Virus record (IMG/VR): IMGVR_UViG_3300034117_001582
Location: 186,001 to 250,000 of that record
DNA: 64,000 nt
Direction: 5' to 3' (one strand)
Below, in pieces: positions 1 through 64,000 of the stretch. The notes under the pieces are model-generated. The model had not been told where the DNA came from. It made no database searches and was given only the letters and a program-made list of their open reading frames with translations. Both the position numbers and the translations under genes were made by a program. The number at the start of each line of letters is the position of its first letter. The stretch's first letter is position 1.

Positions 1-3000
1 GTTCCATTTGTACCTGAAGTCCCGTTCGTACCATTTGTTCCTGATGTTCCATTAGTCCCTGATGTTCCGTTTGTTCCATTAGTCCCTGAAGTTCCATTCG
101 TTCCATTAGTTCCGCTAGTCCCATTTGTACCTGAAGTCCCGTTGGTTCCATTAGTACCATTCGTCCCTGAAGTGCCATTTGTGCCGCTAGATCCATTAGT
201 CCCAGAAGTTCCGCTAGTACCGTTAGTGCCTGAAGTACCATCTGTACCTGATGTTCCCGCAATAAATGGTGATAATGAAGTGGTTACCTGAGCAATTGTT
301 GCATCTTCAAAATAACAAGTCATTGTTTTTGCACCTAATGAGGTTGCATAGAACTTAACGACTATTCTATCACTAATATTTACCGTTGTTGCGGGTACAG
401 GTACAGAAAATAAATAAAGCTCCACAAGCGTACCGTCGCTAATGGGGTGGGGTGCCGCACTATTTGATCCAATTAAAGTTTCAGTACCACCTGTTGTTCT
501 AATATATATATCAGCATATAATTTTGGAGTACCACCATTGGAGCTCATACTAACGTAATTCTCAAAGTTCCAGTTTCCTGCGGGTATTGTGGTTATTCCT
601 GGATCACCAATAATTGTTGAAAATGAACCTATTAGTTGTGTTCCAGCACCTGTTGCCGTTAATGTTGTTCCGGCACCTATCACTATGTTTCTATCCATTA
701 CATAGTAAGTTGGAATTGTAGATGCGGATGAAGGGTTAAAATAATAAACTAAACCTGTTGAAAATCCATTCACCCCTGAAGTTCCATTAGTACCGCTGGT
801 TCCGTTCGTTCCATTTGTACCTGATGTTCCATTGGTCCCTGATGTTCCATTCGTCCCGTTTGTTCCCGATGTACCATTCGTTCCGTTAGTACCTGAGGTT
901 CCATTCGTTCCGCTAGTTCCATTTGTTCCTGAAGTCCCATTTGTACCATTTGTTCCGTTTGTTCCACTAGTCCCATCTGTTCCGTTAGTCCCCGATGTTC
1001 CGTTGGTTCCATTAGTCCCGCTAGTACCATTGGTACCTGATGTTCCTGAAGTTCCATTTGTACCTGACGTTCCATTTGCACCATTTGTTCCCGAAGTCCC
1101 ATTTGTACCATTAGTCCCATTTGTACCATTAGTTCCTGATGTTCCATTAGTCCCCGATGTGCCATTTGTTCCATTAGTTCCTGATGTACCATTAGTACCG
1201 TTAGTTCCTGAAGTCCCGTTAGTTCCTGAAGTCCCGTTTGTGCCATTTGTTCCTGACGTTCCGTTAGTTCCACTTGTACCATTGGTACCTGATGTTCCGT
1301 TAGTTCCATTAGTACCATTAGTACCATTAGTTCCTGAAGTACCATTTGTACCTGATGTACCATTCGTACCATTTGTTCCACTAGTACCATTTGTTCCCGA
1401 AGTTCCATTAGTTCCATTCGTACCTGAAGTACCTGATGTTCCATTGGTCCCTGAAGTTCCGTTTGTACCAGAAGTCCCTGAAGTACCATTTGTACCGTTA
1501 GTTCCACTTGTACCATTTGTTCCGTTAGTGCCCGATGTTCCATTAGTACCTGAAGTACCGTTTGTTCCGTTAGTTCCTGAGGTACCATTCGTTCCCGAAG
1601 TTCCATTTGTACCATTGGTTCCGCTAGTTCCGTTTGTTCCATTAGTACCTGAAGTTCCATTAGTTCCTGACGTACCATTTGTACCGTTTGTTCCCGAAGT
1701 ACCGTTTGTTCCCGAAGTACCATTTGTTCCTGATGTTCCATTAACCCCCGATATGCCACTTGTACCATTTGTTCCTGATGTTCCATTTGTACCATTTGTT
1801 CCGCTAGTACCATTCGTACCTGAAGTTCCGTTCGTTCCATTTGTACCTGAAGTGCCGTTTGTTCCATTAGTTCCTGATGTCCCATTTGTACCATTCGTTC
1901 CATTTGCTCCGCTAGTACCATTTGTACCCGAAGTTCCATCAGTACCATTAGTTCCGTTAGCACCTGAAGTACCATTTGTTCCGCTAGTACCATCCGTTCC
2001 ATCCGTTCCATTTGTACCACTAGTACCATTTAATCCGCTAGTCCCATTTGTACCTGAAGTACCATTTGTACCTGAAGTACCATTTGTACCGCTAGTACCA
2101 TTGGTACCTGATGTTCCGTTAGCACCACTAGTTCCGTCAGTTCCATTTGTGCCTGAAGTGCCATTTGCGCCGCTAGTACCGTTAGTGCCACTTGAACCAT
2201 TTGTACCATTAGTACCGTTAGTTCCTGATGTTCCATTTGCCCCTGAAGTCCCGTCTGTTCCGCTAGTTCCATTTGTACCATTAGTTCCTGATGTACCATT
2301 AGTTCCTGAAGTACCGTTTGTTCCATTAGTGCCTGATGTCCCATTTGTTCCTGAAGTTCCGTTTGTACCATTTGTTCCTGAAGTACCATTCGTACCATTC
2401 GTACCTGATGTCCCATCCGTACCATTTGTTCCTGACGTACCATTAGTACCTGAAGTCCCATTTGCTCCGCTAGTCCCATTTGTACCATTAGTTCCTGAAG
2501 TTCCATTTGTCCCTGATGAACCATCTGTTCCGCTAGTTCCATTTGTACCATTAGTTCCGTTAGTTCCGCTAGTTCCATTTGTACCATTTGTTCCTGATGT
2601 TCCGTTTGCTCCTGAAGTACCATTTGTTCCGCTAGTACCATCCGTACCATTCGTCCCCGAAGTTCCATTGGTACCGTTAGTTCCGTTTACTCCGCTAGTT
2701 CCATTTGTACCTGACGTTCCATTTGCACCATTTGTTCCCGAAGTCCCATTTGTACCATTAGTCCCATTTGTACCATTAGTCCCACTTGTACCGTTTGTGC
2801 CTGATGTACCATTTGCTCCGCTAGTACCGTTTGTGCCTGAAGTTCCGTTTGCTCCGCTAGTACCGTCAGTACCACTAGTCCCATTGGAACCATTAGTCCC
2901 TGAAGTTCCGTTAGTACCATTCGTACCGTTGGTTCCATTAGTCCCTGAAGTTCCGTTAGTACCCGATGTGCCATTAGTCCCTGAAGTTCCGTTAGTACCC

Positions 3001-4067
3001 GATGTGCCATTTGTGCCTGATGTTCCATTCGCACCACTAGTTCCATTTGTTCCGCTAGTCCCGTTTAATCCTGATGTTCCATCCGTTCCGTTTGTACCAT
3101 TTGTTCCTGAAGTTCCATTTGTTCCTGAAGACCCATTTGTTCCACTTGTTCCATTAACCCCTGATATACCACTTGTTCCATTCGTACCATTTGTTCCCGA
3201 AGTTCCGTTTGCCCCTGACGTACCATTTGTTCCCGAAGTTCCGTTTGCCCCTGACGTACCATTTGTTCCCGAAGTTCCGTTTGTACCATTAGTTCCTGAG
3301 GTACCATTTGTTCCGCTAGTTCCATTAGTACCACTAGTGCCATTTGTACCGTTTGTGCCTGAAGTTCCGTTTGCTCCGTTTGTACCTGAAGTTCCGTTTG
3401 CTCCGCTGGTACCATCCGTCCCACTTGTTCCGTTCGTGCCGTTTGCTCCGCTTGTGCCGTTGGTTCCATTAGTCCCTGAAGTTCCATTAGTACCACTAGT
3501 GCCGTTTGTACCTGAAGACCCATCCGTTCCGTTTGTACCATTTGTTCCTGAAGTTCCATTAGTTCCGCTAGTTCCTGAAGTACCGTTGGTACCTGATATA
3601 CCACTTGTTCCATTTGTACCATTTGTTCCGCTAGTACCATTAGTCCCTGATGTTCCATTTGTACCTGATGTGCCTGCAGCTCCGCTTGTTCCATTTGTCC
3701 CACTTGTACCATTAGTGCCTGATGTACCATTTGTCCCATTAGTCCCATTCGTACCTGAGGTCCCATTTGCGCCGTTAGTTCCTGATGTACCACTTGTTCC
3801 TGATGCACCAGCAGTAAATCCAGTTACCGAAACGGAATTTCCATCATTTCTTACTAAATTTAATGTTTGAGCAGATGTAACAAAAGTTCCACCTGTAACA
3901 AAAATATCTGTTGCTCCACTTAATATAAAAGACTTTAAATTATTAACATATGTATGTACCGTATCACCCGTTGCCGCAGAGAAATAAGAAACCAACGGAA
4001 CTAAGTCTGTGGCCCCTATGCCCGAGAGCGGTAAAAATGGTAATTGAGATATTTTTTTATTTGCCAT
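1..4067 (-). CDS. Giant Gly-X-Y (GTS/GTN/GAN) repeat fibre protein, putative tail/head fibre; runs off the window start
   Basis: My translation from ATG 4067: MANKKISQLPFLPLSGIG..., then ~1,010 aa of G-T-S/G-T-N triplets, a ~170-aa globular domain (nt ~260-770), then more triplets. The frame is the same at 4067, across the globular domain and at the window start, with no stop seen, which explains its absence from the ORF track. TATTTAT lies upstream (plus 4083-4089). Confidence 0.9.
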   Translation of the reverse strand, partial: MANKKISQLPFLPLSGIGATDLVPLVSYFSAATGDTVHTYVNNLKSFILSGATDIFVTGGTFVTSAQTLNLVRNDGNSVSVTGFTAGASGTSGTSGTNGANGTSGTNGTNGTNGTSGTNGTSGTNGTSGAAGTSGTNGTSGTNGTSGTNGTNGTSGISGTNGTSGTSGTNGTSGTNGTNGTDGSSGTNGTSGTNGTSGTNGTNGTSGANGTNGTSGTDGTSGANGTSGTNGANGTSGTNGTNGTSGTNGTSGTNGTSGTNGTNGTSGTNGTSGANGTSGTNGTSGANGTSGTNGTNGTSGISGVNGTSGTNGSSGTNGTSGTNGTNGTDGTSGLNGTSGTNGTSGANGTSGTNGTSGTNGTSGTNGTSGTNGTSGTNGTNGTNGTNGTSGTNGSNGTSGTDGTSGANGTSGTNGTSGANGTSGTNGTSGTNGTNGTNGTNGTSGTNGANGTSGTNGTSGVNGTNGTNGTSGTNGTDGTSGTNGTSGANGTSGTNGTNGTSGTNGTNGTNGTSGTDGSSGTNGTSGTNGTNGTSGANGTSGTNGTSGTNGTDGTSGTNGTNGTSGTNGTNGTSGTNGTSGTNGTNGTSGTNGTSGTNGTNGTSGTDGTSGANGTSGTNGTNGTNGSSGTNGTSGANGTSGTNGTDGTSGANGTSGTNGTSGTNGTSGTNGTSGTNGTSGLNGTSGTNGTDGTDGTSGTNGTSGANGTNGTDGTSGTNGTSGANGTNGTNGTSGTNGTNGTSGTNGTNGTSGTNGTSGTNGTNGTSGTNGTSGISGVNGTSGTNGTSGTNGTSGTNGTNGTSGTNGTSGTNGTNGTSGTNGTNGTSGTNGTSGTNGTNGTSGTNGTSGTNGTNGTSGTNGTNGTSGTSGTNGTSGTNGTSGTSGTNGTNGTSGTNGTSGTNGTNGTSGTNGTSGTNGTNGTNGTNGTSGTNGTSGTNGTSGTNGTNGTSGTNGTSGTNGTNGTSGTNGTNGTSGTNGTSGTNGTNGTNGTNGTSGTNGANGTSGTNGTSGTSGTNGTSGTNGTNGTSGTNGTDGTSGTNGTNGTNGTSGTNGTSGTNGTSGTNGTNGTSGTNGTNGTSGTNGTSGTNGTNGTSGTNGTSGVNGFSTGLVYYFNPSSASTIPTYYVMDRNIVIGAGTTLTATGAGTQLIGSFSTIIGDPGITTIPAGNWNFENYVSMSSNGGTPKLYADIYIRTTGGTETLIGSNSAAPHPISDGTLVELYLFSVPVPATTVNISDRIVVKFYATSLGAKTMTCYFEDATIAQVTTSLSPFIAGTSGTDGTSGTNGTSGTSGTNGSSGTNGTSGTNGTNGTNGTSGTNGTSGTNGTNGTSGTNGTNGTSGTNGTSGTNGTNGTSGTNG
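774..3809 (-). repeat. 9-bp-period coding repeat (GGN ACN TCN/AAY/AGY) encoding Gly-X-Y triplets
   Basis: Degenerate gttccattt/gtacctgaa units throughout; third codon positions vary. A second block lies at 1-258. Confidence 0.95.
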
Positions 4068-4107
4068 TAAATGGGTTTTTTAATAAATATTGAGTGAGGG
4101 TGAAAGT

Positions 4108-4473
4108 TTACCAATTAAATTCACAACAAAAGTCACTATTTACAAATGAGTCCAAAACGGTCACATATATTTTATCTCGTAGAGGTAATATTATTGTTCC
4201 TTGATCGGTGGTTATATTAAATTCGGCCATATATCTATTTGTTTTTGATGTGTTTTTTTTTGTGAATTGATAGGTAATTGTGTGGGAATCATTTGAATAA
4301 TTACAAACACCATTTGTTATTTTATATATACCACTATCAACATCCACCATTGAAAGGGTTATTGTTGCTCCCGTTAAGTTTGTGTTTTGATAATTATAAT
4401 CCAATCTACCATCCTTAAATAGATTTATTTCAAGGACAGGCAAGGTTGCGTTTTTTCTTATAAAAAATTCCAT
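4108..4473 (-). CDS. BppU/DUF2479-like Ig-fold baseplate or fibre-adaptor protein
   Basis: MEFFIRKNATLPVLEINL...LTGATITLSM...ITYQF...YMAEFNIT...IILP pattern resembles BppU N-terminal domains; lies next to the fibre. Start moved to 4473 because TATTTAT sits 4 nt upstream. Confidence 0.55.
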   Translation of the reverse strand: MEFFIRKNATLPVLEINLFKDGRLDYNYQNTNLTGATITLSMVDVDSGIYKITNGVCNYSNDSHTITYQFTKKNTSKTNRYMAEFNITTDQGTIILPLRDKIYVTVLDSFVNSDFCCEFNW

Positions 4474-4489
4474 AAACATAAATAGTTAG

Positions 4490-4520
4490 AAAAAAGAAAA
4501 GGTGTCCTTTCGAACACCTT
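4490..4520 (-). terminator. Rho-independent terminator
   Basis: 7-bp stem (plus AAGGTGT 4499-4505 / ACACCTT 4514-4520) followed on the minus strand by TTTTCTTTTT. Confidence 0.7.
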
Positions 4521-4591
4521 CCTTAGATTCTAAACACCCCCCTTTCTTTAAAAGGTTTATGAATTAAGAGATTTACCTCTACCTTCCTATT

Positions 4592-6517
4592 TTAAGCCGT
4601 TGGTTTTAACCCTATACCGCTAACGACATCTTGGACTTGTTTAAATTTCTCATCCATTTTAGTGGTAATATCTTTAATTGCCGGTTCGATTAACTTAGCA
4701 ACCTCTTGTTTAAATTTATTTTCATCCACACTTGCAAACATTAATCCTGAAATACCTTCTGTACCAAAACTTGTTTTGTAACCCTCCATCGCCTTTGTCG
4801 CAATCATTGCACTTAACTCATCAACTCTATTTTCTTTAATTGCTCTTTCAATAACATCTTCAGGAAGTTCTTCAAATGCTGTGAGAATCATATTATGCTC
4901 ATCTTCTTTATTTTTAACTTGGTCAGCAATTTTTTGACCCAATCTTGTTTTAATGTCCTTTAACACATTATTACCTTCAGCACCATACAATCCATTCATC
5001 ACATCCAAGAACGTTTCGTTAACGATTGTTTTATTGTAACCGGCACGTAATAACATTATTCTTTCCTCACGCAAAGTTGATTCAACAATTCTTTTTCTAT
5101 TTTTATTAATACCAACCAAAGAAAAATTATATCTTTTGTTAATTAATTTTTTTTCTTCTGAAATAATTTGTTTTTTTTCAATATGTTCAGAAACGACCTT
5201 TCTGATTGTATTAGATACTGACATAATCCTGTTTTCCTTATAAATATCTTTATTTTGTTCTAATGTGAATCTTAAACCAAATATTTTTAATTTAGAACCA
5301 ACATGTACCAATCTTTTTACCATTTGGTTTGCCCTTCTTGGGTATTTGTCTTTATATGTTAAAAAACACGACTCAACGTCTTGTCTTCTTTCAGTGATTG
5401 TCTCCTCACCACCTAAGGTATCAATAGTTTTTGAACCATCATTAACAAGTACCATATCATTATAAAAATCTCTTGTAAGTCTAATACACTGCCTTTCGGT
5501 AATGTCTTTTTGAGGTTTTGGAGGTTTTATTACAATTTTTTTAAGTTTAACTTCTATTTCGTTATTACTATTAAATTTTAAATTATATCTTTTTTTAACG
5601 GAAATATACCCTTGGTTGGTTACTTTAACAACTATTTTATCAATATCTTTAACTTCGTGTGTAACTCCACCTTTACCTGATATCAACGGGGTTGTTTCAT
5701 CGTCTCCGTAAACCTGTATATCAGAACCCATCAAAGGATTATCATTTTCATCAATAACGGAAACTTTAAAGGGTGTGGTTGTTTTGATTTTAAAATTTAC
5801 AACATTTTCATAACCCTTACGTATAATTAATTTTTTTTCAGAATTAGGGTTGTCCTCATCTCCCTTACTCATCATAGAGTTATTTAACTTGATGGTTTTT
5901 TCTATATTCTCTTTAATGTTAAAATACTTAACACCAACAGTAATGTTTAACAGTTCACCACTAGCCTCCGCATCGAATACGGGGTATTTTGTTTTATCTA
6001 AAATTATGTTAGATAACATACCATTATTATCGGTTACGTTATTTCCAAATTCAATATCAGTACGTTTATACTTTATGGTTATTGTCGCATTTGGTATAGG
6101 GGAATTAAACTCATCATTAACCTGAACAGATAATGATGTTATATCAAATGTTGTTTTTACTATTACCTCCTCAACGTTTTGTACGTCCCTAAACGTAAAG
6201 TCTTGATTATAAACTTTAGGTTGGGATAAATCAATATTCTCCACAAGATCTTCATACCCCTCATTTTTATTTGTTACTTTATATGTGTATACCCCTAATG
6301 GGATATTTTCAATTTTAAAGAAACCATTTTCGTCAGATGTCGCACCTTTAATTAATTTTTCGTTTTGAAATAATTTTACTTGTGAATTTGGAGATTTACT
6401 TGCTTTATATTTTACATAACCTTGAAGTGTAGCAAATCCATCTTCCTCGTTTAATAAACGATGAAGGGATGAAATTTGTTTTTTTTCAGTTTCAGTAAGG
6501 ATTAATTTTCTTAACAT
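4592..6517 (-). CDS. Leader-bearing 641-aa protein with carboxypeptidase-regulatory-like (transthyretin-fold) repeats and a helical C-terminal module
   Basis: LQGYVK...PNSQVKL...GATSDENGFFKIENIPLGVYT; VQVNDEFNSPIPNATITI...TDNNG; leader LTETEKKQISSLHRLLNEE; internal second leader at nt 5224. Confidence 0.65.
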   Translation of the reverse strand: MLRKLILTETEKKQISSLHRLLNEEDGFATLQGYVKYKASKSPNSQVKLFQNEKLIKGATSDENGFFKIENIPLGVYTYKVTNKNEGYEDLVENIDLSQPKVYNQDFTFRDVQNVEEVIVKTTFDITSLSVQVNDEFNSPIPNATITIKYKRTDIEFGNNVTDNNGMLSNIILDKTKYPVFDAEASGELLNITVGVKYFNIKENIEKTIKLNNSMMSKGDEDNPNSEKKLIIRKGYENVVNFKIKTTTPFKVSVIDENDNPLMGSDIQVYGDDETTPLISGKGGVTHEVKDIDKIVVKVTNQGYISVKKRYNLKFNSNNEIEVKLKKIVIKPPKPQKDITERQCIRLTRDFYNDMVLVNDGSKTIDTLGGEETITERRQDVESCFLTYKDKYPRRANQMVKRLVHVGSKLKIFGLRFTLEQNKDIYKENRIMSVSNTIRKVVSEHIEKKQIISEEKKLINKRYNFSLVGINKNRKRIVESTLREERIMLLRAGYNKTIVNETFLDVMNGLYGAEGNNVLKDIKTRLGQKIADQVKNKEDEHNMILTAFEELPEDVIERAIKENRVDELSAMIATKAMEGYKTSFGTEGISGLMFASVDENKFKQEVAKLIEPAIKDITTKMDEKFKQVQDVVSGIGLKPTA

Positions 6518-6519
6518 GT

Positions 6520-9500
6520 TTAAAAATTTCTCAAACCTAATTTACTTTCGTATTTGGTGTTACATTTATTTAAAATGTGATTAACCGTCATTTTTTGTCT
6601 TTCACTTAATTCGAATTCTTTTTTACCACTTTGTAACGACCTACAGAATCCTCTTTTAATCACTATCCTTGCAGAAAATTTAACTAAACTATTAAAGAAC
6701 TCTCTTGTTGGTTCTAATTTGTAAATAACAATCTTGTCGTTAAATATTGAATTAATCTCACTTGTGGTAAAATATTCTTTAAGTTCTTCAGGTGGAGTTT
6801 CAGTTGTCCAACCTTTTCCCATCTTTTCTCTTACTTTATCTCTTACCTTTTTTGGTAAGTCTTCAATACCTTCTTTTTCGTTTCTTTTAAGAACGTTTAT
6901 TGCCGACTCTTCTTTTTTTTTTAAGTCATCCTCCGATTTGGAGTTGACTTCAGTTTCTTTAGTTCGTGGTTCCTTTTTTTCTAAATCCATATTTGCCAAC
7001 TGATTTGGTGTATAATCACCTTTAACTAAAAACCAGTTTCCGTTTGCAGGCCTTGCAACTGAAAATATTTCCATCTCACCACGACTTTCTTTAATCGTTC
7101 TTAAAACTAATGCCAATCCTCTTGGTGTTGCTGATTCATGAATGTTTGCTAAGTCTTTTGTAAACATAATCTTAACAACATCTTCATGAGTGTCGATAAC
7201 TGCTCTAACAAATGAATCATCCTCATCGTATTTTTTTCTGTAATGATTAATTCTATCCATTACATCTTCCATTTTTATTTTTACTTCTTTATATTGGCCA
7301 GGATTTTTTTCATCCTGAGCTTTAAATGTAAACGTATCTTTCCAATGTTTGAAGTTATCTTCTCCAAATTTTTCTTTATTTCGTTCAGTTATCATAATAT
7401 TCGTTTTTTTGTATCTTGATTCATTCATATTACCACTAATAAATTCATCAAGACTAAATTCATATCCATCTTTTTCTGAATAAACAACCAAAGGCCTATC
7501 CTTACGTCTTGGGTTTGCTTTCAACGAATATGTGTTATTTTTATATAAAAACACAGGGTCTGAACTCTTATTATCTAAAGTGTCTATAGTCATAATTTTT
7601 TCTAATTCTTGAGCTTTAGGTATGTTGTCCCTATTTTGTACCAGACCAACTACCTGTAGTTTTCTCAATGTTAGTATTTCCATTTTTTTGGCATATTCTT
7701 TTGGGTGTTCCAAAGCATACGGCTTAACAACGTTATTATTATTATCATCATTATTTATTTCTTCAGTCTTTTTTTTAATTTTTTCTGCAGCATCGTCAGT
7801 AAAATACCATTTCACAAAGTTATCCACTTGTGTATTAAAAGGTATAACAAAATCAAAAATTTCAAAAAACCATTCCCCAAGAGTATCCGTTTCTCCGTTA
7901 AACATTAGTGCGAATGGGCCAAAAGTATCTTTTATATCGGACCACTCATTTTCTATTAAAGAACCTACAGGTGCTTTACAATACTTTGCATATGTTGAGT
8001 CTTCTACTAAATTTAGGTAACTGTTATCCCCTCCAACTTTAAAACCAAATAACTCAGATTCTTTATCACCAACCGTACTAAAAAAACACGACCATCCAAA
8101 CATTACAATAGATAAAGAAAAATTAATTGCTAACGGAATTAAAACATTAGCTCTGAACCATATTCTCATATACATGTCAAATACCGAGTCCATACCATAT
8201 CCAGAAATATATCTTTTTCCTTTTTTACCAAAAGTAAACCGGTTTAAAAGACTTCTTCTACTTTTGGCCATTTCTTCAACATATTCCTTAAAAGTACTTA
8301 AAGTACCCGTCAAACTATATTGCCACCATCTAGTTGCCCAACCAGAACTCGCTGCGTAAATTTTGCCAAAATAATCTTTAAACTTAGTTCCAAATGGATT
8401 TTTTAAAAAACTAAAAAAATCCTTAACTTTTGCCCATAACGCTTTGACTTCTTGTGTTCCAGTGGCTGCACTTTCTGTATCTAATTTTTCAAAAAATAGT
8501 TGCAATACGTTTAATTTTTCTTCACCCGTTCCAGGGATTACTTTTCCATTTACGTCTTTTCTAGATACATTTGCTTCTAACTCTTCTATTTTGCTTAAAA
8601 TGGTTTCTCTTAATTTATCATCAGATATTGAATTTTTTATTTTTGTTATAATATCATTATATAATGTAGTGTACGATTTGTCAGCAAATTCGTTAAATTG
8701 TTTCATTTTAATAACAAGATTTTTAATCCTATCTGCTAATAATTTTCCGGCATTAATATCTTTTACCGAACCTTGTTCAATACCAATTAAAAGGTCTGAA
8801 ATCTCTTGTTCTAAAACCGCCGCGTCTTTTTTAACTGATAAAAACACTAAATTTATTAATTCTGAAAATTGGTCTATTAAAAAGGGTGCCCCTCTAAGCC
8901 ACGTCATAATACTTTCCCACGCCCCTTGACCTTTTTTTACAGTTGGTATTATGATCTCCAATGACGCTTTATAAGGTTTTTCAAATAGCTCCTCTACCAC
9001 CTTACCTTCTTGTTCTGAAAAACCAAACAATTTTTTATATGTTGCAATAAATTTCTTTTTAATTACGTCCAAAGCCTGTTTTTTAACAAAATCACTATCT
9101 CCGGCAATTTGTTCCATTCTAGCCTTAACTTCCTTATTAAAATCTTGAACGACTTCTTTTGTAAGATTGTCAGCTGGATCGGCTAAGGCGGCTATTAAGT
9201 CTTCTTTCACCTCCGCACTAACAAAGTCTTCAACCCTATCATTTATTATTTTCCAATTATCAGTACCCATTTTTGACTCTAAAAAACTCATAATCTCTTC
9301 TATTGTTTTTCCAGCCCCAATCATTTCTTCAACTTTTGCAACCGCGGCTTTTCTAGCGGTTTCTTCCGCACCACTTTTAGCGGTTTTTCCAGCAACTTCT
9401 GAACGTGTATCACCAAACATTTTTAATATTGCTAACTGTCTTCTAGACGCCGCCTCTGCTCCCAACTCTCCGGTTTCTAAAACCATTCTCCAAATTGCGG

Positions 9501-9615
9501 TTCCAGCATCACCTCTACTTTCATTAATTAAATGTTTAATTGGCGTATTTTCCACAATGGGTAAATTAGACATACGTCTAAATCTTATTATTTCTTCTAA
9601 TAATTGTGCGTTCAT
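6520..9615 (-). CDS. Large 1031-aa leader-bearing protein, putative virion/internal head protein
   Basis: Long ORF; leader MNAQLLEEIIRFRRMSNLPIVE...LINES; hydrophobic stretch near aa 490-515; upstream TATTTATAAATA (motif at plus 9629-9635). Confidence 0.6.
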   Translation of the reverse strand: MNAQLLEEIIRFRRMSNLPIVENTPIKHLINESRGDAGTAIWRMVLETGELGAEAASRRQLAILKMFGDTRSEVAGKTAKSGAEETARKAAVAKVEEMIGAGKTIEEIMSFLESKMGTDNWKIINDRVEDFVSAEVKEDLIAALADPADNLTKEVVQDFNKEVKARMEQIAGDSDFVKKQALDVIKKKFIATYKKLFGFSEQEGKVVEELFEKPYKASLEIIIPTVKKGQGAWESIMTWLRGAPFLIDQFSELINLVFLSVKKDAAVLEQEISDLLIGIEQGSVKDINAGKLLADRIKNLVIKMKQFNEFADKSYTTLYNDIITKIKNSISDDKLRETILSKIEELEANVSRKDVNGKVIPGTGEEKLNVLQLFFEKLDTESAATGTQEVKALWAKVKDFFSFLKNPFGTKFKDYFGKIYAASSGWATRWWQYSLTGTLSTFKEYVEEMAKSRRSLLNRFTFGKKGKRYISGYGMDSVFDMYMRIWFRANVLIPLAINFSLSIVMFGWSCFFSTVGDKESELFGFKVGGDNSYLNLVEDSTYAKYCKAPVGSLIENEWSDIKDTFGPFALMFNGETDTLGEWFFEIFDFVIPFNTQVDNFVKWYFTDDAAEKIKKKTEEINNDDNNNNVVKPYALEHPKEYAKKMEILTLRKLQVVGLVQNRDNIPKAQELEKIMTIDTLDNKSSDPVFLYKNNTYSLKANPRRKDRPLVVYSEKDGYEFSLDEFISGNMNESRYKKTNIMITERNKEKFGEDNFKHWKDTFTFKAQDEKNPGQYKEVKIKMEDVMDRINHYRKKYDEDDSFVRAVIDTHEDVVKIMFTKDLANIHESATPRGLALVLRTIKESRGEMEIFSVARPANGNWFLVKGDYTPNQLANMDLEKKEPRTKETEVNSKSEDDLKKKEESAINVLKRNEKEGIEDLPKKVRDKVREKMGKGWTTETPPEELKEYFTTSEINSIFNDKIVIYKLEPTREFFNSLVKFSARIVIKRGFCRSLQSGKKEFELSERQKMTVNHILNKCNTKYESKLGLRNF

Positions 9616-9640
9616 TTGTTTTTTATTTATAAATACCTGT

Positions 9641-12277
9641 TTATCCTATAATGTAATTTGTTTTTAAAAATTTAACCCAATTACTTTCATTTTGTGCGTT
9701 TTGTTGGTTTTGTTGGTTTATTAACTTTTCATCCTCTCGAGCTTTCTTAATAATTTCTTCAAACTCCTTATCACTCACAACTTTTTGTTTTGTAAAGTCT
9801 GATATTTCTTTTTCTTTATCTTTTAATTTTTCTTCTTTTAATTTTTTAGTTACTTCAGGAGATTTCATAAATTCTATTATTTTTTTTAAATCCTCCTCGT
9901 TAATTGGTTGTTCTACTTGTTCTTTTGTTTTTTCCTTTTTTTCTTGGTTTGCCTTTTTATATGATGAGGTTTGGTATTGTTCAGGTATTGGTATACCTGG
10001 TCTCCAACCATTAAGAATAGCAGTCTTTAATAAATTATTGTCGTTAACACTACCATCACTCATAAATTCATTTTTTACAATTCCCCAAGAATCTTTACCA
10101 AGTATCCGTTCAACTACCGATTTTGGTGTTTCAGAGATTTTATTAATTTCATCTATACCTGCGTTATAATCTTGACCTAAAGCGATATACCCACCTAAAG
10201 TCGCACCAGCCTTAACCAAAGGAATACCAACAGACTTAAGTCCTTTAGCTGAAAAATTTAAAGCGGCATTTGTATATTCGGCAATTGTTTTTTTACCAAA
10301 TTTTGCGTCACCTACCGACATAACTTTAGCTGCCCCTTCCTGAATCATTCTTTGTATTTTTGATCCATATTCAGCAATTACTTTTAATGCTGCTTGTATT
10401 TCAGGTTTTAACATTAGTTTAGTGTATGCCGCCAATTCTTTCATCGTCATCGTGGTAACACTTTTAACTAAAAAGTCTGGACAAGCCATTATAAATTTAA
10501 TCGCTTGTTTTACTCCTTCCCCACCTTCTCTAAATACGCCTTTTACTACTGACGAGTCTATTGCAAACGGTATAAAAGCAAATAAAACCGATAGTCCGGC
10601 CATTCTAGTATTACCTTCACTAAGATATATTCCAGCATCTAATAAATCTATGGCCGCACTTAATAACGCAGCCTCAGTTAATCCCAAACCCAGTGCTGCC
10701 GCTTCAGTCATACCAGCAAATCTCATGGCTAAACCAACGCCTTGTAATCCTGGTATTGCAATAGCAACTAAACTAGCCAACATTAAAATGTCGTGTATAT
10801 CCCAACTTTGCAACCAATCAACAAAATTATCACCCATTTTACCATATTCCCAAAAATCACCATGCCATGGTTTTTTAACTTCAGGTTTTAATGGTGCACT
10901 ATAACCAAATTGTAACTGTACCGCTTTAAATTCACCGATATATGTCTCGTAAGTGTTTAAATCGGAAAACTGTTGGGTCATATTTTGTCTTATCATATCC
11001 ATTTCCCAATCTATATCCTTATAACCCTCAATATTTGACGGTATGTCTATTTTTTCTGGTGTCGGTTCAAATCCTGATTCAAAATTAGGTAAATCTAAAT
11101 CTTGACCTGTGTATAATGGATCAACACGTAGAGCATCGGCCTCTCTACCCCTATTTATTGCTTTTTCTTTAGCAATTTCATTTCTTTTTATATTTTCATA
11201 ATACCGATATTTTTCCTTTTTTCTTTCATCAAATTTAAGATATTTGGCATAGTTTTCTTTTGTTATACCATTAGGGAATTCTACATGGTAATATTCCTTT
11301 TTTTTATCTACTAATTCTTTATCTTTTTTTTTGTTAATATTAGCAACTTCATTTGTGTATTGAGTATGTCTATTGGCGATTTGTTTAGATGACGTGTCAA
11401 TTAAATTTAAATAATATGGTCTTGTAGATTTAATAAAGTTATCCATTTCTTTATTTCCGGTGGCAACTCCACCACTACTAGGGCTTTTTAAAGTCGCGCC
11501 TAAAGCCCCCATTGGGTCATATTCCACATTGCTATTTCTTATCCCCGTACCTGATTGATAGGAATTTATTCGATTTGCAGCCTCTTCTTTCTCCGCTAAA
11601 TCTTTATTAGATTGGTTTATTTGTGCTTGTAACCTACCAATGTCTGAATCTCTATTTTTTTTTAAAAGATTAAGAGTCGCTTGGTATTTATTTGTTATGT
11701 TATTACACTCCGCCAAATAAATGGGATATTCTTCATCAGCAAACCCCTCTGGTGTTTTTCTTCTGTCGGTATCATAATTAAATATCGGTAACCCATCCTT
11801 ACCTTTAATATAAAACGGGTTATTTTTATAAAATTCGTCACCAGGAGCATTATCTTTAAACCATTTTTTCATATATTCAGAATGTTCTTTTTCTTGAACA
11901 TCGTAACAACCAAGATTACCATTATATCTTCCCCATACCTCACATGACGGAGAACCAACACTAGTAAAAACCTTCCCCTCATTAACAACAGGAGGATAAG
12001 ATTCTGGATAACCCTTTAAATTTATACTCTCCCACCAATAACTTTTATTTAATGGGTTTAATATTGAATTTGGATTATTTGTTAATTTTATTTTATCTAT
12101 TCTATTTTGTAGTTCACGTTTAGCACTATTTTTATAGTCTTCACCATATGCTAATGAAGATATAATCTTTTTTAATTCATCGTTACTTACTGATGTGAAT
12201 TGATTAGGGGTGTCTCCAGTAAAGTTTACAACTTCATTTAAAATATTTTCTAACATTATATGTTTTTTATTATTCAC
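9641..12277 (-). CDS. 878-aa protein with a hydrophobic pre-toxin-TG-like segment, putative ejection protein
   Basis: ILMLASLVAIAIPG...IDLLDAGIYLSEGNTRMAGLSVLFAFIP; coiled-coil regions. Confidence 0.55.
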   Translation of the reverse strand: MNNKKHIMLENILNEVVNFTGDTPNQFTSVSNDELKKIISSLAYGEDYKNSAKRELQNRIDKIKLTNNPNSILNPLNKSYWWESINLKGYPESYPPVVNEGKVFTSVGSPSCEVWGRYNGNLGCYDVQEKEHSEYMKKWFKDNAPGDEFYKNNPFYIKGKDGLPIFNYDTDRRKTPEGFADEEYPIYLAECNNITNKYQATLNLLKKNRDSDIGRLQAQINQSNKDLAEKEEAANRINSYQSGTGIRNSNVEYDPMGALGATLKSPSSGGVATGNKEMDNFIKSTRPYYLNLIDTSSKQIANRHTQYTNEVANINKKKDKELVDKKKEYYHVEFPNGITKENYAKYLKFDERKKEKYRYYENIKRNEIAKEKAINRGREADALRVDPLYTGQDLDLPNFESGFEPTPEKIDIPSNIEGYKDIDWEMDMIRQNMTQQFSDLNTYETYIGEFKAVQLQFGYSAPLKPEVKKPWHGDFWEYGKMGDNFVDWLQSWDIHDILMLASLVAIAIPGLQGVGLAMRFAGMTEAAALGLGLTEAALLSAAIDLLDAGIYLSEGNTRMAGLSVLFAFIPFAIDSSVVKGVFREGGEGVKQAIKFIMACPDFLVKSVTTMTMKELAAYTKLMLKPEIQAALKVIAEYGSKIQRMIQEGAAKVMSVGDAKFGKKTIAEYTNAALNFSAKGLKSVGIPLVKAGATLGGYIALGQDYNAGIDEINKISETPKSVVERILGKDSWGIVKNEFMSDGSVNDNNLLKTAILNGWRPGIPIPEQYQTSSYKKANQEKKEKTKEQVEQPINEEDLKKIIEFMKSPEVTKKLKEEKLKDKEKEISDFTKQKVVSDKEFEEIIKKAREDEKLINQQNQQNAQNESNWVKFLKTNYIIG

Positions 12278-13295
12278 CGATAAATAAATCGGGTTGGTTT
12301 ATTTTTTTCATGTAATCCCCACCTGTATTTGATTCAAAATAGTTAGAAACCTCAGAAGGTTTAACACCACCTTTAGGTAGTTTTTTAAAACTTTTATTGA
12401 ATTCATACAAATAGTGTATTTTTTTATTATATTCTTTGGATCCCTCAATTGACCCCCCCTTACTATAGTTAGATAAATCGGAATCTAATTTTGAAAAAAT
12501 AGTTTTAAATGTACCATTTTTAACCATATCATATGGTAGATATATTACCAATCCTTTGTATTTTTTATTTTGTAACTCAGATAATGTCGCAGCCTTAAAA
12601 ACTAATTGATTATCTTTTAATGTTTTTTCTAACATTTGTAATAAGTTTATTACATCTAAACTATTTTCGGCATATATGTATATTTTCCACCCACTATAAT
12701 TTTTATCTCCATTATTAAAATTATAAAAATCTAAACTATCTGAAATGTGACTACTGTATTCTAAAGCAAATCCAGTTAAATCGTAGTCATCCCATTGGTC
12801 TTTTATATTGCTATTATAATAGTCTAAAATAATTGAATATGCGTTTTTAAAATCTTCTTCGTATAATTTACCTATAAATTCAGTAATACTATATATTATT
12901 CCTGCATATTTAAATTTAGGTAGTTCAACATCTAACTTAAGTTTATCACCATATTCATTTATAAGTGTTAAATACTTGTCTGTTATTAATTTTTTATATT
13001 CATCACTTTGATAAAATGATGACATAATTTCATTATATGGTTCTAAATTTTTAAGTTTTGCGATTTTAAATAAAATACCCAACTCGGTTTCGGTTAAGAT
13101 TGGTGAATTAATTATCTCTTCTAATGTTTTACCAGTTTTGTTTATTAATTTAGTTATTTCTTCTTCAGTTACGTCATCTACGGTATTTGCAACATTCTCG
13201 TTATCCTCATTAATATGTTTTTTTACGCTAATTAATGGAATACCCATTAACCTTCTGTAATTATTTATTTCTAATAATAAATTATTTTCTTTCAT
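12270..13295 (-). CDS. Leader-bearing protein with a C-terminal RamC_N/HopA1/phosphothreonine-lyase-like domain
   Basis: GWKIYIYA...VFKAAT...KYKGLVIYLP echoes GWKIHVS...FK...GK.ITIY; leader LLLEINNYRRLMG...INED. Confidence 0.45.
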   Translation of the reverse strand: MKENNLLLEINNYRRLMGIPLISVKKHINEDNENVANTVDDVTEEEITKLINKTGKTLEEIINSPILTETELGILFKIAKLKNLEPYNEIMSSFYQSDEYKKLITDKYLTLINEYGDKLKLDVELPKFKYAGIIYSITEFIGKLYEEDFKNAYSIILDYYNSNIKDQWDDYDLTGFALEYSSHISDSLDFYNFNNGDKNYSGWKIYIYAENSLDVINLLQMLEKTLKDNQLVFKAATLSELQNKKYKGLVIYLPYDMVKNGTFKTIFSKLDSDLSNYSKGGSIEGSKEYNKKIHYLYEFNKSFKKLPKGGVKPSEVSNYFESNTGGDYMKKINQPDLFIGE

Positions 13296-13627
13296 ACCTT
13301 ATAATTATTACCTGTTGGCCCCATGGTTCTTCCTGATGCCCATTTTTCACCAGCTTTACCTAACATATTACCTTTACCTCTACCAGTTTTATCCTCTCTT
13401 TTAGCACTTGTTATTGGATTACCTGGTCCTCTTCCTACTCCCGAGTCCCATGGCGTAATACTTGCTCCTGTGTCTGATGAGGTGTCTGTAGGTGCATCAC
13501 CTTCTTCATTAACCTCTTCTTCATTAACCTCTTCTTCATCCAATTCCGTTTCATCAATTTCTGCAGCATCTTTAACTTCCATAAGGAATTTAATTCTTTT
13601 AATATTATCTAAAAATTTTTTACTCAT
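13292..13627 (-). CDS. Small acidic/Gly-rich leader-bearing protein
   Basis: MSKKFLDNIKRIKFLME; acidic tract; W-x-SG-x-x-RG/MG-x-x-N-like repeats; 4-nt overlaps with both neighbours. Confidence 0.7.
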   Translation of the reverse strand: MSKKFLDNIKRIKFLMEVKDAAEIDETELDEEEVNEEEVNEEGDAPTDTSSDTGASITPWDSGVGRGPGNPITSAKREDKTGRGKGNMLGKAGEKWASGRTMGPTGNNYKV

Positions 13628-15228
13628 GCTACTATTTCAAAATTGTTAAGTTGGTTAAAAGCGTTACCTCTGGTTTCACTAGTTCCTGTACCTCCAGCGT
13701 TTAAGTCAACAAAGTAATTTATCGCATCATCTTCATTTGTAAATTCAGGAAGTTGGTCAGCGGATTTACATTTTGTAAAAAATGAGACTGCCACTTCAGC
13801 AGCAATATCAACATCATTTACAACTTCAGGGTTACTTACCAATTCCCTACCAATACAAGTACCATACTTTTCGTAATTCCCTTTAAACGTTAACCCATTA
13901 AACCCTCTTCCTCTATATTTAAAACCTTCGGTTTTTGAATTTCCAAACATACCTCCGTAAACTCGATTAAAAAATTTTTCATCGTCTGATTTTAATTCAT
14001 TTAATTCAACATCGTCAGATGGTACTCTACTTTTAAAAATTTCCCGAATTCTAGAGTTATCTGTATTACCATACCCAGTTTCATTTTGAGGGATAAACCC
14101 CGACTCTTTACCTATGACGCAAAGAATACCGACTTGGGTGTATGGGTTAGTAATCCCTTTTTTATTCATATAATCTATCATTATTTGAGCGTTTCGTCTT
14201 GTTTCACCACCTAAACCAACAATTTCAACTTTACCGTTTAAAAGTGAAACAACATTAGAAATTACACCCATTTTTATTAAGAACATAGATAAGTCTTCAT
14301 CATCAAAACCTTTAATTTTTAAATTAAAAAACATTTCCTCTAATGTTTCAGAATCCGCAATCCCCGTTTCTGGTAAATTAACGGATTTTTGATAATTATA
14401 AATCGCTTCTTGAGTGTCTCTGTCAAACTTACCGGTAATCTCTAAATCATCTGATATTGATAAGAAGTTCAGTGCTAATTGTATTTGTTCAATATCGGGT
14501 TTAAAACTACCACTACTTCTTGAGTCGTAAACGTTACCTGATTTCCACATTTCTTGAAATCTCTCTAAAAATTCATATATAGTATCAAAATCGGTAACAT
14601 CTTCACCACTAATATCAACATTATCTTTTTCTATGAACGGTAAGTCTTCTATTTTTGGTTCTATATCAATTTCAAAATCAGAAACATTTTGAAATAACGC
14701 ACTATCAATTTCATTTTTTAAGTTATTAATTTTATCATTACTAAACCCTAAACCATAATCTATAGAATCATATGACCCTAAAACATCTGCACCATTTTTA
14801 GTAAATGTCTGATAAAATAATTTTGATTCATCTTCTAACTCTTTAAAATCTTCCTTTTCTTCACCACCATAAAAATAATCCTCATCAACAATACCTTTAA
14901 TGATGTTAATATTTGCCCTTGGAAATGTTTTATTTAATGCGTCAATTAAAAATGGTATGTTTTTTTTATTTTTAAATTTATCATTAACCCCAATAGACAC
15001 AAAAACATGGTCTACGTAAGGCATTGGGGATTGGTCTGTTAGTTGATTTAACAATTTATCTATTGTCATATCATCGTTTACTAAGTTTGGTAAACTGATA
15101 AAATCATCACTTTCTAAATAACCTATAAGGCGGTCACCTATTAATACAACCTTAACTGGCGACTCGATATCCTCCTTAAGGTTTGACAATCTTTTAAAGT
15201 TTTTTATTTCATGTAAAATAGTTTTCAT
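13624..15228 (-). CDS. GH19-family lytic glycosidase with a peptidoglycan-binding domain and a degenerate SGNH-like N-terminal domain
   Basis: PG-binding IQLALNFL...TGKFDRDTQEAIYNYQ...TGIAD; GH19 KESG...YRGRGFNGLTFKGNY...NPEVV...AAEVAVSFF; N-terminal IGDR...SIGVND. Confidence 0.8.
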   Translation of the reverse strand: MKTILHEIKNFKRLSNLKEDIESPVKVVLIGDRLIGYLESDDFISLPNLVNDDMTIDKLLNQLTDQSPMPYVDHVFVSIGVNDKFKNKKNIPFLIDALNKTFPRANINIIKGIVDEDYFYGGEEKEDFKELEDESKLFYQTFTKNGADVLGSYDSIDYGLGFSNDKINNLKNEIDSALFQNVSDFEIDIEPKIEDLPFIEKDNVDISGEDVTDFDTIYEFLERFQEMWKSGNVYDSRSSGSFKPDIEQIQLALNFLSISDDLEITGKFDRDTQEAIYNYQKSVNLPETGIADSETLEEMFFNLKIKGFDDEDLSMFLIKMGVISNVVSLLNGKVEIVGLGGETRRNAQIMIDYMNKKGITNPYTQVGILCVIGKESGFIPQNETGYGNTDNSRIREIFKSRVPSDDVELNELKSDDEKFFNRVYGGMFGNSKTEGFKYRGRGFNGLTFKGNYEKYGTCIGRELVSNPEVVNDVDIAAEVAVSFFTKCKSADQLPEFTNEDDAINYFVDLNAGGTGTSETRGNAFNQLNNFEIVA

Positions 15229-15533
15229 TTGTATTCTGCTTTTGGTATTTTTTTAGGATAAACAACATAATATTCATTTAAAAATGAAATTAAATTATCC
15301 TCATCGTTTATATAATCAACATCAACATCTTCTTCCCATTCATCCTCATCATCCATTAATGATTCAAAAATGTCAAAGTTTTTTGAGTTATCAAATCCAA
15401 ACTCCTCAAAAAAACTATATTCAATAAAGTCTTCTCTTACCATATCATCACCATCACCAATCATCTTAAACTCGACGATTATTAAGTTTTGTACCTTGTC
15501 AATATATTGTGATATGACTTCAACTACTTCCAT
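15225..15533 (-). CDS. Acidic hypothetical protein
   Basis: ORF with coupled overlaps to both neighbours. Confidence 0.65.
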   Translation of the reverse strand: MEVVEVISQYIDKVQNLIIVEFKMIGDGDDMVREDFIEYSFFEEFGFDNSKNFDIFESLMDDEDEWEEDVDVDYINDEDNLISFLNEYYVVYPKKIPKAEYK

Positions 15534-16024
15534 TAGTTATATTTGTTAAATCTCCTAAACATATCAAGTGATTTATTCACACTCTCTTCTATTTGGTCTT
15601 CTTCACCGTCCAATTTTTGTTCATCGTCTAATAAATCGTCAAATTCAATATCATCGTATAATTCTTCATCTTCATCCTCATAAACGTCAGAAGGGCCTTT
15701 TGATACAAAATCATAAGGTCTTTTACCAAAACCCATTTGTGTCATGGATTGTTGTGGACCATCAGATTCAAACTCATATGCCTGGTCAATTGAATCGTAA
15801 TTTCCTGGTTTTGCGGTAATCTCATTAACATTATGATTTCTATATGTCTTAACATTACCTAAATTATCTACGGTAACGCCTTCTTTATCTCCTGCCGCAT
15901 CATAAACCGTAAGTGGTGTCATATTTGATGACACATTACCAGTTGCATAACCATCATAAACGGTTGAATGTTGTTTTAAAATTGATTGTCTGTCCTCATC
16001 AGACATTGTTGAATATCCTCTCAT
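15533..16024 (-). CDS. Leader-bearing acidic hypothetical protein
   Basis: MSDEDRQSILKQH leader type; C-terminal IEESVNKSLDMFRRF. Confidence 0.7.
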   Translation of the reverse strand: MRGYSTMSDEDRQSILKQHSTVYDGYATGNVSSNMTPLTVYDAAGDKEGVTVDNLGNVKTYRNHNVNEITAKPGNYDSIDQAYEFESDGPQQSMTQMGFGKRPYDFVSKGPSDVYEDEDEELYDDIEFDDLLDDEQKLDGEEDQIEESVNKSLDMFRRFNKYN

Positions 16025-16707
16025 TCTATTTTTTTATTTATTGTTTTATGTGCTTCTTGCATCCAAAACTTCTTTGCGGTGTTTGATAACCTCTGCATTG
16101 AATTTTGTATATTAGATACACTTGTTTCTTTATTTTCATTTTCTAATAGTTTTAATGATGCTCTGATAAAGATGTCTCTTGTCTGTTGCGATCTTTCTAT
16201 TAGTTTATTTATAATTACTTTATCGCCTTTATTAAATTCAATATTATGTGATATTAATTTAATATAGTCTTTAATGTAGTCGGGACCGGCCAAAATAAAC
16301 TTACCACCTTCAGTGTACATGTTATGTGTACCTAACCTTTTTTCTAACTCTAAAAACTCGTAGATTTTATTTATTTCTCCCTTATCAAAAAGAGATAAGA
16401 ATTCACCAATTTTTACTAAATCATCAACATCCTTAATTTTGACTTCTTGTAATGATTCTACATCGTAATCAGTATCAATAATCCATGCATCCTCTTCGGG
16501 GATTAAAGATAACCTACTAAAAATATTGTTGTTTTCATCATACCACTCAACTCGGTATTGAACACCAATATCCCTACCTGTAAATTTTGGCACATTTTCT
16601 ATACTTATAACCTTTCCTTTTATTCCAGCACCTAAAGATTCACCATCCATATGAACCAAAACAATTCTATCGTCTTTTTTTAGTTCAGGATTTAATTTAT
16701 TTCTCAT
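16021..16707 (-). CDS. Hypothetical protein with an SH3/DUF4314-like N-terminal domain
   Basis: DRIVLVHMDGE...GIKGKVISI...YRVEW; TATTTAT at plus 16712-16718. Confidence 0.55.
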   Translation of the reverse strand: MRNKLNPELKKDDRIVLVHMDGESLGAGIKGKVISIENVPKFTGRDIGVQYRVEWYDENNNIFSRLSLIPEEDAWIIDTDYDVESLQEVKIKDVDDLVKIGEFLSLFDKGEINKIYEFLELEKRLGTHNMYTEGGKFILAGPDYIKDYIKLISHNIEFNKGDKVIINKLIERSQQTRDIFIRASLKLLENENKETSVSNIQNSMQRLSNTAKKFWMQEAHKTINKKIE

Positions 16708-16754
16708 ATTAATAAATATAATTATATTAATAATAACGCCAATAGATTATTAAT

Positions 16755-19214
16755 CTATTTTATAATCGTTAAGTTCCCTGAAAATTCTCTTTTACCATCA
16801 TCTTTAATCATACCAAATCTAACAACCCAAGTATATGTTCCATCAGGACATTTAATGTTATTATATGTTCCATCCCAAGTTGATTTAGAATCATTTGTTT
16901 CCCATATAGTTTCACCCCATCTGTTAAATATTTTCATATTAAAGTCATAAGGATTAAATCCTGATGTGAATACGGGAGCAAATGTCTGATTATGTTCATC
17001 ACCATCAGGGGTAAACGTATTAGGTATATATATCAAATCTTGTGGACAAAGTTCCAAAGTCACATTAAATGTTTGAGGGAGTGACACACAACCATTATCC
17101 CATCTTACAACATCAAAAGTAAATAAACCATCCTGATCCCAAGTTATATTAATAGTGGGGCCTTGTAATGTATCACCAAATACGTACCACTCATTATAAC
17201 CACCATTAGGTGATATCGCTTCATACATATCAACTATACTATCACCTTCACATATTTGGTGATATTCATAATTAACTCCATTTCTACCGTCAACAACAGG
17301 CGTTATTAATGGTCTTGGATATACTTGGACATTTATATTTGTGTCAAAAACACATCCTGATTGATTATAAACATAGGTAATATTATCAATACCGACAAAA
17401 CCATTATCAGGACAATATTCATTACCCCAAATATTATTACCAAATAAGATACCTCCAGGTGGTGTTGTAATAACATTAACACAACCATCATATTCACAAT
17501 AAGGTCCCATAGGTGTGATAACTGGTAGTACGTTTAAAACCACAATATTAAAGTTCTGAGGTAATGATTGGCAACCAAGTTGGTTTACACCAATCACTGA
17601 TAGCGCACCATTATAAAATCCACCATTAACCCCCGTTACATCCAAGTTTATTTGACCCGTACCTTGTCCTGAGGTGATATTTCCTATCGTGTTAGTCCAA
17701 ACATACCCTAAGTTAGGGAAAAGACTTGTAATCCCATAAGGATTGATTGTGGAGTTATAACAAACCGTGTCTAAACCTGTAATTTGGTTGATTGTAACCA
17801 TTGGTGGGTCAATTAATGTTGTTGTTCCTTGTGATGTACACCCATAAGTGTCAGTAACAATACAACTAATATTTCCCGAACATAAATTATTTGCGACTTG
17901 CGTTGTTTGTCCATTACTCCATAAGAACGTATATGGTGAAACCCCATCAATTGGATTAACTGCCGATTGACCATCACAATCCCCAAAACATGTTGGATTA
18001 ATATTTGCAAATTGTGGTGATTGTAATGGTGGCGGGTTATTTAATGTTACTGAAGAACTATAGGTACATCCAGCAGCATCAACTAAATTATATGTGTATA
18101 TACCTGAACATAAATTAGTTAAATTAAAATTATTACCTAAACCATTCCATGATATAGTCGTAACTCCATTCCCCCCATTTGGTGTGATGATTATATCTCC
18201 GTCACACCCATTATTACAATGTGGGTCATTTGCCACAACATTTGGTGGTGGTAAATTAGGTGGTCCAGGAGCCACAAATACGGTGTCAGGACCCAAATTT
18301 CCAATACCCACATTACACGTACTCCATCCCGCATTACAAATAGGATATACAAAATGACAAGTATAATTTGCTCCTGCCGGTGGAGGGGTTACAGTAATTG
18401 TCGGACCCGTACCAATTGGATTTGGGTTACCAACCTGATACCAAGTTAGGGTAGGGGTAACAGCAGGACCACTTGGTGTCCATCTATGTGAGTTGTTTTG
18501 AGTTGACCATTGAGAAGAGTTTCTTCCCGGAACTGCAATACCAATAGTTCCTGGTTGGTTATGAATCCCTTGAACTGCCGTCCCAAGAGCCCAATTAGGG
18601 CAATTTGGTTTGTTCTGTATGTGGTTTTCAATTACATTTGTTGATTCATATATGACAATATGAAAATTACCTTGTAAATTAGTACACAAGTACATAGGAA
18701 CGTTAATCCAGCTAACGGTTAATTTTCGACAAGGAGCAACTCCCGATACTTGATATCTGATTTGTCCTCCGATTCCAGGGTGCCAGTCTTGCCAAGGACC
18801 CATAATACAATTCTTTGGAACATTTAAACCACCATTAGGAATTGCAACAGAAGCAAAGGTTGCTGGTTGGCCACCTGAAAAACCAATCCATCCATTAGAT
18901 CCAATGTAGAACTGTGTGTATGTATTTCCAAAAAAACAAAAGGTAAACCCTATGTTTTGTGGTTGAGATATTGCATCATCACCTAAAAAGACTTGCGTTC
19001 CTGTGTTGGTTTGTGCAACATAAGGAATGTTAGTTACACCATAGTTTGTGGTTTGATTAGGATTTGCACCACCTGGACCACACTGACTTAAGTCCGCCGT
19101 TAAAGTGGTCGAGTTAACACCACAAGGTAATAATTGGTCAGGACCAAGATATGGGCAATATTGTGAATAACTATAAAAAGTTAAAAAAATAAAAAGGTAT
19201 TTAAGTAGTTTCAT
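16755..19214 (-). CDS. SprB-like adhesin with gliding-motility-associated C-terminal domain (T9SS type-B sorting signal)
   Basis: Signal peptide ending YSYSQ; SprB-like repeats (C.G.CDG...GG.SPYTFLWSNG.TTQ...NLC.G); C-terminal IYIPNTFTPDGDEHNQTF...IFNRWGETIWET...WDGTYN...DGTY. Confidence 0.9.
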   Translation of the reverse strand: MKLLKYLFIFLTFYSYSQYCPYLGPDQLLPCGVNSTTLTADLSQCGPGGANPNQTTNYGVTNIPYVAQTNTGTQVFLGDDAISQPQNIGFTFCFFGNTYTQFYIGSNGWIGFSGGQPATFASVAIPNGGLNVPKNCIMGPWQDWHPGIGGQIRYQVSGVAPCRKLTVSWINVPMYLCTNLQGNFHIVIYESTNVIENHIQNKPNCPNWALGTAVQGIHNQPGTIGIAVPGRNSSQWSTQNNSHRWTPSGPAVTPTLTWYQVGNPNPIGTGPTITVTPPPAGANYTCHFVYPICNAGWSTCNVGIGNLGPDTVFVAPGPPNLPPPNVVANDPHCNNGCDGDIIITPNGGNGVTTISWNGLGNNFNLTNLCSGIYTYNLVDAAGCTYSSSVTLNNPPPLQSPQFANINPTCFGDCDGQSAVNPIDGVSPYTFLWSNGQTTQVANNLCSGNISCIVTDTYGCTSQGTTTLIDPPMVTINQITGLDTVCYNSTINPYGITSLFPNLGYVWTNTIGNITSGQGTGQINLDVTGVNGGFYNGALSVIGVNQLGCQSLPQNFNIVVLNVLPVITPMGPYCEYDGCVNVITTPPGGILFGNNIWGNEYCPDNGFVGIDNITYVYNQSGCVFDTNINVQVYPRPLITPVVDGRNGVNYEYHQICEGDSIVDMYEAISPNGGYNEWYVFGDTLQGPTINITWDQDGLFTFDVVRWDNGCVSLPQTFNVTLELCPQDLIYIPNTFTPDGDEHNQTFAPVFTSGFNPYDFNMKIFNRWGETIWETNDSKSTWDGTYNNIKCPDGTYTWVVRFGMIKDDGKREFSGNLTIIK

Positions 19215-19315
19215 GTTTTAATTATAAATACCAAAACTATACATTATAAACTTTGATAAATCAATATGACTTATCATTTATGTACATCTTTTGAATATTA
19301 ACGATATTTATTTGT

Positions 19316-20428
19316 ATGTCTAAAAAACTTTTAACATTACTTGCGGAAGAAATTAAAGAACAGGGGTTCGGTAGATATTTTCAAGACGCCATACTACCAA
19401 GCGGTCAAAGAATAGGAGACGTTAAAAGTGTTGACTTAGCGACTAGTAAACCAATCGATATCACTATTTCAGACACAGAAGATTTACCAAGCGACACAGA
19501 AGAATTACCAAATGAAGTTAAAGACGAGGAAGATGTGATTTTTCAAGATATTGTAAAAGACTCTGAAAAATCAATTGGTACTAAATATTGTTATGGTGGT
19601 AATGATCCAAATGAAGGTATAGATTGTAGCGCGTTTATGTTATATTATTACAAAAAGTACGGAATAGACCTACCAAGAAGCGCTAATAGTCAATATAATG
19701 CGTCTAAAAAATTTGACAATAAGGATAACTTAAAAGTTGGTGATTTAATCTTTTTTGAAGGAACACAAAAAGCATTACCTGATGGTTCCGCAAGTCATGT
19801 GGGTATGGTTCATAAAATACACCCTGACGGAAAAATAGATATGATTCATGCGAGCAGTAGTAAAGGAGTTATAATTCAACCGAATGTTTTTGGAAAAAAC
19901 TATTACAAAAAACATTTTTTAAGTTTTGGAACGTTTAGAAAAGGTATATCCCCCAAAAAAGTTGAAGACAATAAGATATTAGGTGGAAATACAAATTTAA
20001 AAAAACAAAAATTTATTTACCCATTACCAAAAAAAGTTAGATTGTCATCTCCATTTGGGCCTAGAGGGGGAAGACATCATAATGGTGTTGACCTTGCTTG
20101 TCCTGGTAATACAGAAGTATATTCGGTTGCTGATGGGAAAGTGGTTAGGGCAGACATTAAAGACTATGAAGGTTACGGTAATTTTATAATTGTTAAACAC
20201 ATCTTAAATGGTGAAACCTTATATTCAGGATATGCCCATTTAACTAAAATGTTGGTAAGTGTTGGTGATGAAGTTAAACAAGGACAATTAATTGCGAAAT
20301 CTGGTGGATCACAGGGTATGCGTAACGGTGCAGGTAATTCAGAGGACCCACATTTACATTTTGAAATTAGAAAAAGTCAAACGGGTGGACCCATTAATCC
20401 AATACATTTTATAGACGACATTAAGTAA
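19316..20428 (+). CDS. NlpC/P60 + M23 dual-domain peptidoglycan endopeptidase
   Basis: GIDCSAF...LPRSA...GDLIFF...HVGM...MIHAS; HNGVDL...YAHL...STG-like SEDPHLHFEI; TATTTAT at 19305-19311. Confidence 0.92.
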   Translation: MSKKLLTLLAEEIKEQGFGRYFQDAILPSGQRIGDVKSVDLATSKPIDITISDTEDLPSDTEELPNEVKDEEDVIFQDIVKDSEKSIGTKYCYGGNDPNEGIDCSAFMLYYYKKYGIDLPRSANSQYNASKKFDNKDNLKVGDLIFFEGTQKALPDGSASHVGMVHKIHPDGKIDMIHASSSKGVIIQPNVFGKNYYKKHFLSFGTFRKGISPKKVEDNKILGGNTNLKKQKFIYPLPKKVRLSSPFGPRGGRHHNGVDLACPGNTEVYSVADGKVVRADIKDYEGYGNFIIVKHILNGETLYSGYAHLTKMLVSVGDEVKQGQLIAKSGGSQGMRNGAGNSEDPHLHFEIRKSQTGGPINPIHFIDDIK

Positions 20429-20541
20429 GTTATAAGTTAATCGTAGACACTAAAAATAGACATACACATTGGCGGTATATTAAAAAAGGTTAATATTTGG
20501 GTGTGTATCGGCTATTATAAATATTATTTTACTTTATTTTT

Positions 20542-20572
20542 TTTGTATTTTACAGAAAGTTATGTATCTTTG
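20542..20572 (+). promoter_or_regulatory. Bacteroidetes housekeeping-type promoter (-33 TTTG, -7 TATCTTTG)
   Basis: TTTG 20542-45, 19-nt spacer, TATCTTTG 20565-72. Confidence 0.75.
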
Positions 20573-20587
20573 TTTTAAATAAACAAA

Positions 20588-20941
20588 ATGAAAGATATGG
20601 ACAAAATTCAAAAAGAAGCGGCACTTTATAAAGACTTACCAACTAAAAAATTAAAAAAAGCGATTCGTAGTTATAAATCTTTAGCATTTTCTAATTCAGA
20701 TATTTTTAATTTTCTGTACACCTTAGTTATTATGGTTGGGACTGCGGTGTTGATTTCAGGGTTTAATTTAGTCCTTCTGTTAGTAGTTGGTTTAGTTCAC
20801 TACTTATTTTTTTGGGTGTACTTACACAAATACAAAAAATCTAAAATTGTAAGTGATAAGGACAAAGAAGAAATTGATGAGATTATTAAAATTTTAGAAT
20901 CTCACCTTAAAGAACAAGAAACAAAAAACCCCTCCGTATAG
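20588..20941 (+). CDS. Small membrane protein with two TM helices
   Basis: Hydrophobic FLYTLVIMVGTAVLISGFNLVLLLVVGLVHYLFFWVY; upstream host-type promoter. Confidence 0.75.
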   Translation: MKDMDKIQKEAALYKDLPTKKLKKAIRSYKSLAFSNSDIFNFLYTLVIMVGTAVLISGFNLVLLLVVGLVHYLFFWVYLHKYKKSKIVSDKDKEEIDEIIKILESHLKEQETKNPSV

Positions 20942-20956
20942 AAGGGGTTTCTTTTT
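20923..20956. terminator. Bidirectional terminator between convergent genes
   Basis: AAACCCCT-ccgtataga-AGGGGTTT flanked by A and T tracts; nearly the same as the element at ~42741-42770. Confidence 0.75.
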
Positions 20957-20972
20957 ATTAAAAGATAATATA

Positions 20973-21512
20973 TTAATTTCCAGTTCTTCTATATCTACTG
21001 TCAAGACCCTTTAACGCTAACGCCAATCCAGCAAATACCATTGCAACTGTAACAGGACCTGTGTATCTCTCTAATCCCGCCATATGATTTAAATCATGTA
21101 ACATAGAGGTTATTTGAGACTCCGAGTAACCCATAAATTCACCTAAAGAGAGTACCGCACCTGTCGCTGACATCCCAAGGCCACCACGCATCATCATTTT
21201 TTCTCTTCTTGATGCTCTTCTTGAAGATAAATCCTCATCGTCTTCATAAATGTTTTCACTTACATTGTTTTCCGACTTTTCTACTTTTCTTTCAAGTGTA
21301 TTTATTTCTCTTGATGAAAGGTCAGATAATACCTCATCTTTAAGGAACTCTGAAATTTTTCTAATTGCATCTTGTTTGGTCATGTCAGAGTCGTCTTCAT
21401 CATTAAAGTCCATTCTCATTTCCATTCCCATATCGTTTTCAGTGTCTTCAACAATTCTTTTAATAAGACTTGTTAATTGTGATTCTGTTAATCTAATTTT
21501 TTTAATTGCCAT
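20973..21512 (-). CDS. LTESxL-leader protein with C-terminal hydrophobic segments
   Basis: MAIKKIRLTESQLTSLIKRIVED; GLGMSATGAVLSLG and VTVAMVFAGLALAL segments. Confidence 0.75.
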   Translation of the reverse strand: MAIKKIRLTESQLTSLIKRIVEDTENDMGMEMRMDFNDEDDSDMTKQDAIRKISEFLKDEVLSDLSSREINTLERKVEKSENNVSENIYEDDEDLSSRRASRREKMMMRGGLGMSATGAVLSLGEFMGYSESQITSMLHDLNHMAGLERYTGPVTVAMVFAGLALALKGLDSRYRRTGN

Positions 21513-21558
21513 TTTTTTATTTTTTTATTTTTTTATTTTTTATATTATAAATATATTG

Positions 21559-21999
21559 TTATTTCAAAAATCTTAATTTATAAAGTGTTGAATTAATTAA
21601 CTCACAAACAGTATCAATTTGATTTTGTATGTATGAGTCTTCACAACAATCTCTTAGCCCCTCAACTTTACCACAAAGACCTTGTAAATATTTAATAGTT
21701 GATTCAGTACTTTTATACCCCTCAATGTCGTAAGATGTATAACCACCAATAATACCGTATTTTCCTTGGAATGACTCAACCAATCCATCAACTATACCAT
21801 CAATACCTTCATAATATTTTTGAAGTGCTTTGTGTTCTGAATATGAGTCTGTTTGTAGGTGTAAGGTATGTGTTTGCGTTCTTGAGTGAAGTAATAATGA
21901 TATCATCTCTGCAAACTCACCATTTTTACCTTCTTTTTGTTCAGACATCAATCTTGATGTATTGAAACCTTTTCTAATTAATTCTTTTTTTGTTATCAT
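21559..21999 (-). CDS. Ferritin-like (DUF5856-type) protein
   Basis: HTLHLQTDSYSEHKALQKYYEGIDGIVDGLVESFQGKYG four-helix pattern; preceded by a short ..LMSEQ leader. Confidence 0.7.
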   Translation of the reverse strand: MITKKELIRKGFNTSRLMSEQKEGKNGEFAEMISLLLHSRTQTHTLHLQTDSYSEHKALQKYYEGIDGIVDGLVESFQGKYGIIGGYTSYDIEGYKSTESTIKYLQGLCGKVEGLRDCCEDSYIQNQIDTVCELINSTLYKLRFLK

Positions 22000-22035
22000 A
22001 ATGATAAATATATCTATTTTTGTATTTATATAAAT

Positions 22036-22629
22036 ATGTTACTAAAAGAAGAAATATCACGAATAAAAAAAATAATGAATTTATCTGAAGGGTTATTTGA
22101 TAATTTTAATATTTCAGATTTTAAAAAAATGGATCCACCATCAAATGGTAGTAAAGAAACCAAAAAAGAAATAGACTATTTAGAAGATATTGACGTTGAC
22201 TCATTATTTGTTCAAGAAAAAGATGATATGTTGGGTAACTTTATAAAGTTTTTAGATGGTAAGAAATTAAAATACGATAAAAAACAACTTAAAAAGATAT
22301 ACGACGACTCATACCATATCGTTAAAGAACTAAAAAATCATTTTAAAAGACCAAGACCATTTGATTTAAAACCAAAATTAAAAGACGAAGTTACAGATTC
22401 AATGGAAGGGTTTGCATATCCATCAGGACACTCAACAACATCCTATCTTTTATGTTACGTTTTAAGTGAATTATACCCGAAATATAAAAAAGACTTTGAA
22501 AAAATTGCAGAAGATATTGTTTTTTCAAGACAAATGGCTAAAGCACATTACCCGTCAGACATTAAATTTGGTAAAAAGTTAGCGAAAAGTATGTTTAAAC
22601 ATTTAAAAGATGGTGATTTAATCCATTAA
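22036..22629 (+). CDS. PAP2-superfamily phosphatase with leader
   Basis: KNHFKRPRP, YPSGH and SRQMAKAHYPSD motifs; MLLKEEISRIKKIMNLSE leader; TATTTAT at 22023-22029. Confidence 0.88.
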   Translation: MLLKEEISRIKKIMNLSEGLFDNFNISDFKKMDPPSNGSKETKKEIDYLEDIDVDSLFVQEKDDMLGNFIKFLDGKKLKYDKKQLKKIYDDSYHIVKELKNHFKRPRPFDLKPKLKDEVTDSMEGFAYPSGHSTTSYLLCYVLSELYPKYKKDFEKIAEDIVFSRQMAKAHYPSDIKFGKKLAKSMFKHLKDGDLIH

Positions 22630-23178
22630 GTTGGTAATAACCTCTTCTTGGAAGAAGTATTTAACCTGATGTATATCCTCCCCTAACTCATTTTGTAGTC
22701 TAATCTCTTTTTTTTCATCGTATCCAGCAAACTCATCATCAGAATCGTATGTTTGGTACCCGTTTGACTCCAAAACAAAATCAATCTCTGTTAGGTTTTG
22801 ATTTTTATCGGTAACTATAACACCAACCCATTCCTCACCATGCCATTTTACCGACCCATAGTGTAGGATTTCGTCTGTTAATATGTCGGAATAGTCATAT
22901 TTGAATGAAAATTCACTACCATCACGTAAATAAGTGGTATATTCCTCACCTTCTTTATCCTCAAAATCAGGTGTTTTACCTTCAAAATCGGTGTTTTTAG
23001 GGTTAAAATCACCTTTTTTACCCCCATTTAACCACTCTGAATAGCGATTTAAGGTCATTTTTTCCTCATTTTCAAGGTTTTCATACCCAATTTTACCTAT
23101 TTTTTCTAATATTTGGTCTATTTCTTGGGTGTTTTCGACCAAAAAACGGTATTGAGACTCTGTAATTATGATTTTCAT
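22618..23178 (-). CDS. MKIIITE-leader protein with a DUF6576-like helical motif
   Basis: MKIIITESQYRFLVE then EIDQILEKIGKIGYENLENEEK. Confidence 0.65.
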   Translation of the reverse strand: MKIIITESQYRFLVENTQEIDQILEKIGKIGYENLENEEKMTLNRYSEWLNGGKKGDFNPKNTDFEGKTPDFEDKEGEEYTTYLRDGSEFSFKYDYSDILTDEILHYGSVKWHGEEWVGVIVTDKNQNLTEIDFVLESNGYQTYDSDDEFAGYDEKKEIRLQNELGEDIHQVKYFFQEEVITNLMD

Positions 23179-23235
23179 ACAAATAAATAGTCTTTTTTGT
23201 TGGTTTTTACTTAAAAAAGTAGTATTTTAGCGTAT

Positions 23236-24510
23236 ATGTTAGTAGAAAAACTTAAAAATATTCCAAAAAGTAGTGGTTGTTACCTTTTTAAAGACAAAAA
23301 AGGTCAAATTATCTATGTTGGTAAGGCAAAACACCTCCCAAATAGGGTAAAATCGTACTTTTCTAACAAAAATCACACAAGTAAAACCAAATTATTGGTA
23401 GAAAACGTGTCAGATGTGGATTTTTTGACCACTTTAGACGAAAATTCGGCACTTGTGCTTGAAAATGACCTAATTAAGACCCATAATCCCAAATTTAACA
23501 TTAAATTAAAGGACGACAGGTCAAAAAAATGGTATCTAACCCTTACAAATGGTGATTTTCCACGTTTAGAAGTTAAAAATGACACAAGTTTAGACTCAGA
23601 CCCCCTAATTGAAGTACCAAGTAGTAGTTTATGTCATGAAATGTATGATTTATTACATGATATCTTTAATTTACGTTCATGTTCTTATGAATTAACACCC
23701 GAAAACATTGAAAATAACAAGTTTAAAGTGTGTTTAGAGTCCCATATGGGTCGATGTGACGCCCCATGTGTATCAAACATCAATAAATTTATCTATCGTG
23801 AGGTAATAACTGAACTAAAACAGGTAGTTTCATTCAACTTTGACCAACTACGAAGTAAATTAATTCGTAAAATGAACGCTTTTAGTAAAAATATGGAGTT
23901 TGAGAAGGCAAATACCATCAAATTTCGACTAAATGCACTTGATAAGTATGAAAAATGTGTAGAATCCGCAAGAATTGGTGGTTATTTGGTGATTGCCGAC
24001 GAGTTCAAGACTACTTTTGGGTTACAAAACGCCCCAATTGACATAGAAATGTATGATAACTCCCATACTGCGGGTGATTGTCAGGTATCTGCCCTTGTTA
24101 GATATACAAATGGTAGGAAGAACACGTCAGAATACCGTAAGTTTAACATTAAAACGGTTGAGGGTCCTGATGATTACGCATCATTTGATGAGGTTTTACG
24201 TAGAAGGTTTACCAGATTACTTAAAGAACGTGGAAAACTACCTGACATGGTAGTAATCGATGGTGGTAAGGGTCAATTAGGGGTGGCAAAGAGGGTTTTT
24301 GAGGAACTTTCACTACTTGATAAGGTAGATTTACTATCTATTGGTAAAAACTCGTCTCACAAGTCAGATACTGTCCACTTTTGTGGCGGAAATAGTGTTA
24401 AATTTGAAAATTCTAAGTTTTTTAACCTACTTGGTACTATACAAGATGAGGTTCACAGGTTTGTTATTACTTTTCACCGTAAAAAACGAACAAAAACTAT
24501 GTTTAATTAA
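23236..24510 (+). CDS. uvrC: UvrC-like excinuclease (GIY-YIG + UVR + RNase H-like domains; no C-terminal HhH)
   Basis: GCYLF...IIYVGKAK.L.NRVKSYF; IEMYDNSH; YRKFNIK...DDYA...RRF; PDMVVIDGGKGQL; QDEVHRF, then ends. Confidence 0.93.
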   Translation: MLVEKLKNIPKSSGCYLFKDKKGQIIYVGKAKHLPNRVKSYFSNKNHTSKTKLLVENVSDVDFLTTLDENSALVLENDLIKTHNPKFNIKLKDDRSKKWYLTLTNGDFPRLEVKNDTSLDSDPLIEVPSSSLCHEMYDLLHDIFNLRSCSYELTPENIENNKFKVCLESHMGRCDAPCVSNINKFIYREVITELKQVVSFNFDQLRSKLIRKMNAFSKNMEFEKANTIKFRLNALDKYEKCVESARIGGYLVIADEFKTTFGLQNAPIDIEMYDNSHTAGDCQVSALVRYTNGRKNTSEYRKFNIKTVEGPDDYASFDEVLRRRFTRLLKERGKLPDMVVIDGGKGQLGVAKRVFEELSLLDKVDLLSIGKNSSHKSDTVHFCGGNSVKFENSKFFNLLGTIQDEVHRFVITFHRKKRTKTMFN

Positions 24511-24546
24511 AAAAACTCCATCTCTTAGTTTGAAATGGGGTTTAAA
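24509..24546. terminator. Bidirectional terminator-like hairpin
   Basis: AAACTCCAT...ATGGGGTTT between convergent genes. Confidence 0.5.
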
Positions 24547-24550
24547 TTGT

Positions 24551-24844
24551 TTAATCTCTTGGGAAAACAGTACTTTTTACTTTAACTCCCTTTGGTAATT
24601 CAAAAGTTTCGGGTCTTTGACTTTCAATACGTTTATATTTTTGAACAGGAAAATTATAATTTAGTTTATTTAACTCCATCATGTATTTAATACCGTGTTC
24701 TTTGATTCTATTGATAACATCATCAACCAATTCGGTTTGTTTGTTATATGAAACACCATGAACCATTTCAAGATCATAATTTGATTCATTAATAACAAGG
24801 TTTGTTATTCTTTTTATCTCCGATTCTGTAATTCTTCTACTCAT
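24551..24844 (-). CDS. ITESEI-leader hypothetical protein
   Basis: MSRRITESEIKRITNLVINES. Confidence 0.75.
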   Translation of the reverse strand: MSRRITESEIKRITNLVINESNYDLEMVHGVSYNKQTELVDDVINRIKEHGIKYMMELNKLNYNFPVQKYKRIESQRPETFELPKGVKVKSTVFPRD

Positions 24845-24853
24845 ATTTTAATA

Positions 24854-26131
24854 TTATATTCCTAATTCAGATAAATCGATGTCATCATCATCTTCATCCG
24901 GTAATGCCTCTTTATATGCTTGTCTTTTTAGGTCGTTTACAATCCCATCAACCAATCTTTGGATGAATTGTTTACCCTTAGGGTCATCATTTAAGATTAA
25001 TTGAGCAATTCTAAAGAATTCTTTAGCATCAAGTGCCGAAAATCGCATAAATAGGTAATGTTGGATGTGTTTTTTGTCTTCATCAAACAATTCCATAGGG
25101 TAAGTTGCCATAAACTTCTCCCAAAAGATAGGACCAAGTCTTGAATCCCATATTTCAGAAGGTAATGTGTCTTCTGCGTTTAAAATCATCTCTTGTTGTT
25201 TTGGATCATCAGGTAAACCATGTGTTCCAAAGATTTCATACACACCTTTTACTAATTCATGCACCAATAATGGGAATGTAACCGCCTTAGCCCTTACTGT
25301 TGGTGGGTCTGTCTCTTCATCAACCTCTGATTGACCCATTTGACCACCGCCACCGCCAGCCATTCCTTCCATGTCAGGGAATATCCAATACGCATGTTCC
25401 ATTAATGCTTGTGATACCCCATAAAGATTTAATAAACTTGGGTCCATGTTGTTTAATTCTTTTGAAACTAACACATACATATGACCACCTTTAAATGCTG
25501 CCCCCTGAATAAGGGAATTAATAAATCTTCTTTTGGATCTTTCCAAATTAAAGTTTTCCATATCACCCATAAACTCTTCAATCTCTTCTTCAGATGGTAA
25601 TTCAGGTTCAGATTGCATTCCTTTAGCGGCACCCATAGGTTGCATTACAAGTTCAGCTTTGAATTGCATTGCACCTTCAGGAATACCCATCTCTTTTTTA
25701 ACAAGTTTGATAGCAAGTTGTTCCAACTCTTCTTTATTTCTCATTTGAATACCGATGATTTGTTGCATTGATTGCATTACGGTCATCATTAATTGATTAA
25801 GAGGATTATTTCCTTGAATTACTCTTGTGTTACCCATGTATCTATTTACTTTCTCTACAGAATCTTTAAATCTCTTAGATGATATTAATTCAATAAAGTC
25901 TTTATCCATCTTTGGGATAGCAGGGAAGTTATGGTAAGGGGTTTCCTTACCTGTTATCTTTCTTTCAATACCCGGTTCCATTCTTTCAGGCCCTTCATAA
26001 TCAATAGGGGCTTCATTAAGTCTGGTACTTATCGATGCCAACCTATTCATTTCAACATTGTTCAAACCCTCAAGAACCAATTTAGCTCTTAAGTGTTCTC
26101 TTTCTTTTTTAAGTGTGTTTAAATTTCTCAT
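24854..26131 (-). CDS. 425-aa hypothetical protein, Met/Gln-rich and helical
   Basis: Long ORF; ..LVLEG and ..LNEAP near the N-terminus; LLVHELVKG motif. Confidence 0.75.
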   Translation of the reverse strand: MRNLNTLKKEREHLRAKLVLEGLNNVEMNRLASISTRLNEAPIDYEGPERMEPGIERKITGKETPYHNFPAIPKMDKDFIELISSKRFKDSVEKVNRYMGNTRVIQGNNPLNQLMMTVMQSMQQIIGIQMRNKEELEQLAIKLVKKEMGIPEGAMQFKAELVMQPMGAAKGMQSEPELPSEEEIEEFMGDMENFNLERSKRRFINSLIQGAAFKGGHMYVLVSKELNNMDPSLLNLYGVSQALMEHAYWIFPDMEGMAGGGGGQMGQSEVDEETDPPTVRAKAVTFPLLVHELVKGVYEIFGTHGLPDDPKQQEMILNAEDTLPSEIWDSRLGPIFWEKFMATYPMELFDEDKKHIQHYLFMRFSALDAKEFFRIAQLILNDDPKGKQFIQRLVDGIVNDLKRQAYKEALPDEDDDDIDLSELGI

Positions 26132-26505
26132 TAGTTTTCACTCATATCAATTCCTAATTCATCAAATGATAACCAACTTGGCATTCTTCTTTCATTTTCA
26201 GCTTTAGGATTTTTTTTAGGTCCTGGTTTAGGACTATACGGAGTATCCGGGTTTTTAGGTTTTGTTGGAGTGTCGACATCAGGTCTAACAGGAGTTTCAA
26301 TTTCTCTATTTGATTCAACATCAAAGTCAATTCCGTCATATTCATAATCAACGTTATCTAATACGTCAATGTCTTCATCGTTCATAACATCAAAGTCCAC
26401 ATCCTCTTCCATTGGTACTTCTTTTTGTTCTGAAATTACTCTACCTCTTTCATATCCAAAAAGATATTTCATTTCATTTAATTCGTTTACTACGTTTTTT
26501 TTCAT
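26131..26505 (-). CDS. Leader-bearing acidic/Pro-rich hypothetical protein
   Basis: VVNELNEMKYLFGYERGRVISEQ; TATTTAT upstream. Confidence 0.7.
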   Translation of the reverse strand: MKKNVVNELNEMKYLFGYERGRVISEQKEVPMEEDVDFDVMNDEDIDVLDNVDYEYDGIDFDVESNREIETPVRPDVDTPTKPKNPDTPYSPKPGPKKNPKAENERRMPSWLSFDELGIDMSEN

Positions 26506-26541
26506 AACTACGTTTTTTATATAAATATATGGTTATTAAGA

Positions 26542-27015
26542 TTAAATCTCTTTAATGTTAGTTATATCATCACTAGACACATCACTGTCGTACACATCTT
26601 CATTAATAATTCGACCATCCCAATATTCATATTCACTAATAGTTCCCATATCATAAAGAACTGATTTTGTTAATGGTATATATGAAGAAACCTCACTAAG
26701 GTATGTTACGGTTTTATATAAAGTGATTTCTTCATCATGAGTAACCTCATAGTTTTTTAATGTCGGTCTTTCAATATTAACATCAGGGTTATTAAAATCG
26801 GGGTTATTTAAATATAACATAATAAAAAATCCCCATATTTCGTAATTAGTATTAGTAATACTAAAATATTTTAAAGCATCATCAATAATAGTTATAACCT
26901 CAGCGGCATATGCATCGTGTTCGTTAATTTCAACACCCTCCTCTTCAAATTTTTCACGCATAGAAGATAGTATCAACCTTAATACACCATCAGACATGTT
27001 ATTAAAATTTGCCAA
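26542..27015 (-). CDS. Acidic hypothetical protein (TTG start)
   Basis: ORF track; TATTTATAAATA upstream. Confidence 0.65.
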   Translation of the reverse strand: MANFNNMSDGVLRLILSSMREKFEEEGVEINEHDAYAAEVITIIDDALKYFSITNTNYEIWGFFIMLYLNNPDFNNPDVNIERPTLKNYEVTHDEEITLYKTVTYLSEVSSYIPLTKSVLYDMGTISEYEYWDGRIINEDVYDSDVSSDDITNIKEI

Positions 27016-27038
27016 ATTTTTTATTTATAAATACTTCG

Positions 27039-27332
27039 TTAATCTAAATCTTTATCCACCAAATAATATTGGTACCCCAATGAATAATACATAAAGCTTC
27101 CTTTTGATTTTAAAATAAGATTTAATTTTTCTTTTTCAGATGTTTTTACACCAACAATAGTTTTACCTTGTGGTAATTTTCTTCCTGGATGAGTATTTAA
27201 TACATCTTGTATTGGTTCCAAAAAGTATTTTAATTTTTTAATTAGAGTTTTTTTATCTCCAACAACACCAATGTCGTATTTTTTGCAAAGTGATTTGATT
27301 TCTAATACATCTAATAGTTCTAAATTTTCCAT
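27039..27332 (-). CDS. Small protein with a SAP-like N-terminal motif
   Basis: LDVLEIKSLCKKYDIGVVGDKKTLIKKL. Confidence 0.55.
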   Translation of the reverse strand: MENLELLDVLEIKSLCKKYDIGVVGDKKTLIKKLKYFLEPIQDVLNTHPGRKLPQGKTIVGVKTSEKEKLNLILKSKGSFMYYSLGYQYYLVDKDLD

Positions 27333-27355
27333 ACCACAAAGATAAGTAAAATAAA

Positions 27356-27673
27356 TTATTTAAACAAAGAAGATTTTGTTCTTATTAAATTATCAACCGC
27401 AATTTGAGCATCTTTTTGATTTGCATATATCTTTGTAAGGTCATTAAACTTAGAATCTCTGAATCTTTCGTCATCTCTAGCGTCCTTTGGTAATTTAACC
27501 CCTTTACTTTTCCAAGTATATTTAATTTTATATTTACCAAACCCTTCAGGAGTTACTTGAAATTCAGGTAGACCATTATCTTCGGTATCTTCCATTAAGA
27601 ACTTTTTATTCAAATACCTTTCTTCGGCAATAGCATTAATTGATTGAATAACTTTTTGTTTTCTATTCCACAT
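27356..27673 (-). CDS. Hypothetical protein
   Basis: ORF; TATTTAT upstream; ..FLMED junction. Confidence 0.65.
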   Translation of the reverse strand: MWNRKQKVIQSINAIAEERYLNKKFLMEDTEDNGLPEFQVTPEGFGKYKIKYTWKSKGVKLPKDARDDERFRDSKFNDLTKIYANQKDAQIAVDNLIRTKSSLFK

Positions 27674-27739
27674 ACTTTTTTTTTAATAAATAGTTTTACT
27701 ATATGAATAATAATGATTAAAATTAAAAAAACAAAAAAC

Positions 27740-28165
27740 ATGAAGAAAGTATTAAGTGACAGTACCGTGACTGTTAATTACACGGGTAGATTAGAAGATG
27801 GGACAATTTTTGATTCTTCTACGGTTGAGGGTAGAGAACCTATGACCACAAAATTAGGTCAGGGACAACTTATTAAAGGATTTGAAGAAGGTCTTGTTGA
27901 TATGTCTGAGGGCGATAAAAAAACGGTTGAGATTGAAAGTGCCGAAGCGTATGGTGAATATTTGGATTATTTAATTCAGGAAGTTGAAAAATCACAAATG
28001 CCAGGTGAGGTTGAGGTTGGAATGCCACTTCAAGCACAAACAGAAATGGGAGTTGTTCAATTTGTGGTTAAAGAAGTTAAAGGCGAAACTATCGTTTTAG
28101 ATGCTAACCATCCGTTAGCGGGTAAAAAACTTATCTTTGATTTAGAAGTAGTTTCTATCGACTAA
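27740..28165 (+). CDS. fkpB: FKBP-type peptidyl-prolyl isomerase, SlyD/SlpA-like with insert-in-flap domain and no His-rich tail
   Basis: VTVNYTGRLEDGTIFDSS...GQGQLIKGFEEGL...AEAYG...LDANHPLAGKKLIFDLEV; start set at MKKV after an A-rich tract. Confidence 0.9.
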   Translation: MKKVLSDSTVTVNYTGRLEDGTIFDSSTVEGREPMTTKLGQGQLIKGFEEGLVDMSEGDKKTVEIESAEAYGEYLDYLIQEVEKSQMPGEVEVGMPLQAQTEMGVVQFVVKEVKGETIVLDANHPLAGKKLIFDLEVVSID

Positions 28166-28200
28166 AAAAATAACCCCCTCATTAATTTGGGGGGATTTTA
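28164..28200. terminator. Hairpin at convergent gene ends
   Basis: CCCCC 28174-78 / GGGGGG 28189-94 with flanking A and T tracts. Confidence 0.55.
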
Positions 28201-28592
28201 TAGTATAGCAGATAATCAACATTATTTCTTCCAAATTCAATAAACCCAAATTTATCGTATAACTTTTTTGCCTTATTATTTATTAAATCGCAGTTTAGGT
28301 ATATGTATTCTATTTTTTGAATTTTACAAAATTTGACAGTTTCATTTAACAAATTAGTACCAAACCCATTTCCTCTGTATTTTTCATATACGTTAAACTT
28401 AAAAACATATATTGAATTTAATATATTGAATGGGACGTTTAATTTACTTTCTAAAATTTCTGACGTGTTAAAATTAATATCTAAAGACGCATCAAAATTA
28501 GTAATAAATAAAGAACCTATTTTTTCAGTGTTGTAAACGTATAGTTCAAGACCACCGTATGAATTAATATTTCCTGATTTACCAAAGTTCAT
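28182..28592 (-). CDS. GNAT acetyltransferase
   Basis: FNVYEKYRGNGFGTNLL...N.KAKKLYDKFGF. Confidence 0.85.
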   Translation of the reverse strand: MNFGKSGNINSYGGLELYVYNTEKIGSLFITNFDASLDINFNTSEILESKLNVPFNILNSIYVFKFNVYEKYRGNGFGTNLLNETVKFCKIQKIEYIYLNCDLINNKAKKLYDKFGFIEFGRNNVDYLLYYKIPPN

Positions 28593-28611
28593 ATTTTAAA
28601 AATAATAATCT

Positions 28612-28691
28612 ATTAAAAAAAATAAACCCCCATTGGTAGCGACACTGATGGGGGTTTTATATAGCCGTTGCTATATCGGTCCTAAGCCGTA
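28612..28691 (-). ncRNA. Three-hairpin 3' element ending in a terminator (candidate structured RNA)
   Basis: Minus strand: CGG-CTTAGGA-CCG; ATATAGC-AACG-GCTATAT; AAACCCCCAT-14 nt-ATGGGGGTTT, then a T tract. Confidence 0.4.
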
Positions 28692-29150
28692 TCACATATT
28701 ATTTTTAATAATAATCTCTTCTATATCTTCCATTAGTTTATCTGATATGATCACTTCATTCATAGTCACATGAGCATATTCGGTTGAAATAAAATATTTC
28801 ATAAAGTCCATTATCACACCAACGGTTGGTCTTAAGATGTAACTATCTTTTTTAAACCATGATGCTAATTTTTCTGTGGTGGATTCTCCTTTGTAATGGT
28901 CTAAAAATATTTTAACAATAATTGCTAAATACGGTTTTAAATTTCCAGTAATTCCCAAAATTGTTAAATCATAAACCGCGTAATCATAATATTCACCAAC
29001 AGAAATCATTTTTTTATTCCCAATAATTTCAAACGTAAATTCTATTACACCTCTTGGGTTGTCATCGTGAGGGGAAACATAGGTTTCGACTTCAAAACTA
29101 TTTTCTGATGCGATTTTATTAATCTTTAAAATTTCTTTTTCTGTAAACAT
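28692..29150 (-). CDS. Hypothetical protein
   Basis: ORF coupled to the upstream GNAT gene. Confidence 0.65.
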   Translation of the reverse strand: MFTEKEILKINKIASENSFEVETYVSPHDDNPRGVIEFTFEIIGNKKMISVGEYYDYAVYDLTILGITGNLKPYLAIIVKIFLDHYKGESTTEKLASWFKKDSYILRPTVGVIMDFMKYFISTEYAHVTMNEVIISDKLMEDIEEIIIKNNM

Positions 29151-29152
29151 TT

Positions 29153-29617
29153 TTATAATTCAAGATATAACACATCTCTTTCTTCATTTGATTGGTGTTT
29201 TTTATACCCCAACTTATTCATTAATTTTTGAGACCCAACATTATCGTGTCTAACAATGTTAGTAGCATATTTATACCCAAGATTTTTAATTATGTCGTGA
29301 CACTCGTGTTTTAGTTTTTCACCCCAACCCTGTCTTTGGTACGGTTGGTCAATGTCTAAACTATATTGATACACACAATTATCTTGATTAAACATATCAT
29401 TATTGGTTTCCATAAACTTAGTCAAATTAGGACTTAAAGATAACCCATTTTCAAAATCTATAATATTTGTTTCACCGATATGTTTACCATCTGTAGTTAT
29501 GATACATACTATCATACCATTTGGAGATTTAATGTCCCCATAAGTTACTATTTCGTAATCTTTAACACTTTCGTACATTATTGATTTAATTCGGTTTATA
29601 CTCTCATATAGATTCAT
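29153..29617 (-). CDS. GNAT acetyltransferase with MNLYESINRIK leader
   Basis: LDIDQPYQRQGWG...N.GSQKLMNKLGY; start reset to MNLYES with TATTTAT just upstream. Confidence 0.85.
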   Translation of the reverse strand: MNLYESINRIKSIMYESVKDYEIVTYGDIKSPNGMIVCIITTDGKHIGETNIIDFENGLSLSPNLTKFMETNNDMFNQDNCVYQYSLDIDQPYQRQGWGEKLKHECHDIIKNLGYKYATNIVRHDNVGSQKLMNKLGYKKHQSNEERDVLYLEL

Positions 29618-29649
29618 AAATATAAATATCAAATATCTTAATAAAATAT

Positions 29650-29680
29650 TTTGTTCATTTAGAAAAATGCATTATTTTTG
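29650..29680 (+). promoter_or_regulatory. Bacteroidetes-type promoter
   Basis: TTTG 29650-53, N19, TATTTTTG 29673-80. Confidence 0.7.
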
Positions 29681-29709
29681 TATAAATAACTAATCAGCCC
29701 CACATAACC

Positions 29710-30366
29710 ATGAAAACTTTAGTTCTTGTTCTTTTTGTTTTATCTTATCTTTCTTTGAATTCTCAGGTTAATACCGATTCTATTGAATCAATTATGATAC
29801 AATTAATCAGAAAAGATAGGGGGTTAAAAGGGACTACTTATTTATACACATCAGAAAGATGTAAAAAAGTGTCTAAGATTCATTTGGATTATACCATGAA
29901 GTATCTTAACGCAGATATGTACTCGCACAATGAAACAATACCTTTTTACAGTAAAAAGGTTTTACGTTCTCCGTCAGATAGATACTCACTTTTTGATAAA
30001 GATTCCGTAACTATAAAAGTTATGGATGACCTTTATAAAAAAGTAACTCTTTGGTGTTATGACGCAGAAATCATGACAGGTTGCTATGTTACGGATATTA
30101 ATGAACCTAACATCAATAAAATAATTGCTGAAAAATTGTTTATGAAATTTAAAAACTCACCAACACATTATAAGTCAATGGTTCAAAACCCAACTGACGG
30201 TCAAATTTATAGAGGTAATTTCTCAATTAGTTATAAAAAAGAAATGATTAATGGTGTAGAATATTATAGTTTTGACTGCGTTGGTGTTTTTGACGAATCA
30301 AGATACTACCCATCAGAAACAAATCGTTATAAAAAAAGTAAAGAAAGTAATTTTTATTTTGACTAA
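29710..30366 (+). CDS. Secreted CAP (SCP/Tpx-1/Ag5)-like protein
   Basis: Signal peptide ..SLNSQ; YSHNE...AEI...FKNSPTHYKSM. Confidence 0.6.
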   Translation: MKTLVLVLFVLSYLSLNSQVNTDSIESIMIQLIRKDRGLKGTTYLYTSERCKKVSKIHLDYTMKYLNADMYSHNETIPFYSKKVLRSPSDRYSLFDKDSVTIKVMDDLYKKVTLWCYDAEIMTGCYVTDINEPNINKIIAEKLFMKFKNSPTHYKSMVQNPTDGQIYRGNFSISYKKEMINGVEYYSFDCVGVFDESRYYPSETNRYKKSKESNFYFD

Positions 30367-30370
30367 AAAT

Positions 30371-32137
30371 TTATCTGATTAAATCTGAGTTCATATCCTC
30401 GTCGGCATATTTTTCAAACCTTGGCTCCTTTAAATAATCCACTTTAGGTGGGAATCTTCCACAATATTTAGGGATTGATGCGAACCAATAGTTTTTTAAT
30501 CTTGCATATTTTTTACCTCCGTACGTTATTACTTCATTTGTGTGTGTCGTTAACGGGACTTTGGTCCCGTACGCATTTTCACAAGATTGTCCACCTCTAC
30601 GATCACTCGCACCCATATATGGATCCATAAAGTCGCTGTTAGCGTTCATCAACGAAACAGCATTACCGTAAGAAAAACTATTATCGAACGATACCATATC
30701 GAATGTATTGGTTTTACCTAACTCATCGGTAATAGTTAAACTATTATTATTTACGGTAGCGTTTGACACAAAGTCATCAAACTCTTCAGGAATTTTTAAA
30801 TAATCAACATAATCCATTCTTAAATAAACACCTTTAGTTGCGTTAGTAAAATTACTATTTGGTAATTCCGCAGATATTGCAATTGGACCTAAAGTTTCAT
30901 CTGATTGTTCAAACAATCTCATTTGTCCATTTACCCCCATTTTAATATCAACAGGATTATATTTGGCTTGATATTCTATTTGTCTATTGAATTTTTCTTT
31001 AGTCTTTTCTTTATATTTAATTTCATCGGCAGGATTAATAATTTCTAATTCAGGAGCATTCGCAACTAAAAGCATACTTCGGTATTTTGAACCTCTTTTA
31101 GATTCGCCCTGACCTAGGTAACTTATAGGTGTCATCTCATTTATAGTGATTTTAACTCCTGTTTGTTTTTCTATCTCATCAATTAGTAAAACCGCATAAT
31201 TATGTGCCCTACTTTTTGCTAAGTATAAGTTCATTTTTTCTAATTCTTCTTTTGTTTGTGGATTGTTTTTGTTAGGTCTCCTTACTCCCCCATAATTGTG
31301 GTCAATTACTGTGTAACCTGCAGGTGATTTCCATGTTGGGTTTGCAGAGTCGGCTTGACCTTGTATTGTTACGTTTGTTAAATTTTTTGCACCACCCGCT
31401 TCTATATAGTCTACAAAATCTTTAACAATAATATTAAATTCATTTTTAGCTGAAGGATATTTTTTAAAATCAACATTAACAATATTATCAGGAAATGCTC
31501 TATAATCAGAATTGACCTCAAATTTGTCTAATGTTGGTTTGTCTTTGATAGGTTCTAATTCGGGTTTAGGTTCAGTTCCAGGTTTTTTAACGTTAAACGC
31601 TTCAGAAGTTCCCGCAAAAATATACCCCATACTTTTTCCAACGTTATAAGCATTTGGATATTGTGAGGTACCTAAAAATAATGTTCCTGAATTTTTACCT
31701 AACCAATTTGCCCCTTCTAAATTTTGTTTTACCTCCCTATCATTTGCCCTTTTATTACGTCTTGTATCCCTTCTAGATAAATCACTATTTTTATCTTTAT
31801 TTTTATCAACCACAACTTTTGTATTGTCCATAGCAATATATCCGTCACATTGGACAAGTTTTGGAGTACCATTAGGGTGTGATTCACTAAATAACTTACT
31901 TAAATCAGACGAAGTAAAAATATTCATTTTTTTACCAAATTCGGTTGGTTGGAAATTACCGTCTTCAAAAATACCTATCGGAGTTTGTTCACCGTCTTCA
32001 GCAACATAACAATATTGTTTACGGTCTTTTTTTTCCGTTAACGTTATTTTTGAATAATTTTCTGATAGGGTAACATTACTATCGTAATTAACCATTAGTT
32101 TAAATCTTTTTATATCTTCTAAAAGTCTGTTGTTCAT
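30371..32137 (-). CDS. Leader-bearing protein with an OmpA_C-like motif
   Basis: MNNRLLEDIKRFKLMVNY...LSEN; VTIQGQADS...NLYLAKSRAHN; start reset to 32137 with TATTTAT upstream. Confidence 0.6.
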   Translation of the reverse strand: MNNRLLEDIKRFKLMVNYDSNVTLSENYSKITLTEKKDRKQYCYVAEDGEQTPIGIFEDGNFQPTEFGKKMNIFTSSDLSKLFSESHPNGTPKLVQCDGYIAMDNTKVVVDKNKDKNSDLSRRDTRRNKRANDREVKQNLEGANWLGKNSGTLFLGTSQYPNAYNVGKSMGYIFAGTSEAFNVKKPGTEPKPELEPIKDKPTLDKFEVNSDYRAFPDNIVNVDFKKYPSAKNEFNIIVKDFVDYIEAGGAKNLTNVTIQGQADSANPTWKSPAGYTVIDHNYGGVRRPNKNNPQTKEELEKMNLYLAKSRAHNYAVLLIDEIEKQTGVKITINEMTPISYLGQGESKRGSKYRSMLLVANAPELEIINPADEIKYKEKTKEKFNRQIEYQAKYNPVDIKMGVNGQMRLFEQSDETLGPIAISAELPNSNFTNATKGVYLRMDYVDYLKIPEEFDDFVSNATVNNNSLTITDELGKTNTFDMVSFDNSFSYGNAVSLMNANSDFMDPYMGASDRRGGQSCENAYGTKVPLTTHTNEVITYGGKKYARLKNYWFASIPKYCGRFPPKVDYLKEPRFEKYADEDMNSDLIR

Positions 32138-32178
32138 AAATCTTTTTTTAATAAATATAAAATAATTACAAAAAATGT

Positions 32179-32209
32179 TTTGTAGATTCAAAAAAGTGTA
32201 CTATATTTG
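32179..32209 (+). promoter_or_regulatory. Bacteroidetes-type promoter
   Basis: TTTG 32179-82, N19, TATATTTG 32202-09. Confidence 0.75.
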
Positions 32210-32237
32210 TAGTATAACCAATTAAAACCATATAACC

Positions 32238-32771
32238 ATGAAAAATTTATCTCTTATTCTTTTTGTTTTTATTTCACAAGTATTATTCTCACAAGTTACT
32301 TACGATGCTAACGATCCGTTTTCAAAAATCACAAAACAAAGTGTGGAATTAGTTACTGGTGCCGATTATGTTACCATGAGTAAAACATTAATGAACGAAA
32401 TAAACACATACCGTTTACAAAATGGTTTACCTAAATTGGCTTATGATGAAAAAATGTTTACATACTCTAAATTGTACGCCGACAGTATGACATCAACAAA
32501 CACTTATAATCACAGTGATTTGAATGGTGGTGAATACAAATTGGAAAATATTAACCTATTGAAAACTGTTGGTACATTTTTATTTTTAGATGAAAAAATG
32601 GTTAAAAGTATTCCAACTACAATCTTAAATTCATGGGAATCTTCTCCAGGTCACAACGCAAACCTTTTGAGTAAAGATGTTACAAAAGTTGGTATTGCAA
32701 TATCATCAGTTGTATATATGAAAAACGGGTTTTACGTTTACGACATAAAAGCGGTAATGGTTGCTAAATAA
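32238..32771 (+). CDS. Secreted CAP-domain protein
   Basis: Signal peptide ..VLFSQ; NEINTYRLQNGLPKL...YNHSD...ENI...WESSPGHNANLL...VGIA. Confidence 0.88.
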   Translation: MKNLSLILFVFISQVLFSQVTYDANDPFSKITKQSVELVTGADYVTMSKTLMNEINTYRLQNGLPKLAYDEKMFTYSKLYADSMTSTNTYNHSDLNGGEYKLENINLLKTVGTFLFLDEKMVKSIPTTILNSWESSPGHNANLLSKDVTKVGIAISSVVYMKNGFYVYDIKAVMVAK

Positions 32772-32827
32772 GTAACCATTACCATTTTGGATAATCGGTT
32801 AATCGATCACCACTACGTATAGTCCTT

Positions 32828-34675
32828 TTAACCCCAATTTGGACAATCTGTTGATCGACCACCACTAGGTATAAACCCTCTAGGAAACCTTTTACCAAAT
32901 TTAATCTTACCAATTTTTGGCCAATTAATTTCAATTTTTTTCCTCCTTGCCCAAGTAATTTCACCACTAAAATCACCTGCAGTTGCCATTACGTACTCTC
33001 CTGTTGGTGTTACTGTTGCTAACTCTTCAGGGGCTATTAATTGTATGGATATACCAACCGATGATTTTCTATATCCAGCATAAGTTATTTCATAATCATC
33101 TTTAAGTGATTGGTCATTTGCTCTTGAAGCATAAAACTGTCTTGGTGTTAACTTTTTATTCTTATATGCCGCTTGATATAATGGGCCATAAGATTCAATA
33201 CCATATTTTGTTCCGTAGTTTTCACCACCCATACTTTCCCATTCAGGGCCTTTGTTGGCCTCTGATTGTTTAACTAATGTCATAATTTTATTGGTAATTG
33301 GTTCATCATCTTTGTCAGTCATATCTCCAAGAATACTATTTAAAAGTTCTTTAAACTTTAAATCCATAGCGGTTAATCTTGCATTTGCCAATTTATTATT
33401 GTTTGCCTTACTAAAAAACTTTTTTGTTTTAAACGCGTCTCCAGTACCAAAAGAAGTGTTTACCGCACTGGTTGCAGCATAACTACCAACACCAATACTT
33501 ACAATAGTAACCTTTTCTTTACCATATCGTTTTTGTAAATCAGAAATAAGTAGTTTTACTTTATCTGCAAGACCCTCCATAGCAGTAACGGCATCACTAC
33601 CAATATTTGTCCTATCATCACCAAAAAAGTTATCTGCTTGTTTGTTTTTTGTCGCTTGGTCGGCGTTTTCATCAGGGTATGAAAAATTTATAACTCGTAA
33701 CAATTCAATTGTTGTTTTGGTTCCAACACCGGATTCTTGACCCACAGCCGTTGCCTCTCCCTCAATAAATTCAATATAATCCGCCTCGGCAACAACGCTA
33801 GGTATATTTAATTCAATTAACTTACCTTTTCTAATTCCGTCTCTACTTTCAGGATTTTGCATTTTTTGATTCACCAAATTTTGGATGTCAGTTAATATTT
33901 TAAGTCTTGACGTATCATCGGCTGAAACATCAATATTTAGGGAATATTTTTTGTTCTTTCCCGTTAATATTGATTGAATAAAAGTTTTAGACGTGGTTGC
34001 GTTTATTACGTCTTGGTCCGTATACCCACCTTTAGTGTAAAAACCCAATAATTTAGTATTTGTATTTGGTAGGTCCTTGGTTTTAATAAACTTATCTAAA
34101 GATAAATTAAGGTCCTTTAAATTTTTATCGGATATGTATATTTTTTGAGCGATAGCGGCGGTAATCGATTTAGGTATCATAGCAAGTTGAGCTTTAACCT
34201 TACCATCGATTTCTGAAGTACCATTTAATTGGTCCACAACTTGTGTTTGATATTTATCGGCGTATGCTTTCATTCCCGCATCATCTCCAACAGGCACATA
34301 ATCACCATTCCACACGGCTTCAGCGCCGCGTAATCCATACCAAGGATCTTTACTTACCCATATATAAAGAGACTTTTTAACATCCTCATCAGACATTTTC
34401 TTTTTGTTATTTTTATACCATTCCATAATTGGCATATAAATTTGTAATTTAGAGTACGGTCTTAAGGAGTCCCTTGCAATAACATAATTAATAAATTGGT
34501 CGGTGTTTGCTTCCCAAAAGTCAGTCGTACCACTATTAGACCAATCGTATTTAGAAAGGTCAGGTTCTTTAGTTTCGTCTTCTTCAGTTAAAAATCTTTT
34601 ACCCGCAGCATTATAATGCATTTCAAGTATTTTGGCCTTTTCTTTATGCGATACCTCAAATAAATTTTTTTTCAT
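32828..34675 (-). CDS. 615-aa leader-bearing protein with a divergent OmpA_C-like motif
   Basis: VSHKEKAKILEMH...FLTEED; SIGVGSYAATS...NNKLANARLTAM. Confidence 0.5.
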   Translation of the reverse strand: MKKNLFEVSHKEKAKILEMHYNAAGKRFLTEEDETKEPDLSKYDWSNSGTTDFWEANTDQFINYVIARDSLRPYSKLQIYMPIMEWYKNNKKKMSDEDVKKSLYIWVSKDPWYGLRGAEAVWNGDYVPVGDDAGMKAYADKYQTQVVDQLNGTSEIDGKVKAQLAMIPKSITAAIAQKIYISDKNLKDLNLSLDKFIKTKDLPNTNTKLLGFYTKGGYTDQDVINATTSKTFIQSILTGKNKKYSLNIDVSADDTSRLKILTDIQNLVNQKMQNPESRDGIRKGKLIELNIPSVVAEADYIEFIEGEATAVGQESGVGTKTTIELLRVINFSYPDENADQATKNKQADNFFGDDRTNIGSDAVTAMEGLADKVKLLISDLQKRYGKEKVTIVSIGVGSYAATSAVNTSFGTGDAFKTKKFFSKANNNKLANARLTAMDLKFKELLNSILGDMTDKDDEPITNKIMTLVKQSEANKGPEWESMGGENYGTKYGIESYGPLYQAAYKNKKLTPRQFYASRANDQSLKDDYEITYAGYRKSSVGISIQLIAPEELATVTPTGEYVMATAGDFSGEITWARRKKIEINWPKIGKIKFGKRFPRGFIPSGGRSTDCPNWG

Positions 34676-34699
34676 AATATTAATATTTTATAATAAATA

Positions 34700-34879
34700 T
34701 CACAATCTAGATAAACGATTCATAATATCTCTAACTTTAGATTCTAAAACTCGAATTCTCTGGATTTGTTCTTGATTTAATTCAAAACTTTCACCTTTAA
34801 CGGCGCTAATTTCATTAGATAATTTTGTGTGTTCAAACATCATTTGATTATACACTTGGGCTTTTTGTTCATTTGTCAT
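34700..34879 (-). CDS. 59-aa coiled-coil protein (below the ORF-track cutoff)
   Basis: My translation: MTNEQKAQVYNQMMFEHTKLSNEISAVKGESFELNQEQIQRIRVLESKVRDIMNRLSRL*; TATTTAT upstream. Confidence 0.65.
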   Translation of the reverse strand: MTNEQKAQVYNQMMFEHTKLSNEISAVKGESFELNQEQIQRIRVLESKVRDIMNRLSRL

Positions 34880-34932
34880 AAGGTATGGTAGTACATTTGT
34901 AGATATTATAAATACTTTATATTCTTGGTTTG

Positions 34933-35910
34933 TTATAATCCTTTTTTATATGTGGTATTAACTCGAGTGTTATCAGGAATATTACCCGCAGGGATATATA
35001 TATCGCCTTTATTATATTGTTGATAATCCGTTTTCATCACCGGTTTCACATCTTTTTCAACTGCGTTGTGATATTTTTTGGTTATGACAGGATACTTCCC
35101 ACCGTCTCCCCACGTTAAATGTGATGATGAAGGATTTCGTGGATTACCATCCTTGTCTATAAACCCAAACCAACTATATTTGGTATTGTTCGTTAAACTT
35201 AAATGAAAATGAGGACCTGATGCCGCACCTGATGGGTTAAGTCTTTCATTTATAAACCCAATTCTATTTCCATACTTACGACTCGACATAATACTAATTA
35301 CCGCTTCTTCAATTTTTTTGTCATTCACGTTATTCATACCGGCTGTTGGTACAACATCTATTGCGTCGCCAGTTTTATGAGCACTATTGTAGGAAAGCTT
35401 GGTATGAAACTTATCATTTCCTCCTGTTATTTCTAAGTCTAATCCGCTTAAATCGCTTATATCTTTAGCCAAATCAATTAATTCTACATTAAAATTAAAT
35501 CCATCAAATAATCCTGAAACAATTTCAGGAACAAATGTATTATAAGCGCTAGGTAAAACGTCTTTAATTTTTTGTAACTGAATATTGTTCACAACGTCAC
35601 CCCAACGGGTTTGATTTTTAGTGGTTGACGCTTTATCTTTTAATTTTAACCCTTTATTCAAGGCATAATTTACAATTTTAATTGAATCTGAAACGTGTTT
35701 ATTTAAAGTAATATCTGTTTTACAACATTTAATACTATTTGTGCCGTCAGGACATGGGCATCTTACCTCTTCATTTAAGACATAAGTATTAATTGTTCCA
35801 GATTTATATTTTATAAAAGTTGAGAAATTTTCAGTAACGATTTTTAAAGTTTCTGTATATTGGTTTTTAATTTCTTCTATTTCTTTTTTTGTTATTAATA
35901 TTTTTTTCAA
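34933..35910 (-). CDS. Peptidase M15-like (LAS/Hedgehog fold) zinc peptidase with leader (TTG start)
   Basis: ITGGND...SAHKTGDAIDV...GPHFHLS; leader MKKILITKKEIEEIKNQY...VTE. Confidence 0.7.
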   Translation of the reverse strand: MKKILITKKEIEEIKNQYTETLKIVTENFSTFIKYKSGTINTYVLNEEVRCPCPDGTNSIKCCKTDITLNKHVSDSIKIVNYALNKGLKLKDKASTTKNQTRWGDVVNNIQLQKIKDVLPSAYNTFVPEIVSGLFDGFNFNVELIDLAKDISDLSGLDLEITGGNDKFHTKLSYNSAHKTGDAIDVVPTAGMNNVNDKKIEEAVISIMSSRKYGNRIGFINERLNPSGAASGPHFHLSLTNNTKYSWFGFIDKDGNPRNPSSSHLTWGDGGKYPVITKKYHNAVEKDVKPVMKTDYQQYNKGDIYIPAGNIPDNTRVNTTYKKGL

Positions 35911-35934
35911 AATAAATTATTTTCATTATTTATG

Positions 35935-37026
35935 TTAACAATTAGCATCAGCAATTTTCATATCATCTAAAATGTCGTTAATTACTTTCATAACCTCATC
36001 AGCTAACATACCATTAGCCATATCTAATAACATTTGATTCATATCAACAATTCCTCCAGTAACATATTCAACTTCCATACCAAGAGCATATACTAATTGG
36101 GTAAGAGCATTTGAATCGTAGATGTTAGTTGGAATTTCAATTGTTAATGAATCTAACTGTAAGTAGTATCCCGATTTATCACTTCCATCACAAACAATTG
36201 TTAACGTTCCTTTACCGCTCCCTTTAACGTCTGTAGCAATGATAGGTAAATTACCATCCACTGCAGGAATTGGGTCTTGCCATAATTTATAGTAAGAGTT
36301 AGCAATAACTTGTGGAACATTTAAGTCCATAGAAATGGTAAACACATTTAACTCGTTTTCTTTAGGGACCATGTCATAAACATTAGTCACTTGAACTGTA
36401 CCAACACCTTTAATGTTTAATAATCTAAATGAATATCCTCCAGTAATGGTTAAATAACCACACCCATCAACACATGAGTTGTACATAGAATCGGCTCCCG
36501 ATTTACAATCAGATGACATTTTGTTACAACTATCTGTACAACTTTGGTAAGGGAATGCGTCGTCACATCCGTTTTTACATTTTTTAGACATATCATCACA
36601 TGAGTTTTCACAAGACTTAATTCCAAAACATCCAGCCTTACAGGTTTTTCTTGCAGCATCACAAGTACCACAACAACCATCGTAACCAACTTTAACACCA
36701 TCACATCCTGTATTACATGTTGCTCTTGTCGCATCACAAACACCATAAGCGGTAGATTTAGTTGCTTTACATATTTCAATACAATCGTTGTTTAATGTTT
36801 GTTCTTCGTAGCTATCGTGAACATAAACCTCATCACAAAATTCAATGTCGTTAATTACTGATGTTTTATCACATTTAGAGGACACTTTAAATTCCATACC
36901 TTGAATTGCCGGTGATTGGATGATAGTGTTTAGTGCGGTTAAGACTTTACCCTCAATAGTATTGGGGTCTAAAGATACTTTTTGTTTTTTAAAAAAGTTT
37001 TTAATAAATTTAATAAGTTTTTTCAT
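35935..37026 (-). CDS. Cys-rich repeat protein with a beta-rich C-terminal domain
   Basis: Over 20 Cys in C-x3-C-x6-C-x3-C-like spacing; start reset to MKKLIKF with TATTTAT upstream. Confidence 0.75.
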   Translation of the reverse strand: MKKLIKFIKNFFKKQKVSLDPNTIEGKVLTALNTIIQSPAIQGMEFKVSSKCDKTSVINDIEFCDEVYVHDSYEEQTLNNDCIEICKATKSTAYGVCDATRATCNTGCDGVKVGYDGCCGTCDAARKTCKAGCFGIKSCENSCDDMSKKCKNGCDDAFPYQSCTDSCNKMSSDCKSGADSMYNSCVDGCGYLTITGGYSFRLLNIKGVGTVQVTNVYDMVPKENELNVFTISMDLNVPQVIANSYYKLWQDPIPAVDGNLPIIATDVKGSGKGTLTIVCDGSDKSGYYLQLDSLTIEIPTNIYDSNALTQLVYALGMEVEYVTGGIVDMNQMLLDMANGMLADEVMKVINDILDDMKIADANC

Positions 37027-37093
37027 AATTATATTTTTATTATAAATACATCGCATATAAAGAAAACCCAATTATCAGTGAGGTATAGTTTTA

Positions 37094-37741
37094 TTATATT
37101 ATCTTAGTGTTGTAATAGGTTGCTATCCAATCGGCATTTAGTAATGGCGATTTAGTTATTATTGAATCTATCTTACTATAATGATTCTCAGTCTCCCAAT
37201 ACGTTTCAACACCTTGTAAAAAATCATCATAGTATTCAAGAGCGTCTTCAATGTCTATAACTTCACCATCACACGTAGCTTTGGTTGGTTTAAAACTATT
37301 ATTTATTGAAAACTCATCTTCATCCCAATTGGAGGTGATACCAATATTTTTACCATAGATTCTATAATTAGTTGGGTTGTTACTTTGACCAACCCAAACT
37401 TGGAAAGATATAAAAGGTAATTCATCAAAGACCTGTTTAATTTCCTTTATTGTTTTATTATTTAAAACTAACCCTTCTTTAACGTCAGCACTAAATTTAA
37501 TAAAAATCTTTTCGTTAATGTATTTTTCAAAAGATTCGACAACTTCATTTAATTCTTCTGCAACCAACGGAGTAAAGTATGACAATTTATTTGGATTAGA
37601 TATATTAAAATACATCACATTTTGTATCTCCATTCTTCGAGTCCTTTTGCCGATTGAAGTTGGAGTTAATTTTAACCCATGAATATCAATCACATCGCCA
37701 GCAAATTGTTTAAATAACTTAAGTATTTTTTCTTGTTCCAT
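37094..37741 (-). CDS. Hypothetical protein
   Basis: ORF; start moved to MEQEK, 10 nt after the upstream stop. Confidence 0.65.
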   Translation of the reverse strand: MEQEKILKLFKQFAGDVIDIHGLKLTPTSIGKRTRRMEIQNVMYFNISNPNKLSYFTPLVAEELNEVVESFEKYINEKIFIKFSADVKEGLVLNNKTIKEIKQVFDELPFISFQVWVGQSNNPTNYRIYGKNIGITSNWDEDEFSINNSFKPTKATCDGEVIDIEDALEYYDDFLQGVETYWETENHYSKIDSIITKSPLLNADWIATYYNTKII

Positions 37742-37751
37742 TATAATAATA

Positions 37752-38447
37752 TCATTCTTCAAAATATATATCAACCAAATCTTTAATTGTTAACCCAATA
37801 ATATCAACTCCAAGATTTTCCAAAAAAATAGATTCGGATTTATTATACCCATCTTGGTCTACTAAATAACTAGATCCGTCAACTCGAGGTCGATATAAAT
37901 AAAGTTTGTTTACATATTGATTACCAATCTTATAACCTTTAGTAATGTTCATCACATAAAACGGACCACCATCATTTAACATCCTGTTAAAATCTTTTGG
38001 ATAAAAATGTGAGGTAAATATAAGTGGAAGCTCTTCAAAACTTTGAATCATTTTAATTTTTCCATCAAGGTCAATTCCAAACTCATCTTTAAGAAAAATT
38101 TTATTTTTATCATTTGATGTGGATTCATTAATGTTTTTATCCTTATATAAACGAGAACTAAAATAATCTCTAATTACGGAAATATAATTAGTTTGAGTAA
38201 ACTGTTTTATTTGTTTTTTTAATTCTTCTTTTTCATCTCCCTGAAAAGATGTACGATTAACGATTTCATTTGCAATTTTCAATGTAACGACATCTATGAA
38301 TGCATCGTAGTATTCCATATTAAGTGGGGACCGATCATCACCTTGTAAATATTCGTAGGTCAAATCCATCGTAGGCTCAATCATATATTCAATTTCTGAA
38401 ACTCTACGTAATAGACGATGTTGATTTTCTGTTATAATGATTTTCAT
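37752..38447 (-). CDS. MKIIITE-leader two-module protein
   Basis: Module 2 after INES is homologous to the C-terminal modules of 38444 and 46217. Confidence 0.75.
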   Translation of the reverse strand: MKIIITENQHRLLRRVSEIEYMIEPTMDLTYEYLQGDDRSPLNMEYYDAFIDVVTLKIANEIVNRTSFQGDEKEELKKQIKQFTQTNYISVIRDYFSSRLYKDKNINESTSNDKNKIFLKDEFGIDLDGKIKMIQSFEELPLIFTSHFYPKDFNRMLNDGGPFYVMNITKGYKIGNQYVNKLYLYRPRVDGSSYLVDQDGYNKSESIFLENLGVDIIGLTIKDLVDIYFEE

Positions 38448-39385
38448 CTGTCGTCCTCCTCTTCAAAATACATATCAAGTATATCTGAGAACCTTAACCC
38501 CAATATACCAATACCAAGTTTCTCAGGAATTTCATCTTTATTCCAATATCCATCCTCATCAATAAACATTTCAAAATCGCCTCTATCTTGATATAAGTAA
38601 TCTTTACCATTGATATTAACAAGATACATTGGACCCCAAAAGTTTAAATATGTTCTGATAGTTGAAGGAGCGATACCATCATCAAAACTTGTTGGAACAT
38701 CATGTGTAGAAGTTATTTGTTTAATCTTGTCGGTAAAGTCCATACCCATAACAGAAATAAGAAACTTCTTGTTTTTATCATTTGATTCACTAATTTGACT
38801 TACAGCATCATAATCCCCCGAAACAATTTGGTTTTGACTTGGGAAGGAGTCCGTTTTACCGTTTGGAAAAACTGATTTAACTGAAAAATATGCTGTAACA
38901 TTATCTGAATATATAAGAGGGTCACCGGTTAGTTGAGGAAAAAACATATCGTGAATAAAGCTTATTTCATCAAATAACTCAAACTGTGTCGTCATTCGAA
39001 TTTTTTGATAGTTTTTAAAATAAACTGACACTTTTAATAGTGGTTTACTCTCTTCATTTCTCCATCCACCTGCTTCGGCGGTAGAACTTAATTTAACATC
39101 AATCTTAGATACCCAATCAAATGTTTCTGTTAGTTCATTTAAAAGTTTTGAATATGTTTTATATTTTTTTTCTATATCATTTGATGTTGATTCTTTTATA
39201 ATTCTGAATCTTAATAAAGGCTTACCGTTAATTGTAATATCACCTTTATTATTTTTTCCAATAGTTTTAACAACAATCTTTTTGTTTTTAAACTTACCTC
39301 CCATGATTGTATCACCAACCTTGATGTCAAGTTTAATCATTTCAGTTAATTGTCCGTACTGGTCCTCTGTAAGAATGATTTTCAT
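38444..39385 (-). CDS. MKIILTE-leader three-module protein
   Basis: Modules separated by LTE, IKES and ISES; first is KOW/SH3-like (IKVGDTIMGGKFKNK). Confidence 0.75.
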   Translation of the reverse strand: MKIILTEDQYGQLTEMIKLDIKVGDTIMGGKFKNKKIVVKTIGKNNKGDITINGKPLLRFRIIKESTSNDIEKKYKTYSKLLNELTETFDWVSKIDVKLSSTAEAGGWRNEESKPLLKVSVYFKNYQKIRMTTQFELFDEISFIHDMFFPQLTGDPLIYSDNVTAYFSVKSVFPNGKTDSFPSQNQIVSGDYDAVSQISESNDKNKKFLISVMGMDFTDKIKQITSTHDVPTSFDDGIAPSTIRTYLNFWGPMYLVNINGKDYLYQDRGDFEMFIDEDGYWNKDEIPEKLGIGILGLRFSDILDMYFEEEDDR

Positions 39386-39392
39386 ATTATTA

Positions 39393-39893
39393 TTAAACTT
39401 TTTTGGATATATCCGCGCTTGATGTGGTTAATGCCGCAAAATGGCCAGCTTTATGATTGGTTTTATTTGCCCCTTCTTTGGTTCCCTTTCCTCTTGCGTA
39501 AGATTCATAATCTATGTACATATTTTTTTCAGGTATACTAGCATAAATAACACTTTTGTTTGCATCTGACCCATTTCCATTCCAAGGTTCAATACAATAT
39601 ATTTTATTACTTGAAAAATCTAATTTGTTTGCAAGTGTGCCTCCAGCACTAAATAAAATAATAGCCTTGACCTTATTTTCTTTTTCTTTTAAAAAGTCTT
39701 GTATCAGTTTTTTTTCAGAATATCTAAAAGATTTAACAATATGATTTTTATTAAATGATGATGTAAATTTTGCAGTTTGACCATTATGATTAATACTACT
39801 CTCAAGTCCAGACACAAAAACAACATAAGAATCTGTTAATTTTTTTTTGGTTTCTTCTTTTAATATTTTTCTTATATTTTCTTTTAATATCAT
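39393..39893 (-). CDS. Putative small alpha/beta-hydrolase with leader
   Basis: VVFVSGL...IILFSAGG (nucleophile-elbow-like)...GHF; MILKENIRKILKEE. Confidence 0.5.
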   Translation of the reverse strand: MILKENIRKILKEETKKKLTDSYVVFVSGLESSINHNGQTAKFTSSFNKNHIVKSFRYSEKKLIQDFLKEKENKVKAIILFSAGGTLANKLDFSSNKIYCIEPWNGNGSDANKSVIYASIPEKNMYIDYESYARGKGTKEGANKTNHKAGHFAALTTSSADISKKV

Positions 39894-39894
39894 A

Positions 39895-41235
39895 TCAATC
39901 GACGTATCTAGCGAAAAAATTATTAAAAAACATTGCCGCTGAATTCAAAGCAGATTCAAAGTTTTCAACATATGGTGAACCGTCTGTCCATTTTTTTTCA
40001 TCCGATAACGTTGTAGAGTCCAAGACTATTTCTTGACCATTATTACCTTTTCTTTTCCATTTAGGTACATTTTTACTTATGCCTAAATCATCGGATTCAA
40101 ATGAAACGCTATTAGATATATAATACAAATCCACTACTTTATCAAATAATGATTTAACCTCATCATATATAGACCGGTATAATGGATATGGATAATCTTC
40201 CGAATCAAGAATATCCATTACGTTATTTGTTTTACTAACCATACCTCTATAAAATCCATCTGTAAACCCGTCGGAAACGTTACCTTTAAGCGAAATTAGT
40301 TTATTTAAATAATATTTTAAATTTTCAAAAAACAAGTTAAATCGTACTTTTCTTGGGTTTTCAGATACACCAACCAAATTAGGATAATCATTTTTTAAAT
40401 CATCACCTAATATTAAATTAACATTACCACCTCCTGTATAATATTGTAATATTGAATTAACAATGTTATTAGGTTTTATGTCTGATTTTTTTGAAATAGC
40501 ATATACATACGTATCATTATTTATTTCAATTACAAATGAATAAAAATCGGGGTCTTCAACTAATTTAGACCAAATAACTTGCGCCAATGAAGATGCGTTT
40601 GGTTGTGAACTACCCCACCCCAAATATTTAATAAATGATTCATAAATTATATAACCAAGACCTGAACCTCTTAATGAACTAGGAACCCCGCTTGGGAAGT
40701 GTATCCTATTTGTTGGGGAACCTTCAGTATTGATATTAATATTATTCAACAACGTATCAATACTTGATTCCTTAGCGATAGGTCCTGATAGGGTATTATA
40801 TAATTTGTCGGCGCTCATTGGTACATCTTTATCTCCGTGTTCATCACCATAAGGGCCTAACTGACTATCATATACTTGTGATGTAGGTAGTGAAAAATAT
40901 TTTTGAATAAACTCATTAGGGAAATTAACTTTATATATGTTTTTAACGGTTTCTTCAAAGGTTATACCATATTCATTTCCTGAACTTAATCCGGCATCTT
41001 TAAATTGGTTACCTTTAACATCACTAACTTTTTTAATTTTTAAAGATGGAAAAGGTGAGTCCACATTTGATTTATTTGTGTCTTTAAGATTCTTCATTTT
41101 TTCAGGACTCAAGTATGTTTGACTTAAATCAATCCTATCTTCATCAAGTTCATTCTCACAAATTAATGGTTTAACATTACCTAACTTACTTTCCAATAAG
41201 TTATAAAATCTGTTTCTATATTCATTAATATTCAT
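39895..41235 (-). CDS. Leader-bearing protein with a GNAT-like domain
   Basis: RIHFPSGVPSSLRGSGLGYIIY...AQVIWSKL; leader RFYNLLESKLGNVKPLICE. Confidence 0.65.
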   Translation of the reverse strand: MNINEYRNRFYNLLESKLGNVKPLICENELDEDRIDLSQTYLSPEKMKNLKDTNKSNVDSPFPSLKIKKVSDVKGNQFKDAGLSSGNEYGITFEETVKNIYKVNFPNEFIQKYFSLPTSQVYDSQLGPYGDEHGDKDVPMSADKLYNTLSGPIAKESSIDTLLNNININTEGSPTNRIHFPSGVPSSLRGSGLGYIIYESFIKYLGWGSSQPNASSLAQVIWSKLVEDPDFYSFVIEINNDTYVYAISKKSDIKPNNIVNSILQYYTGGGNVNLILGDDLKNDYPNLVGVSENPRKVRFNLFFENLKYYLNKLISLKGNVSDGFTDGFYRGMVSKTNNVMDILDSEDYPYPLYRSIYDEVKSLFDKVVDLYYISNSVSFESDDLGISKNVPKWKRKGNNGQEIVLDSTTLSDEKKWTDGSPYVENFESALNSAAMFFNNFFARYVD

Positions 41236-41320
41236 AATTCCTTTATGATGTTTATTATAAATACCTCATAAAACAAAAAACCCCACTGATGAGGTGGGTA
41301 GTTATGTTTACATTTTAGAT

Positions 41321-41947
41321 TTAGTTTGTTGAATATGAATTTAAATCGGGGTAGTCATTTAACAAATCATTATTTAAATATAAGACCTTATCTCGACCTT
41401 TCTTGGAGATAAAGGATTTTACCAACAAGACAACATCACCAGACCAATCTTTACTAATTGCCATTACATTATGACCTTCACAAACAACACCATAAAAATC
41501 GGGGTCATTCATTATTTTACTCCATACTCTTTTGGATTCATCGGTCGCAGAATCAGATGTAGAAGCATACCCCAAAAATTTTATAAAATCTTGATATATT
41601 ATATAACCCAAACCAATACCTTGTAACTGAGGGTGAACACCTTCTCTGAAATGTATTCGATTAAATTCGCCGCTAGCCTCAATATACGTACTATTTTCAA
41701 AATGGCTCATTACTTGAAAACTATCGGGACCCAAAGTTCTTAAATAACCATAAAACTCTCTAGGTAGACCATTAATTACCATCACTTGATATTGTCCCTC
41801 ACTACCTACCGGTTTAAAAGTAAACGTTGGGTTATTTGATGAGCTAGTTTGTTCAGAAGAAAATATGTTTTCTTTTTTATTTTCATTAATAACTCGTCTA
41901 ACAATTCTTGATAAATCGGATTCGGTAAGTCTTATTATTCTTGACAC
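41321..41947 (-). CDS. LTESDL-leader GNAT-like protein, paralog of 39895
   Basis: NRIHFREGVHPQLQGIGLGYIIY...RVWSKI...DPDFY. Confidence 0.7.
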   Translation of the reverse strand: MSRIIRLTESDLSRIVRRVINENKKENIFSSEQTSSSNNPTFTFKPVGSEGQYQVMVINGLPREFYGYLRTLGPDSFQVMSHFENSTYIEASGEFNRIHFREGVHPQLQGIGLGYIIYQDFIKFLGYASTSDSATDESKRVWSKIMNDPDFYGVVCEGHNVMAISKDWSGDVVLLVKSFISKKGRDKVLYLNNDLLNDYPDLNSYSTN

Positions 41948-41951
41948 AATA

Positions 41952-42218
41952 TTAATTTATTTTTGCATCGATAATAGCATCCATTAATGCGTCTTCAGCT
42001 TTTTTCCAATCGTCATTTGATGGAGTTTCTCCATTCTCAAATGAACCACCATTGTCCTCTACTTGTCTTTTGGCTTCTTCTAGAATATCTGAAAAGCTAT
42101 TCACTATAACCTCAGAAATTACGGCTAAACAAAACTCAGGGGTTTCAATGTCGCTTTCAGATTCTTCTTTAATAACACGTCTAACAATACGTGATAAATC
42201 TCTTTCATTTAATCTCAT
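41952..42218 (-). CDS. Leader cassette, acidic hypothetical protein
   Basis: MRLNERDLSRIVRRVIKEE. Confidence 0.75.
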   Translation of the reverse strand: MRLNERDLSRIVRRVIKEESESDIETPEFCLAVISEVIVNSFSDILEEAKRQVEDNGGSFENGETPSNDDWKKAEDALMDAIIDAKIN

Positions 42219-42293
42219 AATACATTTTTATTATAAATACCACATGAACCAAAAAATAAGGATATTCCCATGTAAAAGATTTTTATATAAAAC

Positions 42294-42707
42294 TTATTTT
42301 TTTTGTTTGGGTACGCTAATACAGGATATCACTTTACCCTCACATTCCATATACTTCACAACCTCAACACCTGGAGGTATATTACCTGAAACGGTTGTTG
42401 TGGTTGTATTTCCTACCGTTACTGTAGATGAATTACCTTGTGCCATTAACCAGTTTCTTTCGGCATCATATTGGGCATACCTAAAAGCATCATACCCATA
42501 ACCTTCACCTTTTATGGTGTTTGGTGGACAAGTAAATGTTTTTTCAACTTCACAACCAAATTTAACTTGTTCAAATTCACCATCTTCCAAACGATTAAAT
42601 AACTTATCAAAAAATTTACGGACCTTTTTTTTAAATCCACGTTCATTTTGTTCATATAATCCCATTATATGTTTTTTCTCTTCTTCGCTGATAATAAACT
42701 TATTCAT
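42294..42707 (-). CDS. Leader cassette, Cys-containing hypothetical protein
   Basis: MNKFIISEEEKKHIMGLYEQ. Confidence 0.75.
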   Translation of the reverse strand: MNKFIISEEEKKHIMGLYEQNERGFKKKVRKFFDKLFNRLEDGEFEQVKFGCEVEKTFTCPPNTIKGEGYGYDAFRYAQYDAERNWLMAQGNSSTVTVGNTTTTTVSGNIPPGVEVVKYMECEGKVISCISVPKQKK

Positions 42708-42791
42708 ATTAATGATTTATAAATAAATACCATATAAAACAAAAAACCCCCTCCGTATAAGGAAAGGGTTCACATATTAATATAAAATTAT

Positions 42792-43022
42792 TTACATACC
42801 ATCTCTAAATCGAGATTCAGCGCCACGTCTTACTTTTCTAGACGATGTCATTTCATCAGCAATGTTTCTTAAAATACTAACGGTTTCTTCGTGACTAGAA
42901 TTTGAGTTTCTTATAACATCCATAATATCGGAGTATAAAGTATTTTTTTCCATGTCCTCACTAACTATACGTTTAACTAATCTTGTTAAATCTCTTTCTG
43001 TAAGTCTAATTATTTTTTTCAT
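42792..43022 (-). CDS. Leader cassette, small hypothetical protein
   Basis: Start reset to MKKIIRLTERDLTRLVKRIVSE. Confidence 0.8.
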   Translation of the reverse strand: MKKIIRLTERDLTRLVKRIVSEDMEKNTLYSDIMDVIRNSNSSHEETVSILRNIADEMTSSRKVRRGAESRFRDGM

Positions 43023-43079
43023 ATTAATAAATATCACATAAAACAAAAAACCCCACCTTAATTAGAGAATGGGGGGTGA

Positions 43080-43172
43080 TTAACTTTTTCCGTGATAATC
43101 AAAATAATCTTTTCTGTCCTTAAGTACCGTTGCAATCACGAACGAAATACTTAATATACTAAATATTGCCAT
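43080..43172 (-). CDS. 30-aa hydrophobic peptide
   Basis: My translation: MAIFSILSISFVIATVLKDRKDYFDYHGKS*; ends at a boundary terminator. Confidence 0.35.
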   Translation of the reverse strand: MAIFSILSISFVIATVLKDRKDYFDYHGKS

Positions 43173-43249
43173 ATACAATATATACTAAAAATTCATTCAA
43201 TAGTCAATTATCGTAGGTTATGAAATAGTTAAGTTTAAACACCTAAAAC

Positions 43250-43687
43250 TTAATGAGTCGTTCTCTTTATCTTTTTATTCTTTTTCACATTAAAGTTATA
43301 TCTTTTATCGTGAGAAGGACCCTTTTCATACCAAAACTCAATACAGTCAATATCAAGACCAGTTTTTTCATTAACATAAGAAAGAACGGTTTTAGAAAAT
43401 AGTTTTTTTCTTGTTGCAACTTTTGGTATAAAATTATCTATTTCTTCTCCGGTCTCAGAATTAACATACATATCTTGTTTACACCCCTCACCTTTACCAC
43501 CAACAGTATAAACTGTAAATATCGCATCACCGTATCCAATCGACTCATTTTCAAACGGATTACTATCATTTGGATATATTCTTATCCTATCGGATTCTCT
43601 TTCATATGAAAGTTTTGGCCCATACAATACGTCCAACAAATTAAATACAATTTTCTGATACTGTGATTTTGTTATGATTACGTCCAT
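43250..43687 (-). CDS. Cassette protein, tandem paralog of 43736
   Basis: IITKSQYQKIVFNLLD...KGEGCK.DM...RKKLFS.T.LSYVNEKT.LDIDCI. Confidence 0.8.
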   Translation of the reverse strand: MDVIITKSQYQKIVFNLLDVLYGPKLSYERESDRIRIYPNDSNPFENESIGYGDAIFTVYTVGGKGEGCKQDMYVNSETGEEIDNFIPKVATRKKLFSKTVLSYVNEKTGLDIDCIEFWYEKGPSHDKRYNFNVKKNKKIKRTTH

Positions 43688-43735
43688 ATAAGATAAATAT
43701 ACAAGAAATAAAAACCACTACGAATATAGGGGGAC

Positions 43736-44146
43736 TTACTTAGTTGTTGTCTTTTTATTTTTTTTAACGTTAAACCTATATCTATTTTCGAAATAAGTTT
43801 CATCATTATTATATATTTCATAAGGAAAATCAATACAGTCAATATCAAGATTTGTTTTTTCATTAACATAAGAAAGAATGGTTCTAGAAAATAGTTTTTT
43901 TCTTAATACCGCTGGTGGTAAATACCTTTCAATTTCCTCAATTGTTTGAGAAAGAACTAACATATCTCTTTTACATCCTTTAGATTTTCCCTGTTTTGTA
44001 TAAACTCTAAAAATTTCTTCACCATGATCTGATAAAATCTCAAATATCTCCTCATCTTTTTTAACTGAAATATTTGGGCCATATAATGTGTCCAACAAAT
44101 TAAAAACAATTTTCTGATATTGTGATACTGTTATAACAATTTTCAT
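43736..44146 (-). CDS. Cassette protein, tandem paralog of 43250
   Basis: MKIVITVSQYQKIVFNLLD; same core motifs. Confidence 0.8.
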   Translation of the reverse strand: MKIVITVSQYQKIVFNLLDTLYGPNISVKKDEEIFEILSDHGEEIFRVYTKQGKSKGCKRDMLVLSQTIEEIERYLPPAVLRKKLFSRTILSYVNEKTNLDIDCIDFPYEIYNNDETYFENRYRFNVKKNKKTTTK

Positions 44147-44225
44147 ATAAGATAAATATAATGGAAAACAAAAAACCCCACCTTAATTAAAAGATGGGGG
44201 TTTCTAAATTTATTATTTATATTTT

Positions 44226-44660
44226 TTAATGACCAGATTGTGAACCTCCATGGTCGTAACGTTCACGTGGGTCCTGTGAATATTGTGGGTCATACTTACT
44301 TGGTTTGCCGTAACTTGTATATTTTGATGTTTGATTGTCATCAACCATTTTCATTGCATCATTAGGATTCATACCGTAATCGGCATAAATTAATCCTTTA
44401 CCTTTTCTTTTTAAATCTCTCAATGATTCTTCATCACCTCTACAATATCTAATGATGATAACCTTGTTTCCGTCTTCATCTTCTTCAATATCAACATGAC
44501 CTTTATTATCTTCTTCATCCATATATTCTTCTGATGAGTCACAATCAACGGCTTTTATATCAAATGTAAAATCCTCATTTGAATTTTCTTCCATTTCCAT
44601 AATAGTTCTTTTAACAATTCTTGTTAAATCTCTTTCAGTTAATCTTATAATTCTTGCCAT
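44226..44660 (-). CDS. LTERDL-leader acidic hypothetical protein
   Basis: MARIIRLTERDLTRIVKRTIME. Confidence 0.8.
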   Translation of the reverse strand: MARIIRLTERDLTRIVKRTIMEMEENSNEDFTFDIKAVDCDSSEEYMDEEDNKGHVDIEEDEDGNKVIIIRYCRGDEESLRDLKRKGKGLIYADYGMNPNDAMKMVDDNQTSKYTSYGKPSKYDPQYSQDPRERYDHGGSQSGH

Positions 44661-44731
44661 AATATTTTAATTTATTAATAAATACTTTGATATTCAAAAA
44701 ACCCCACCTTAATTAAAAGATAGGGATTTTT

Positions 44732-45031
44732 TTAGGATTTTAATTTATCCAAAACTTGAATAAGTTGGTCAGCTCGTTTGTCAGTGTGACTTCTAGAATC
44801 TTGGTGGACTTCCTCAATACGTCTATGGATATGTTCCAAAGTGATATCCAATTCACGTCTTTGGTCATCCAATCTTCTTTGGGAGTATTCCATTTCCCGC
44901 AAATAAGACAATTCCAATTCTTTTAAATCTTTTTTTGTTCTAACAACCATAACTAACCCCCAAACAAGAGCAACAATAAAAATTATTGCAATAATCGAAA
45001 GGATACCTAAAGTAAAATAAAATGTTTCCAT
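44732..45031 (-). CDS. Single-TM coiled-coil protein without leader
   Basis: METFYFTLGILSIIAIIFIVALVWGLVMVV then a heptad pattern; alternative start 45061. Confidence 0.7.
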   Translation of the reverse strand: METFYFTLGILSIIAIIFIVALVWGLVMVVRTKKDLKELELSYLREMEYSQRRLDDQRRELDITLEHIHRRIEEVHQDSRSHTDKRADQLIQVLDKLKS

Positions 45032-45156
45032 TAATTTAAGATTTTGTTGTTTATACCTCAAGGGTATATAAAGTATAATGAAAACATATTAAAAATAAAT
45101 AAAAAACCCCTCTTTGTTGGGAGGGGAATCATTTTAAATTTATCAAAATAATTGTT

Positions 45157-45594
45157 TTAGTGATTTTCTCCTGATAAGTACTTAGGATTTGGATATACTA
45201 TCTTCTTATTATATAATTTATTCTTATCTTCATCGGATAACTTTGGGGTCTTGTCTTTGGATTTGGATGCAAGTAGTGAAACAAGTGGTTCTAATGGTGT
45301 TAAAGGCACAGGAGATTTAATGAGCAAACAATTTAATACTTTTGTTACTTCTTTTAGATTATTGTAGGTCAACATATTTCCAATAGCATTTAGACATTCT
45401 TTACTTATTAAATCTCCAGTACCCATAGTACCAGACAAAGTCTTTTTAGGTTTTGTGTCACAAGATTTTGGTATACTTAGAGTTGTTTTACTAAAACAGC
45501 CACCGACCATTGATGTGGTGTCTTCCTCTTCTTTAAGAACTCTTCTTACAATACGTGATAAATCTCTTTCTGTTAATCTAACTATTCTTGCCAT
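45157..45594 (-). CDS. LTERDL-leader Cys-containing hypothetical protein
   Basis: MARIVRLTERDLSRIVRRVLKEE. Confidence 0.8.
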   Translation of the reverse strand: MARIVRLTERDLSRIVRRVLKEEEDTTSMVGGCFSKTTLSIPKSCDTKPKKTLSGTMGTGDLISKECLNAIGNMLTYNNLKEVTKVLNCLLIKSPVPLTPLEPLVSLLASKSKDKTPKLSDEDKNKLYNKKIVYPNPKYLSGENH

Positions 45595-45674
45595 AATATT
45601 TTAATTTATTATAAATACTTCGTAAAACAAAAAACCCCTCTGTTGGGAGGGGGAGTATTTTAATTTTTTTAAAA

Positions 45675-46121
45675 TTATAGATATGCTTTTATATGATTTC
45701 TTTTTAACCAACTTCTAACTTGTTCCTCTGTTTGACCTTTTTGTATTTTTGATAATACATGTTTACGGTCACCATTACCTAGTATTTCACCGGTTTTTGG
45801 AACATATTTTATCATGAGATACCCGTCCATTGGTTTTTTTAATTGAATCTCTATGCCGGTTTTAGCAGTTACGGTAACCTCTTGATATGTTTGTAACTTT
45901 GCATACCTATCGGTACCATCGTCTTTACAAGGAATTTCTTTATAATTATTATCAATACAACTGTCAGGATCTCCATACCTATCGGTATCATTGCCCTTAC
46001 AAGCTATTCTATTACCTTTAAAATCAATACAGAATCCTTCTTCATCCGCAGTATTTTCATTAATTATTCGTTTAACAATTCTTGCTAAATCAGATTCAGT
46101 TAATCTTATAATTCTTGCCAT
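45675..46121 (-). CDS. LTESDL-leader hypothetical protein with short Cys repeats
   Basis: MARIIRLTESDLARIVKRIINE; CID...I.CK..GTDRY repeated twice. Confidence 0.8.
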   Translation of the reverse strand: MARIIRLTESDLARIVKRIINENTADEEGFCIDFKGNRIACKGNDTDRYGDPDSCIDNNYKEIPCKDDGTDRYAKLQTYQEVTVTAKTGIEIQLKKPMDGYLMIKYVPKTGEILGNGDRKHVLSKIQKGQTEEQVRSWLKRNHIKAYL

Positions 46122-46216
46122 AATTTATATTTTATTATAAATACATCATAAAACAAAAAAGGAAGGGGGCGGGGGGATGGTTCAATGTAAAAAATTTTTC
46201 CAGAAAATTAGCCGTG

Positions 46217-46621
46217 TTATAAATACAATTTTATTATATCAATAGGGTCCAACCCTATTTCACTAATATTAAATAGTTTGTTTAAACGGTCTCCCGTTAA
46301 TGAGGAAGTTGCTCCAAGTTCATTATCTATTTCTATATCATAAAATATTTCCAAAGCAAATCCACCATTGCGTTCGCTATCCACAAATAAAAAAGTTCTA
46401 TCCTTAAATTTAATAAGATACAAAGGACCAAATGGTTTTACCTGAGACCTAAACCACCAACGGGTTACCAAATCACGAACATTAGTTGGCATATCATCAT
46501 ACGTCTCAATAAGTTTAACTTCCAATTCAAAATCAAACTCATATTTCAAAAACTTTTTAAACTTATCGGTTTTTGATTCAAACAATAAGTTATACTGGTC
46601 TTCAGTTATAATGATTTTCAT
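46217..46621 (-). CDS. MKIIITE-leader single-module protein (module shared with 37752 and 38444)
   Basis: LFES...KFKKFL...FGPLYLI...IGLDPIDIIKLY; start reset to 46621. Confidence 0.75.
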   Translation of the reverse strand: MKIIITEDQYNLLFESKTDKFKKFLKYEFDFELEVKLIETYDDMPTNVRDLVTRWWFRSQVKPFGPLYLIKFKDRTFLFVDSERNGGFALEIFYDIEIDNELGATSSLTGDRLNKLFNISEIGLDPIDIIKLYL

Positions 46622-46693
46622 ATAAGATAAATATAAGGAAACAAAAAACCCCACTGATGAGGTGGGGAATTATTTTACATATTATAAGGATTA

Positions 46694-47299
46694 CTAATCA
46701 AGTTCTGAACCCCATGATTTAATTATATTATTAATTGGTTTTTTGTGCCATTTTCTATAAATGTCAATACTATCTTTAACATCTTCCATCATATCACCAT
46801 TAAATCTTTGTTTATATAGGGTTACAACTTCATTATATTTTTTCCAACATTCAGGACAGTTTCCTTCTTTTTTTAAAGGTTTTGACATATTTAAAAATGC
46901 TGCTTCAATAGGGGCTTCCGCATTCCCATCAGTTATAAACTCAGGAGCGGAGTAATCTTTAGGTACCATCTTTTTTCCAAATTCTTGTTGAATCAAGACC
47001 GCTAATGAGTGACTTTTCTGTAATGATGCGTAAATTAAATCGGCAAGTTCTTTTGTTGTCATTGAATTTTCAATATAGTTATAATCAAGTTCTCCACCTT
47101 CAATAACGTCCCTATACAAATTTTTAATTTTTTGAATAAAGGATGGTTCATTTTGTTCAGAAATTAAAGGTTTAACATCTCCCAATGTTGATTCCATTAA
47201 TTGTTTAAACCTTGAAGTATCAACCGACATACCCCCATTATGTTGTTCACGAATACTATTCTTTTCTTCGTCTGATAAATTATTTAATAAATGTTTCAT
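46694..47299 (-). CDS. Double-leader hypothetical protein
   Basis: LSDEEKNSIREQH...RFKQLMESTLGDVKPLISEQ (compare 39895). Confidence 0.8.
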   Translation of the reverse strand: MKHLLNNLSDEEKNSIREQHNGGMSVDTSRFKQLMESTLGDVKPLISEQNEPSFIQKIKNLYRDVIEGGELDYNYIENSMTTKELADLIYASLQKSHSLAVLIQQEFGKKMVPKDYSAPEFITDGNAEAPIEAAFLNMSKPLKKEGNCPECWKKYNEVVTLYKQRFNGDMMEDVKDSIDIYRKWHKKPINNIIKSWGSELD

Positions 47300-47385
47300 A
47301 ATATATTTGTTTTATTTATAAATACCACATAAAACAAAAACCCCCACTCGTTGGAATAGGGGTTTAATAATTTGACCGATATGAA

Positions 47386-47745
47386 TTAATATTTAGGTTC
47401 TCTACCACACGTTAGTTTATAGTAGTAAATTATAAAATCAAGTTTCTCATTAATTAGATATTCCCTTATTGATAAATCCAATGAATTACCATCAGATTCA
47501 AATTCAGATTTAATCTGTTCATTATGTAAATATAACCTTAAAAACAATCTTTCCATTACATGATTAAAGTATGTTTTTAGTTTTAAATATTTACAAATTT
47601 TCATATCAGACAATATCCCTATTAACAATTCAGTTATATCAATCCCCCTTCTTCTGAAATATGTGTCACTTATTGTTGATTCAGATATTACCTGTTTAAC
47701 GATTCTTGTAATATCTGATTCCGTAAGTCTTATAGTTTTTTTCAT
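47386..47745 (-). CDS. LTESDI-leader hypothetical protein
   Basis: Start reset to MKKTIRLTESDITRIVKQVISES. Confidence 0.8.
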   Translation of the reverse strand: MKKTIRLTESDITRIVKQVISESTISDTYFRRRGIDITELLIGILSDMKICKYLKLKTYFNHVMERLFLRLYLHNEQIKSEFESDGNSLDLSIREYLINEKLDFIIYYYKLTCGREPKY

Positions 47746-47801
47746 ATAATGATAAATATATGGGGAAATAAAAAACCCCACTAGTTGGAATGGGGGGTAT
47801 C

Positions 47802-48176
47802 TTATCTTTTATTCCATTTGGATTTTAATTTGGACTTGTATTTTTTTGGGATGTACTCAAATAAAAACTCTTTCACCCTCTTTCTATATTTTTCATCTAC
47901 CTGTTTAAAATAAAACCCCGAACCTCTAAGTAACTTAAATGTGATTAATCCCCCCATTTGTTCTAAAAAATGGTCTTCATTTTTAAAACCATTAGTATCT
48001 ATGTCATCAATAGTTTTATTAACAACATTTAATATGTGGTCATTTAATGAAGTATCTTTTTTATTATAGAATCTTTCTAAATCCGATATCTTTTTTATTT
48101 CATCACTTTCTTCAGTTATAACTCGTCTAACCATTTCTATAAGTTCTGATTCTGTAAGTCTAATTACTTTTTTCAT
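47802..48176 (-). CDS. LTESEL-leader hypothetical protein
   Basis: MKKVIRLTESELIEMVRRVITEE. Confidence 0.8.
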   Translation of the reverse strand: MKKVIRLTESELIEMVRRVITEESDEIKKISDLERFYNKKDTSLNDHILNVVNKTIDDIDTNGFKNEDHFLEQMGGLITFKLLRGSGFYFKQVDEKYRKRVKEFLFEYIPKKYKSKLKSKWNKR

Positions 48177-48653
48177 AGTATTATTGTTTAAATATAAATA
48201 CCCCTATTTTCCTAAAATTTTTCTGGAATTTTTTTTTAACATATAGGGGGTATTCCGACTTTTAAAGAATTTTTACCAAAATATTTTTTAAGACCATATA
48301 CCCTTTTTTATAACCCATACTCTGCAAGAGGGATTGACCCCCCTTTTGACCCCTGACATTGTGTCAGAAAGAGGGAGGATACGGGGGAGGGGGCCCCCAT
48401 TAAATGAGGGGAGGGGGGTATGCCAAAGATATGAGGGGGGTAGACATAGGGGATGTTAGTTATCAACATAATGTTCATAAAGATATATGAAATAAATGTG
48501 GGGGATTGTTTGGCAGTATCAATAACATTCACTATCTTTGTATAGACAATGTGAGAGAGATGTCGGGCTGAGGGAACAACACCCTTTGGAGTGTAGACTC
48601 CAACCTGCCTTTATAATATATAATGGGACTTATAAATAATTATGTTAGACCCC

Positions 48654-48684
48654 CTTGTCATATGAGATATTATACTTATCTTTG
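48654..48684 (+). promoter_or_regulatory. Bacteroidetes-type promoter
   Basis: CTTG 48654-57, N19, TATCTTTG 48677-84. Confidence 0.55.
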
Positions 48685-48688
48685 TTAT

Positions 48689-48835
48689 ATGATTTTTATA
48701 TACATAACACTTATCTCGGTCATCCTTATTGTTGGGGTATCTATTATGATTCTTAAGTGTTCCCCATCTTCTAAGGTGTCCTCGTTTATTCGTAGACATA
48801 TCATTACTGATGAAGACCTTGAACCATTGGACTAA
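48689..48835 (+). CDS. Small single-TM protein
   Basis: MIFIYITLISVILIVGVSIMILKC...; start just after the promoter. Confidence 0.55.
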   Translation: MIFIYITLISVILIVGVSIMILKCSPSSKVSSFIRRHIITDEDLEPLD

Positions 48836-49149
48836 TCCCCATAGAACTCTTCCATCTTTTGTATTCCCATGTTTACTATTGTAGTTCTTATATCATGGTA
48901 GTCATCCTCAGATAAATTATAGTATTGATTTAAAAACTGTAATACATCTGACATGTGGGCATCAACTATTACAAATTGTCTTTTACTTACAATTGGTTTC
49001 TTACTCCATCCCTTCTTAGCAAATTCAAAATAGATTACACCATCATCGGTTAATCCCTCCTTATGTTTGAATATACATTTAATCCCCTTACTATCCTCAG
49101 TAATCATTGGGGAGTATTGTTCTATGATAAATTTTTCTATTACGTTCAT
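48832..49149 (-). CDS. Hypothetical protein
   Basis: 105-aa ORF, MNVIEKFIIEQ...MITED; TATTTAT upstream. Confidence 0.65.
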   Translation of the reverse strand: MNVIEKFIIEQYSPMITEDSKGIKCIFKHKEGLTDDGVIYFEFAKKGWSKKPIVSKRQFVIVDAHMSDVLQFLNQYYNLSEDDYHDIRTTIVNMGIQKMEEFYGD

Positions 49150-50103
49150 AACTATACATTAAGGTTAATAAATATATTCCATAATGTGAATAACAAATGG
49201 GGATGACAGTATGTCAGGAGGGAATTGTTGATAACTATTTATGTTAATTTATTTGATTTTGTCAAAATGTCAGTCAGCGAACACGAACGGGACAATCCCT
49301 TTTCCCACTTTATCCCACATCTTCTTACCACTATTTACCACCACAATTCCCTCTGTTGCTATAGTGAGACTAATAAATCCCCTCTATCAGTACCGCCATA
49401 AAGGTTTTTTTAGGTATACAGATTTTCCAGCTAAAAATTGTATTAATACTGTAGAGGCGGCCGAGACGTAGTCTTATAGTTCTTCCAACGTATAGGGAAC
49501 CGAAAATATCCCCTTCAACGTGTCATTAAGTCATATCACCAACGTTTAAGACCTCTATAGTTTAGTGGTAATATGTGGGACAATTAGTCATATCATATAA
49601 ATCAGGTTTCACCTGACCACAGTGATATATAACATCAGTCCCTCTAATAAGTTCTATGTATATTATTCCCTTATACATAACGAAGTTATTCTATATATGA
49701 ATTACTTTAAAGAACACCATATACCACATGTGAATGTCTACCACTATTATGGGGAGAGGTCGAAGACCGATTAAATGGGGGGAACTATCAGGTAAACTTT
49801 CTATACCTGAGAACCTCATCATGTAAAAGAACTATACATTATCTTATCGTAATGTGGATTACTGTAATGACCATTACATTACTGTTTAAGATATGTCCCA
49901 TTAATTACCACATATCCTTTATACAAAGGTAACGATTACTCTTGTTTTTTATACGAAGGTAAAGATTACTCTCGTTAAGAGTATAGGATAAATTTATGAG
50001 GTGAATTCCGTAGTGATAACGGAGGACTATGAACCGAATGAATTAATCGTATAGTCTAACTTACTTTCCCTATAATGTAGAGGATTAGTTATTTTATACA
50101 TTA

Positions 50104-51225
50104 TTATGCGTAGTTAACGTCTCTTGTTGTATCTATTTTTGCAAACTCCTGAGAGTAATCGTATATCTTATTTAAATCCACCTCTATATATGAATCATAC
50201 TCATCTTTTACTGTTTTTGTTGCGGTATTAAAAAGTGTTTTAACGTCATGTGCGTCAGTATCATTAATAAACAATTTAAAATTTAATAACGTAATATCTT
50301 CTGTACTTTTGAATGGTATCTTCATTAAATTATTCTCGTAAACCACATTAAAAACATTATCACCACTTTTAATCTTAACATTATCTTTTATTAATTTAAT
50401 AAAATTATCTAATGTTCCAAAATCATCTACCCCTAAAAGTCTTTTTAAATTTTGAACTCTTGATGAATTTTCAGTAGCAGAGTTACCGTAATCGGTATTA
50501 GTATTAACGGAAATTTGGGGGCCTTTAGCGTCTTCTGGTAAATAATCCACACCCTTACTGATAAAATACCCGCTAAGGCAGTGATTAAACTCGTGTACTA
50601 AAATTAACATAATAGAGTTTTTATTAACGTCACTTGGAAATACATTTTTAACACAAAAATTCAACTTAGAATATTCACCTTTAATAACAAACCCACCTGT
50701 AGAATCGTCACATGTCAAACTAAAAACTAAATTTACACTATTTAAAAAGTTTTTTAATTCATTTTTTTGTTTGTTATCCCATGCCGTTATCACGCCTTTT
50801 AATTTTACCTCCTCTTCTTTTACCATATCATTAAAAAACTCAAGGGTTTCTTTTGCTCTTTGTAATTCAGAAATATTGGCATTTTTTAACCCATTAACTT
50901 TGTTTTGCCAATTAATTACTTGTTTTTTATATTTTTCTAAATCTTCTGTATTGTATTTAGAACCTTTTCCTATTTTTTCTTGAACTTTTTTATTGAACCA
51001 CTCGCTATCTATGTATTTTAACATGTAAGTTTTTGCTTCTGTAAAAAATGGTTTAACAAAATTTTCAACCTCTGTTATTTTTTCTTGTTCGGTTTTGGCT
51101 TTGTCTTCCCAATAGGCTCGAAGGGTATTTAAATTAATGTTTTTTAATTTACAAGCATCATCCACTTCCTCTTTAATTACACCCATTATTGATTGTATTC
51201 TTCTTATGTTTTCGTGTAAATTCAT
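50104..51225 (-). CDS. MNLHENIRRIQ-leader HExxH metallopeptidase-like protein
   Basis: ILVHEFNHC...ENSSRV..LKRLL; paralog of 53720. Confidence 0.7.
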   Translation of the reverse strand: MNLHENIRRIQSIMGVIKEEVDDACKLKNINLNTLRAYWEDKAKTEQEKITEVENFVKPFFTEAKTYMLKYIDSEWFNKKVQEKIGKGSKYNTEDLEKYKKQVINWQNKVNGLKNANISELQRAKETLEFFNDMVKEEEVKLKGVITAWDNKQKNELKNFLNSVNLVFSLTCDDSTGGFVIKGEYSKLNFCVKNVFPSDVNKNSIMLILVHEFNHCLSGYFISKGVDYLPEDAKGPQISVNTNTDYGNSATENSSRVQNLKRLLGVDDFGTLDNFIKLIKDNVKIKSGDNVFNVVYENNLMKIPFKSTEDITLLNFKLFINDTDAHDVKTLFNTATKTVKDEYDSYIEVDLNKIYDYSQEFAKIDTTRDVNYA

Positions 51226-51285
51226 ATTAATAAATATATCATAAATAAAAATCCCCCCATCTTTACAAGTGGAGGATTAGTCATT

Positions 51286-51987
51286 TTATGGTACTTGTTG
51301 TAACCCTAACTCAAAGTAGTCATACTCGTTGTTGTAAAATCTTGGATTGTTTACAAATATATTATACATTGGAAGTAAAATGTTATGTAACTCTTCTTTC
51401 CATTCGTCGTAGTCAGTTTCTGTCATATCACTTATAAAATATTTAGGTTTTACTTTTTCTAATGTTCGTTCTAAATTGTCTTGAAGATTAGTTTTTCTTA
51501 GGTTTGTTATATTTCCATAAACATATACTTCTACTTCAGGGTCATTTGTTGTGACATGCGTGGTTTCATAATCAAAGTCAAACTCATAACGATAAAACAC
51601 CCCCGAAAAATCAATATGTTTAATTTGTTTTCCACTAACATTAAGATGTGTTCTATCTTCTTTTGATACATAACAATTGTTTCTGATATTTTTCATCCAT
51701 GAAGCAAAATGCTTATATTTGTTAAAATCAGTGTTTGTCATATCACAAAATGATTTAAACTCATCATGTAAAACTTGAGTTAGTATTGTTTTTGAATATG
51801 AATAATCATTTGGGTTTTTAACTTTCCATTTTATTTGTAACCCTGTCCATTTTGGAACTAAAAAAAGTCCTTCGAATTCTATTGGGTTTTCATTTAAATA
51901 ATTATAATAGTAATACTTTACAGGATTTTCTTTAGGGTTGGTTCTTTCTTCCCTTAATACTCTTCTTATGTTCTCTTGTAGGTTCAT
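51286..51987 (-). CDS. MNLQENI-leader hypothetical protein
   Basis: MNLQENIRRVLREE; ATGA overlap with the upstream gene. Confidence 0.8.
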   Translation of the reverse strand: MNLQENIRRVLREERTNPKENPVKYYYYNYLNENPIEFEGLFLVPKWTGLQIKWKVKNPNDYSYSKTILTQVLHDEFKSFCDMTNTDFNKYKHFASWMKNIRNNCYVSKEDRTHLNVSGKQIKHIDFSGVFYRYEFDFDYETTHVTTNDPEVEVYVYGNITNLRKTNLQDNLERTLEKVKPKYFISDMTETDYDEWKEELHNILLPMYNIFVNNPRFYNNEYDYFELGLQQVP

Positions 51988-52715
51988 TCTGATAAATCTA
52001 TAAACCAAGCAGATATTGGCACGTTTAGTTGGTTGGCGATGGTTGATCGTTTGTGTCCACCAATTAATGTATATTCATTTCCTTCTCTTCCGCCTGTTGG
52101 TAATTTCATTACAAATGGTGCTGGAAGTTCTCTATGTTTTTCATTTCTTATTTTTTCTATATTATCAACATAACCTTTGTGACGTTGTTTAACTTCTCCA
52201 TCATCGCCTGTCATTTGTTTAATTAAACCTGATGATGTGGTATCTTTAAACATTCCTGGAAACTCTTTTGAGAATCTACCCATATAAAATGTGTTATTTA
52301 TCATATCATTATCCCATTCTTCCATTCTTCCTTTATTAAACAAATTAAACCCTTCCATTTGTGATTGTCCATCTTTTAATAAAACTTGTCTAAAATCCTC
52401 CCAATCATCCATTAAATCAGATATTTCTTTATCTAATAGAATGTCTTTAATTTCTTGTTCATCATCCACTTCACTTCCTTTTGAATGTTCGGCAATCATT
52501 TTGAATGTATGAGGAAATATGGAATACATTAAATCATAATTTTGTGGGTGAAAGAATTCATCTTTACTGAACCTCATATTATTTCCCAATAGTTCATCTA
52601 ACTCTTGGTTAAAGTATTCTACTGTTGGTTCTAACCAAGTGATAGAATATGGATTTGATATCTCATTTAACCCCATCATTGATTTAATTCTTTGTATGTT
52701 TTCTTGTAGGTTCAT
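51984..52715 (-). CDS. MNLQENI-leader protein with a C-terminal ParB/Srx-like motif
   Basis: LPAPFVMK...YTLIGGHKRSTIA. Confidence 0.55.
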   Translation of the reverse strand: MNLQENIQRIKSMMGLNEISNPYSITWLEPTVEYFNQELDELLGNNMRFSKDEFFHPQNYDLMYSIFPHTFKMIAEHSKGSEVDDEQEIKDILLDKEISDLMDDWEDFRQVLLKDGQSQMEGFNLFNKGRMEEWDNDMINNTFYMGRFSKEFPGMFKDTTSSGLIKQMTGDDGEVKQRHKGYVDNIEKIRNEKHRELPAPFVMKLPTGGREGNEYTLIGGHKRSTIANQLNVPISAWFIDLSE

Positions 52716-52728
52716 ATTAATGAATATA

Positions 52729-52938
52729 TTATTTTTTGATAATTCTTATTCTTTTTTTTTCAATCCAATTTTTTAATTCTTGAGTTTCTGGTACTTCAGT
52801 TAAAACAAACTCCCTAATATAATCATCGGCTAAAAAATTTGGTAAATTAACGGGTTGAAATCCCATTTCGTTTTTTGTGATTAAGACCAAATGATTTTTT
52901 TTTCTTTTGTGTCTTTTGGTGGGTATTAGTTTTTTCAT
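52729..52938 (-). CDS. Small basic hypothetical protein
   Basis: 69-aa ORF filling the gap between cassettes. Confidence 0.55.
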   Translation of the reverse strand: MKKLIPTKRHKRKKNHLVLITKNEMGFQPVNLPNFLADDYIREFVLTEVPETQELKNWIEKKRIRIIKK

Positions 52939-52978
52939 TTATGTTTTATTATTCTTTTTATATAACCTTGTAGGTTCA

Positions 52979-53296
52979 TTACTTTGTCTTCTTAACACAA
53001 TTAGGATATCGTTTACCAAACATTGTCTTCATACCTTTTTGAGTATATCCTGCCCAACATCTCTCTGTAAGTTCACCTTCTTTCATCTCACTTTGTTTAC
53101 GTTTACCTTGACAGTGAGCTCTTTGACTAAATCCTTTTGGGTTATTGCAGTCGATTGATTTTTTATACTTTTCTGACCACTTTTCTGTAACATCCCCTTC
53201 TCCCATCTCTTCGTCATTTTTTATTGTATTTTCATTGATTACTCTTTTAACTAACAAAATAAGGTCTGATTCCGTTAACCGTATTACTTTTTTCAT
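52979..53296 (-). CDS. LTESDL-leader protein carrying two Cys-paired mini-modules
   Basis: VTE-KWSEKYKKSIDCNNPKGFSQRAHCQG; LTE-RCWAGYTQKGMKTMFGKRYPNCVKK. Confidence 0.8.
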   Translation of the reverse strand: MKKVIRLTESDLILLVKRVINENTIKNDEEMGEGDVTEKWSEKYKKSIDCNNPKGFSQRAHCQGKRKQSEMKEGELTERCWAGYTQKGMKTMFGKRYPNCVKKTK

Positions 53297-53297
53297 A

Positions 53298-53705
53298 TTA
53301 TCTATTGTATGGCCTAAACCTTGATGGGTTTGATTTTATTGCTGACTTTGGGAATTTTAATCCAACACCCTGTTGTCTTGCGTTCTTTAATGTTCTTGCG
53401 TATTCGGTTAGTTCTTCATTTCCCATATCATCAATAGCCTTTACTAATTTATGGCATTTCTCTGATACCTCACCCTTTTCGTGATCAGTTATTGATAATT
53501 TTACTTTGTTGTAATTTATTTTAATATCAGGATGATGATTTTGTGATTCGGCAATCTTCGCAACTTTATTAACAAATTCCATTGATTCATTAAAATCTTT
53601 GAATTTAAAAGTTCTTTCTAATTTTTGCTCTGAATCACTCCAACCTTTGGATTCATTCATATTTATCATTTCCTGTATTCTTCTTATGTTCTCTTGTAGG
53701 TTCAT
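53298..53705 (-). CDS. phhB: Pterin-4a-carbinolamine dehydratase (PCD/PhhB) fused to the MNLQENI leader
   Basis: GW...KLERTFKFKDFNESMEFVNKVAKIAESQNHHPDIKINYNKV. Confidence 0.85.
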   Translation of the reverse strand: MNLQENIRRIQEMINMNESKGWSDSEQKLERTFKFKDFNESMEFVNKVAKIAESQNHHPDIKINYNKVKLSITDHEKGEVSEKCHKLVKAIDDMGNEELTEYARTLKNARQQGVGLKFPKSAIKSNPSRFRPYNR

Positions 53706-53719
53706 ATTATATGAATATA

Positions 53720-54787
53720 TTATGCGTAGTTAACATCATTATTTGTATTTATTTTTGCAAATTGTATTGAGTAGTCATATATTTCTTTTAAATTGATTTT
53801 TAGTAAAGAAAGATTTAAATCTATCATATAATCTCCTACTGATATGGCATCTGATGCCGTCATTTCATATTTTTTTCTATAAAAATCATATTTGTTTACC
53901 ATTTCAGGATCTTCAGTGTATTCATTAAATAACCACCAAACGTCAATAGCGTCTACATTGTTAATATTAATCCTAACGTCTATCCATTTCAATCGTTTAT
54001 CGGATTTTTTATTGTTTTTACCATATATTTTTATTAAATTACCATCATATTCCACTTTATCAATAACTACCTTATCGTCTTGCCCTGAAAACTTAACGTT
54101 ATCTTTTATTAATTTAATAAAATTATCTAATGTTCCAAAATCGGTTACATTTAAAAGTCTTTTAAGTGTTTTAATACGAGCCGAATGTTCGTTATTTGAT
54201 TTACCATAATCCTTATCCCATTCTTTAGGATAACGTTCCCCATACCATTTTGAATCAATATTGGATGGTAAATAGTTAGATACACCAATATTTTTAAAAT
54301 AAAAAGAAATACAATGGTCAAATTCATGGACTAAAATTAATATACCCTCATTTTTATTAACACCATTAGGAAATATATTTTTAGTACAAAAATTAAGATT
54401 AGAATATTTGTCTTCATTAACAAACCCACCTACTTTGGGTTGACAGATTGGATCATCCGAATTAAAAACTAAATTTACATTATTTATAAAGTCTTTTAAT
54501 TCTTTTTTTTGTTTATCACCCCAATCTCCATTTGTGAACTCAATAAGTTTTTTATTGAACCATTCACTGTCTACGTATTTTAACATGTAAGTTCTTGCTT
54601 GAGTAAAAAATGGTTTAACAAAATTTTCAACCTCTGTTATTTTTTCTTGTTCGGTTTTAGATTTGTCTTCCCAATATTTTTTTAAAGTAATAGGGTCAAC
54701 ATGTTTTAATTTACAAGCATCATCCACTTCCTCTTTAATTACCCCCATCATTTCCTGTATTCTTCTTATGTTCTCTTGTAGGTTCAT
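53720..54787 (-). CDS. MNLQENI-leader HExxH metallopeptidase-like protein
   Basis: ILVHEFDHC...EHSARI..LKRLL; paralog of 50104. Confidence 0.7.
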   Translation of the reverse strand: MNLQENIRRIQEMMGVIKEEVDDACKLKHVDPITLKKYWEDKSKTEQEKITEVENFVKPFFTQARTYMLKYVDSEWFNKKLIEFTNGDWGDKQKKELKDFINNVNLVFNSDDPICQPKVGGFVNEDKYSNLNFCTKNIFPNGVNKNEGILILVHEFDHCISFYFKNIGVSNYLPSNIDSKWYGERYPKEWDKDYGKSNNEHSARIKTLKRLLNVTDFGTLDNFIKLIKDNVKFSGQDDKVVIDKVEYDGNLIKIYGKNNKKSDKRLKWIDVRININNVDAIDVWWLFNEYTEDPEMVNKYDFYRKKYEMTASDAISVGDYMIDLNLSLLKINLKEIYDYSIQFAKINTNNDVNYA

Positions 54788-54802
54788 AATGATAAATACT
54801 TT

Positions 54803-55516
54803 TTACATATGAATTATTTTCCACTTACCTTTAAAATCCTCCACAAGACATGTGGAGTTCTCACAGAAGTCCCCACTGTTCATATAGTCCACATCTAACT
54901 TAGGTTGATGGATGTGTCCACATACCGCGACATCACATCCTTTTTGTTTTGATAATCCTTTTGCGTTCTCCTCAAAATCAGATACAAAGTTGATTGCTCC
55001 CTTTACAGATTGTTTAATATCATTTGCCAAGGAATGGTATGGTAAGTTAAACTTTCTTCTAATATAGTTGTATATCGTATTTAATCTAATAACTAAATCG
55101 TATGACCATCCACCAAGAACTGCCAACCATCTTACTTTCATAATCACAAAGTCTAATACATCCCCATGAAAACAATAATAACTTCTTCCGTCCGCTCCAA
55201 TGTGTGTGTATTTTCTAACAATCTCTATGTTGTTTAATAAGAACGGAACAAATGGTTTTAAAAAGTCATCGTGGTTTCCCCTGATATACACTACCTTTGT
55301 TCCATCTTCTGATCGTTTCATAAAACGTCTGAATATCTTTGAGCAATCTTTTTTCCATTTACCTCCACCCTTTAATGCCCATCCATCAATAATATCACCA
55401 TTTAATATTAGTGTTTCAGATTCATTCTCTTCCAAGAACTTAATTATCTTGTCTGTTTGTGATTGTCTGGCACCTAAGTGTAAATCACTCATTATAATTG
55501 TTCTCCACTTTTTCAT
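54803..55516 (-). CDS. LpxH/YbbF-like metallophosphoesterase (UDP-2,3-diacylglucosamine hydrolase family)
   Basis: SDLHLG...LNGDIIDGW...GNHD...FHGD...CGHIH...NSGDF. Confidence 0.88.
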   Translation of the reverse strand: MKKWRTIIMSDLHLGARQSQTDKIIKFLEENESETLILNGDIIDGWALKGGGKWKKDCSKIFRRFMKRSEDGTKVVYIRGNHDDFLKPFVPFLLNNIEIVRKYTHIGADGRSYYCFHGDVLDFVIMKVRWLAVLGGWSYDLVIRLNTIYNYIRRKFNLPYHSLANDIKQSVKGAINFVSDFEENAKGLSKQKGCDVAVCGHIHQPKLDVDYMNSGDFCENSTCLVEDFKGKWKIIHM

Positions 55517-55833
55517 ATAAATAAAGATATGTATTGTGCTAATTTATAACCTGTAAATGCCCCAATGGCGGCAGATCCAGGAAGAATAATAAATTTACCC
55601 AATTTTGTTTTATACTTTTCACGATTTACAATGTATGAGATTAATAAATAATATAATATAAAATTTATAAATACCATAAAATCAAGCTCCTTTGACATAA
55701 AAACAACAATTGAGTTACCAATAAGTCCCCACATAAAATTTATAATGGTTTCTCTTATTAACTCAAATGGTGTTGTAATGGCCCCAAATATATTAATTTG
55801 TTTGCTCATGGGATTTTGTTTATTTTTTTTCAT
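55513..55833 (-). CDS. Small multi-pass membrane protein
   Basis: Three hydrophobic segments; ATGA overlaps on both sides. Confidence 0.7.
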   Translation of the reverse strand: MKKNKQNPMSKQINIFGAITTPFELIRETIINFMWGLIGNSIVVFMSKELDFMVFINFILYYLLISYIVNREKYKTKLGKFIILPGSAAIGAFTGYKLAQYISLFI

Positions 55834-56552
55834 TTCCAATAGTCTTTGTCGTTTGTAAAATATTCTTTATTTTTATTATTGAAGAATGATGACAACATTA
55901 GTCTTAACATATACATCACACCTTTGTTTTCAAATCTTCTTGGTGGTGTATATACAATATTGTTTATTCTTCCGAATTTCTTTGGTTTAATTTGTTTTGA
56001 GAACATATAATCTTCTGCGACTTTAATCTCTTCATCAAAACCTCCAATTGATTTAAACGTCTCTGAACGAACTAACATGTATCCACCTAAACAGAATGGT
56101 GTTGACCACTTGGAAAGTGCTTGTATTAAGTCAAACACCTTATATACGTAGTTATATCTTCCATTGTCTGAACGGAACTTTGTTGTTACTAAATCTAAAT
56201 GGTATCTATGTATTCTTACTACCGATCGTTTTAGTACCTTTGGATCTAATAGGAACACATCAGCATCCATAAACAACACATATGGTGTTGTAACAAGTTT
56301 GAATCCGTTGTTTCTTGCTATTGCTGGAAGTCCACCATCCATTAAATGTAAATCAAACATATCTGAATTATGTTCATATTCTATTCTACCCAACAGGGCA
56401 AATTTTGTTACACCATCGTTTGATGCGTCACATACAACAACTTTTACGTTATGTATATCAACCTGATAGTTTAACAGGTCCAACGTTTTTAATATAATAT
56501 CCTTCTCGTTCTTACAAGGTATTACGATCGTTACTAATTTACTTAAATCCAT
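55830..56552 (-). CDS. Glycosyltransferase family 2
   Basis: VTIVIPCKNE...VVCDAS...ARNNG...YVLFMDAD...GGFDE...AED. Confidence 0.92.
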   Translation of the reverse strand: MDLSKLVTIVIPCKNEKDIILKTLDLLNYQVDIHNVKVVVCDASNDGVTKFALLGRIEYEHNSDMFDLHLMDGGLPAIARNNGFKLVTTPYVLFMDADVFLLDPKVLKRSVVRIHRYHLDLVTTKFRSDNGRYNYVYKVFDLIQALSKWSTPFCLGGYMLVRSETFKSIGGFDEEIKVAEDYMFSKQIKPKKFGRINNIVYTPPRRFENKGVMYMLRLMLSSFFNNKNKEYFTNDKDYWK

Positions 56553-56630
56553 ATTCGTTTAATATAATAATAATCCACCATATTTACAAGTGGAGAATAA
56601 AATTTATATTCAGCAATATCCAAATTTAAT

Positions 56631-57140
56631 TTATTTTTGACACCCAGGACTTTTGGGGTTCATTTTTTTACAATGGGTTCCTGTATAATAATCCCAACCT
56701 TTTTCAGAGTGACCAATTGATGTTTTTTCAAAAATATTTGGTTCAAAAAAAGTATTTAATTTATTAATAATTTCATTATATACTTTTATAACTTCGCCAT
56801 CCCATTTTTTATTTTTTTCAGCATCAAATTTTACACTTTCCATACTTGATTTAAAATAACCAACTAAACCAACTAATTTAGGAACGTCATCAATAGTTTC
56901 ACCTTCTTTTAAATTTTCATATTTTTCTTTATCGTAGTATTTACCATCAACTTTAACATAAAAATTTAACATACGTTCCACATTGTCTTTTAACTCTAAA
57001 ATTGCGCTTATATGTGTTTTTTCATTATTATCACTTTTTAAGTTTAATTTATTTTTTATATATTCTAAACTGTTAGTGTTTTCCTCAGATAAGGTTATCA
57101 TCATTGATTTAATCCTTTGTATGTTTTCTTGTAGGTTCAT
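56631..57140 (-). CDS. MNLQENI-leader hypothetical protein
   Basis: MNLQENIQRIKSMMITLSEE. Confidence 0.8.
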   Translation of the reverse strand: MNLQENIQRIKSMMITLSEENTNSLEYIKNKLNLKSDNNEKTHISAILELKDNVERMLNFYVKVDGKYYDKEKYENLKEGETIDDVPKLVGLVGYFKSSMESVKFDAEKNKKWDGEVIKVYNEIINKLNTFFEPNIFEKTSIGHSEKGWDYYTGTHCKKMNPKSPGCQK

Positions 57141-57189
57141 ATTATATAATTATCTTTGTGTTCATTAATGTTATATTTCATATCACTTA

Positions 57190-58260
57190 TTAATCCCAAT
57201 CACCATTTTTTATTGTTTCCATCATCCAAGAAATGATTGATAATAACTCTTCATTAGTTAGGTTGTTAATAGTTGTTATGTATTGGTCGTTTTGTTCAGT
57301 ATGTCCGTATTCATCAATATCAAATTCCATTATCTCAACAGCAATTTGGTCGCTGTCTTGAACCATTATATCGTCAACATATTTGTTATTACTTAATTGT
57401 ATTTCATATCCACTAAGTATTCCACTATTATCTCCCCATTTATTACCATTTATTAAAACAAAATCCCTAATATATTGTTTTAATACTTCTTTAGGGTTAT
57501 TCATGTTTTTTAACGCCGAACTAATTTGACGAATGTCTAACCCTGACATGTTTATAAAATCATATAAACCATACTCATCTATAAGTTCCGTTAAAGATTG
57601 TTTTTTATTTTCTGATTCATTCATGGGTTTCCATTTGCAATTTGGTTTTGATATGGATCCAACATATAAATTATCTATTGGCAAATAACCTTTAATAGCG
57701 TTTTTAACATCATTTCTTAAATTTTCTCCATGTCGCGCTCTTCCAACAAAACTAAAAAATAAATCATTTAGTTCTTCCGACCCAAACACCAAATAAATCA
57801 CATACATATCGTCTTCGAATGTTACTCTAATATCGCAAACACAATCTTCTTTTTTGAATGGTTCTATAAGTTCTTTAATTATGTTAAGATACTTTGGTTG
57901 TTTTTCTTCGGATTCATTTATAACGTTTCCTTCACTATCGTATTTTAGTTTAATGGCATCCAAACGAAAATCTGCACTGTTATCTTGGTCATTGTGCCAA
58001 TATGGAATAAGTTTAATACCTGTATATTCATAGATTTTACGTTGTATTTGTTCTGCAAAATAAGTCTCTTCATTACCAGCATATTCATCGTTATCAAAAT
58101 AAACTCTTATCATTGGTTTATTTTCATATTTTTTAATATCAATAAAACTAACCTCATCAAAAAACTCATGAATCATTCTTGTCACCAACTTAAGTTTTTT
58201 CTCTTCAGATTTGTCAACTGATTCCCTTAATATTTTTTTTATGGATTCTTGTAGGGTCAT
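57190..58260 (-). CDS. Three-module leader protein
   Basis: MTLQESIKKILRES / VINES (aa 114-117) / PMNES (aa 213-216). Confidence 0.8.
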   Translation of the reverse strand: MTLQESIKKILRESVDKSEEKKLKLVTRMIHEFFDEVSFIDIKKYENKPMIRVYFDNDEYAGNEETYFAEQIQRKIYEYTGIKLIPYWHNDQDNSADFRLDAIKLKYDSEGNVINESEEKQPKYLNIIKELIEPFKKEDCVCDIRVTFEDDMYVIYLVFGSEELNDLFFSFVGRARHGENLRNDVKNAIKGYLPIDNLYVGSISKPNCKWKPMNESENKKQSLTELIDEYGLYDFINMSGLDIRQISSALKNMNNPKEVLKQYIRDFVLINGNKWGDNSGILSGYEIQLSNNKYVDDIMVQDSDQIAVEIMEFDIDEYGHTEQNDQYITTINNLTNEELLSIISWMMETIKNGDWD

Positions 58261-58712
58261 ATAAAAATTATATTAGTGGCTTTACAACCAAACTTTTCAT
58301 TTATTAACTCTAATAACTCAATTTTCCAATTACCTTTACGTCCCAAGTAGTTCTCAATTTCTTCAGCAAACTGTTCGTAAAATATTATAAAATTAAAATT
58401 TGGATTTTTAACATCAGGCATTTCATAACATACTTCAGGTAACTCACCCATTACTTCTTTAAAGTATTTACCATTATCGTCATAGTTATTACCATCAACC
58501 AATTTGAATAAATAATCATCATAATTATTTTTTGGAAGAACAAACCCAACAGCATATGGGTCACAACAAACACCCATTCCACAATTATATTGAGCCCAAT
58601 CATAATAGATATCATCAAATCCATCAAACAACATATTAAGTAAATTGCTTAAAACGGGTTTAATATTGGTTTCTTCCCTTAATATTTTTCTTATGGATTC
58701 TTGTTGGTTCAT
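58257..58712 (-). CDS. Leader cassette with Cys cluster
   Basis: MNQQESIRKILREE; YNCGMGVCCDP. Confidence 0.8.
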   Translation of the reverse strand: MNQQESIRKILREETNIKPVLSNLLNMLFDGFDDIYYDWAQYNCGMGVCCDPYAVGFVLPKNNYDDYLFKLVDGNNYDDNGKYFKEVMGELPEVCYEMPDVKNPNFNFIIFYEQFAEEIENYLGRKGNWKIELLELINEKFGCKATNIIFI

Positions 58713-60308
58713 CTATATATTATTTTTAACCATATTATAAAAGAACTCACTGATTTTATCAGGAGTTGTTATGTTCTGTTGTTTTAATTGTGACCGATAA
58801 AACCCTACCATCGCAATTATTTGTGACATAGGCGCGTTTTTATATAATGATGGAGGAATAAACCCTTTATCTAATAATCCTTGTTTTTGGAGTTGTTTAA
58901 TCTTTTTTCCCGCAAACTCATCCGCAACTTCTTCAGTATGTTTCATTAGGTTTGCTGCCTCCTCAACACTTATATCACCAAGATAACACTCATACATTAA
59001 ATCTTCACCATATTTTTTAAATTGGTACTGATGTGCAGTCTCGTGAAATATAATAAACAATAGATATTCTAACCTTTGGTTTAACGCCATTTTATTTATT
59101 AACACACCATCATGTAAAGCAACTCCCATAGCCGGCATCTTGAAATTGGCAAATTCTATTTTTTTGCAGTTTGATTGTGAAATAAAATCTTTTACCTTTT
59201 CTATTAACTCATCAGACATTTCATGTCTTGATGTAATATCATCTATTAAGGTGTTAACACCATCAGTTTCTTCCTTTAATACTTTTCTTATGGATTCTTT
59301 TAGGTATATGTTTTTCTTTCCACAATCGTTAACTGTTTTGTAATACGTATCAACCGCCTCGTTTGTGTAATTATAAATTACCTGCCAAATCTCATCCAAT
59401 ATGTTATCATACATTTGTTTAATCCCTTGAGTTTGTGGAAAAAGTTTTGTTCCATGTCCACCAATAAATGTTACGGTAACACTTACAAATTTAAATGTAT
59501 TATTACCCAAAGTATTTCTTTCATTAGGTACCTTAACTTCAAACCCACATATTACGTGGTCATATTCAGGTAGTATTATATTATTTAATACATTCTCAAT
59601 CATTTCTTTTTGTGACTCTTCTTTGGATTCTCTTATCATATCTCTGCCAGTACCTTCACGCATTAATTCTATTGCTTCTGATGGTATGTTATCAAACGTA
59701 ACTATATGTTTCTTAGATGATTCAAAATGTCTATCTTTATACCACTTAACATTAGGTATTAATTCTGTATTGATTGTCCATACATCGTCGTCATATGTAG
59801 AATCAAACCACGCTCGTTTATTTGTCGAGTTGGTTGCAAATATTGCAGGTATACATTTTTCACCATATCCTGCGTATATTTTATAACATTCACCAGCAAT
59901 TGCCTTTAACCCTTCATTTGATATTCTATCTCTAAACTTTGGATTGGATTTATGTATAACAATTTTGTTTGGTGTAATTTCTTTTCCTGCTGGGCTATAA
60001 TTTTCATTAAGTTCTTCCTCATATCTTTCAGTATCTAAATAAAAATCAGGTTCCTTTTTTAATTCTGTTCGTTTCTTGTAGTCATACCAAGGAACAACAT
60101 TTAAACCGGTAAACTTATTTATAGTATCACATATTTCTGAACTCTCTAACTCTTCCCATGCATCATAGTAAACCATAATCTCATTTCTTTTGGCGATGTA
60201 TTCTAAATCTATAATATTATCAAACATGGTATATATAAAATTCTTAACTAACTCAAATTTATTAGTCTCCTCTTTTAATACTTTTTTTATGTTCTTTTTT
60301 ATGTTCAT
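58713..60308 (-). CDS. Four-module fused cassette protein: unknown + ART-like + unknown + HExxH metallopeptidase-like
   Basis: Junctions LNE (aa 100-102), IRES (225-228), internal leader LKESIRKVLKEE (336-347); HKS...I..EGL...AIFAT; IIFHETAHQ...E..ADEFA. Confidence 0.75.
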   Translation of the reverse strand: MNIKKNIKKVLKEETNKFELVKNFIYTMFDNIIDLEYIAKRNEIMVYYDAWEELESSEICDTINKFTGLNVVPWYDYKKRTELKKEPDFYLDTERYEEELNENYSPAGKEITPNKIVIHKSNPKFRDRISNEGLKAIAGECYKIYAGYGEKCIPAIFATNSTNKRAWFDSTYDDDVWTINTELIPNVKWYKDRHFESSKKHIVTFDNIPSEAIELMREGTGRDMIRESKEESQKEMIENVLNNIILPEYDHVICGFEVKVPNERNTLGNNTFKFVSVTVTFIGGHGTKLFPQTQGIKQMYDNILDEIWQVIYNYTNEAVDTYYKTVNDCGKKNIYLKESIRKVLKEETDGVNTLIDDITSRHEMSDELIEKVKDFISQSNCKKIEFANFKMPAMGVALHDGVLINKMALNQRLEYLLFIIFHETAHQYQFKKYGEDLMYECYLGDISVEEAANLMKHTEEVADEFAGKKIKQLQKQGLLDKGFIPPSLYKNAPMSQIIAMVGFYRSQLKQQNITTPDKISEFFYNMVKNNI

Positions 60309-60309
60309 G

Positions 60310-60633
60310 TTACATTACTTGGGATAAAAACTTTTTAATTGTTCTAACCACTTTTTGTCTATATGGATTGTTTTCATTTGAAAAATTATCAATTGGTTCT
60401 GTAACGTTATTATCTTCTAACATATTCAATATCAATCTTACTTGTCTTTTTTTATTATCAAAAGTTCCAATATTATAATAATCGTCATCTACTTTGAAAT
60501 AAACTTTTTTAAATCTAATCTGGTCATCAATATTTATTTCTTCAACTTTATATCTTCGCATAAGAAAATTCATAACTTTTTTGTCAATGTCCTCAGTTTC
60601 TTCTTTCAATATGTGTCTAATTAGTTTTCTCAT
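60310..60633 (-). CDS. Leader cassette, hypothetical protein
   Basis: MRKLIRHILKEE. Confidence 0.8.
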   Translation of the reverse strand: MRKLIRHILKEETEDIDKKVMNFLMRRYKVEEINIDDQIRFKKVYFKVDDDYYNIGTFDNKKRQVRLILNMLEDNNVTEPIDNFSNENNPYRQKVVRTIKKFLSQVM

Positions 60634-61076
60634 TAAATAAAAATATAATCATCAACTTTTAATCCTTTATATCCTGTCACAGATCCATACGTATAACTCT
60701 CTTCTAATTTTAATTCGTCAGGTATATATTCATACATCTCAAACACATATTCACCTAATTTTTGAGACTCTATATAGGGGTCAAATTTACCTTCATAATC
60801 AAATGGAGTAAGGACATATGCTATTTGTTTGTTTTTAATATATTCAAGGTTATACATCCGTTTTTTTTCCAAACCATAAAATTCTTTTACCTTTTCATAT
60901 TCAACAACTAAATCAATATAAATACTTGTCCTATATTCCTCATAGTCGTTATGTAATTGCCAACCAACAACAAATGGAAACTCGTTCTTTAATCCGTTAA
61001 CAACAATATCAATACCCTTATCTATTTGTTGTTTAGATACCTCTTCATTTAATATGTGTTTAATAAGTCCTCTCAT
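60633..61076 (-). CDS. Leader cassette, hypothetical protein
   Basis: MRGLIKHILNEE. Confidence 0.8.
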   Translation of the reverse strand: MRGLIKHILNEEVSKQQIDKGIDIVVNGLKNEFPFVVGWQLHNDYEEYRTSIYIDLVVEYEKVKEFYGLEKKRMYNLEYIKNKQIAYVLTPFDYEGKFDPYIESQKLGEYVFEMYEYIPDELKLEESYTYGSVTGYKGLKVDDYIFI

Positions 61077-61078
61077 TA

Positions 61079-62140
61079 TTATGCTTTTAACGTTTCTACT
61101 ATATCCTGAATGTCAGACAAATCATAACTACGACTTATGTTGTTTGGTCGTTGTGCAGTCTTTCCGTTTATTTCCCCCAACTGAACATAGGTTTGAGGCA
61201 TCCTATGTTCATTACTATCCAATTTAACAACTTTTACTGAAGACTCATCATTAAAAGAATCATATAAAAAATCTTTAAATTTATGATTCTCATCTTCCGT
61301 TAATTTATTTTCATTATAAATAATATTAACTATTGGCCAACTATTAGACATCCACCTATTCCATCCGGCATCGATAGTTTTAAATGGTAAAACAATTGAT
61401 GGTTCGTCCCCATCCGTTGTCCAAGATACCTCAACCAAACCTTTTTGGTTTTCAATTCTTTCAACCATTTCGGGGTCGTCTTTGAATATTTTTTTTAAAT
61501 TGTCTAATCCTCCAACCAATTTTGCAGCATAAAATAATCCATCCGTTTTTATTAGATTAATAATGTCCGAATTATTACTTTCATTTAAACTTTCAGATTC
61601 GCCATAAAGTTTGTCGTGTATTCTCTCTACATCTTCTATTGAAAAAGAGTCATCATAATCATGTATATCGACATCATTACCGTTTATTTGTGTAACATCA
61701 AAATAAGTGGACTTCCCAAAATCAAATGATTTAGTTTTTAACTTTCCTACAGTGTTGTCATTTTGAATTACCGAAATAATGGTTATCAGTTTGTTTTTTT
61801 CCACCGAAGTTAATTTACTGTCATCATAAATAAGATTTAATTCAGGCCAAGAATGTGTGCCCCATATATTTTTTCCAATACCTATTATTTCATATTTAAT
61901 TGGAAATACAACAAATTTATCACTTTTAAATTTCCCATCGTAATACATTTCAAAATCAACAACACCTGTTAATTCATCTAATATTTCAGAAACTTCGAGG
62001 TCATCTTTGAATATACTTTTAAGATTATCCAGTCCACCAACCATTTCAGCAGCATCAAAGATATTATTATCTTCGATAAATTGTTTCAGCTCTTGTTGGA
62101 GTCTATTTTCTTTTAATATGTGTTTAATAAGTTCTCTCAT
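61079..62140 (-). CDS. Leader protein with an internal tandem duplication
   Basis: AAEMVGGLDNLKSIFKDD / AAKLVGGLDNLKKIFKDD and W..HSWPELNLIY / W.SNSWPIVNIIY, joined at SLNES. Confidence 0.8.
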   Translation of the reverse strand: MRELIKHILKENRLQQELKQFIEDNNIFDAAEMVGGLDNLKSIFKDDLEVSEILDELTGVVDFEMYYDGKFKSDKFVVFPIKYEIIGIGKNIWGTHSWPELNLIYDDSKLTSVEKNKLITIISVIQNDNTVGKLKTKSFDFGKSTYFDVTQINGNDVDIHDYDDSFSIEDVERIHDKLYGESESLNESNNSDIINLIKTDGLFYAAKLVGGLDNLKKIFKDDPEMVERIENQKGLVEVSWTTDGDEPSIVLPFKTIDAGWNRWMSNSWPIVNIIYNENKLTEDENHKFKDFLYDSFNDESSVKVVKLDSNEHRMPQTYVQLGEINGKTAQRPNNISRSYDLSDIQDIVETLKA

Positions 62141-62142
62141 TA

Positions 62143-62793
62143 CTATCTACTTCCTCTTACTCTATCTATTTCGACCTCACGAAGTTTATCTACATATAAT
62201 TTATCAATATAACCAGGAGTTTCTTTTTCTTTTTTAATTAAATCGTTTGCTTTCCATAAAGTATTTTTGACAATAAAATCAATCATTTCATCATTTGTAA
62301 CTCCTTCAGGTTTTGAAACAGGAGGAACGCAAATTTGAGTTTTTTCTGGATGTACAGAAAATTCATCTATTGTTATATCATTTCTTCCCATTTTATTTTG
62401 GATTGTTTCTAAAAATGTGTCTTCAAACCAGTCTTGAATAACATATTTTAAATAGTTTTTTCTTACGGGAATGTCTGAATTTAATTCATCAAATATATCT
62501 TTAGGCATTTGTAATTCACCACTTTCAAAATCTCTTTCTTCCGTTTTTCTTTTATCATCAAAAACATTTTCATCATCATGGAAGAATAATATAACACTCA
62601 TTATTTCTTTTCCGTCGTTACACCATTCAAAATCATGTCTTGTTTCCCAAGATTTGTCATGATACATTTGTGCGCCATCAACATAGTCGTTTAACCACCT
62701 ATAGATAAGTTTATCCACACTTGGTGTTGGCTTTGAGTATTTCTTATTAACCTCTTCTTTTAATATATGTCTAATTAAATTTCTATTCTCCAT
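62143..62793 (-). CDS. Leader cassette, hypothetical protein
   Basis: MENRNLIRHILKEE; start could be 62796 or 62799. Confidence 0.75.
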   Translation of the reverse strand: MENRNLIRHILKEEVNKKYSKPTPSVDKLIYRWLNDYVDGAQMYHDKSWETRHDFEWCNDGKEIMSVILFFHDDENVFDDKRKTEERDFESGELQMPKDIFDELNSDIPVRKNYLKYVIQDWFEDTFLETIQNKMGRNDITIDEFSVHPEKTQICVPPVSKPEGVTNDEMIDFIVKNTLWKANDLIKKEKETPGYIDKLYVDKLREVEIDRVRGSR

Positions 62794-63214
62794 CATCATA
62801 TTCTTCTTGTACAAATTGGTATTTCATATTCATTGAATAGTCACCTCCCGCACTCCATTCACAACCAATAAACCAAAACATCAAGTTATTATGTTTACCT
62901 TTCTTTTCCCCAAAAGACCCATTACTTGTAAATGAATAATTAAGTAAAATTTTATTCAATTCTTTATCGACTGTTTTTAGTTGGTCGGTAAACGAAAAAA
63001 GGTCAGGGTCTTCACACCAAGATGTTATTAATAATTCACCCTCAATTTCGTTACTTCTGCTAATATAATTAATATTCGCAGTTTCTATATTTGTTATTAA
63101 ACTTGAATCTACATTACTTTGTAATATCCACGCAATTTTTTGAGCAGATCTAATAAACTTTTCTTTAAGATCTGAAGTATCTTCTTTTAATACTTTTCTA
63201 ATTATTTCTTTCAT
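62783..63214 (-). CDS. Leader cassette, hypothetical protein
   Basis: MKEIIRKVLKED. Confidence 0.8.
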   Translation of the reverse strand: MKEIIRKVLKEDTSDLKEKFIRSAQKIAWILQSNVDSSLITNIETANINYISRSNEIEGELLITSWCEDPDLFSFTDQLKTVDKELNKILLNYSFTSNGSFGEKKGKHNNLMFWFIGCEWSAGGDYSMNMKYQFVQEEYDDGE

Positions 63215-63855
63215 TTTACTGGCTTACCGTATTTGTAGAATTTCTGTTGTATGTTTATTGTGCCCTTACATCCACCTGTCTTCTTAGTCCCATTATCATT
63301 AAAACATTTAGGTATGGTTTTATTAAAATAATAAACCATTTTAGGCTCCCCTGAATTGCCTGAGTGCATGGATTGTAATTGTCCATTAACCGCAGACTCA
63401 CCTCCACCAGCACTTCCTCTACTATCGAATTGCTCGTAAGTATATCCATCAGTACTAGGACCAATAGTAACTTCCCAATTTACCGTTAAAGTATTTGGGT
63501 CAATAAACACATACATGTCTTTAATATCAACGGCCTTAACATTTTTATTTTTAAATTTATAATCTTTAATACCATTTTGTACTATCGTATTAATTCTACC
63601 ACCAAACCCATCGGACCGTCTTCTGTGAAATGAATGTAATGCGTCGTAAACTCCTGATTTACCAGCAGCACTATAACTTCCTTTTATTACTTCATCTGAT
63701 GAAAATCCTTTTGATGGGTCTAACCATAGTGAACCTTTAAGGTCTTTAGTCGGGTCAGGTTTAATATTAGCCCCTTTTTTCTTTTCGTTATCCTCTAATA
63801 TATTAGGATTTAAACCAACATATTCTTTTAATACTTTTCTAATTAAATCTTTCAT
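63211..63855 (-). CDS. Leader cassette, hypothetical protein
   Basis: MKDLIRKVLKEY; TATTTATA upstream. Confidence 0.8.
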   Translation of the reverse strand: MKDLIRKVLKEYVGLNPNILEDNEKKKGANIKPDPTKDLKGSLWLDPSKGFSSDEVIKGSYSAAGKSGVYDALHSFHRRRSDGFGGRINTIVQNGIKDYKFKNKNVKAVDIKDMYVFIDPNTLTVNWEVTIGPSTDGYTYEQFDSRGSAGGGESAVNGQLQSMHSGNSGEPKMVYYFNKTIPKCFNDNGTKKTGGCKGTINIQQKFYKYGKPVK

Positions 63856-63878
63856 AGTTATAAATATCGCTTAATTAT

Positions 63879-63909
63879 TTTGCGTCATCAATAGTTTATC
63901 GTATCTTTA
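63879..63909 (+). promoter_or_regulatory. Near-consensus Bacteroidetes-type promoter
   Basis: TTTG 63879-82, N19, TATCTTTA 63902-09. Confidence 0.5.
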
Positions 63910-63913
63910 TGTT

Positions 63914-64000
63914 ATGAAAAAATTCTTAGCATATTACTTTATCTATCGAACCACTAAGGACCCTATGACAGCGGCCAAAATATATCAAATGATATATCAT
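63914..64000 (+). CDS. Partial ORF running off the window end
   Basis: MKKFLAYYFIYRTTKDPMTAAKIYQMIYH...; open to the end, downstream of the promoter. Confidence 0.45.
   Translation, partial: MKKFLAYYFIYRTTKDPMTAAKIYQMIYH

What the first reader, a model, noticed from the sequence alone, without database searches (positions are those of the whole stretch)
22036..53705. Ordinary host-type enzymes carry the leader, suggesting cargo capture
Seen: a near-complete pterin-4a-carbinolamine dehydratase (53298), a PAP2 phosphatase (22036), GNATs (29153, 41321, 39895), an alpha/beta-hydrolase-like protein (39393) and a ParB/Srx-like protein (51984) each begin right after a leader ending in E. The first 41 nt of phhB are identical to those of 53720, and 51984 and 56631 differ at 1 of 42 nt. 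Identity at synonymous sites points to recent DNA-level grafting. Inference: genes can be recruited into the virion payload by acquiring a leader. PCD or PAP2 delivered by a phage particle is not something I know to be described.
Basis: partly seen in the sequence, partly recalled or inferred. Interest (0 to 1): 0.72.

Follow-up and report, generated by a model that had tools for sequence, protein, structure and literature searches.

The report
Shared leader tags on phage enzymes
A 292-kb T4-like lake phage of Bacteroidota puts short interchangeable N-terminal tags, each ending in the cutting motif of its own head protease, on about 56 unrelated proteins including ordinary enzymes. This most likely marks them for packing into the capsid and delivery into the host, as T4 does for a handful of proteins.

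Summary
The core observation is real. All seven named genes start with a shared leader that ends in hydrophobic-x-Glu, and both nucleotide identities hold (41/41 and 41/42 nt). PCD, PAP2 and one GNAT are confirmed. A second GNAT, the ParB/Srx-like and the alpha/beta-hydrolase-like proteins are only leads, and 39895 is unverified.

The window lies in a 291,867-bp T4-like jumbo phage of the freshwater Bacteroidota "bS21 phage" clade. Genome-wide, 56 genes carry one of five leader families on 51 unrelated bodies. Conservation stops at [L/I/V]-x-E, the T4 gp21 protease motif. The phage encodes a gp21-family protease, and its capsid protein has I-N-E|A where T4 gp23 is cleaved. Leader genes share a TATTTAT box with head and tail genes.

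Best reading (about 0.57): the leaders are T4-type capsid-targeting propeptides. The "recent capture" idea is not supported. PCD, PAP2 and ParB-like orthologs in over 100 listed metagenomic relatives each all carry leaders. What is recent is leader swapping or gene conversion between genes. Virion association is untested. This is a new variant of a known kind.

The parts
53298..53705 (-). Pterin-4a-carbinolamine dehydratase (135 aa): 18-aa NLQE-type leader, PCD core (about aa 19-93), basic C-terminal tail
   Evidence: Pfam PF01329 at 5.5e-24. NCBIfam NF002017 at 84.5 bits against cut-off 80, matching aa 16-94 to model positions 14-92 of 94. AF2 core pLDDT 83-94; leader and tail about 50.
53652..53705 (-). 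PCD leader MNLQENIRRIQEMINMNE. Its first 41 nt are identical to the start of the next gene upstream.
   Evidence: In 99 orthologs E5, E13 and E17 are 97-100% conserved, each with L/L/V at P3. The junction is hydrophobic-x-E|SKGW in 116 of 118.
53301..53426 (-). C-terminal 42-aa basic module of PCD (MGNEELTEYARTLKNARQQGVGLKFPKSAIKSNPSRFRPYNR). It is preceded by another L-T-E site.
   Evidence: The same module ends unrelated leader-bearing proteins in relatives (P0267, P0268, P0311, P0326, P0372). It occurs only once in this genome.
53720..54787 (-). 355-aa leader protein of unknown function, with the same 41-nt leader start as PCD
   Evidence: It is a paralog of 50104-51225. No Pfam hit.
50104..51225 (-). 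373-aa NLQE-leader protein, paralog of 53720-54787
51984..52715 (-). 243-aa NLQE-leader protein with a ParB/Srx-like body (GGHKRS motif)
   Evidence: AF2 pLDDT 89.8, with leader helix aa 3-13 and junction aa 15-19 below 50. Top fold hits are sulfiredoxin and ParB but weak, E 0.14. Orthologs carry several different leader types, all ending L/I-x-E|(V/I)(S/T)NPY.
56631..57140 (-). 169-aa NLQE-leader protein; its leader DNA matches that of 51984-52715 at 41 of 42 nt
22036..22629 (+). PAP2 / class-A acid-phosphatase-like enzyme (197 aa) with leader MLLKEEISRIKKIMNLSE
   Evidence: PF01569 at 41.2 bits against 27.2. Weak PhoC match. The orthologs read that are called from their true start all carry the leader. 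TATTTAT at -13.
29153..29617 (-). GNAT acetyltransferase (154 aa from the ATG at 29617) with leader MNLYESINRIKSIMYE
   Evidence: PF00583 at 28.1 bits against 20.7. PHROG acetyltransferase. TATTTAT at -11.
41321..41947 (-). 208-aa RLTE-leader protein (GTG start), possibly a GNAT
   Evidence: Leader seen. No Pfam, NCBIfam or PDB match. Atlas look-alikes include GNAT clusters at 0.93.
39895..41235 (-). 446-aa protein with a sixth leader type (...LGNVKPLICE), shared with 46694-47299; function unverified
   Evidence: No family match.
39393..39893 (-). 166-aa leader protein (MILKENIRKILKE), with a weak alpha/beta-hydrolase lead
58713..60308 (-). 531-aa two-body protein with an N-terminal leader and a second, internal leader copy at about aa 336-349 (window 59262-59303)
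42000..48200 (-). Run of small RLTE, IIITE and ISEEEK leader genes. Each is an autonomous cassette: terminator-like hairpin, TATTTAT box, leader, body.
60310..63855 (-). Six consecutive genes with the LIRHILKE-type leader on unrelated bodies
13624..15228 (-). 534-aa PG_binding_1 plus GH19-type lysozyme-like protein with a leader-like N-terminus (MKTILHEIKNFKRLSNLKE). The same N-terminal type occurs on some ParB-like orthologs.

Best explanation
The leaders are T4-type capsid-targeting propeptides, expanded to proteome scale.

Proposed mechanism. Late in infection, about 56 accessory proteins are made with a 12-22-residue amphipathic N-terminal helix. These include PCD, a PAP2 phosphatase, GNATs, a lysozyme-like protein and, in relatives, an ADP-ribosyltransferase. 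The helix docks them onto the scaffolding core while the prohead assembles. The phage's gp21-family prohead protease then cuts after Glu in one to three [L/I/V]-x-E sites inside and at the end of the leader. This frees the mature enzyme inside the capsid, and it leaves with the DNA at the next infection.

Leaders behave as interchangeable address tags. They move between genes by recombination or gene conversion between leader DNA copies, helped by the repeated terminator-promoter-leader cassette structure. That is why neighbouring genes can have identical leader DNA.

Shown: the modular anatomy, the motif at the boundary, the protease gene, the homologous capsid-protein cleavage motif, the shared promoter-like box, and old but swap-prone leader-body fusions.
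Inferred: docking, cleavage, packaging and ejection.
For: 1. The genome is T4-like. It has a Peptidase_S77 (gp21) protease at genome 154799-155509 (88.5 bits) and a Gp23 capsid protein (213 bits), in a portal / protease / scaffold / MCP module.
2. Five leader families sit on 56 genes with 51 unrelated bodies. In every family, conservation stops exactly at [L/I/V]-x-E. 54 of 56 leader genes have [LI]xE in the first 26 aa, against 59 of 225 other genes.
3. T4 gp23 ...FLTE|AEIGG aligns with ...LINE|AAST in this phage and ...IVSE|ANVTG in Flavobacterium phage immuto, so the protease specificity is probably conserved. T4 head proteins start in the same style: Alt MELITE, gp24 MAKINELLRE, gp67 MEGLIE, gp21 ...LLIE.
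4. T4 capsid-targeting sequences (CTS) are 10-19-aa propeptides shared by unrelated internal proteins, are sufficient to package foreign proteins, and have been proposed as an evolutionary mechanism for incorporating various proteins (PMC9026906; PMC3012670).
5. A TATTTAT box precedes 29 of 32 leader genes that have an upstream gap of at least 25 nt, against 50 of 133 other genes (p=3e-8). It also precedes the protease, scaffold, baseplate, sheath and fibre genes.
6. In 99 PCD orthologs the leader is 75% identical against 90% for the body, yet E5, E13 and E17 with L/L/V at P3 are 97-100% conserved. Orthologous bodies carry different leader types, always keeping the hydrophobic-x-E junction.
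7. Synonymous sites in leaders are close to random (same codon 0.57-0.72 against 0.49-0.53 expected), so selection acts on the peptide.
8. Internal leader copies persist in fused proteins, as expected for a cleavable linker.
9. AF2 models of two leader proteins give the same anatomy: helix aa 3-13/15, junction aa 15-19 with pLDDT below 50, then a confident body.
10. One relative's NLQE-leader protein carries ART-PolyVal, a domain of proteins that phages inject, like T4 Alt (PMC7824862).
11. Tail and baseplate genes with the same TATTTAT box lack leaders, so the leader is not a general feature of late genes.
Against: - There is no proteomic or experimental datum for this phage or any relative. 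Cleavage, packaging and ejection are all inferred.
- 56 tagged genes (about 17% of ORFs of at least 60 aa) is far more than T4's handful.
- Some tagged proteins are large (641 aa, and 1031 aa with a leader-like end).
- [LI]xE is a common tripeptide in this AT-rich proteome: 26% of ordinary N-termini have one.
- The leaders have no sequence homology to the T4 CTS MKTYQEFIAE.
- The TATTTAT box is assigned to late genes only by association with structural genes, not by timing data.
- NLQE leaders over-use rare codons (AAC, CTA, ATA), which leaves room for a DNA- or RNA-level role.
- Why a phage would inject PCD is unexplained.
- The co-fold of protease with leader gave no verdict.
Confidence: 0.57

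Rival explanations
1. The leader is mainly a nucleic-acid-level module. It would be a conserved translation-initiation region (for example one favoured by ribosomes carrying the phage's own bS21 protein in a host without Shine-Dalgarno use) or a recombination anchor of mobile promoter-terminator cassettes, like the PeSL cassettes of T4-type phages. The encoded peptide would be incidental.
For: The phage encodes bS21 inside the head module, and that clade's authors propose selective translation of late phage mRNAs (PMC9723584). NLQE leaders over-use rare codons: AAC 74% against 31%, CTA 54% against 8%, ATA 89% against 34%, in 186 starts. Some leader pairs are identical at DNA level. Leader genes sit in repeated hairpin-TATTTAT cassettes. 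In a lake DNA run, contigs join and break at leader positions.
Against: In the two largest families codon identity at conserved residues is near the codon-usage expectation (0.57 against 0.53; 0.60 against 0.49), while the residues themselves are conserved. Five families with unrelated DNA share only the peptide feature hydrophobic-x-E at the boundary. Structural late genes with the same TATTTAT box have no leader. Internal leader copies far from any start codon stay conserved. A recombination role is compatible with the best explanation rather than opposed to it.
Confidence: 0.13
2. The leader is a protein-level tag for something other than the capsid. Candidates are a docking helix for a phage chaperone or unfoldase (a ClpA/B-like ATPase lies next to the head module), a degradation or timing tag, or a shared oligomerisation or localisation helix for proteins that act inside the infected cell.
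For: The tagged bodies include ordinary cytoplasm-type enzymes (PCD, GNAT, P-loop kinases), for which a role during infection is easier to imagine than injection. A ClpA/B-like gene is at genome 165090-167135. The clade is reported to carry Clp protease and chaperones. About 17% of ORFs being tagged is a large share for capsid cargo.
Against: This does not explain why every family ends in the gp21-type cleavage motif, with several such sites in a row. It does not explain why the junction is the most conserved part or why the style matches N-termini of T4 head proteins. PAP2/acid phosphatase, PG_binding plus lysozyme, and LysM bodies are envelope-acting types, which fits ejection through the envelope better.
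Confidence: 0.17
3. The leader proteins are cut by the prohead protease but are transient core or scaffold components, or decoys. They would be degraded and expelled at maturation rather than delivered to the next host.
For: In T4, gp22, gp67 and gp68 are cut into fragments that mostly leave the head. Several leader proteins here are small, acidic and rich in [LI]xE.
Against: Folded enzyme bodies with intact catalytic motifs (PCD His triad, PAP2 motifs) are conserved at 80-90% identity across relatives. That argues for a function of the mature protein. Cleavage motifs are concentrated in the leader, not spread through the bodies.
Confidence: 0.08
4. The shared N-termini reflect ordinary paralogy or chance in an AT-rich genome.
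For: A few leader genes are true paralogs (4 small groups). K/I/E/N-rich N-termini are common.
Against: Only 5 of 319 within-family pairs share any similarity beyond residue 25. HMM hits are essentially confined to N-termini. The same leaders head 58 body clusters in other viral contigs.
Confidence: 0.02

Closest known systems
T4 capsid-targeting sequences (CTS) of internal proteins IPI/IPII/IPIII and Alt, removed by prohead protease gp21
   Same: A short N-terminal propeptide is shared by otherwise unrelated proteins of one genome. It ends in hydrophobic-x-Glu. The genome encodes a gp21-family protease and a gp23-family capsid protein. Cargo genes lie in plastic regions. One cargo in T4 (Alt) is an enzyme, and an ART domain is among the leader proteins of relatives.
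   Different: There is no sequence homology to MKTYQEFIAE. This phage has five or six leader families instead of essentially one, and about 56 tagged genes instead of about five. Leaders are often longer (up to about 22 aa) with two or three tandem cleavage motifs. Bodies include host-type metabolic or envelope enzymes (PCD, PAP2, GNAT). Some also carry portable C-terminal modules. Nothing has been shown experimentally.
Propeptide-bearing head and ejection proteins of giant phages phiKZ, 201phi2-1 and SPN3US
   Same: These are jumbo phages with a gp21-related protease that cuts after Glu. They have dozens of head proteins, multiple cleavage sites per propeptide, and identical N-termini on diverged paralogs (gp53/gp54) that are likened to T4 CTS (PMC5694885).
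   Different: Their propeptides are mostly over 100 aa and their motif is S/A/G-x-E. The shared N-termini belong to paralogs, not to unrelated bodies. This phage is a T4-like lineage of Bacteroidota, not a phiKZ-like one.
Polyvalent proteins injected by phages (Iyer et al. 2017, PMC5512222)
   Same: The theme is a set of enzymatic effectors (ART, GNAT and others) carried in the virion and delivered with the DNA. ART-PolyVal occurs on one NLQE-leader protein.
   Different: Polyvalent proteins string 2-15 domains in one giant polypeptide. Here each effector is a separate small gene with its own tag, and only occasional two-body fusions keep an internal leader.
PeSL mobile regulatory cassettes of T4-type phages (Arbiol et al. 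2010; cited from my own knowledge, not read here)
   Same: Small accessory ORFs are flanked by repeated promoter and stem-loop sequences that can mediate modular shuffling. Here there are repeated hairpin-TATTTAT-leader units.
   Different: PeSLs carry early promoters and do not extend into a shared coding leader. Here the repeat continues into the first 12-22 codons, and the box is shared with structural genes.
bS21-encoding jumbo phages of freshwater Bacteroidetes (Chen et al. 2022, PMC9723584)
   Same: This is the same phage clade: 293-331 kb, 31-34% GC, and bS21 on the opposite strand between the portal, protease and MCP genes.
   Different: In the sections read, that paper does not mention the N-terminal leaders or any capsid cargo.

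Membership tests
T4-type capsid-targeting propeptide (CTS) system | A short N-terminal peptide shared by otherwise unrelated proteins of the same phage | tested here: met
   56 genes, 5 families, 51 unrelated bodies
T4-type capsid-targeting propeptide (CTS) system | The propeptide ends in the prohead-protease motif (L/I-x-E in T4) | tested here: met
   Conservation stops at [L/I/V]-x-E in all five families. The junction is conserved in 116 of 118 PCD orthologs.
T4-type capsid-targeting propeptide (CTS) system | The genome encodes a gp21-family protease whose specificity matches | tested here: inconclusive
   The protease gene is present (PF03420, 88.5 bits). The capsid protein has I-N-E|A at the position of the T4 gp23 cleavage site. 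Specificity itself was not measured, and the co-fold gave no verdict.
T4-type capsid-targeting propeptide (CTS) system | Sequence homology to the T4 CTS (MKTYQEFIAE) | tested here: not met
   No similarity beyond the general style. The closest in style are T4 Alt MELITE and gp24 MAKINELLRE.
T4-type capsid-targeting propeptide (CTS) system | The leader is removed in vivo, and the mature protein is present in DNA-filled heads and ejected | not testable with these tools
   Needs virion proteomics or infection experiments
Pterin-4a-carbinolamine dehydratase (PF01329 / NF002017) | Profile match above the curated cut-offs, and the His-His-Pro ... His catalytic residues | tested here: met
   84.6 bits against 26 and 84.5 against 80. 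H57 and P59 are invariant; H58 and H75 are nearly invariant. The body belongs to a phage-type subgroup (ITDHEKGGVS.KCHK) distinct from the cellular LTTH..GGLT.KD.
Pterin-4a-carbinolamine dehydratase (PF01329 / NF002017) | Dehydratase activity | not testable with these tools
   Needs an enzyme assay
PAP2 / class A acid phosphatase | PF01569 above cut-off, and the motifs KX6RP, PSGH and SRX5HX3D | tested here: met
   41.2 bits against 27.2. FKRPRPF, YPSGHS and SRQMAKAHYPSD are visible in the orthologs. The nearest named model, PhoC, matches only weakly.
GNAT acetyltransferase | Acetyltransf_1 profile above cut-off | tested here: met
   Applies to 29153-29617 only: 28.1 bits against 20.7. 41321 is a look-alike lead only. 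39895 has no match.
ParB/Srx fold | Profile or fold match, and the GxxR-type nucleotide-binding motif | tested here: inconclusive
   No Pfam match. Sulfiredoxin or ParB take the first 17 Foldseek places, and ParB/KorB recur lower, all weak: E 0.14-0.7 (up to 2.7 for the lower ones), TM 0.35-0.55 on the target. A GGHKRS motif is invariant.
Polyvalent proteins | One polypeptide with 2-15 effector domains | tested here: not met
   The bodies are single small proteins, and only rare two-body fusions occur.

The most novel reading that the evidence does not exclude
The phage clade uses a multi-family peptide address code. Five or six N-terminal leader families, plus portable C-terminal modules, would load some fifty separately encoded effectors into the virion. 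These include metabolic and envelope enzymes such as PCD, a soluble PAP2 phosphatase, GNATs, kinases and an ART. Different leader families would specify different copy numbers, positions or release order. Leader DNA would double as the recombination handle by which new cargo is captured and exchanged between co-infecting phages. This would be the largest natural protein-delivery repertoire known for a tailed phage.
Probability: 0.3. Interest if true: 0.82.

Novelty: new variant of a known kind. Interest (0 to 1): 0.62.

Why it matters
If the leaders are capsid-targeting propeptides, about one in six genes of a cosmopolitan lake phage clade would encode virion cargo. That would change how its many "hypothetical" accessory genes are read, from functions during replication to pre-made effectors that act in the first seconds of infection. 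It would show that the T4 CTS principle, so far documented for a handful of proteins, can scale to a modular, swappable tagging system that recruits host-type enzymes.

It also gives a sequence rule for predicting packaged proteins directly from metagenomes: an N-terminal helix ending in hydrophobic-x-E, in a genome with a gp21-family protease. The rule comes with a ready set of natural tags for protein packaging in Bacteroidota phages.

The hypothesis can be tested directly by virion proteomics on lake viromes where the phage is abundant.

Tried and rejected
- Co-folding the gp21-family protease with PCD residues 1-45: no verdict (score 0.00). This counts neither for nor against.
- tblastn of a 24-aa RLTE leader against 50,697 GenBank phage records: no match.
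- DNA pattern for the IIITESQ leader in the nearest cultured relative, Flavobacterium phage immuto: one match, not at an N-terminus. That phage appears to lack this leader family and so is not a ready test system.
- The DNA hits to T4-like cyanophages fall on the C-terminal CWxGY...PNCV module of 52979-53296, not on a leader.
- Pfam (also at E up to 5), NCBIfam and PDB sequence searches gave nothing for 41321, 39895 and 51984. For 39393, which was not searched against PDB, they gave only a weak, unrelated NCBIfam match.
- Reads and contigs laid on 50001-56000: the one RNA run holds only short contigs at 90-95% identity, so they come from a related strain. They show neither timing nor processing. 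The DNA-run joints at leader positions are what repeated leaders produce in assembly graphs, so I do not count them as evidence of rearranged variants.
- No tRNA or Rfam family anywhere in the window.
- A secretion-signal reading was considered and rejected. The leaders are charged amphipathic helices, and the phage uses an ordinary signal peptide plus a T9SS CHU_C domain where it needs export.
- T4's TATAAATA late promoter is not the enriched box here: 15 of 357 genes. TATTTAT is.

Full report
WHAT THE WINDOW IS

The window is bases 186,001-250,000 of a single 291,867-bp virus record (31.8% GC, estimated 99% complete). The genome encodes a T4 gp21-family prohead protease (Peptidase_S77, 88.5 bits) and a gp23-family major capsid protein (213 bits). 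These sit in a module of terminase, portal, protease, scaffold and capsid genes.

A ribosomal protein bS21 gene sits on the opposite strand inside that module. Size, GC content and this gene context match the "bS21 phages" of freshwater Bacteroidetes described by Chen et al. 2022 (PMC9723584). The sections of that paper that I read do not mention N-terminal leaders. A T9SS CHU_C protein in the window agrees with a Bacteroidota host. The stretch is held by many lake-water metagenomes from 2020-2025. The nearest deposited capsid proteins belong to uncultured huge phages, Microcystis phage Mel-JY01, Flavobacterium phage immuto and Rhodothermus phage RM378, at 34-44% identity.

CHECKING THE OBSERVATION

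All seven named genes start with a leader that ends in hydrophobic-x-Glu. The two nucleotide claims are exact: 41/41 nt between PCD and 53720-54787, and 41/42 nt between 51984 and 56631. Given the shared residues, identical codons have a probability of about 1-2e-3 from this genome's codon usage, and the shared codons include rare ones.

- Solid: PCD (Pfam 5.5e-24; NCBIfam equivalog 84.5 bits against cut-off 80), PAP2 (41.2 against 27.2, all three catalytic motifs visible) and the GNAT at 29153 (28.1 against 20.7).
- Leads only: the GNAT at 41321, the alpha/beta-hydrolase-like 39393 and the ParB/Srx-like 51984. For 51984, a confident AF2 model (pLDDT 89.8) has sulfiredoxin and ParB as all its top fold matches, but weakly (E 0.14), and it has an invariant GGHKRS motif.
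- Unsupported: 39895 as a GNAT.

HOW BIG THE PHENOMENON IS

Profile models of five leader families were run against the first 40 residues of 357 called ORFs. They find 56 genes at E<1e-3, and 36 of these are in the window:
- RLTE: M..IRLTESDL.RIVKRVI.E
- IIITE: MKIIITE.QY..L.E
- NLQE: MNLQENI.RI..MM.L.E, or MNLQE.I.K.LKE
- LIRHILKE
- ISEEEK: ..FIISEEEK..I..LH....LNE

A sixth type (...LG.VKPLI.E) is shared by 39895 and 46694. Beyond residue 25 the 56 proteins fall into 51 unrelated groups. Only 5 of 319 within-family pairs share any similarity. The same models hit only two non-N-terminal positions in the whole proteome. One lies just upstream of a likely true start. The other is a second leader copy inside the 531-aa protein 58713-60308.

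Many are on 200-335-kb contigs, with up to seven leader starts per locus. The 114 ORFs of at least 60 aa that begin there form 58 body clusters. Their few Pfam matches include P-loop kinase-type domains and ART-PolyVal.

WHERE CONSERVATION STOPS

In all five families conservation stops exactly at [L/I/V]-x-E. 54 of 56 leader genes have an [LI]xE within 26 residues, against 59 of 225 other genes. This count is partly circular. What is not circular is that five unrelated leader sequences share this one feature at their boundary.

In 99 PCD orthologs with leaders of equal length, the leader is 75% identical and the body 90%. Yet E5, E13 and E17, with L3, L11 and V/I15 at P3, are 97-100% conserved, and the junction hydrophobic-x-E|SKGW holds in 116 of 118. 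That is three tandem sites of the gp21 type.

T4 gp23 is cut after ...FLTE. That site aligns with ...LINE|AAST in this phage's capsid protein and ...IVSE|ANVTG in phage immuto (the 65-residue T4 propeptide is stated in PMC5694885). T4 head proteins read from the T4 record start the same way: Alt MELITE, gp24 MAKINELLRE, gp67 MEGLIE, gp22 MLKEQLIAE, gp21 ...LLIE.

AF2 models of two leader proteins show the same anatomy: a helix at residues 3-13/15, a junction at 15-19 with pLDDT below 50, then a confident body. For PCD there is also a floppy C-terminal tail.

EXPRESSION CONTEXT

A TATTTAT box lies 11-25 nt before the start codon of 29 of 32 leader genes that have an upstream gap of at least 25 nt, against 50 of 133 other genes (p=3e-8). 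The same box precedes the protease, scaffold, baseplate, sheath and giant-fibre genes. Those structural genes have no leader, so the leader is not a general property of genes with this box.

Between 42 and 48 kb, each small leader gene is a self-contained cassette: hairpin plus T-run, AAAACAAAAAA, TATTTAT, leader, body.

PEPTIDE OR NUCLEIC ACID?

At residues conserved within a family, codon identity is 0.57 (IIITE), 0.60 (RLTE) and 0.72 (NLQE). Codon usage alone predicts 0.53, 0.49 and 0.53. Selection therefore acts mainly on the peptide.

NLQE leaders do over-use rare codons across 186 independent starts: AAC 74% against 31%, CTA 54% against 8%, ATA 89% against 34%. That fits spread by copying of DNA, and perhaps some constraint at the start codon. 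I keep this as the main support for a nucleic-acid-level rival.

IS THE CARGO RECENTLY CAPTURED?

No.
- The PCD search returned 643 matches. The 120 listed are 78-92% identical, most over the full length, on contigs up to 305 kb, and all carry a leader.
- The PAP2 orthologs read that are called from their true start carry the leader. Five of the 12 read lack a called leader, through an internal start call, truncation or fusion. The ParB-like orthologs carry leaders too.
- More distant phage PCDs carry other leaders, including the IIITE type (P0254, P0307).
- Orthologs of the ParB-like body carry at least four leader types and hybrids.
- In each of three genomes the PCD leader resembles a neighbouring gene's leader more than it resembles the PCD leader of the other genomes.

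The fusions are old and the leaders are swapped.

Cellular PCDs of 89-100 aa align from query residue 15-20 onward, and the 94-position NCBIfam model matches from position 14. The leader therefore replaces the native N-terminal helix rather than extending the protein. The phage PCD body is a distinct subgroup (ITDHEKGGVS.KCHK against the cellular LTTH..GGLT.KD) that keeps the catalytic histidines.

C-TERMINAL MODULES

The last 42 residues of PCD are a separate basic module preceded by an L-T-E site. In relatives it ends several unrelated leader proteins. Other phage PCDs end instead in a CWxGYTQxGMKTMFGKxYPNCV module or a zinc-ribbon-like tail. In T4, Alt is processed at both ends by gp21 (PMC9026906). 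Whether these tails are cut off here is open.

INTERPRETATION

The anatomy matches the T4 capsid-targeting sequence (CTS) system point for point, except for sequence homology and scale. T4 CTSs are 10-19-residue propeptides shared by unrelated internal proteins. They are sufficient to package foreign proteins, and have been called a possible evolutionary mechanism for incorporating various proteins into capsids.

I therefore rate [quoted passage not shown] as the best explanation, at about 0.57. The rivals are:
- a nucleic-acid-level initiation or recombination module (0.13);
- a peptide tag for a non-capsid partner (0.17);
- transient core components that are degraded (0.08);
- chance or paralogy (0.02).

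No experiment or proteome bears on any of this. The one co-fold I ran gave no verdict.

NOVELTY

The principle is known from T4, and giant phages with many processed head proteins are known. I found no description of the following:
- several interchangeable leader families on about 17% of a phage's ORFs;
- their presence throughout a cosmopolitan lake phage clade;
- host-type enzymes such as PCD and a soluble PAP2 among the tagged proteins. A full-text search for PCD together with virion and bacteriophage found nothing relevant.

This is a new variant of a known kind. It is interesting mainly because it yields a testable sequence rule for predicting virion cargo from metagenomes.

Noticed in passing
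window 42000-48200: Each small leader gene is an autonomous cassette: GC-rich hairpin plus T-run, AAAACAAAAAA, a TATTTAT box 11-25 nt before the ATG, then leader and body. The unit is repeated at least six times at spacings of about 430-530 or 1100-1640 nt. It is reminiscent of the PeSL shuffling cassettes of T4-type phages.
   Followed up: partly
window 59262-59303, inside 58713-60308(-): A second, internal leader copy (LKESIRKVLKEETDG) lies at about aa 336-349 of a 531-aa protein. Relatives hold in-frame fusions that also keep internal leaders (P0311, P0372, P0241, P0171). These may be small polyproteins cut by the head protease.
   Followed up: partly
window 53301-53426 (PCD C-terminus) and 52979-53296(-): There are portable C-terminal modules. 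The basic 42-aa PCD tail ends unrelated leader proteins in relatives. The CWxGYTQxGMKTMFGKxYPNCV module at the end of 52979-53296 ends PCDs of other phages, and it is the part that matches T4-like cyanophages at DNA level.
   Followed up: partly
genome 156088-156282(+), outside the window (about 30 kb upstream of window base 1): A ribosomal protein bS21 gene lies on the opposite strand between the portal and prohead-protease genes. This places the phage in the published bS21 phage clade of freshwater Bacteroidetes.
   Followed up: yes
186 NLQE-leader starts in loci L011-L128: Leader codons 2, 3 and 7 strongly prefer codons that are rare genome-wide: AAC 74% against 31%, CTA 54% against 8%, ATA 89% against 34%. 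The cause could be copying of DNA or a constraint near the start codon; this is unresolved.
   Followed up: partly
window 1-4067: This is the 3' part of a 2919-aa ORF (genome 181308-190067) with 43-45% GC against about 30% elsewhere, and with long overlapping ORFs on both strands. It is probably a repetitive giant fibre-like protein. It is followed by three paralogous 168-172-aa genes outside the window.
   Followed up: no
window 16755-19214(-) and 23236-24510(+): Two host-like genes without leaders: an 819-aa protein with a signal peptide, SprB and PKD repeats and a T9SS CHU_C sorting domain; and a full-length UvrC (GIY-YIG, UVR and RNase H-like endonuclease domains).
   Followed up: no
window 4592-15228(-): A block of large proteins (641, 1031, 871, 341, 111 and 534 aa). 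The first has an ISEEEK leader and most of the rest have leader-like N-termini (E..I..F/I.R/K.L/M...E). It includes a CarboxypepD_reg/Ig-like protein and a PG_binding_1 plus GH19 lysozyme-like protein. These are candidates for large ejection proteins.
   Followed up: partly
window 49150-50100: About 950 bp without a convincing ORF, tRNA or Rfam match, with slightly higher GC than the flanks.
   Followed up: partly
window 50001-56000, in lake DNA run X1: Contig depth spikes at 52601-52800 and 53001-53200, and many contig joints start or end at leader positions (for example 53709 to 54767, which would drop the gene between two identical leaders). This is expected from repeated leaders in assembly graphs. 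It might also include real deletion variants.
   Followed up: no
genome 156575-157303(-), outside the window: The 242-aa ORF next to the portal has 10 [LI]xE sites (4.1 per 100 aa, against a genome mean of 1.5). That is the pattern of T4 core proteins gp67/gp68, which the protease shreds.
   Followed up: no

What the first reader, a model, noticed from the sequence alone, without database searches (positions are those of the whole stretch)
29650..34675. Duplicated convergent pair: host-promoter secreted CAP protein facing a leader-bearing OmpA_C-like protein
Seen twice in tandem: [TTTG-N19-TAnnTTTG, ATAACC-ATG, signal peptide ..SQ, CAP-like] on the plus strand (29710, 32238) converging on a ~600-aa minus-strand leader protein with a G.AD/S...N..LA..R motif (30371, 32828). 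Established: OmpA_C domains bind peptidoglycan. Inference: an effector/partner pairing in which an early periplasmic CAP protein binds or neutralises a virion-delivered wall-binding protein, possibly for superinfection exclusion.
Basis: partly seen in the sequence, partly recalled or inferred. Interest (0 to 1): 0.6.

Follow-up and report, generated by a model that had tools for sequence, protein, structure and literature searches.

The report
Co-varying phage CAP / OmpA-like gene pairs
A lake-water jumbo phage of Bacteroidota carries two neighbouring two-gene cassettes, each a small exported CAP-family protein facing a about 600-residue protein with a peptidoglycan-anchor (OmpA-like) fold; related phages gain, lose and swap each cassette as a unit, which points to specific partner pairs, though binding itself is not shown.

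Summary
At 29650-34675 two plus-strand genes (P1 29710-30366, P3 32238-32771) each have a Bacteroidota-type promoter (TTTG-N19-TAnnTTTG), the same ATAACC-ATG start context and a signal peptide ending ..S|Q. Each converges on a large minus-strand gene (P2 30371-32137, 588 aa; P4 32828-34675, 615 aa).

- **CAP:** P3 is a Pfam CAP protein. P1 is a divergent CAP relative, reached only through profile searches.
- **OmpA-like fold:** Pfam OmpA misses P2 and P4. AlphaFold models of both contain an OmpA_C-like fold (Z up to 10.6 and 8.5). An exhaustive PDB comparison agrees for both, and the ESM Atlas search agrees for P4.
- **Not a recent duplication:** P2 and P4 share no detectable sequence similarity.

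The new evidence is comparative. Every related locus with room has the same convergent partner. Either pair can be absent without the other. Divergence is tightly correlated within a pair (r = 0.95 and 0.92) but not between pairs, nor between adjacent non-partners (r = -0.10).

Each pair is therefore a cognate cassette with several old allele types. Physical binding (complex prediction gave no verdict), virion delivery and superinfection exclusion remain inferences. The closest analogue is T4 Spackle-gp5.

The parts
29650..29680 (+). Bacteroidota-type promoter (-33 TTTG, 19 nt, -7 TAnnTTTG) of P1
   Evidence: The same motif at the same distance lies upstream of the P1 orthologue in L002.
29710..30366 (+). 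P1: 218-aa exported protein, a divergent CAP-superfamily member. The signal peptide is cleaved before Q19 (inferred).
   Evidence: No direct Pfam hit. Profile search and hhalign link it to CAP, and Atlas features give 24 of 30 hits in CAP clusters. H73, E120, S150 and H153 are conserved. The N-terminus is the only hydrophobic segment.
30371..32137 (-). P2: 588-aa leader-bearing protein. No signal peptide or membrane segment.
   Evidence: AlphaFold model has pLDDT 75. Its stop lies 4 nt from the P1 stop.
31043..31540 (-). OmpA_C-like domain of P2 (residues about 200-365), with an insertion of about 35 residues between G-x-A-D and N-x-x-L-A-x-x-R-A
   Evidence: VIA-align Z 10.6 (5m38_C, rmsd 2.7, 110 of 114 residues) and 95 chains at Z >= 8. 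In the exhaustive search the top 33 rows are all OmpA-like, after which Z drops to 6.0. Foldseek agrees. D263 and R310 are invariant.
32090..32137 (-). N-terminal leader of P2 (helix at residues 3-16, type L-L-E-D-I-K-R-F-K-L-M)
   Evidence: The first 100 residues are 74% identical to those of about 800-aa PG_binding_1 proteins of related phages.
32149..32157 (-). Phage-type promoter-like motif TATTTATWA, 20 nt before the P2 start
   Evidence: The genome has 95 copies, and 37 lie within 60 nt upstream of ORFs (27% of leader genes, 8% of other genes, 0.8% expected).
32179..32209 (+). Bacteroidota-type promoter of P3, back to back with the P2 promoter motif
   Evidence: Conserved in L002, L004 and L009 although the CAP proteins there are only 30-71% identical.
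32238..32771 (+). P3: 177-aa exported CAP-family protein with no cysteines. The signal peptide is cleaved before Q19 (inferred).
   Evidence: Pfam CAP 1.6e-14 and PHROG 16914. H92, S93, E103, N104, W133, S136, G138 and H139 are invariant across 12 orthologues.
32753..32783 (+). 13-bp stem hairpin over the P3 stop codon, in the 56-nt gap between the convergent genes (terminator-like)
32828..34675 (-). P4: 615-aa leader-bearing protein. It has a helical N-terminal half, an OmpA_C-like domain and a basic disordered tail ending in an invariant C-P.
   Evidence: AlphaFold model has pLDDT 77 and pTM 0.67.
33035..33709 (-). OmpA_C-like domain of P4 (residues about 323-547, with a large insertion)
   Evidence: VIA-align Z 8.5 (3td3_A, 118 of 120 residues). 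In the exhaustive search the top 17 rows are OmpA-like. Foldseek agrees, and Atlas structure hits are OmpA clusters. R433 is kept, but the aspartate position is S403.
34691..34699 (-). Phage-type promoter-like motif TATTTATWA, 24 nt before the P4 start

Best explanation
Each pair is a cognate two-gene cassette.

The small gene is read from a host-type (Bacteroidota sigma-A) promoter. Its product is exported by Sec, cut before Q19 and stays in the periplasm as a CAP-fold protein.

The large gene is read from a phage-type promoter. Its product has an N-terminal leader, no export signal and a peptidoglycan-anchor (OmpA_C-like) domain. It can therefore meet the wall only if it is carried in the virion and released into the periplasm of the next host.

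I propose that the periplasmic CAP protein specifically recognises its own large partner when a sibling or related phage tries to enter an already infected cell, and blocks it. This would be superinfection exclusion of the T4 Spackle-gp5 kind, with several specificity types.

Shown: the folds; the promoter classes; the signal-peptide features; conserved adjacency; and joint gain, loss and allele swapping of the two partners.

Inferred: early timing, virion delivery, physical binding and the exclusion phenotype.
For: 1. Folds. CAP is supported for P3 and P1. The OmpA_C-like fold is supported for P2 and P4.

2. Adjacency. All 12 P4-like loci with room downstream have a convergent CAP gene, and so do two pairs in G003. 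Every P2-like locus has a convergent P1-like gene. This includes loci whose other genes are unrelated to the window: L008 and L011 and L078.

3. Unit behaviour.
- Pair 1 is absent from L009 and from the complete 158-kb genome G002, which still have pair 2.
- Pair 2 is absent from L005-L007, which have pair 1.
- Between the window and L002 the flanking genes are 46-92% identical and P2/P1 are 76/73%, but P4/CAP are 27/32%.

4. Correlation of identities. P4 against its CAP gives r = 0.95 over 55 locus pairs. P2 against P1 gives r = 0.92 over 10. P4 against P2 gives r = -0.10. CAP against its other neighbour P2 gives r = -0.10.

5. Two promoter classes sit back to back.

6. The export signal with Q at +1 fits the Bacteroidetes Q-rule (PMC5837995). 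P2 and P4 have no hydrophobic segment.

7. Other leader proteins of this genome also carry wall-directed domains without export signals. One has PG_binding_1 plus GH19, and a leaderless paralogue exists elsewhere. The genome also encodes a T4 gp21-type prohead protease.

8. All four genes are under purifying selection within allele types, with omega 0.03-0.32.

9. T4 Spackle, an early periplasmic protein, binds and inhibits the virion-borne wall-active protein gp5 (PMC7677548, PMC7650644).
Against: - The only interaction test gave no verdict (ipSAE 0.00), so binding has no direct support.
- Nothing shows that P2 or P4 are in virions. No cultured relative exists.
- The leader occurs on at least 49 ORFs, which is many for packaged proteins.
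- Adjacent convergent genes with 1-56 nt between their stops, flanked by conserved promoter regions, would co-vary through linkage alone.
- The CAP cavity residues (His, Glu, His) are invariant. This suggests a small-ligand or metal site rather than a purely protein-binding role.
- P4 has serine where OmpA domains have the peptidoglycan-binding aspartate.
- CAP genes of unrelated phages have no such partner.
Confidence: 0.35

Rival explanations
1. Linkage without binding. The CAP proteins are independent periplasmic accessory proteins (morons) acting on a small ligand, lipid or the wall. The large proteins are variable virion or envelope-facing proteins. They co-vary only because they lie tail to tail, with recombination confined to the conserved promoter regions on either side.
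For: - The gaps between stops are 4 and 56 nt.
- The intergenic promoter region is nearly identical in the window, L002 and L004 while the coding regions differ.
- The invariant His/Glu/His of the CAP cavity points to a ligand site.
- Other plus-strand singletons in this arm are host-like accessory genes: FKBP, UvrC-like and PAP2.
- Complex prediction gave no support.
Against: - The same two folds are paired twice here, twice in G003, and in phages whose neighbouring genes are unrelated.
- The CAP gene has two equally close neighbours yet follows only its convergent partner.
- Linkage alone does not explain why the partner is an OmpA-like leader protein each time.
Confidence: 0.25
2. Self-directed partner. 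The CAP protein acts on the phage's own ejected protein during its own infection. It might seal or dismantle the entry conduit after DNA passage, or protect the infected cell's wall from the incoming protein's activity (an immunity function), rather than excluding later phages.
For: It rests on the same fold, localisation and co-variation evidence. The host-type promoter would allow expression straight after entry. Ejected proteins are known to form trans-periplasmic conduits in P22 (PMC8402733) and in a T7-like podophage (PMC11440229).
Against: No enzymatic or pore-forming domain was found in P2 or P4 outside the OmpA-like fold. There is no timing data. This reading cannot be separated from exclusion by sequence alone.
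Confidence: 0.17
3. Lysis module. The exported small protein and the wall-binding large protein act together at the end of infection, for example as a spanin-like or wall-tethering pair.
For: Wall-active genes lie nearby or share the leader. A third CAP-like gene lies about 950 nt from a PG_binding_1 plus GH19-like lysin gene at G000:6651-7487.
Against: The small proteins have no lipobox cysteine after the signal peptide (P3 has no cysteine at all), so they are not outer-membrane lipoprotein spanins. The large proteins have no membrane anchor. A host-type promoter and the presence of two to three polymorphic copies are not typical of lysis genes.
Confidence: 0.05

Closest known systems
T4 Spackle (gp61.3) and the tail lysozyme gp5 (PMC7677548, PMC7650644)
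   Same: An early phage protein with a signal peptide sits in the periplasm and targets a wall-active protein brought in by the virion of a superinfecting phage of the same kind.
   Different: Spackle has no relation to CAP. gp5 is a lysozyme, not an OmpA-like anchor. The T4 genes are not adjacent and are not known as swapped allele pairs. Binding and exclusion are shown for T4 and not here.
OmpA_C-like peptidoglycan anchors (OmpA, Pal, MotB, TagL, YfiB, PorE; Pfam PF00691)
   Same: The fold covers the whole reference domain. P2 keeps the aspartate and arginine of the G-x-T-D ... N-x-x-L-S-x-x-R-A motif.
   Different: The Pfam model does not match. There are large insertions, no signal peptide and no membrane or lipid anchor. 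The domain is embedded in about 600-residue phage proteins with a leader. P4 has serine at the aspartate position.
Bacterial and phage CAP/SCP proteins (Pfam PF00188; PHROG 16914, labelled 'sporulation protein')
   Same: P3 is a clear member. P1 is a remote one. The conserved His/Glu/His positions are present.
   Different: As far as I know, no function is established for bacterial or phage CAP proteins. A fixed pairing with an OmpA-like protein did not turn up in my literature searches. CAP genes in unrelated phages lack the partner.
Polymorphic cognate cassettes (toxin-immunity, colicin-immunity)
   Same: Adjacent genes are exchanged as a unit. There are several old allele types at 25-40% identity, purifying selection within types, and conserved junctions.
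   Different: No toxin domain was found. One partner is exported and the other is not. The context is phage structural or entry genes.
T4 internal proteins with a capsid-targeting sequence cut by the gp21 protease
   Same: Short N-terminal leaders containing (L/I)-x-E occur on many proteins, and a gp21-type protease gene (Peptidase_S77) is present.
   Different: The leaders here are longer and fall into at least five families. Cleavage and packaging are untested.

Membership tests
CAP superfamily (PF00188) | Match to the Pfam model above the gathering score | tested here: met
   P3 scores 55.2 bits against a cut-off of 21.1, E 1.6e-14. P1 on its own has no match.
CAP superfamily (PF00188) | For P1: homology shown through intermediates or profiles | tested here: met
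   The A3 profile reaches P0080 at E 2e-12 across the whole library, and P0080 hits Pfam CAP at 7.7e-10. 17 of 29 members of A5 hit CAP. hhalign of A5 against A4 gives 99.4%, E 6.6e-22 over 152 columns. A5 itself contains CAP proteins, so the hhalign value is not independent.
CAP superfamily (PF00188) | Conserved cavity residues (His, Glu, His) | tested here: met
   P3 family: H92, E103 and H139 are invariant. P1 family: H73, E120 and H153 are invariant or nearly so.
OmpA_C-like domain (PF00691) | Match to the Pfam sequence model | tested here: not met
   No hit at E <= 1 for the full proteins or the excised domains. A bacterial Pal from L033 scored 4.4e-21 in the same run.
OmpA_C-like domain (PF00691) | The beta-alpha-beta-alpha-beta-beta fold covering the whole domain | tested here: met
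   P2: Z 10.6, with 110 of 114 residues aligned, and the exhaustive search agrees. P4: Z 8.5, with 118 of 120 aligned, and Atlas agrees. The models are predictions with pLDDT 75-77.
OmpA_C-like domain (PF00691) | Peptidoglycan-contacting aspartate and arginine | tested here: inconclusive
   P2 has D263 and R310 invariant in motif register. The aspartate aligns with that of Pal. P4 keeps R433 but has S403 at the aspartate position. The register was taken from motifs, not from a residue-level structural alignment.
OmpA_C-like domain (PF00691) | Binding to peptidoglycan | not testable with these tools
   Needs a sacculus pull-down.
Spackle-type superinfection exclusion | Periplasmic protein made early | tested here: inconclusive
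   Signal peptide features and a host-type promoter are present. There is no timing data. RNA-library contigs touch all four genes but give neither strand nor level.
Spackle-type superinfection exclusion | Binds a virion-borne wall-active protein | tested here: inconclusive
   Complex prediction gave no verdict. The co-variation is indirect.
Spackle-type superinfection exclusion | Exclusion phenotype | not testable with these tools
   No cultured phage or host exists.
Two-component spanin | Outer-membrane lipoprotein with a lipobox cysteine, plus an inner-membrane-anchored partner | tested here: not met
   P3 has no cysteine, P1 has no lipobox, and P2 and P4 have no hydrophobic segment.

The most novel reading that the evidence does not exclude
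Phage CAP-domain proteins are allele-specific periplasmic binders of virion-delivered OmpA-like entry proteins. Together they would form a polymorphic self-recognition (superinfection exclusion) system with at least five specificity types, carried in one to three copies per genome in freshwater Bacteroidota jumbo phages. This would be the first defined function and protein target for a prokaryotic CAP protein.
Probability: 0.25. Interest if true: 0.8.

Novelty: new variant of a known kind. Interest (0 to 1): 0.62.

Why it matters
CAP/SCP proteins are widespread in bacteria and phages, yet as far as I know no prokaryotic one has a defined function. A fixed, co-varying partner gives a concrete and testable target.

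Very little is known about entry, ejected proteins and superinfection exclusion in phages of Bacteroidota. These cassettes, together with the leader families and the two promoter classes, offer a way in for an abundant, uncultured lake-water phage group.

If the pairs are specific binders with several natural allele types, they would also be a ready-made set of orthogonal protein-protein recognition pairs.

Tried and rejected
- **Complex prediction of P4 with mature P3:** no verdict (score 0.00, mark 0.32). This counts neither for nor against binding. Only one job was allowed, so the P2+P1 pair and swapped pairs were not run.
- **Sequence similarity between the pairs:** BLAST and hhalign of P2 against P4 found nothing. 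P1 against P3 by BLAST, and the shallow profile A3 against A4, matched only the signal peptide.
- **PDB sequence and profile searches:** nothing useful for P1, P2, P3 or P4.
- **Related loci and cultured phages:** single-sequence searches in viral contigs found nothing, and the A1 profile found none there either. GenBank phages hold no relative of the region, P2 or P4, and only one weak CAP hit.
- **Other domains of P2 and P4:** the N-terminal beta domain and C-terminal beta-rich domain of P2, and the helical half of P4, have no convincing structural match.
- **Candidate further partner types:** these sit beside CAP genes in L067 (397 aa), L068 (436 aa) and L077 (381 aa). Two contain an N-x-x-L-A-x-x-R motif, but Pfam and hhalign are not significant. 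They are leads only.
- **Literature:** searches for the leader motif and for a CAP-phage-periplasm link found nothing relevant.
- **Spanin reading:** rejected, because there is no lipobox and no membrane anchor.
- **Recent tandem duplication:** rejected.
Full report
**Setting.** The window is bases 186001-250000 of a 291,867-bp virus record judged 99% complete. It has about 30% G+C, and lake-water metagenomes hold it. Nothing similar exists among GenBank phages. About nine in ten genes in this arm lie on the minus strand.

**Check of the observation.**
- Four ORFs fill 29710-34675: P1 (29710-30366, +, 218 aa), P2 (30371-32137, -, 588 aa from the ATG that matches its relatives), P3 (32238-32771, +, 177 aa) and P4 (32828-34675, -, 615 aa).
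- Both plus-strand genes have TTTG-N19-TAnnTTTG ending 29-30 nt before an ATG preceded by ATAACC.
- The pattern is not rare in this A+T-rich window (8 found, 4.6 expected). Its position is what matters, and it is conserved before the orthologues in three related contigs.
- TAnnTTTG is the known Bacteroidota -7 element (for example PMC7366714).
- Both small proteins begin MK, then carry the only hydrophobic segment found in any of the four proteins, then S-Q.
- Q19 is invariant or nearly so in both families. This fits the Bacteroidetes Q-rule for signal peptidase I substrates (PMC5837995).

**The small proteins.**
- P3 is a Pfam CAP protein (E 1.6e-14; PHROG 16914).
- P1 has no direct Pfam, PDB or P3 similarity beyond the signal peptide.
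- A profile of its family, searched against 1.8 billion representatives, reaches proteins that are Pfam CAP members. The widened profile aligns to the P3 family at 99.4% probability, and language-model features point the same way.
- P1 is therefore a remote CAP relative that keeps the His/Glu/His positions.
- A third, weak CAP-like gene lies at genome position 5132-5704, about 950 nt from a PG_binding_1 plus GH19-like lysin gene.

**The large proteins.**
- Neither matches Pfam, PHROGs or PDB by sequence. They are unrelated to each other by BLAST and by profile comparison.
- Each has its own family of metagenomic relatives.
- AlphaFold models built on those alignments have pLDDT 75 and 77.
- For both models, nearly every top Foldseek hit in the PDB is an OmpA_C-like domain.
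- VIA-align places the domain at residues about 200-365 of P2 (Z up to 10.6, full coverage of the reference domains). In P4 it lies at about 323-547, with a large insertion (Z 8.5).
- An exhaustive comparison that does not rely on Foldseek agrees, and so does the ESM Atlas for P4.
P2 keeps both the aspartate and the arginine as invariant residues. P4 keeps the arginine but has an invariant serine at the aspartate position.
- The Pfam OmpA model does not match even the excised domains. Membership is therefore at the level of fold, not of the sequence family.
- Neither protein has a signal peptide or membrane segment.

**Comparative evidence, the main new result.**
- Every locus with a P4-like gene and room downstream has a convergent CAP gene. 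That is 12 loci, plus two such pairs in one 24-kb contig, one of them with two CAP genes.
- The one apparent exception, L033, has a CAP remnant cut off where the contig switches to bacterial DNA.
- Every P2-like locus has a convergent P1-like gene.
- The pairs occur independently. L009 and the complete 158-kb genome G002 have pair 2 but no P2 family. L005-L007 have pair 1 only.
- In L008, L011 and L078 the surrounding genes are unrelated to the window's.
- Between the window and L002 the flanking genes are 46-92% identical and P2/P1 are 76/73%, yet P4/CAP are 27/32%.
- Across loci, identity of P4 and of its CAP correlate at r = 0.95 (55 comparisons), and P2 and P1 at r = 0.92 (10). P4 against P2 gives r = -0.10.
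- The CAP gene against P2, its other immediate neighbour, also gives r = -0.10.
- There are at least five P4/CAP allele types, 25-40% identical to each other. Within types all four genes are under purifying selection (omega 0.03-0.32), and the partners have similar synonymous distances.
- The pattern is old allele types exchanged as whole cassettes at conserved promoter junctions.

**Promoters and leaders.**
- P2 and P4 each have TATTTATWA 20-24 nt before the start. This motif has 95 genomic copies. Thirty-seven lie just upstream of ORFs, before 27% of leader genes against 0.8% expected.
- The small and large genes therefore use different promoter classes, back to back in the P3-P2 spacer.
- At least 49 of 352 ORFs, almost all on the minus strand between 180 and 280 kb, begin with one of about five leader types.
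- One leader protein carries PG_binding_1 plus GH19, while a leaderless version of that architecture lies elsewhere.
- The first 100 residues of P2 are 74% identical to those of about 800-aa PG_binding_1 proteins. These sit in the block of large leader proteins in related phages.
- The genome encodes a T4 gp21-type prohead protease.
- Wall-directed domains without export signals, a shared leader and such a protease make packaging into the virion and release on infection the most economical reading. This is inference.

**Mechanism.**
- The best reading is a cognate pair. A periplasmic CAP protein, made from a host-type promoter, recognises the matching OmpA-like protein delivered by an incoming virion.
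- The nearest known analogue is T4 Spackle acting on gp5 (PMC7677548).
- Independence of the two pairs within one genome argues against both simply tracking the host envelope.
- The main rival is pure linkage of two unrelated functions. Self-directed sealing or immunity cannot be told apart from exclusion by sequence. A lysis role is unlikely.

**Novelty.** The folds are known, and phage OmpA-like proteins exist. I found no description of a conserved, co-varying CAP/OmpA-like pair. As far as I know no function is defined for a prokaryotic CAP protein.

**Expression.** Contigs from two lake metatranscriptome libraries overlap all four genes. Contigs give no strand or level, and DNA carry-over cannot be excluded.

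Noticed in passing
whole genome, mainly G000:180000-280000; window 4592-63855: At least 49 of 352 ORFs (47 on the minus strand) start with one of about five N-terminal leader types, for example NLQENIRRIQ.MM, RLTESDL.RIV.RV, IIITE.QY, S..EK..IL..H and LIR.ILKEE. In internal control segments only 1 of 241 matched. All types contain (L/I)-x-E, the T4 gp21 cleavage motif, but this is partly by construction of the patterns.
   Followed up: partly
G000:154931-155350 (-), outside the window: T4 gp21-type prohead protease (Pfam Peptidase_S77, E 5.5e-26, above the cut-off).
   Followed up: no
window 32149-32157, 34691-34699 and many other gene starts: Phage-type promoter-like motif TATTTATWA. The genome has 95 copies, 37 of them within 60 nt upstream of ORFs, often just after a terminator hairpin of the preceding gene.
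   Followed up: partly
window 13624-15228 (-) and G000:6651-7487 (+): A leader-bearing 534-aa protein has PG_binding_1 plus Glyco_hydro_19. A leaderless 278-aa protein that by eye has the same architecture lies elsewhere. These may be a virion-associated lysin and an endolysin.
   Followed up: partly
window 31838-32137 (-), P2 residues 1-100: The N-terminal 100 residues of P2 are 74% identical to the N-termini of about 800-aa PG_binding_1 proteins (P0028-P0031). These lie in the block of large leader proteins of related phages (L075). The N-terminal module appears to be swapped between different wall-binding proteins.
   Followed up: partly
G000:5132-5704 (+), outside the window: A third CAP-like gene (190 aa, signal peptide ending S-Q-Q; E 2.4e-4 to P3). 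It converges on a 203-aa protein with an N-terminal hydrophobic segment, not on an OmpA-like leader protein.
   Followed up: partly
G000:99876-100121 (-), in an open frame of 2148 aa: Weak Pfam OmpA match (E 1.3e-4, below the cut-off) inside a giant ORF. This may be a third OmpA-like domain in the genome.
   Followed up: no
window 32828-32950 (-), P4 C-terminus: The P4 family ends in a disordered, very basic tail (pLDDT 30-36) with an invariant Cys-Pro three residues from the end. Its function is unknown.
   Followed up: no
window 34933-35910 (-): A 325-aa leader protein next to P4 contains S-x-H-x-x-G-x-A-x-D and a later H-x-H. This resembles LAS-type (M15) peptidoglycan peptidases, but Pfam gives no hit.
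   Followed up: partly
window 34700-34879 (-): A 59-aa ORF that looks like a coiled coil (by eye) lies between P4 and the 325-aa gene, with its own TATTTATWA motif upstream. It is probably a real small gene.
   Followed up: no
L078 (G003:1-12000): Another phage contig carries two P4-like/CAP pairs within 8 kb, one of them with two tandem CAP genes. The whole pair has therefore been multiplied more than once.
   Followed up: partly
L067 2705-4360; L068 4001-5921; L077 3874-5805: In more distant phages, CAP-like genes with signal peptides lie next to other leader-bearing proteins (397, 436 and 381 aa). The orientations are co-directional, convergent and divergent. Two of the partners carry an N-x-x-L-A-x-x-R motif, but the fold was not tested.
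   Followed up: partly
L033 4831-5888: The metagenome contig switches from phage sequence (a CAP remnant) to G+C-richer DNA encoding a bacterial Pal-type lipoprotein (Pfam OmpA 4.4e-21). This is probably an assembly chimera.
   Followed up: no
window 832-3870 (+): A 1012-aa open frame made of V-P-F/L-V-P repeats lies in the only G+C-rich part of the window (43-45%). It may be the wrong strand of a repeat-protein gene.
   Followed up: no

What the first reader, a model, noticed from the sequence alone, without database searches (positions are those of the whole stretch)
41257..48200. Cassette array: each short gene is bounded by a repeated terminator + TATTTAT + ATG + leader unit
Seen: about 12 intergenic elements with the minus-strand layout [CCCC..GGGG hairpin]-TTTTTTGTTTT-~10 nt-TATTTAT-5 to 15 nt-ATG. 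Sub-families are near-identical in DNA: AAACAAAAAACCCCACTGATGAGGTGGG at ~41271 and ~46640; AAAAAACCCCACCTTAATTA at ~43045, ~44170 and ~44696; AAAAAACCCCTCT..GTTGGGAGGGGA at ~45100 and ~45629; CCCCACT.GTTGGAAT.GGGG at ~47341 and ~47775. The genes between them are unrelated except for the leader. Inference: each gene is a self-contained expression unit, and boundary plus leader homology lets cassettes be gained, lost or shuffled by recombination, without an integrase and unlike an integron.
Basis: partly seen in the sequence, partly recalled or inferred. Interest (0 to 1): 0.8.

Follow-up and report, generated by a model that had tools for sequence, protein, structure and literature searches.

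The report
Shuffling gene cassettes in giant phage
In an uncultured 292-kb T4-related phage of Bacteroidota, a run of about 15 small unknown genes each has its own terminator-plus-promoter unit, relatives gain, lose and swap genes at those units, and most of the proteins share a short N-terminal tag that may send them into the phage head.

Summary
In window 41257-48200 (minus strand), 13 of 15 genes have TATTTAT 11-28 nt before the ATG. Nine of these also have a strict G+C hairpin plus T-run. Nine of the genome's 16 such composite units lie in this 6.5 kb.

TATTTAT is not specific to the array. It is the top upstream 7-mer genome-wide (104 of 350 ORFs against 10.7 expected). It also precedes the scaffold/capsid, protease and sheath genes, so it is probably the late promoter.

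The contig is a 99%-complete jumbo phage with a T4-type capsid protein and prohead protease.

Relatives show the predicted plasticity:
- a one-cassette indel flanked by a 47-bp perfect repeat of hairpin plus promoter;
- a gene replacement that starts right after TATTTAT;
- a reordered paralogue pair;
- near-total content turnover between conserved anchor genes.

No integrase is present. UvsX-like and SbcC-like genes are.

The closest known systems are the T4-type PeSL cassettes and the T-even internal-protein loci.

The leader is conserved as protein, not as DNA. Four leader families tag 58 of 350 ORFs, and nearly all end in (I/L/V/M)-x-Glu, the T4 protease site. A capsid-targeting propeptide is my leading inference, but it is untested. 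I rate this a new variant of a known kind.

The parts
41257..48200 (-). Cassette array: 15 small genes. Thirteen have TATTTAT 11-28 nt before the ATG, and most of those follow a hairpin plus T-run.
47802..48176 (-). 124-aa gene, leader A. TATTTAT at 48194-48200. No upstream hairpin.
47386..47745 (-). 119-aa gene, leader A. Hairpin 47776-47795, TATTTAT 47752-47758.
46694..47299 (-). 201-aa gene, leader D followed by motif C. Hairpin 47338-47365, TATTTAT 47318-47324.
46217..46621 (-). 134-aa gene, leader B. Hairpin 46649-46667 (same sequence family as 41282-41298), TATTTAT 46627-46633.
45675..46121 (-). 148-aa gene, leader A. Preceded by a C-rich tract and T-run without a stem (about 46160-46180). 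TATTTAT 46137-46143.
45157..45594 (-). 145-aa gene, leader A. Hairpin 45635-45652, TATTTAT 45611-45617.
44732..45031 (-). 99-aa predicted membrane protein. Hairpin 45107-45126 upstream, but no TATTTAT and no leader.
44226..44660 (-). 144-aa gene, leader A. Hairpin 44702-44725, TATTTAT 44678-44684.
43736..44146 (-). 136-aa gene, leader B, paralogue of the next gene. Hairpin 44176-44199, TATTTAT 44152-44158.
43250..43687 (-). 145-aa gene, leader B. Weak hairpin near 43710-43730, TATTTAT 43693-43699.
42792..43022 (-). 76-aa gene, leader A. Hairpin about 43051-43076, TATTTAT 43027-43033. A different gene takes its place in strain variant L006, with the breakpoint right after TATTTAT.
42294..42707 (-). 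137-aa gene, leader D. Hairpin 42744-42771, TATTTAT 42719-42725.
41952..42218 (-). 88-aa gene, shortened leader A. T-run with weak stem, TATTTAT 42233-42239.
41321..41947 (-). 208-aa gene, leader A, GTG start 4 nt after the previous stop, no unit of its own. Its C-terminal region resembles that of the 446-aa protein.
39895..41235 (-). 446-aa gene, motif C near the N-terminus. Hairpin 41282-41298, TATTTAT 41257-41263. This is the last unit of the array.
50104..63855 (-). Neighbouring block of mostly leader E/F genes (about 17 genes) with few hairpins. Part of the same leader-tagged gene system.
37752..39893 (-). Downstream leader-tagged genes: 166 aa (E/F), 313 aa (B) and 231 aa (B), packed without units of their own.

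Best explanation
The window lies in a 292-kb, 99%-complete genome of an uncultured jumbo myophage. The phage belongs to the T4 superfamily and its host is almost certainly a Bacteroidota bacterium.

The array is a hyperplastic region. Each small gene of unknown function is preceded by a portable regulatory unit. The unit consists of an intrinsic-terminator hairpin with a T-run, then the phage's own promoter motif TATTTAT at a fixed 16-18 nt, then a short SD-less leader and the ATG.

TATTTAT also precedes the scaffold/capsid, protease and sheath genes. The cassettes are therefore probably late genes, each insulated from its neighbours (inferred).

The units come in a few near-identical sequence families. 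They therefore give 20-47 bp of homology between otherwise unrelated genes. The phage's own homologous recombination machinery (UvsX-like and SbcC-like genes, no integrase) uses this homology to delete, insert, replace and reorder cassettes. Comparison with relatives shows these outcomes. The enzymes responsible are inferred.

The N-terminal leader is a separate layer. It is a 15-30 residue peptide conserved as protein. It occurs in four families on 58 of 350 ORFs and nearly always ends in (I/L/V/M)-x-Glu. My preferred reading, at about 40%, is a capsid-targeting propeptide. In this reading it docks the protein on the acidic scaffold core and is cut off by the T4 gp21-type prohead protease. 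The cassettes would then encode a variable cargo of head-packaged, injected proteins, as at the T-even internal-protein loci.
For: Phage identity:
- Gp23 capsid protein (PF07068) and Peptidase_S77 prohead protease (PF03420), plus portal, sheath and other phage genes.
- 99% complete.

Host:
- A second promoter class, TAnnTTTG, matches the Bacteroidota -7 element.
- A CHU_C/T9SS domain protein is present.
- The nearest cultured capsid proteins include one from a Flavobacterium phage.

Units:
- Terminator-like sites are enriched.
- 9 of the genome's 16 composite units lie in the array, at fixed geometry.
- TATTTAT is about 10-fold enriched upstream of ORFs. It precedes the scaffold-capsid operon, the sheath gene and the protease gene. 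It is absent before the RNR, helicase and SbcC genes.

Plasticity:
- L105 and L106 are 99% identical but differ by one 208-aa cassette. It is flanked by a 47-bp perfect repeat of hairpin, T-run and TATTTAT. L106 has one hybrid copy, and L107 from a third sample has the long form.
- L006 is 99.8% identical over 7 kb, then carries a different gene starting right after TATTTAT.
- In L104, the orthologues of 44146 and 43687 (85% and 74% identity) are swapped and moved ahead of 46621 and 46121.
- In L033, anchor genes are 58-86% identical but the cassette content is almost wholly different.
- The same hairpin families stand before different genes in other phage contigs.

Recombination genes: no integrase or resolvase. 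A UvsX-like and an SbcC-like gene are present.

Leader:
- In the 12-sequence alignment A1 of leader A proteins, R6, L7, E9, V16 and E22 are invariant and total divergence follows.
- Synonymous codon changes occur at conserved residues.
- 55 of 58 leaders have [ILVM]xE at the leader end, against about 27% of control proteins.
- The capsid protein has ...LINE|AAS at the position corresponding to the T4 gp23 cleavage site.
- The T4 gp24 propeptide, MAKINELLRE|S, resembles leaders E/F.
- T4 capsid-targeting sequences are 10-20 residue propeptides cut after Glu, and the internal proteins that carry them are diverse (PMC3012670, PMC9026906, PMC5694885).
- One leader-B protein is a lysozyme with a LysM domain.
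Against: - No transcript ends, no virion proteome and no cleavage data exist, so promoter function, late timing, insulation and head packaging are all inferred.
- No T4 gp55 homologue was found by sequence.
- [ILVM]xE is common in this K/E/I-rich proteome, and the test windows were chosen after seeing the data.
- 58 targeted proteins would be far more than in T4.
- A leader-A-like peptide also heads small proteins in Prevotella and other Bacteroidales genomes. There it sits next to IS1595-like transposases, with no phage head genes among the neighbours inspected. This argues for a function not tied to a capsid.
- The clean indel comes from a related phage, not from the window's own strain, and rests on metagenome assemblies.
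- Eight near-identical strain contigs show a fixed gene order.
Confidence: 0.6

Rival explanations
1. The leader is not a capsid-targeting propeptide. It is a general N-terminal interaction module, for example a helix that binds a host factor, drives oligomerisation, or marks the protein for a protease. Phage proteins and other mobile-element proteins of Bacteroidota would share it. The cassette shuffling would stand, but the cargo would act inside the infected cell without being packaged.
For: A closely similar N-terminal peptide occurs in 16 GTDB genomes, mostly Prevotella. It heads proteins with unrelated C-termini. These genes lie convergent with IS1595-like transposases, and none of the neighbouring ORFs I inspected looked like a phage head gene. 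The phage encodes a large AAA+ ATP-dependent protease. AF2 predicts only an isolated helix at residues 9-24.
Against: Four different leader families all end in [ILVM]xE. The phage has a gp21-type protease. The cassettes use the same promoter as the head and tail genes. The T-even internal-protein loci are a close precedent.
Confidence: 0.3
2. The array is simply a tandemly duplicated and diverged gene family. Boundaries and leaders look alike because they were copied together. The units have no special role in recombination.
For: There are real paralogues: 44146 and 43687 at 53% amino-acid identity, and the 208-aa and 446-aa proteins share a C-terminal region. Hairpins fall into sub-families. 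Order is fixed in eight near-identical contigs.
Against: Most C-terminal parts show no similarity. The indel has a hybrid unit exactly as expected from unit-to-unit recombination. A replacement starts at the unit. The same hairpin modules precede genes with different leaders in other phages.
Confidence: 0.12
3. One reading: DNA homology in the leader coding sequence, together with the boundary, is what recombination uses. The leader would be kept for that reason.
For: The longest exact match between two units, 30 nt, spans the ATG and the first leader codons of the 148-aa and 144-aa genes.
Against: Conserved leader residues use different codons (Leu7 CTT or TTA; Arg AGA, CGT or CGA; Thr8 ACA, ACG or ACT). 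Selection therefore acts on the peptide. The breakpoints mapped lie in the hairpin-promoter part or just before the ATG.
Confidence: 0.1
4. TATTTAT is not a promoter. It would be part of the 5' untranslated region or a translation signal, and the array would be read as one or a few long transcripts attenuated at the hairpins.
For: The motif sits at tightly constrained distances from the ATG (11-13 or 18-25 nt). Bacteroidota do not use Shine-Dalgarno sequences (own knowledge).
Against: The motif lies at a fixed 16-18 nt after strong terminators. It occurs mainly where intergenic gaps exist: median 56 nt, against 4 nt for genes without it. It resembles the -10-type T4 late promoter in length and composition.
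Confidence: 0.1

Closest known systems
PeSLs (promoter-early stem-loops), the mobile regulatory cassettes of T4-type phages (Arbiol et al. 2010, PMC2839356; Comeau et al. 2014, PMC4122927)
   Same: - Composite intergenic unit of a G/C-rich stem-loop terminator plus a promoter.
- Concentrated in hyperplastic regions in front of ORFans.
- Indels and replacements between close relatives are bounded by the units.
- Recombination works without a site-specific recombinase.
- The host phage belongs to the T4 superfamily.
   Different: - The promoter here is not the host sigma-70-like early type. It is TATTTAT, shared with the structural genes.
- The host-type TAnnTTTG promoters form a separate class.
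- The stem-loop always precedes the promoter at a fixed distance.
- The cassettes also share protein leaders.
- Mini-circles were not tested.
Internal-protein (IP) loci of T-even phages and the capsid-targeting sequence (Repoila et al. 1994, EMBO J 13:4181, not held and cited from memory and via PMC9026906; Mullaney and Black 1996 via PMC9026906; PMC3012670)
   Same: - Small, mutually unrelated proteins share only a short conserved N-terminal leader.
- The leader ends at a Glu cleavage site of the gp21-type protease.
- The loci are polymorphic in the number, order and identity of genes among relatives.
- Conserved flanking regulatory blocks were proposed to mediate shuffling.
   Different: - Leaders here are 15-30 residues, against 10 in T4, and show no evident sequence similarity to the T4 leader.
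- There are four leader families on 58 proteins, against a handful in T4.
- Packaging and cleavage are not shown.
- A similar leader also occurs in Prevotella chromosomes.
Propeptide-bearing ejection proteins of giant phages (SPN3US, phiKZ; PMC5694885)
   Same: Many head proteins carry N-terminal propeptides cut after Glu. Paralogues have conserved N-termini and diverged bodies.
   Different: Those phages use an A/S/G-x-Glu motif and propeptides that are mostly over 100 residues. They belong to a different lineage and lack the terminator-promoter cassette structure.
Integron gene cassettes
   Same: An array of short, unrelated genes separated by repeated imperfect inverted repeats.
   Different: No integrase is present. 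The hairpins are T-run terminators, not attC sites. Each cassette has its own promoter.

Membership tests
PeSL-type regulatory cassettes | Composite intergenic unit: stable stem-loop terminator plus promoter | tested here: met
   22 terminator-like sites against 6.1 in shuffles. There are 16 composite units genome-wide, 9 of them in the array, with a fixed spacing of 16-18 nt.
PeSL-type regulatory cassettes | The promoter matches the host sigma-70 consensus (early promoter) | tested here: not met
   Sigma-70-like sites number 81 against 83.5 in shuffles. The unit's motif is TATTTAT, which is also upstream of the head and tail genes. The host-like TAnnTTTG class is separate.
PeSL-type regulatory cassettes | Preferentially in hyperplastic regions, upstream of ORFans | tested here: met
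   Array proteins have no significant Pfam, PHROG or NCBIfam match. Content turns over between relatives whose anchor genes are conserved.
PeSL-type regulatory cassettes | Insertions, deletions and replacements between close relatives are bounded by the units | tested here: met
   L105/L106 indel with a 47-bp repeat and a hybrid copy. L006 replacement beginning after TATTTAT.
PeSL-type regulatory cassettes | Excised cassette mini-circles | not testable with these tools
   This needs PCR, or raw reads of an infected culture.
T-even internal-protein / CTS loci | Short conserved N-terminal leader on otherwise unrelated small proteins | tested here: met
   In the 12-sequence alignment A1, the 22-residue leader is conserved, E22 is invariant, and no similarity follows it. 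Four families cover 58 of 350 ORFs.
T-even internal-protein / CTS loci | The leader ends in the prohead-protease site (hydrophobic residue, any residue, Glu) | tested here: met
   55 of 58 leaders against about 27% of controls. This is sequence evidence only.
T-even internal-protein / CTS loci | The phage encodes a gp21-family (S77) prohead protease and a gp23-family capsid protein with a propeptide | tested here: met
   PF03420 at 4.8e-25 and PF07068 at 2.9e-73. The capsid protein has LINE|AAS at the equivalent of the T4 gp23 cleavage site.
T-even internal-protein / CTS loci | Proteins are packaged in the head, processed, and injected | not testable with these tools
   This needs virion mass spectrometry on an isolate.
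T-even internal-protein / CTS loci | Leader homologous to the T4 CTS | tested here: inconclusive
   There is no evident similarity in sequence or length to the 10-residue T4 IPIII leader described in PMC9026906. Leaders E/F resemble the T4 gp24 propeptide only in style.
Integron | Tyrosine-recombinase integrase next to the array | tested here: not met
   PF00589 and PF00239 are absent from the 99%-complete genome, and the controls were positive.
Integron | Promoterless cassettes ending in attC | tested here: not met
   Each cassette carries TATTTAT. The hairpins are followed by T-runs, as in intrinsic terminators.

The most novel reading that the evidence does not exclude
The four leader families would form a multi-channel address code that loads dozens of diverse small effectors and enzymes into the head of these jumbo phages for injection. 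That would be 17% of the proteome and would include a lysozyme. The terminator-promoter units would let the cargo be re-dealt among phages. Alternatively, leader A is a trafficking or interaction tag found across Bacteroidota and shared by phages and IS1595-associated genes of Prevotella. That would be a new kind of mobile-element protein tag.
Probability: 0.3. Interest if true: 0.8.

Novelty: new variant of a known kind. Interest (0 to 1): 0.6.

Why it matters
The finding would extend the PeSL and internal-protein logic from coliphages to a large, uncultured clade of freshwater Bacteroidota jumbo phages. That logic is portable regulatory units that shuffle accessory genes, plus a common N-terminal address on variable cargo. 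Leader A alone matches at least 590 stretches in IMG/VR, and none of the leaders tested (A, B, E) occurs in 50,697 cultured phage genomes.

If the leaders are capsid-targeting signals, they mark a very large and fast-changing set of injected proteins. Such proteins are the natural place to look for new anti-defence functions. The leaders would also offer a ready-made tag for packaging foreign proteins.

The leaders and the TATTTAT unit are also practical markers for recognising this phage group and its late genes in metagenomes.

Tried and rejected
Searches that found nothing useful:
- Megablast of the array against cultured phages gave no match.
- tblastn of leaders A, B and E against cultured phages gave nothing, or chance hits at E about 3.
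- Pfam, PHROG and NCBIfam on the array proteins gave nothing significant.
- Rfam on the whole window, and more permissively on 48150-50150, gave nothing.
- No tRNAs were found in the window.
- A T4 gp55 query on the phage's own genome gave no match, so the factor that reads TATTTAT is unknown.
- The ESM Atlas gave only unnamed viral clusters at low scores.
- A PDB sequence search with the 208-aa protein gave nothing.
- A literature search for the leader motif gave no paper.

Results too weak to use:
- AF2 of the 148-aa protein reached mean pLDDT 59, so I ran no fold search.
- Metatranscriptome contigs on 41301-47300 were short and at low depth. They piled up mainly on leader-A codons from many phages. 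They give no transcript-end information, and DNA carry-over is not excluded.

Items unavailable:
- The Repoila 1994 paper is not held.
- The 19.6-kb relative has no DNA, so its apparently rearranged order rests on gene sizes only.
I replaced it with a degenerate DNA pattern.

Ideas considered and rejected:
- Integron: no integrase, and each cassette has its own promoter.
- RiPP precursor array: the 'cores' are 50-430 aa and no modification enzymes are nearby.
- Sec, Tat or T9SS signal: the leader is charged and helical, not hydrophobic, and not C-terminal.
- Ribbon-helix-helix domain: nothing is conserved after the first helix.

Full report
**What the sequence is**

The window is bases 186001-250000 of a single 291,867-bp contig at 31.8% G+C. 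The contig is an IMG/VR virus record rated 99% complete. It encodes:
- a Gp23-family major capsid protein (PF07068, 2.9e-73);
- a Peptidase_S77 prohead protease of the T4 gp21 family (PF03420, 4.8e-25);
- a portal protein, a tail sheath, a ribonucleotide reductase, a helicase and an SbcC-like nuclease.

The order terminase, portal, protease, acidic scaffold, capsid protein is that of T4. The nearest capsid proteins in the phage collection are 40-44% identical: an uncultured metagenomic phage record, Microcystis phage Mel-JY01 and Flavobacterium phage immuto. The contig is therefore an uncultured jumbo myophage on a distant branch of the T4 superfamily.

The host is very probably a Bacteroidota bacterium:
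- One structural-region protein carries SprB, PKD and the CHU_C type IX secretion sorting domain.
- Several proteins have flavobacterial-style signal peptides.
- No Shine-Dalgarno sequences are visible.
- At least 15 genes that lack TATTTAT have TATCTTTG or TATATTTG upstream. This matches TAnnTTTG, the Bacteroidota -7 promoter element as I know it from the literature.

**Checking the observation**

Thirteen of the 15 genes have TATTTAT 11-28 nt before the ATG.

A consensus scan finds 22 terminator-like hairpins in 38000-52000, against 6.1 +/- 2.6 in shuffles. Sigma-70-like promoters are not enriched, at 81 against 83.5.

With my own strict definition there are 51 terminator-like sites in the whole genome. 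Sixteen are followed by TATTTAT and an ATG, and nine of those lie in window 41298-47795. The gap from the end of the hairpin to TATTTAT is 16-18 nt in nearly every unit, here and elsewhere in the genome.

The four claimed sub-families of near-identical boundaries are real, with exact matches of 20-28 nt.
- TATTTAT by itself is the most enriched upstream 7-mer of the whole genome, in 104 of 350 ORFs against 10.7 expected.
- The genes are not all unrelated, and more than one leader is present.

**What TATTTAT is**

Genes that have TATTTAT sit behind real intergenic gaps, with a median of 56 nt. Genes without it have a median gap of 4 nt, as expected of a promoter at operon heads.

The motif precedes the scaffold-capsid operon, the tail sheath gene, the prohead protease gene and many very large, probably structural, genes. 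It is absent before the ribonucleotide reductase, helicase and SbcC genes.

With the host-type TAnnTTTG class as the likely early promoters, TATTTAT is best read as the phage's late, or middle-to-late, promoter. It would be the counterpart of the T4 late promoter TATAAATA (own knowledge). This is an inference. I found no gp55 homologue by sequence, and there are no transcript data.

**Do cassettes move?**

1. Fixed order in the strain. Eight contigs that are 99.8-100% identical to the window carry the same order. The array is therefore stable over short times.

2. A replacement. One of those contigs, L006, matches from window 50063 down to 43014 at 99.8% and then diverges. After the shared hairpin, T-run and TATTTAT of the 76-aa gene, a different gene follows, of at least 162 aa with a D-type leader. 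The breakpoint lies between TATTTAT and the first codons.

3. A clean indel. In a more distant relative the orthologue of the 148-aa protein is 66% identical. Two contigs from different samples, L105 and L106, are 99% identical apart from one 208-aa leader-A cassette. In L105 the cassette is flanked by a 47-bp perfect direct repeat made of the hairpin, the T-run and TATTTAT. L106 has a single copy with the left flank of one repeat and the right flank of the other. A third sample, L107, has the long form. This is the footprint of homologous recombination between two units.

4. A reordering. In L104 the proteins are 74-85% identical to those of the window. The orthologues of 43687 and 44146 are in the opposite order. 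They also lie ahead of the orthologues of 46621 and 46121 instead of after them.

5. Content turnover. In L032/L033 the anchor genes are 58-86% identical (glycosyltransferase, metallophosphatase and the 105-aa gene). The dozen cassettes between the anchors are almost all different.

6. Shared modules. The same hairpin sequences, loops included, occur in other phage contigs in front of genes with different leaders.

The genome has no tyrosine or serine recombinase. It does have a UvsX-like recombinase, an exonuclease and an SbcC-like nuclease.

**The leader**

In the 12-sequence alignment A1 of leader A proteins from this genome, a 22-residue N-terminus is conserved. R6, L7, E9, V16 and E22 are invariant, and nothing is alignable after E22. 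The conserved residues use different codons in different copies, for example Leu7 as CTT or TTA and Arg as AGA, CGT or CGA. The peptide, not the DNA, is under selection.

Clustering the first 32 residues of all 350 ORFs gives four leader families:

| Family | Genes | N-terminus |
|---|---|---|
| A | 15, plus one with a GTG start | IRLTESDL.RIV.RVI.E |
| B | 16 | begins MKIIITESQY |
| E/F | 19 | begins MNLQENIRRI or M..LIK.ILKEE |
| D | 8 | ..IISEEEK..I..LH |

Together these cover 58 ORFs, or 17% of the genome's ORFs. The proteins range from 68 to 641 aa. One leader-B protein is a phage lysozyme with a LysM domain. One leader-D protein has carboxypeptidase-regulatory-like and Ig-like domains.

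In 55 of 58, the conserved block ends in [ILVM]-x-Glu, against about 27% of other proteins in the same windows. Most leaders also have a second such site further in.

This is the specificity known for T4 gp21, which cuts after Glu. T4's capsid-targeting sequences are 10-20 residue propeptides on otherwise unrelated internal proteins (PMC3012670, PMC9026906, PMC5694885). Fetched T4 sequences show gp24 MAKINELLRE|S and gp23 ...FLTE|AEIGG. This phage's capsid protein has ...SHLINE|AASTDSSG just ahead of the segment that aligns with the start of mature gp23.

AF2 predicts the leader as a lone helix (residues 9-24) followed by a low-confidence linker, but the model is poor at pLDDT 59.

I therefore rank 'capsid-targeting propeptide removed by the S77 protease' as the most likely function, at roughly 40%.

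**Distribution, and a complication**

The pattern [IV]RLTE[SR][DE]L hits at least 590 stretches in IMG/VR. In the 80 loci kept there are 163 N-terminal copies, all in DNA of about 30% G+C. Most lie behind ATATTTAT, often several per locus and mixed with the other leader families. None of the three leaders tested occurs in 50,697 cultured phage records. No paper contains the motif.

A stringent degenerate DNA pattern also found 16 genomes among 185,579 species representatives. Nearly all are Prevotella or other Bacteroidales. In each, MNKKLIRLTESDLHRIVKESV.RVL.E heads a small protein with a variable C-terminus. In the loci I inspected, the gene usually lies convergent with an IS1595-like transposase, and none of the neighbouring ORFs looked like a phage head gene. 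That is hard to square with a purely capsid-bound role and keeps a more general interaction-tag reading alive.

**RNA evidence**

Lake metatranscriptome runs hold fragments of the array. The contigs are 100-350 nt long and at low depth. They pile up mainly on leader-A codons shared by many phages, and their far ends do not match the window. They show neither transcript ends nor read-through, and DNA carry-over cannot be excluded.

**Comparison with what is known**

The boundary units work like PeSLs: stem-loop plus promoter units that flank ORFans in hyperplastic regions of T4-type phages and mediate indels and replacements (PMC2839356, PMC4122927). They fail one defining feature, because the promoter is not the host early type.

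The leader-plus-unit arrangement matches the T-even internal-protein loci. There, according to my recollection of Repoila et al. 1994 (not held) and to PMC9026906 and PMC3012670, diverse proteins share only a capsid-targeting leader and the loci vary in gene number, order and identity.

The system is not an integron.

The new elements are:
- the phage clade and its host phylum;
- the late-type promoter within the unit;
- the scale, with four leader families on 17% of the ORFs;
- the occurrence of leader A in Prevotella chromosomes.

**Verdict**

The feature is real. It is a new variant of a known kind. Interest is 0.6, driven by the untested possibility of a very large, shuffled set of head-packaged proteins.

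Noticed in passing
genome-wide; in the window for example near 49925-49935 (minus strand) and 48540-48560 (plus strand): There is a second upstream motif class, TATCTTTG or TATATTTG (TAnnTTTG, the Bacteroidota -7 promoter element). It precedes at least 15 genes that lack TATTTAT. This suggests host-type early promoters and a Bacteroidota host.
   Followed up: partly
L109-L124, for example L118:6932-7195 (Segatella bryantii DSM 11371), L112:1342-1776, L117:1278-1733, L123:6498-7115: A leader-A-like N-terminus (MNKKLIRLTESDLHRIVKESV.RVL.E) heads small proteins with unrelated C-termini in 16 GTDB genomes, mostly Prevotella. In the loci inspected the gene is usually convergent with, and abuts, an IS1595-like transposase gene.
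   Followed up: partly
window 48180-48830 and 49150-50100: Two stretches of about 0.65 and 0.95 kb have no convincing ORF, in a genome that is 94% coding. They flank a conserved 105-aa gene and contain C-rich and G-rich tracts and TAnnTTTG-like sites. Relatives L104 and L108 have a similar arrangement. There is no Rfam match.
   Followed up: partly
window 50104-63855 (genome 236104-249855): A block of about 17 consecutive genes carries E/F-type leaders (MNLQENIRRI..., M..LIK.ILKEE). Most are packed head to tail without hairpins, unlike the array next to it. In L006, different E-leader genes take the place of the 373-aa gene.
   Followed up: partly
genome 257849-258772 (L020:7849-8772): A leader-B protein carries a phage lysozyme domain and a C-terminal LysM domain. 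It could be a virion-associated lysin, or an endolysin with an unusual N-terminus.
   Followed up: no
window 16755-19214 and 4592-6517: A phage protein has SprB, PKD-like and CHU_C (type IX secretion sorting) domains. A leader-D protein has carboxypeptidase-regulatory-like and Ig-like domains. Both lie among very large, probably structural genes.
   Followed up: no
window 23236-24510: A full-length UvrC-like protein (GIY-YIG, UVR and UvrC RNase H domains) is encoded on the plus strand of the phage.
   Followed up: no
window 42901-43100 and 44501-44700: In lake metatranscriptome contigs, depth peaks 5- to 40-fold over the leader-A codons of two genes, and the far ends of those contigs do not match the window. 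Many different leader-A genes from related phages are therefore present in these libraries.
   Followed up: partly
genome 165090-167135 (L018:5090-7135): The phage encodes a 681-aa AAA+ ATP-dependent protease (phrog_4871, E 3.5e-223). This could matter if the leaders are degradation or processing tags.
   Followed up: no
window 41321-41947 and 39895-41235: The 208-aa and 446-aa proteins share a region containing G(I/S)GLGYIIY..FIK(F/Y)LG. By eye this recalls the acetyl-CoA-binding motif of GNAT acetyltransferases. No profile or PDB match supports that.
   Followed up: partly
window 1-4000: G+C rises to 0.43-0.46 against about 0.30 elsewhere. The stretch lies inside the 2919-aa ORF that runs off the window's start (genome 181308-190067).
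   Followed up: no
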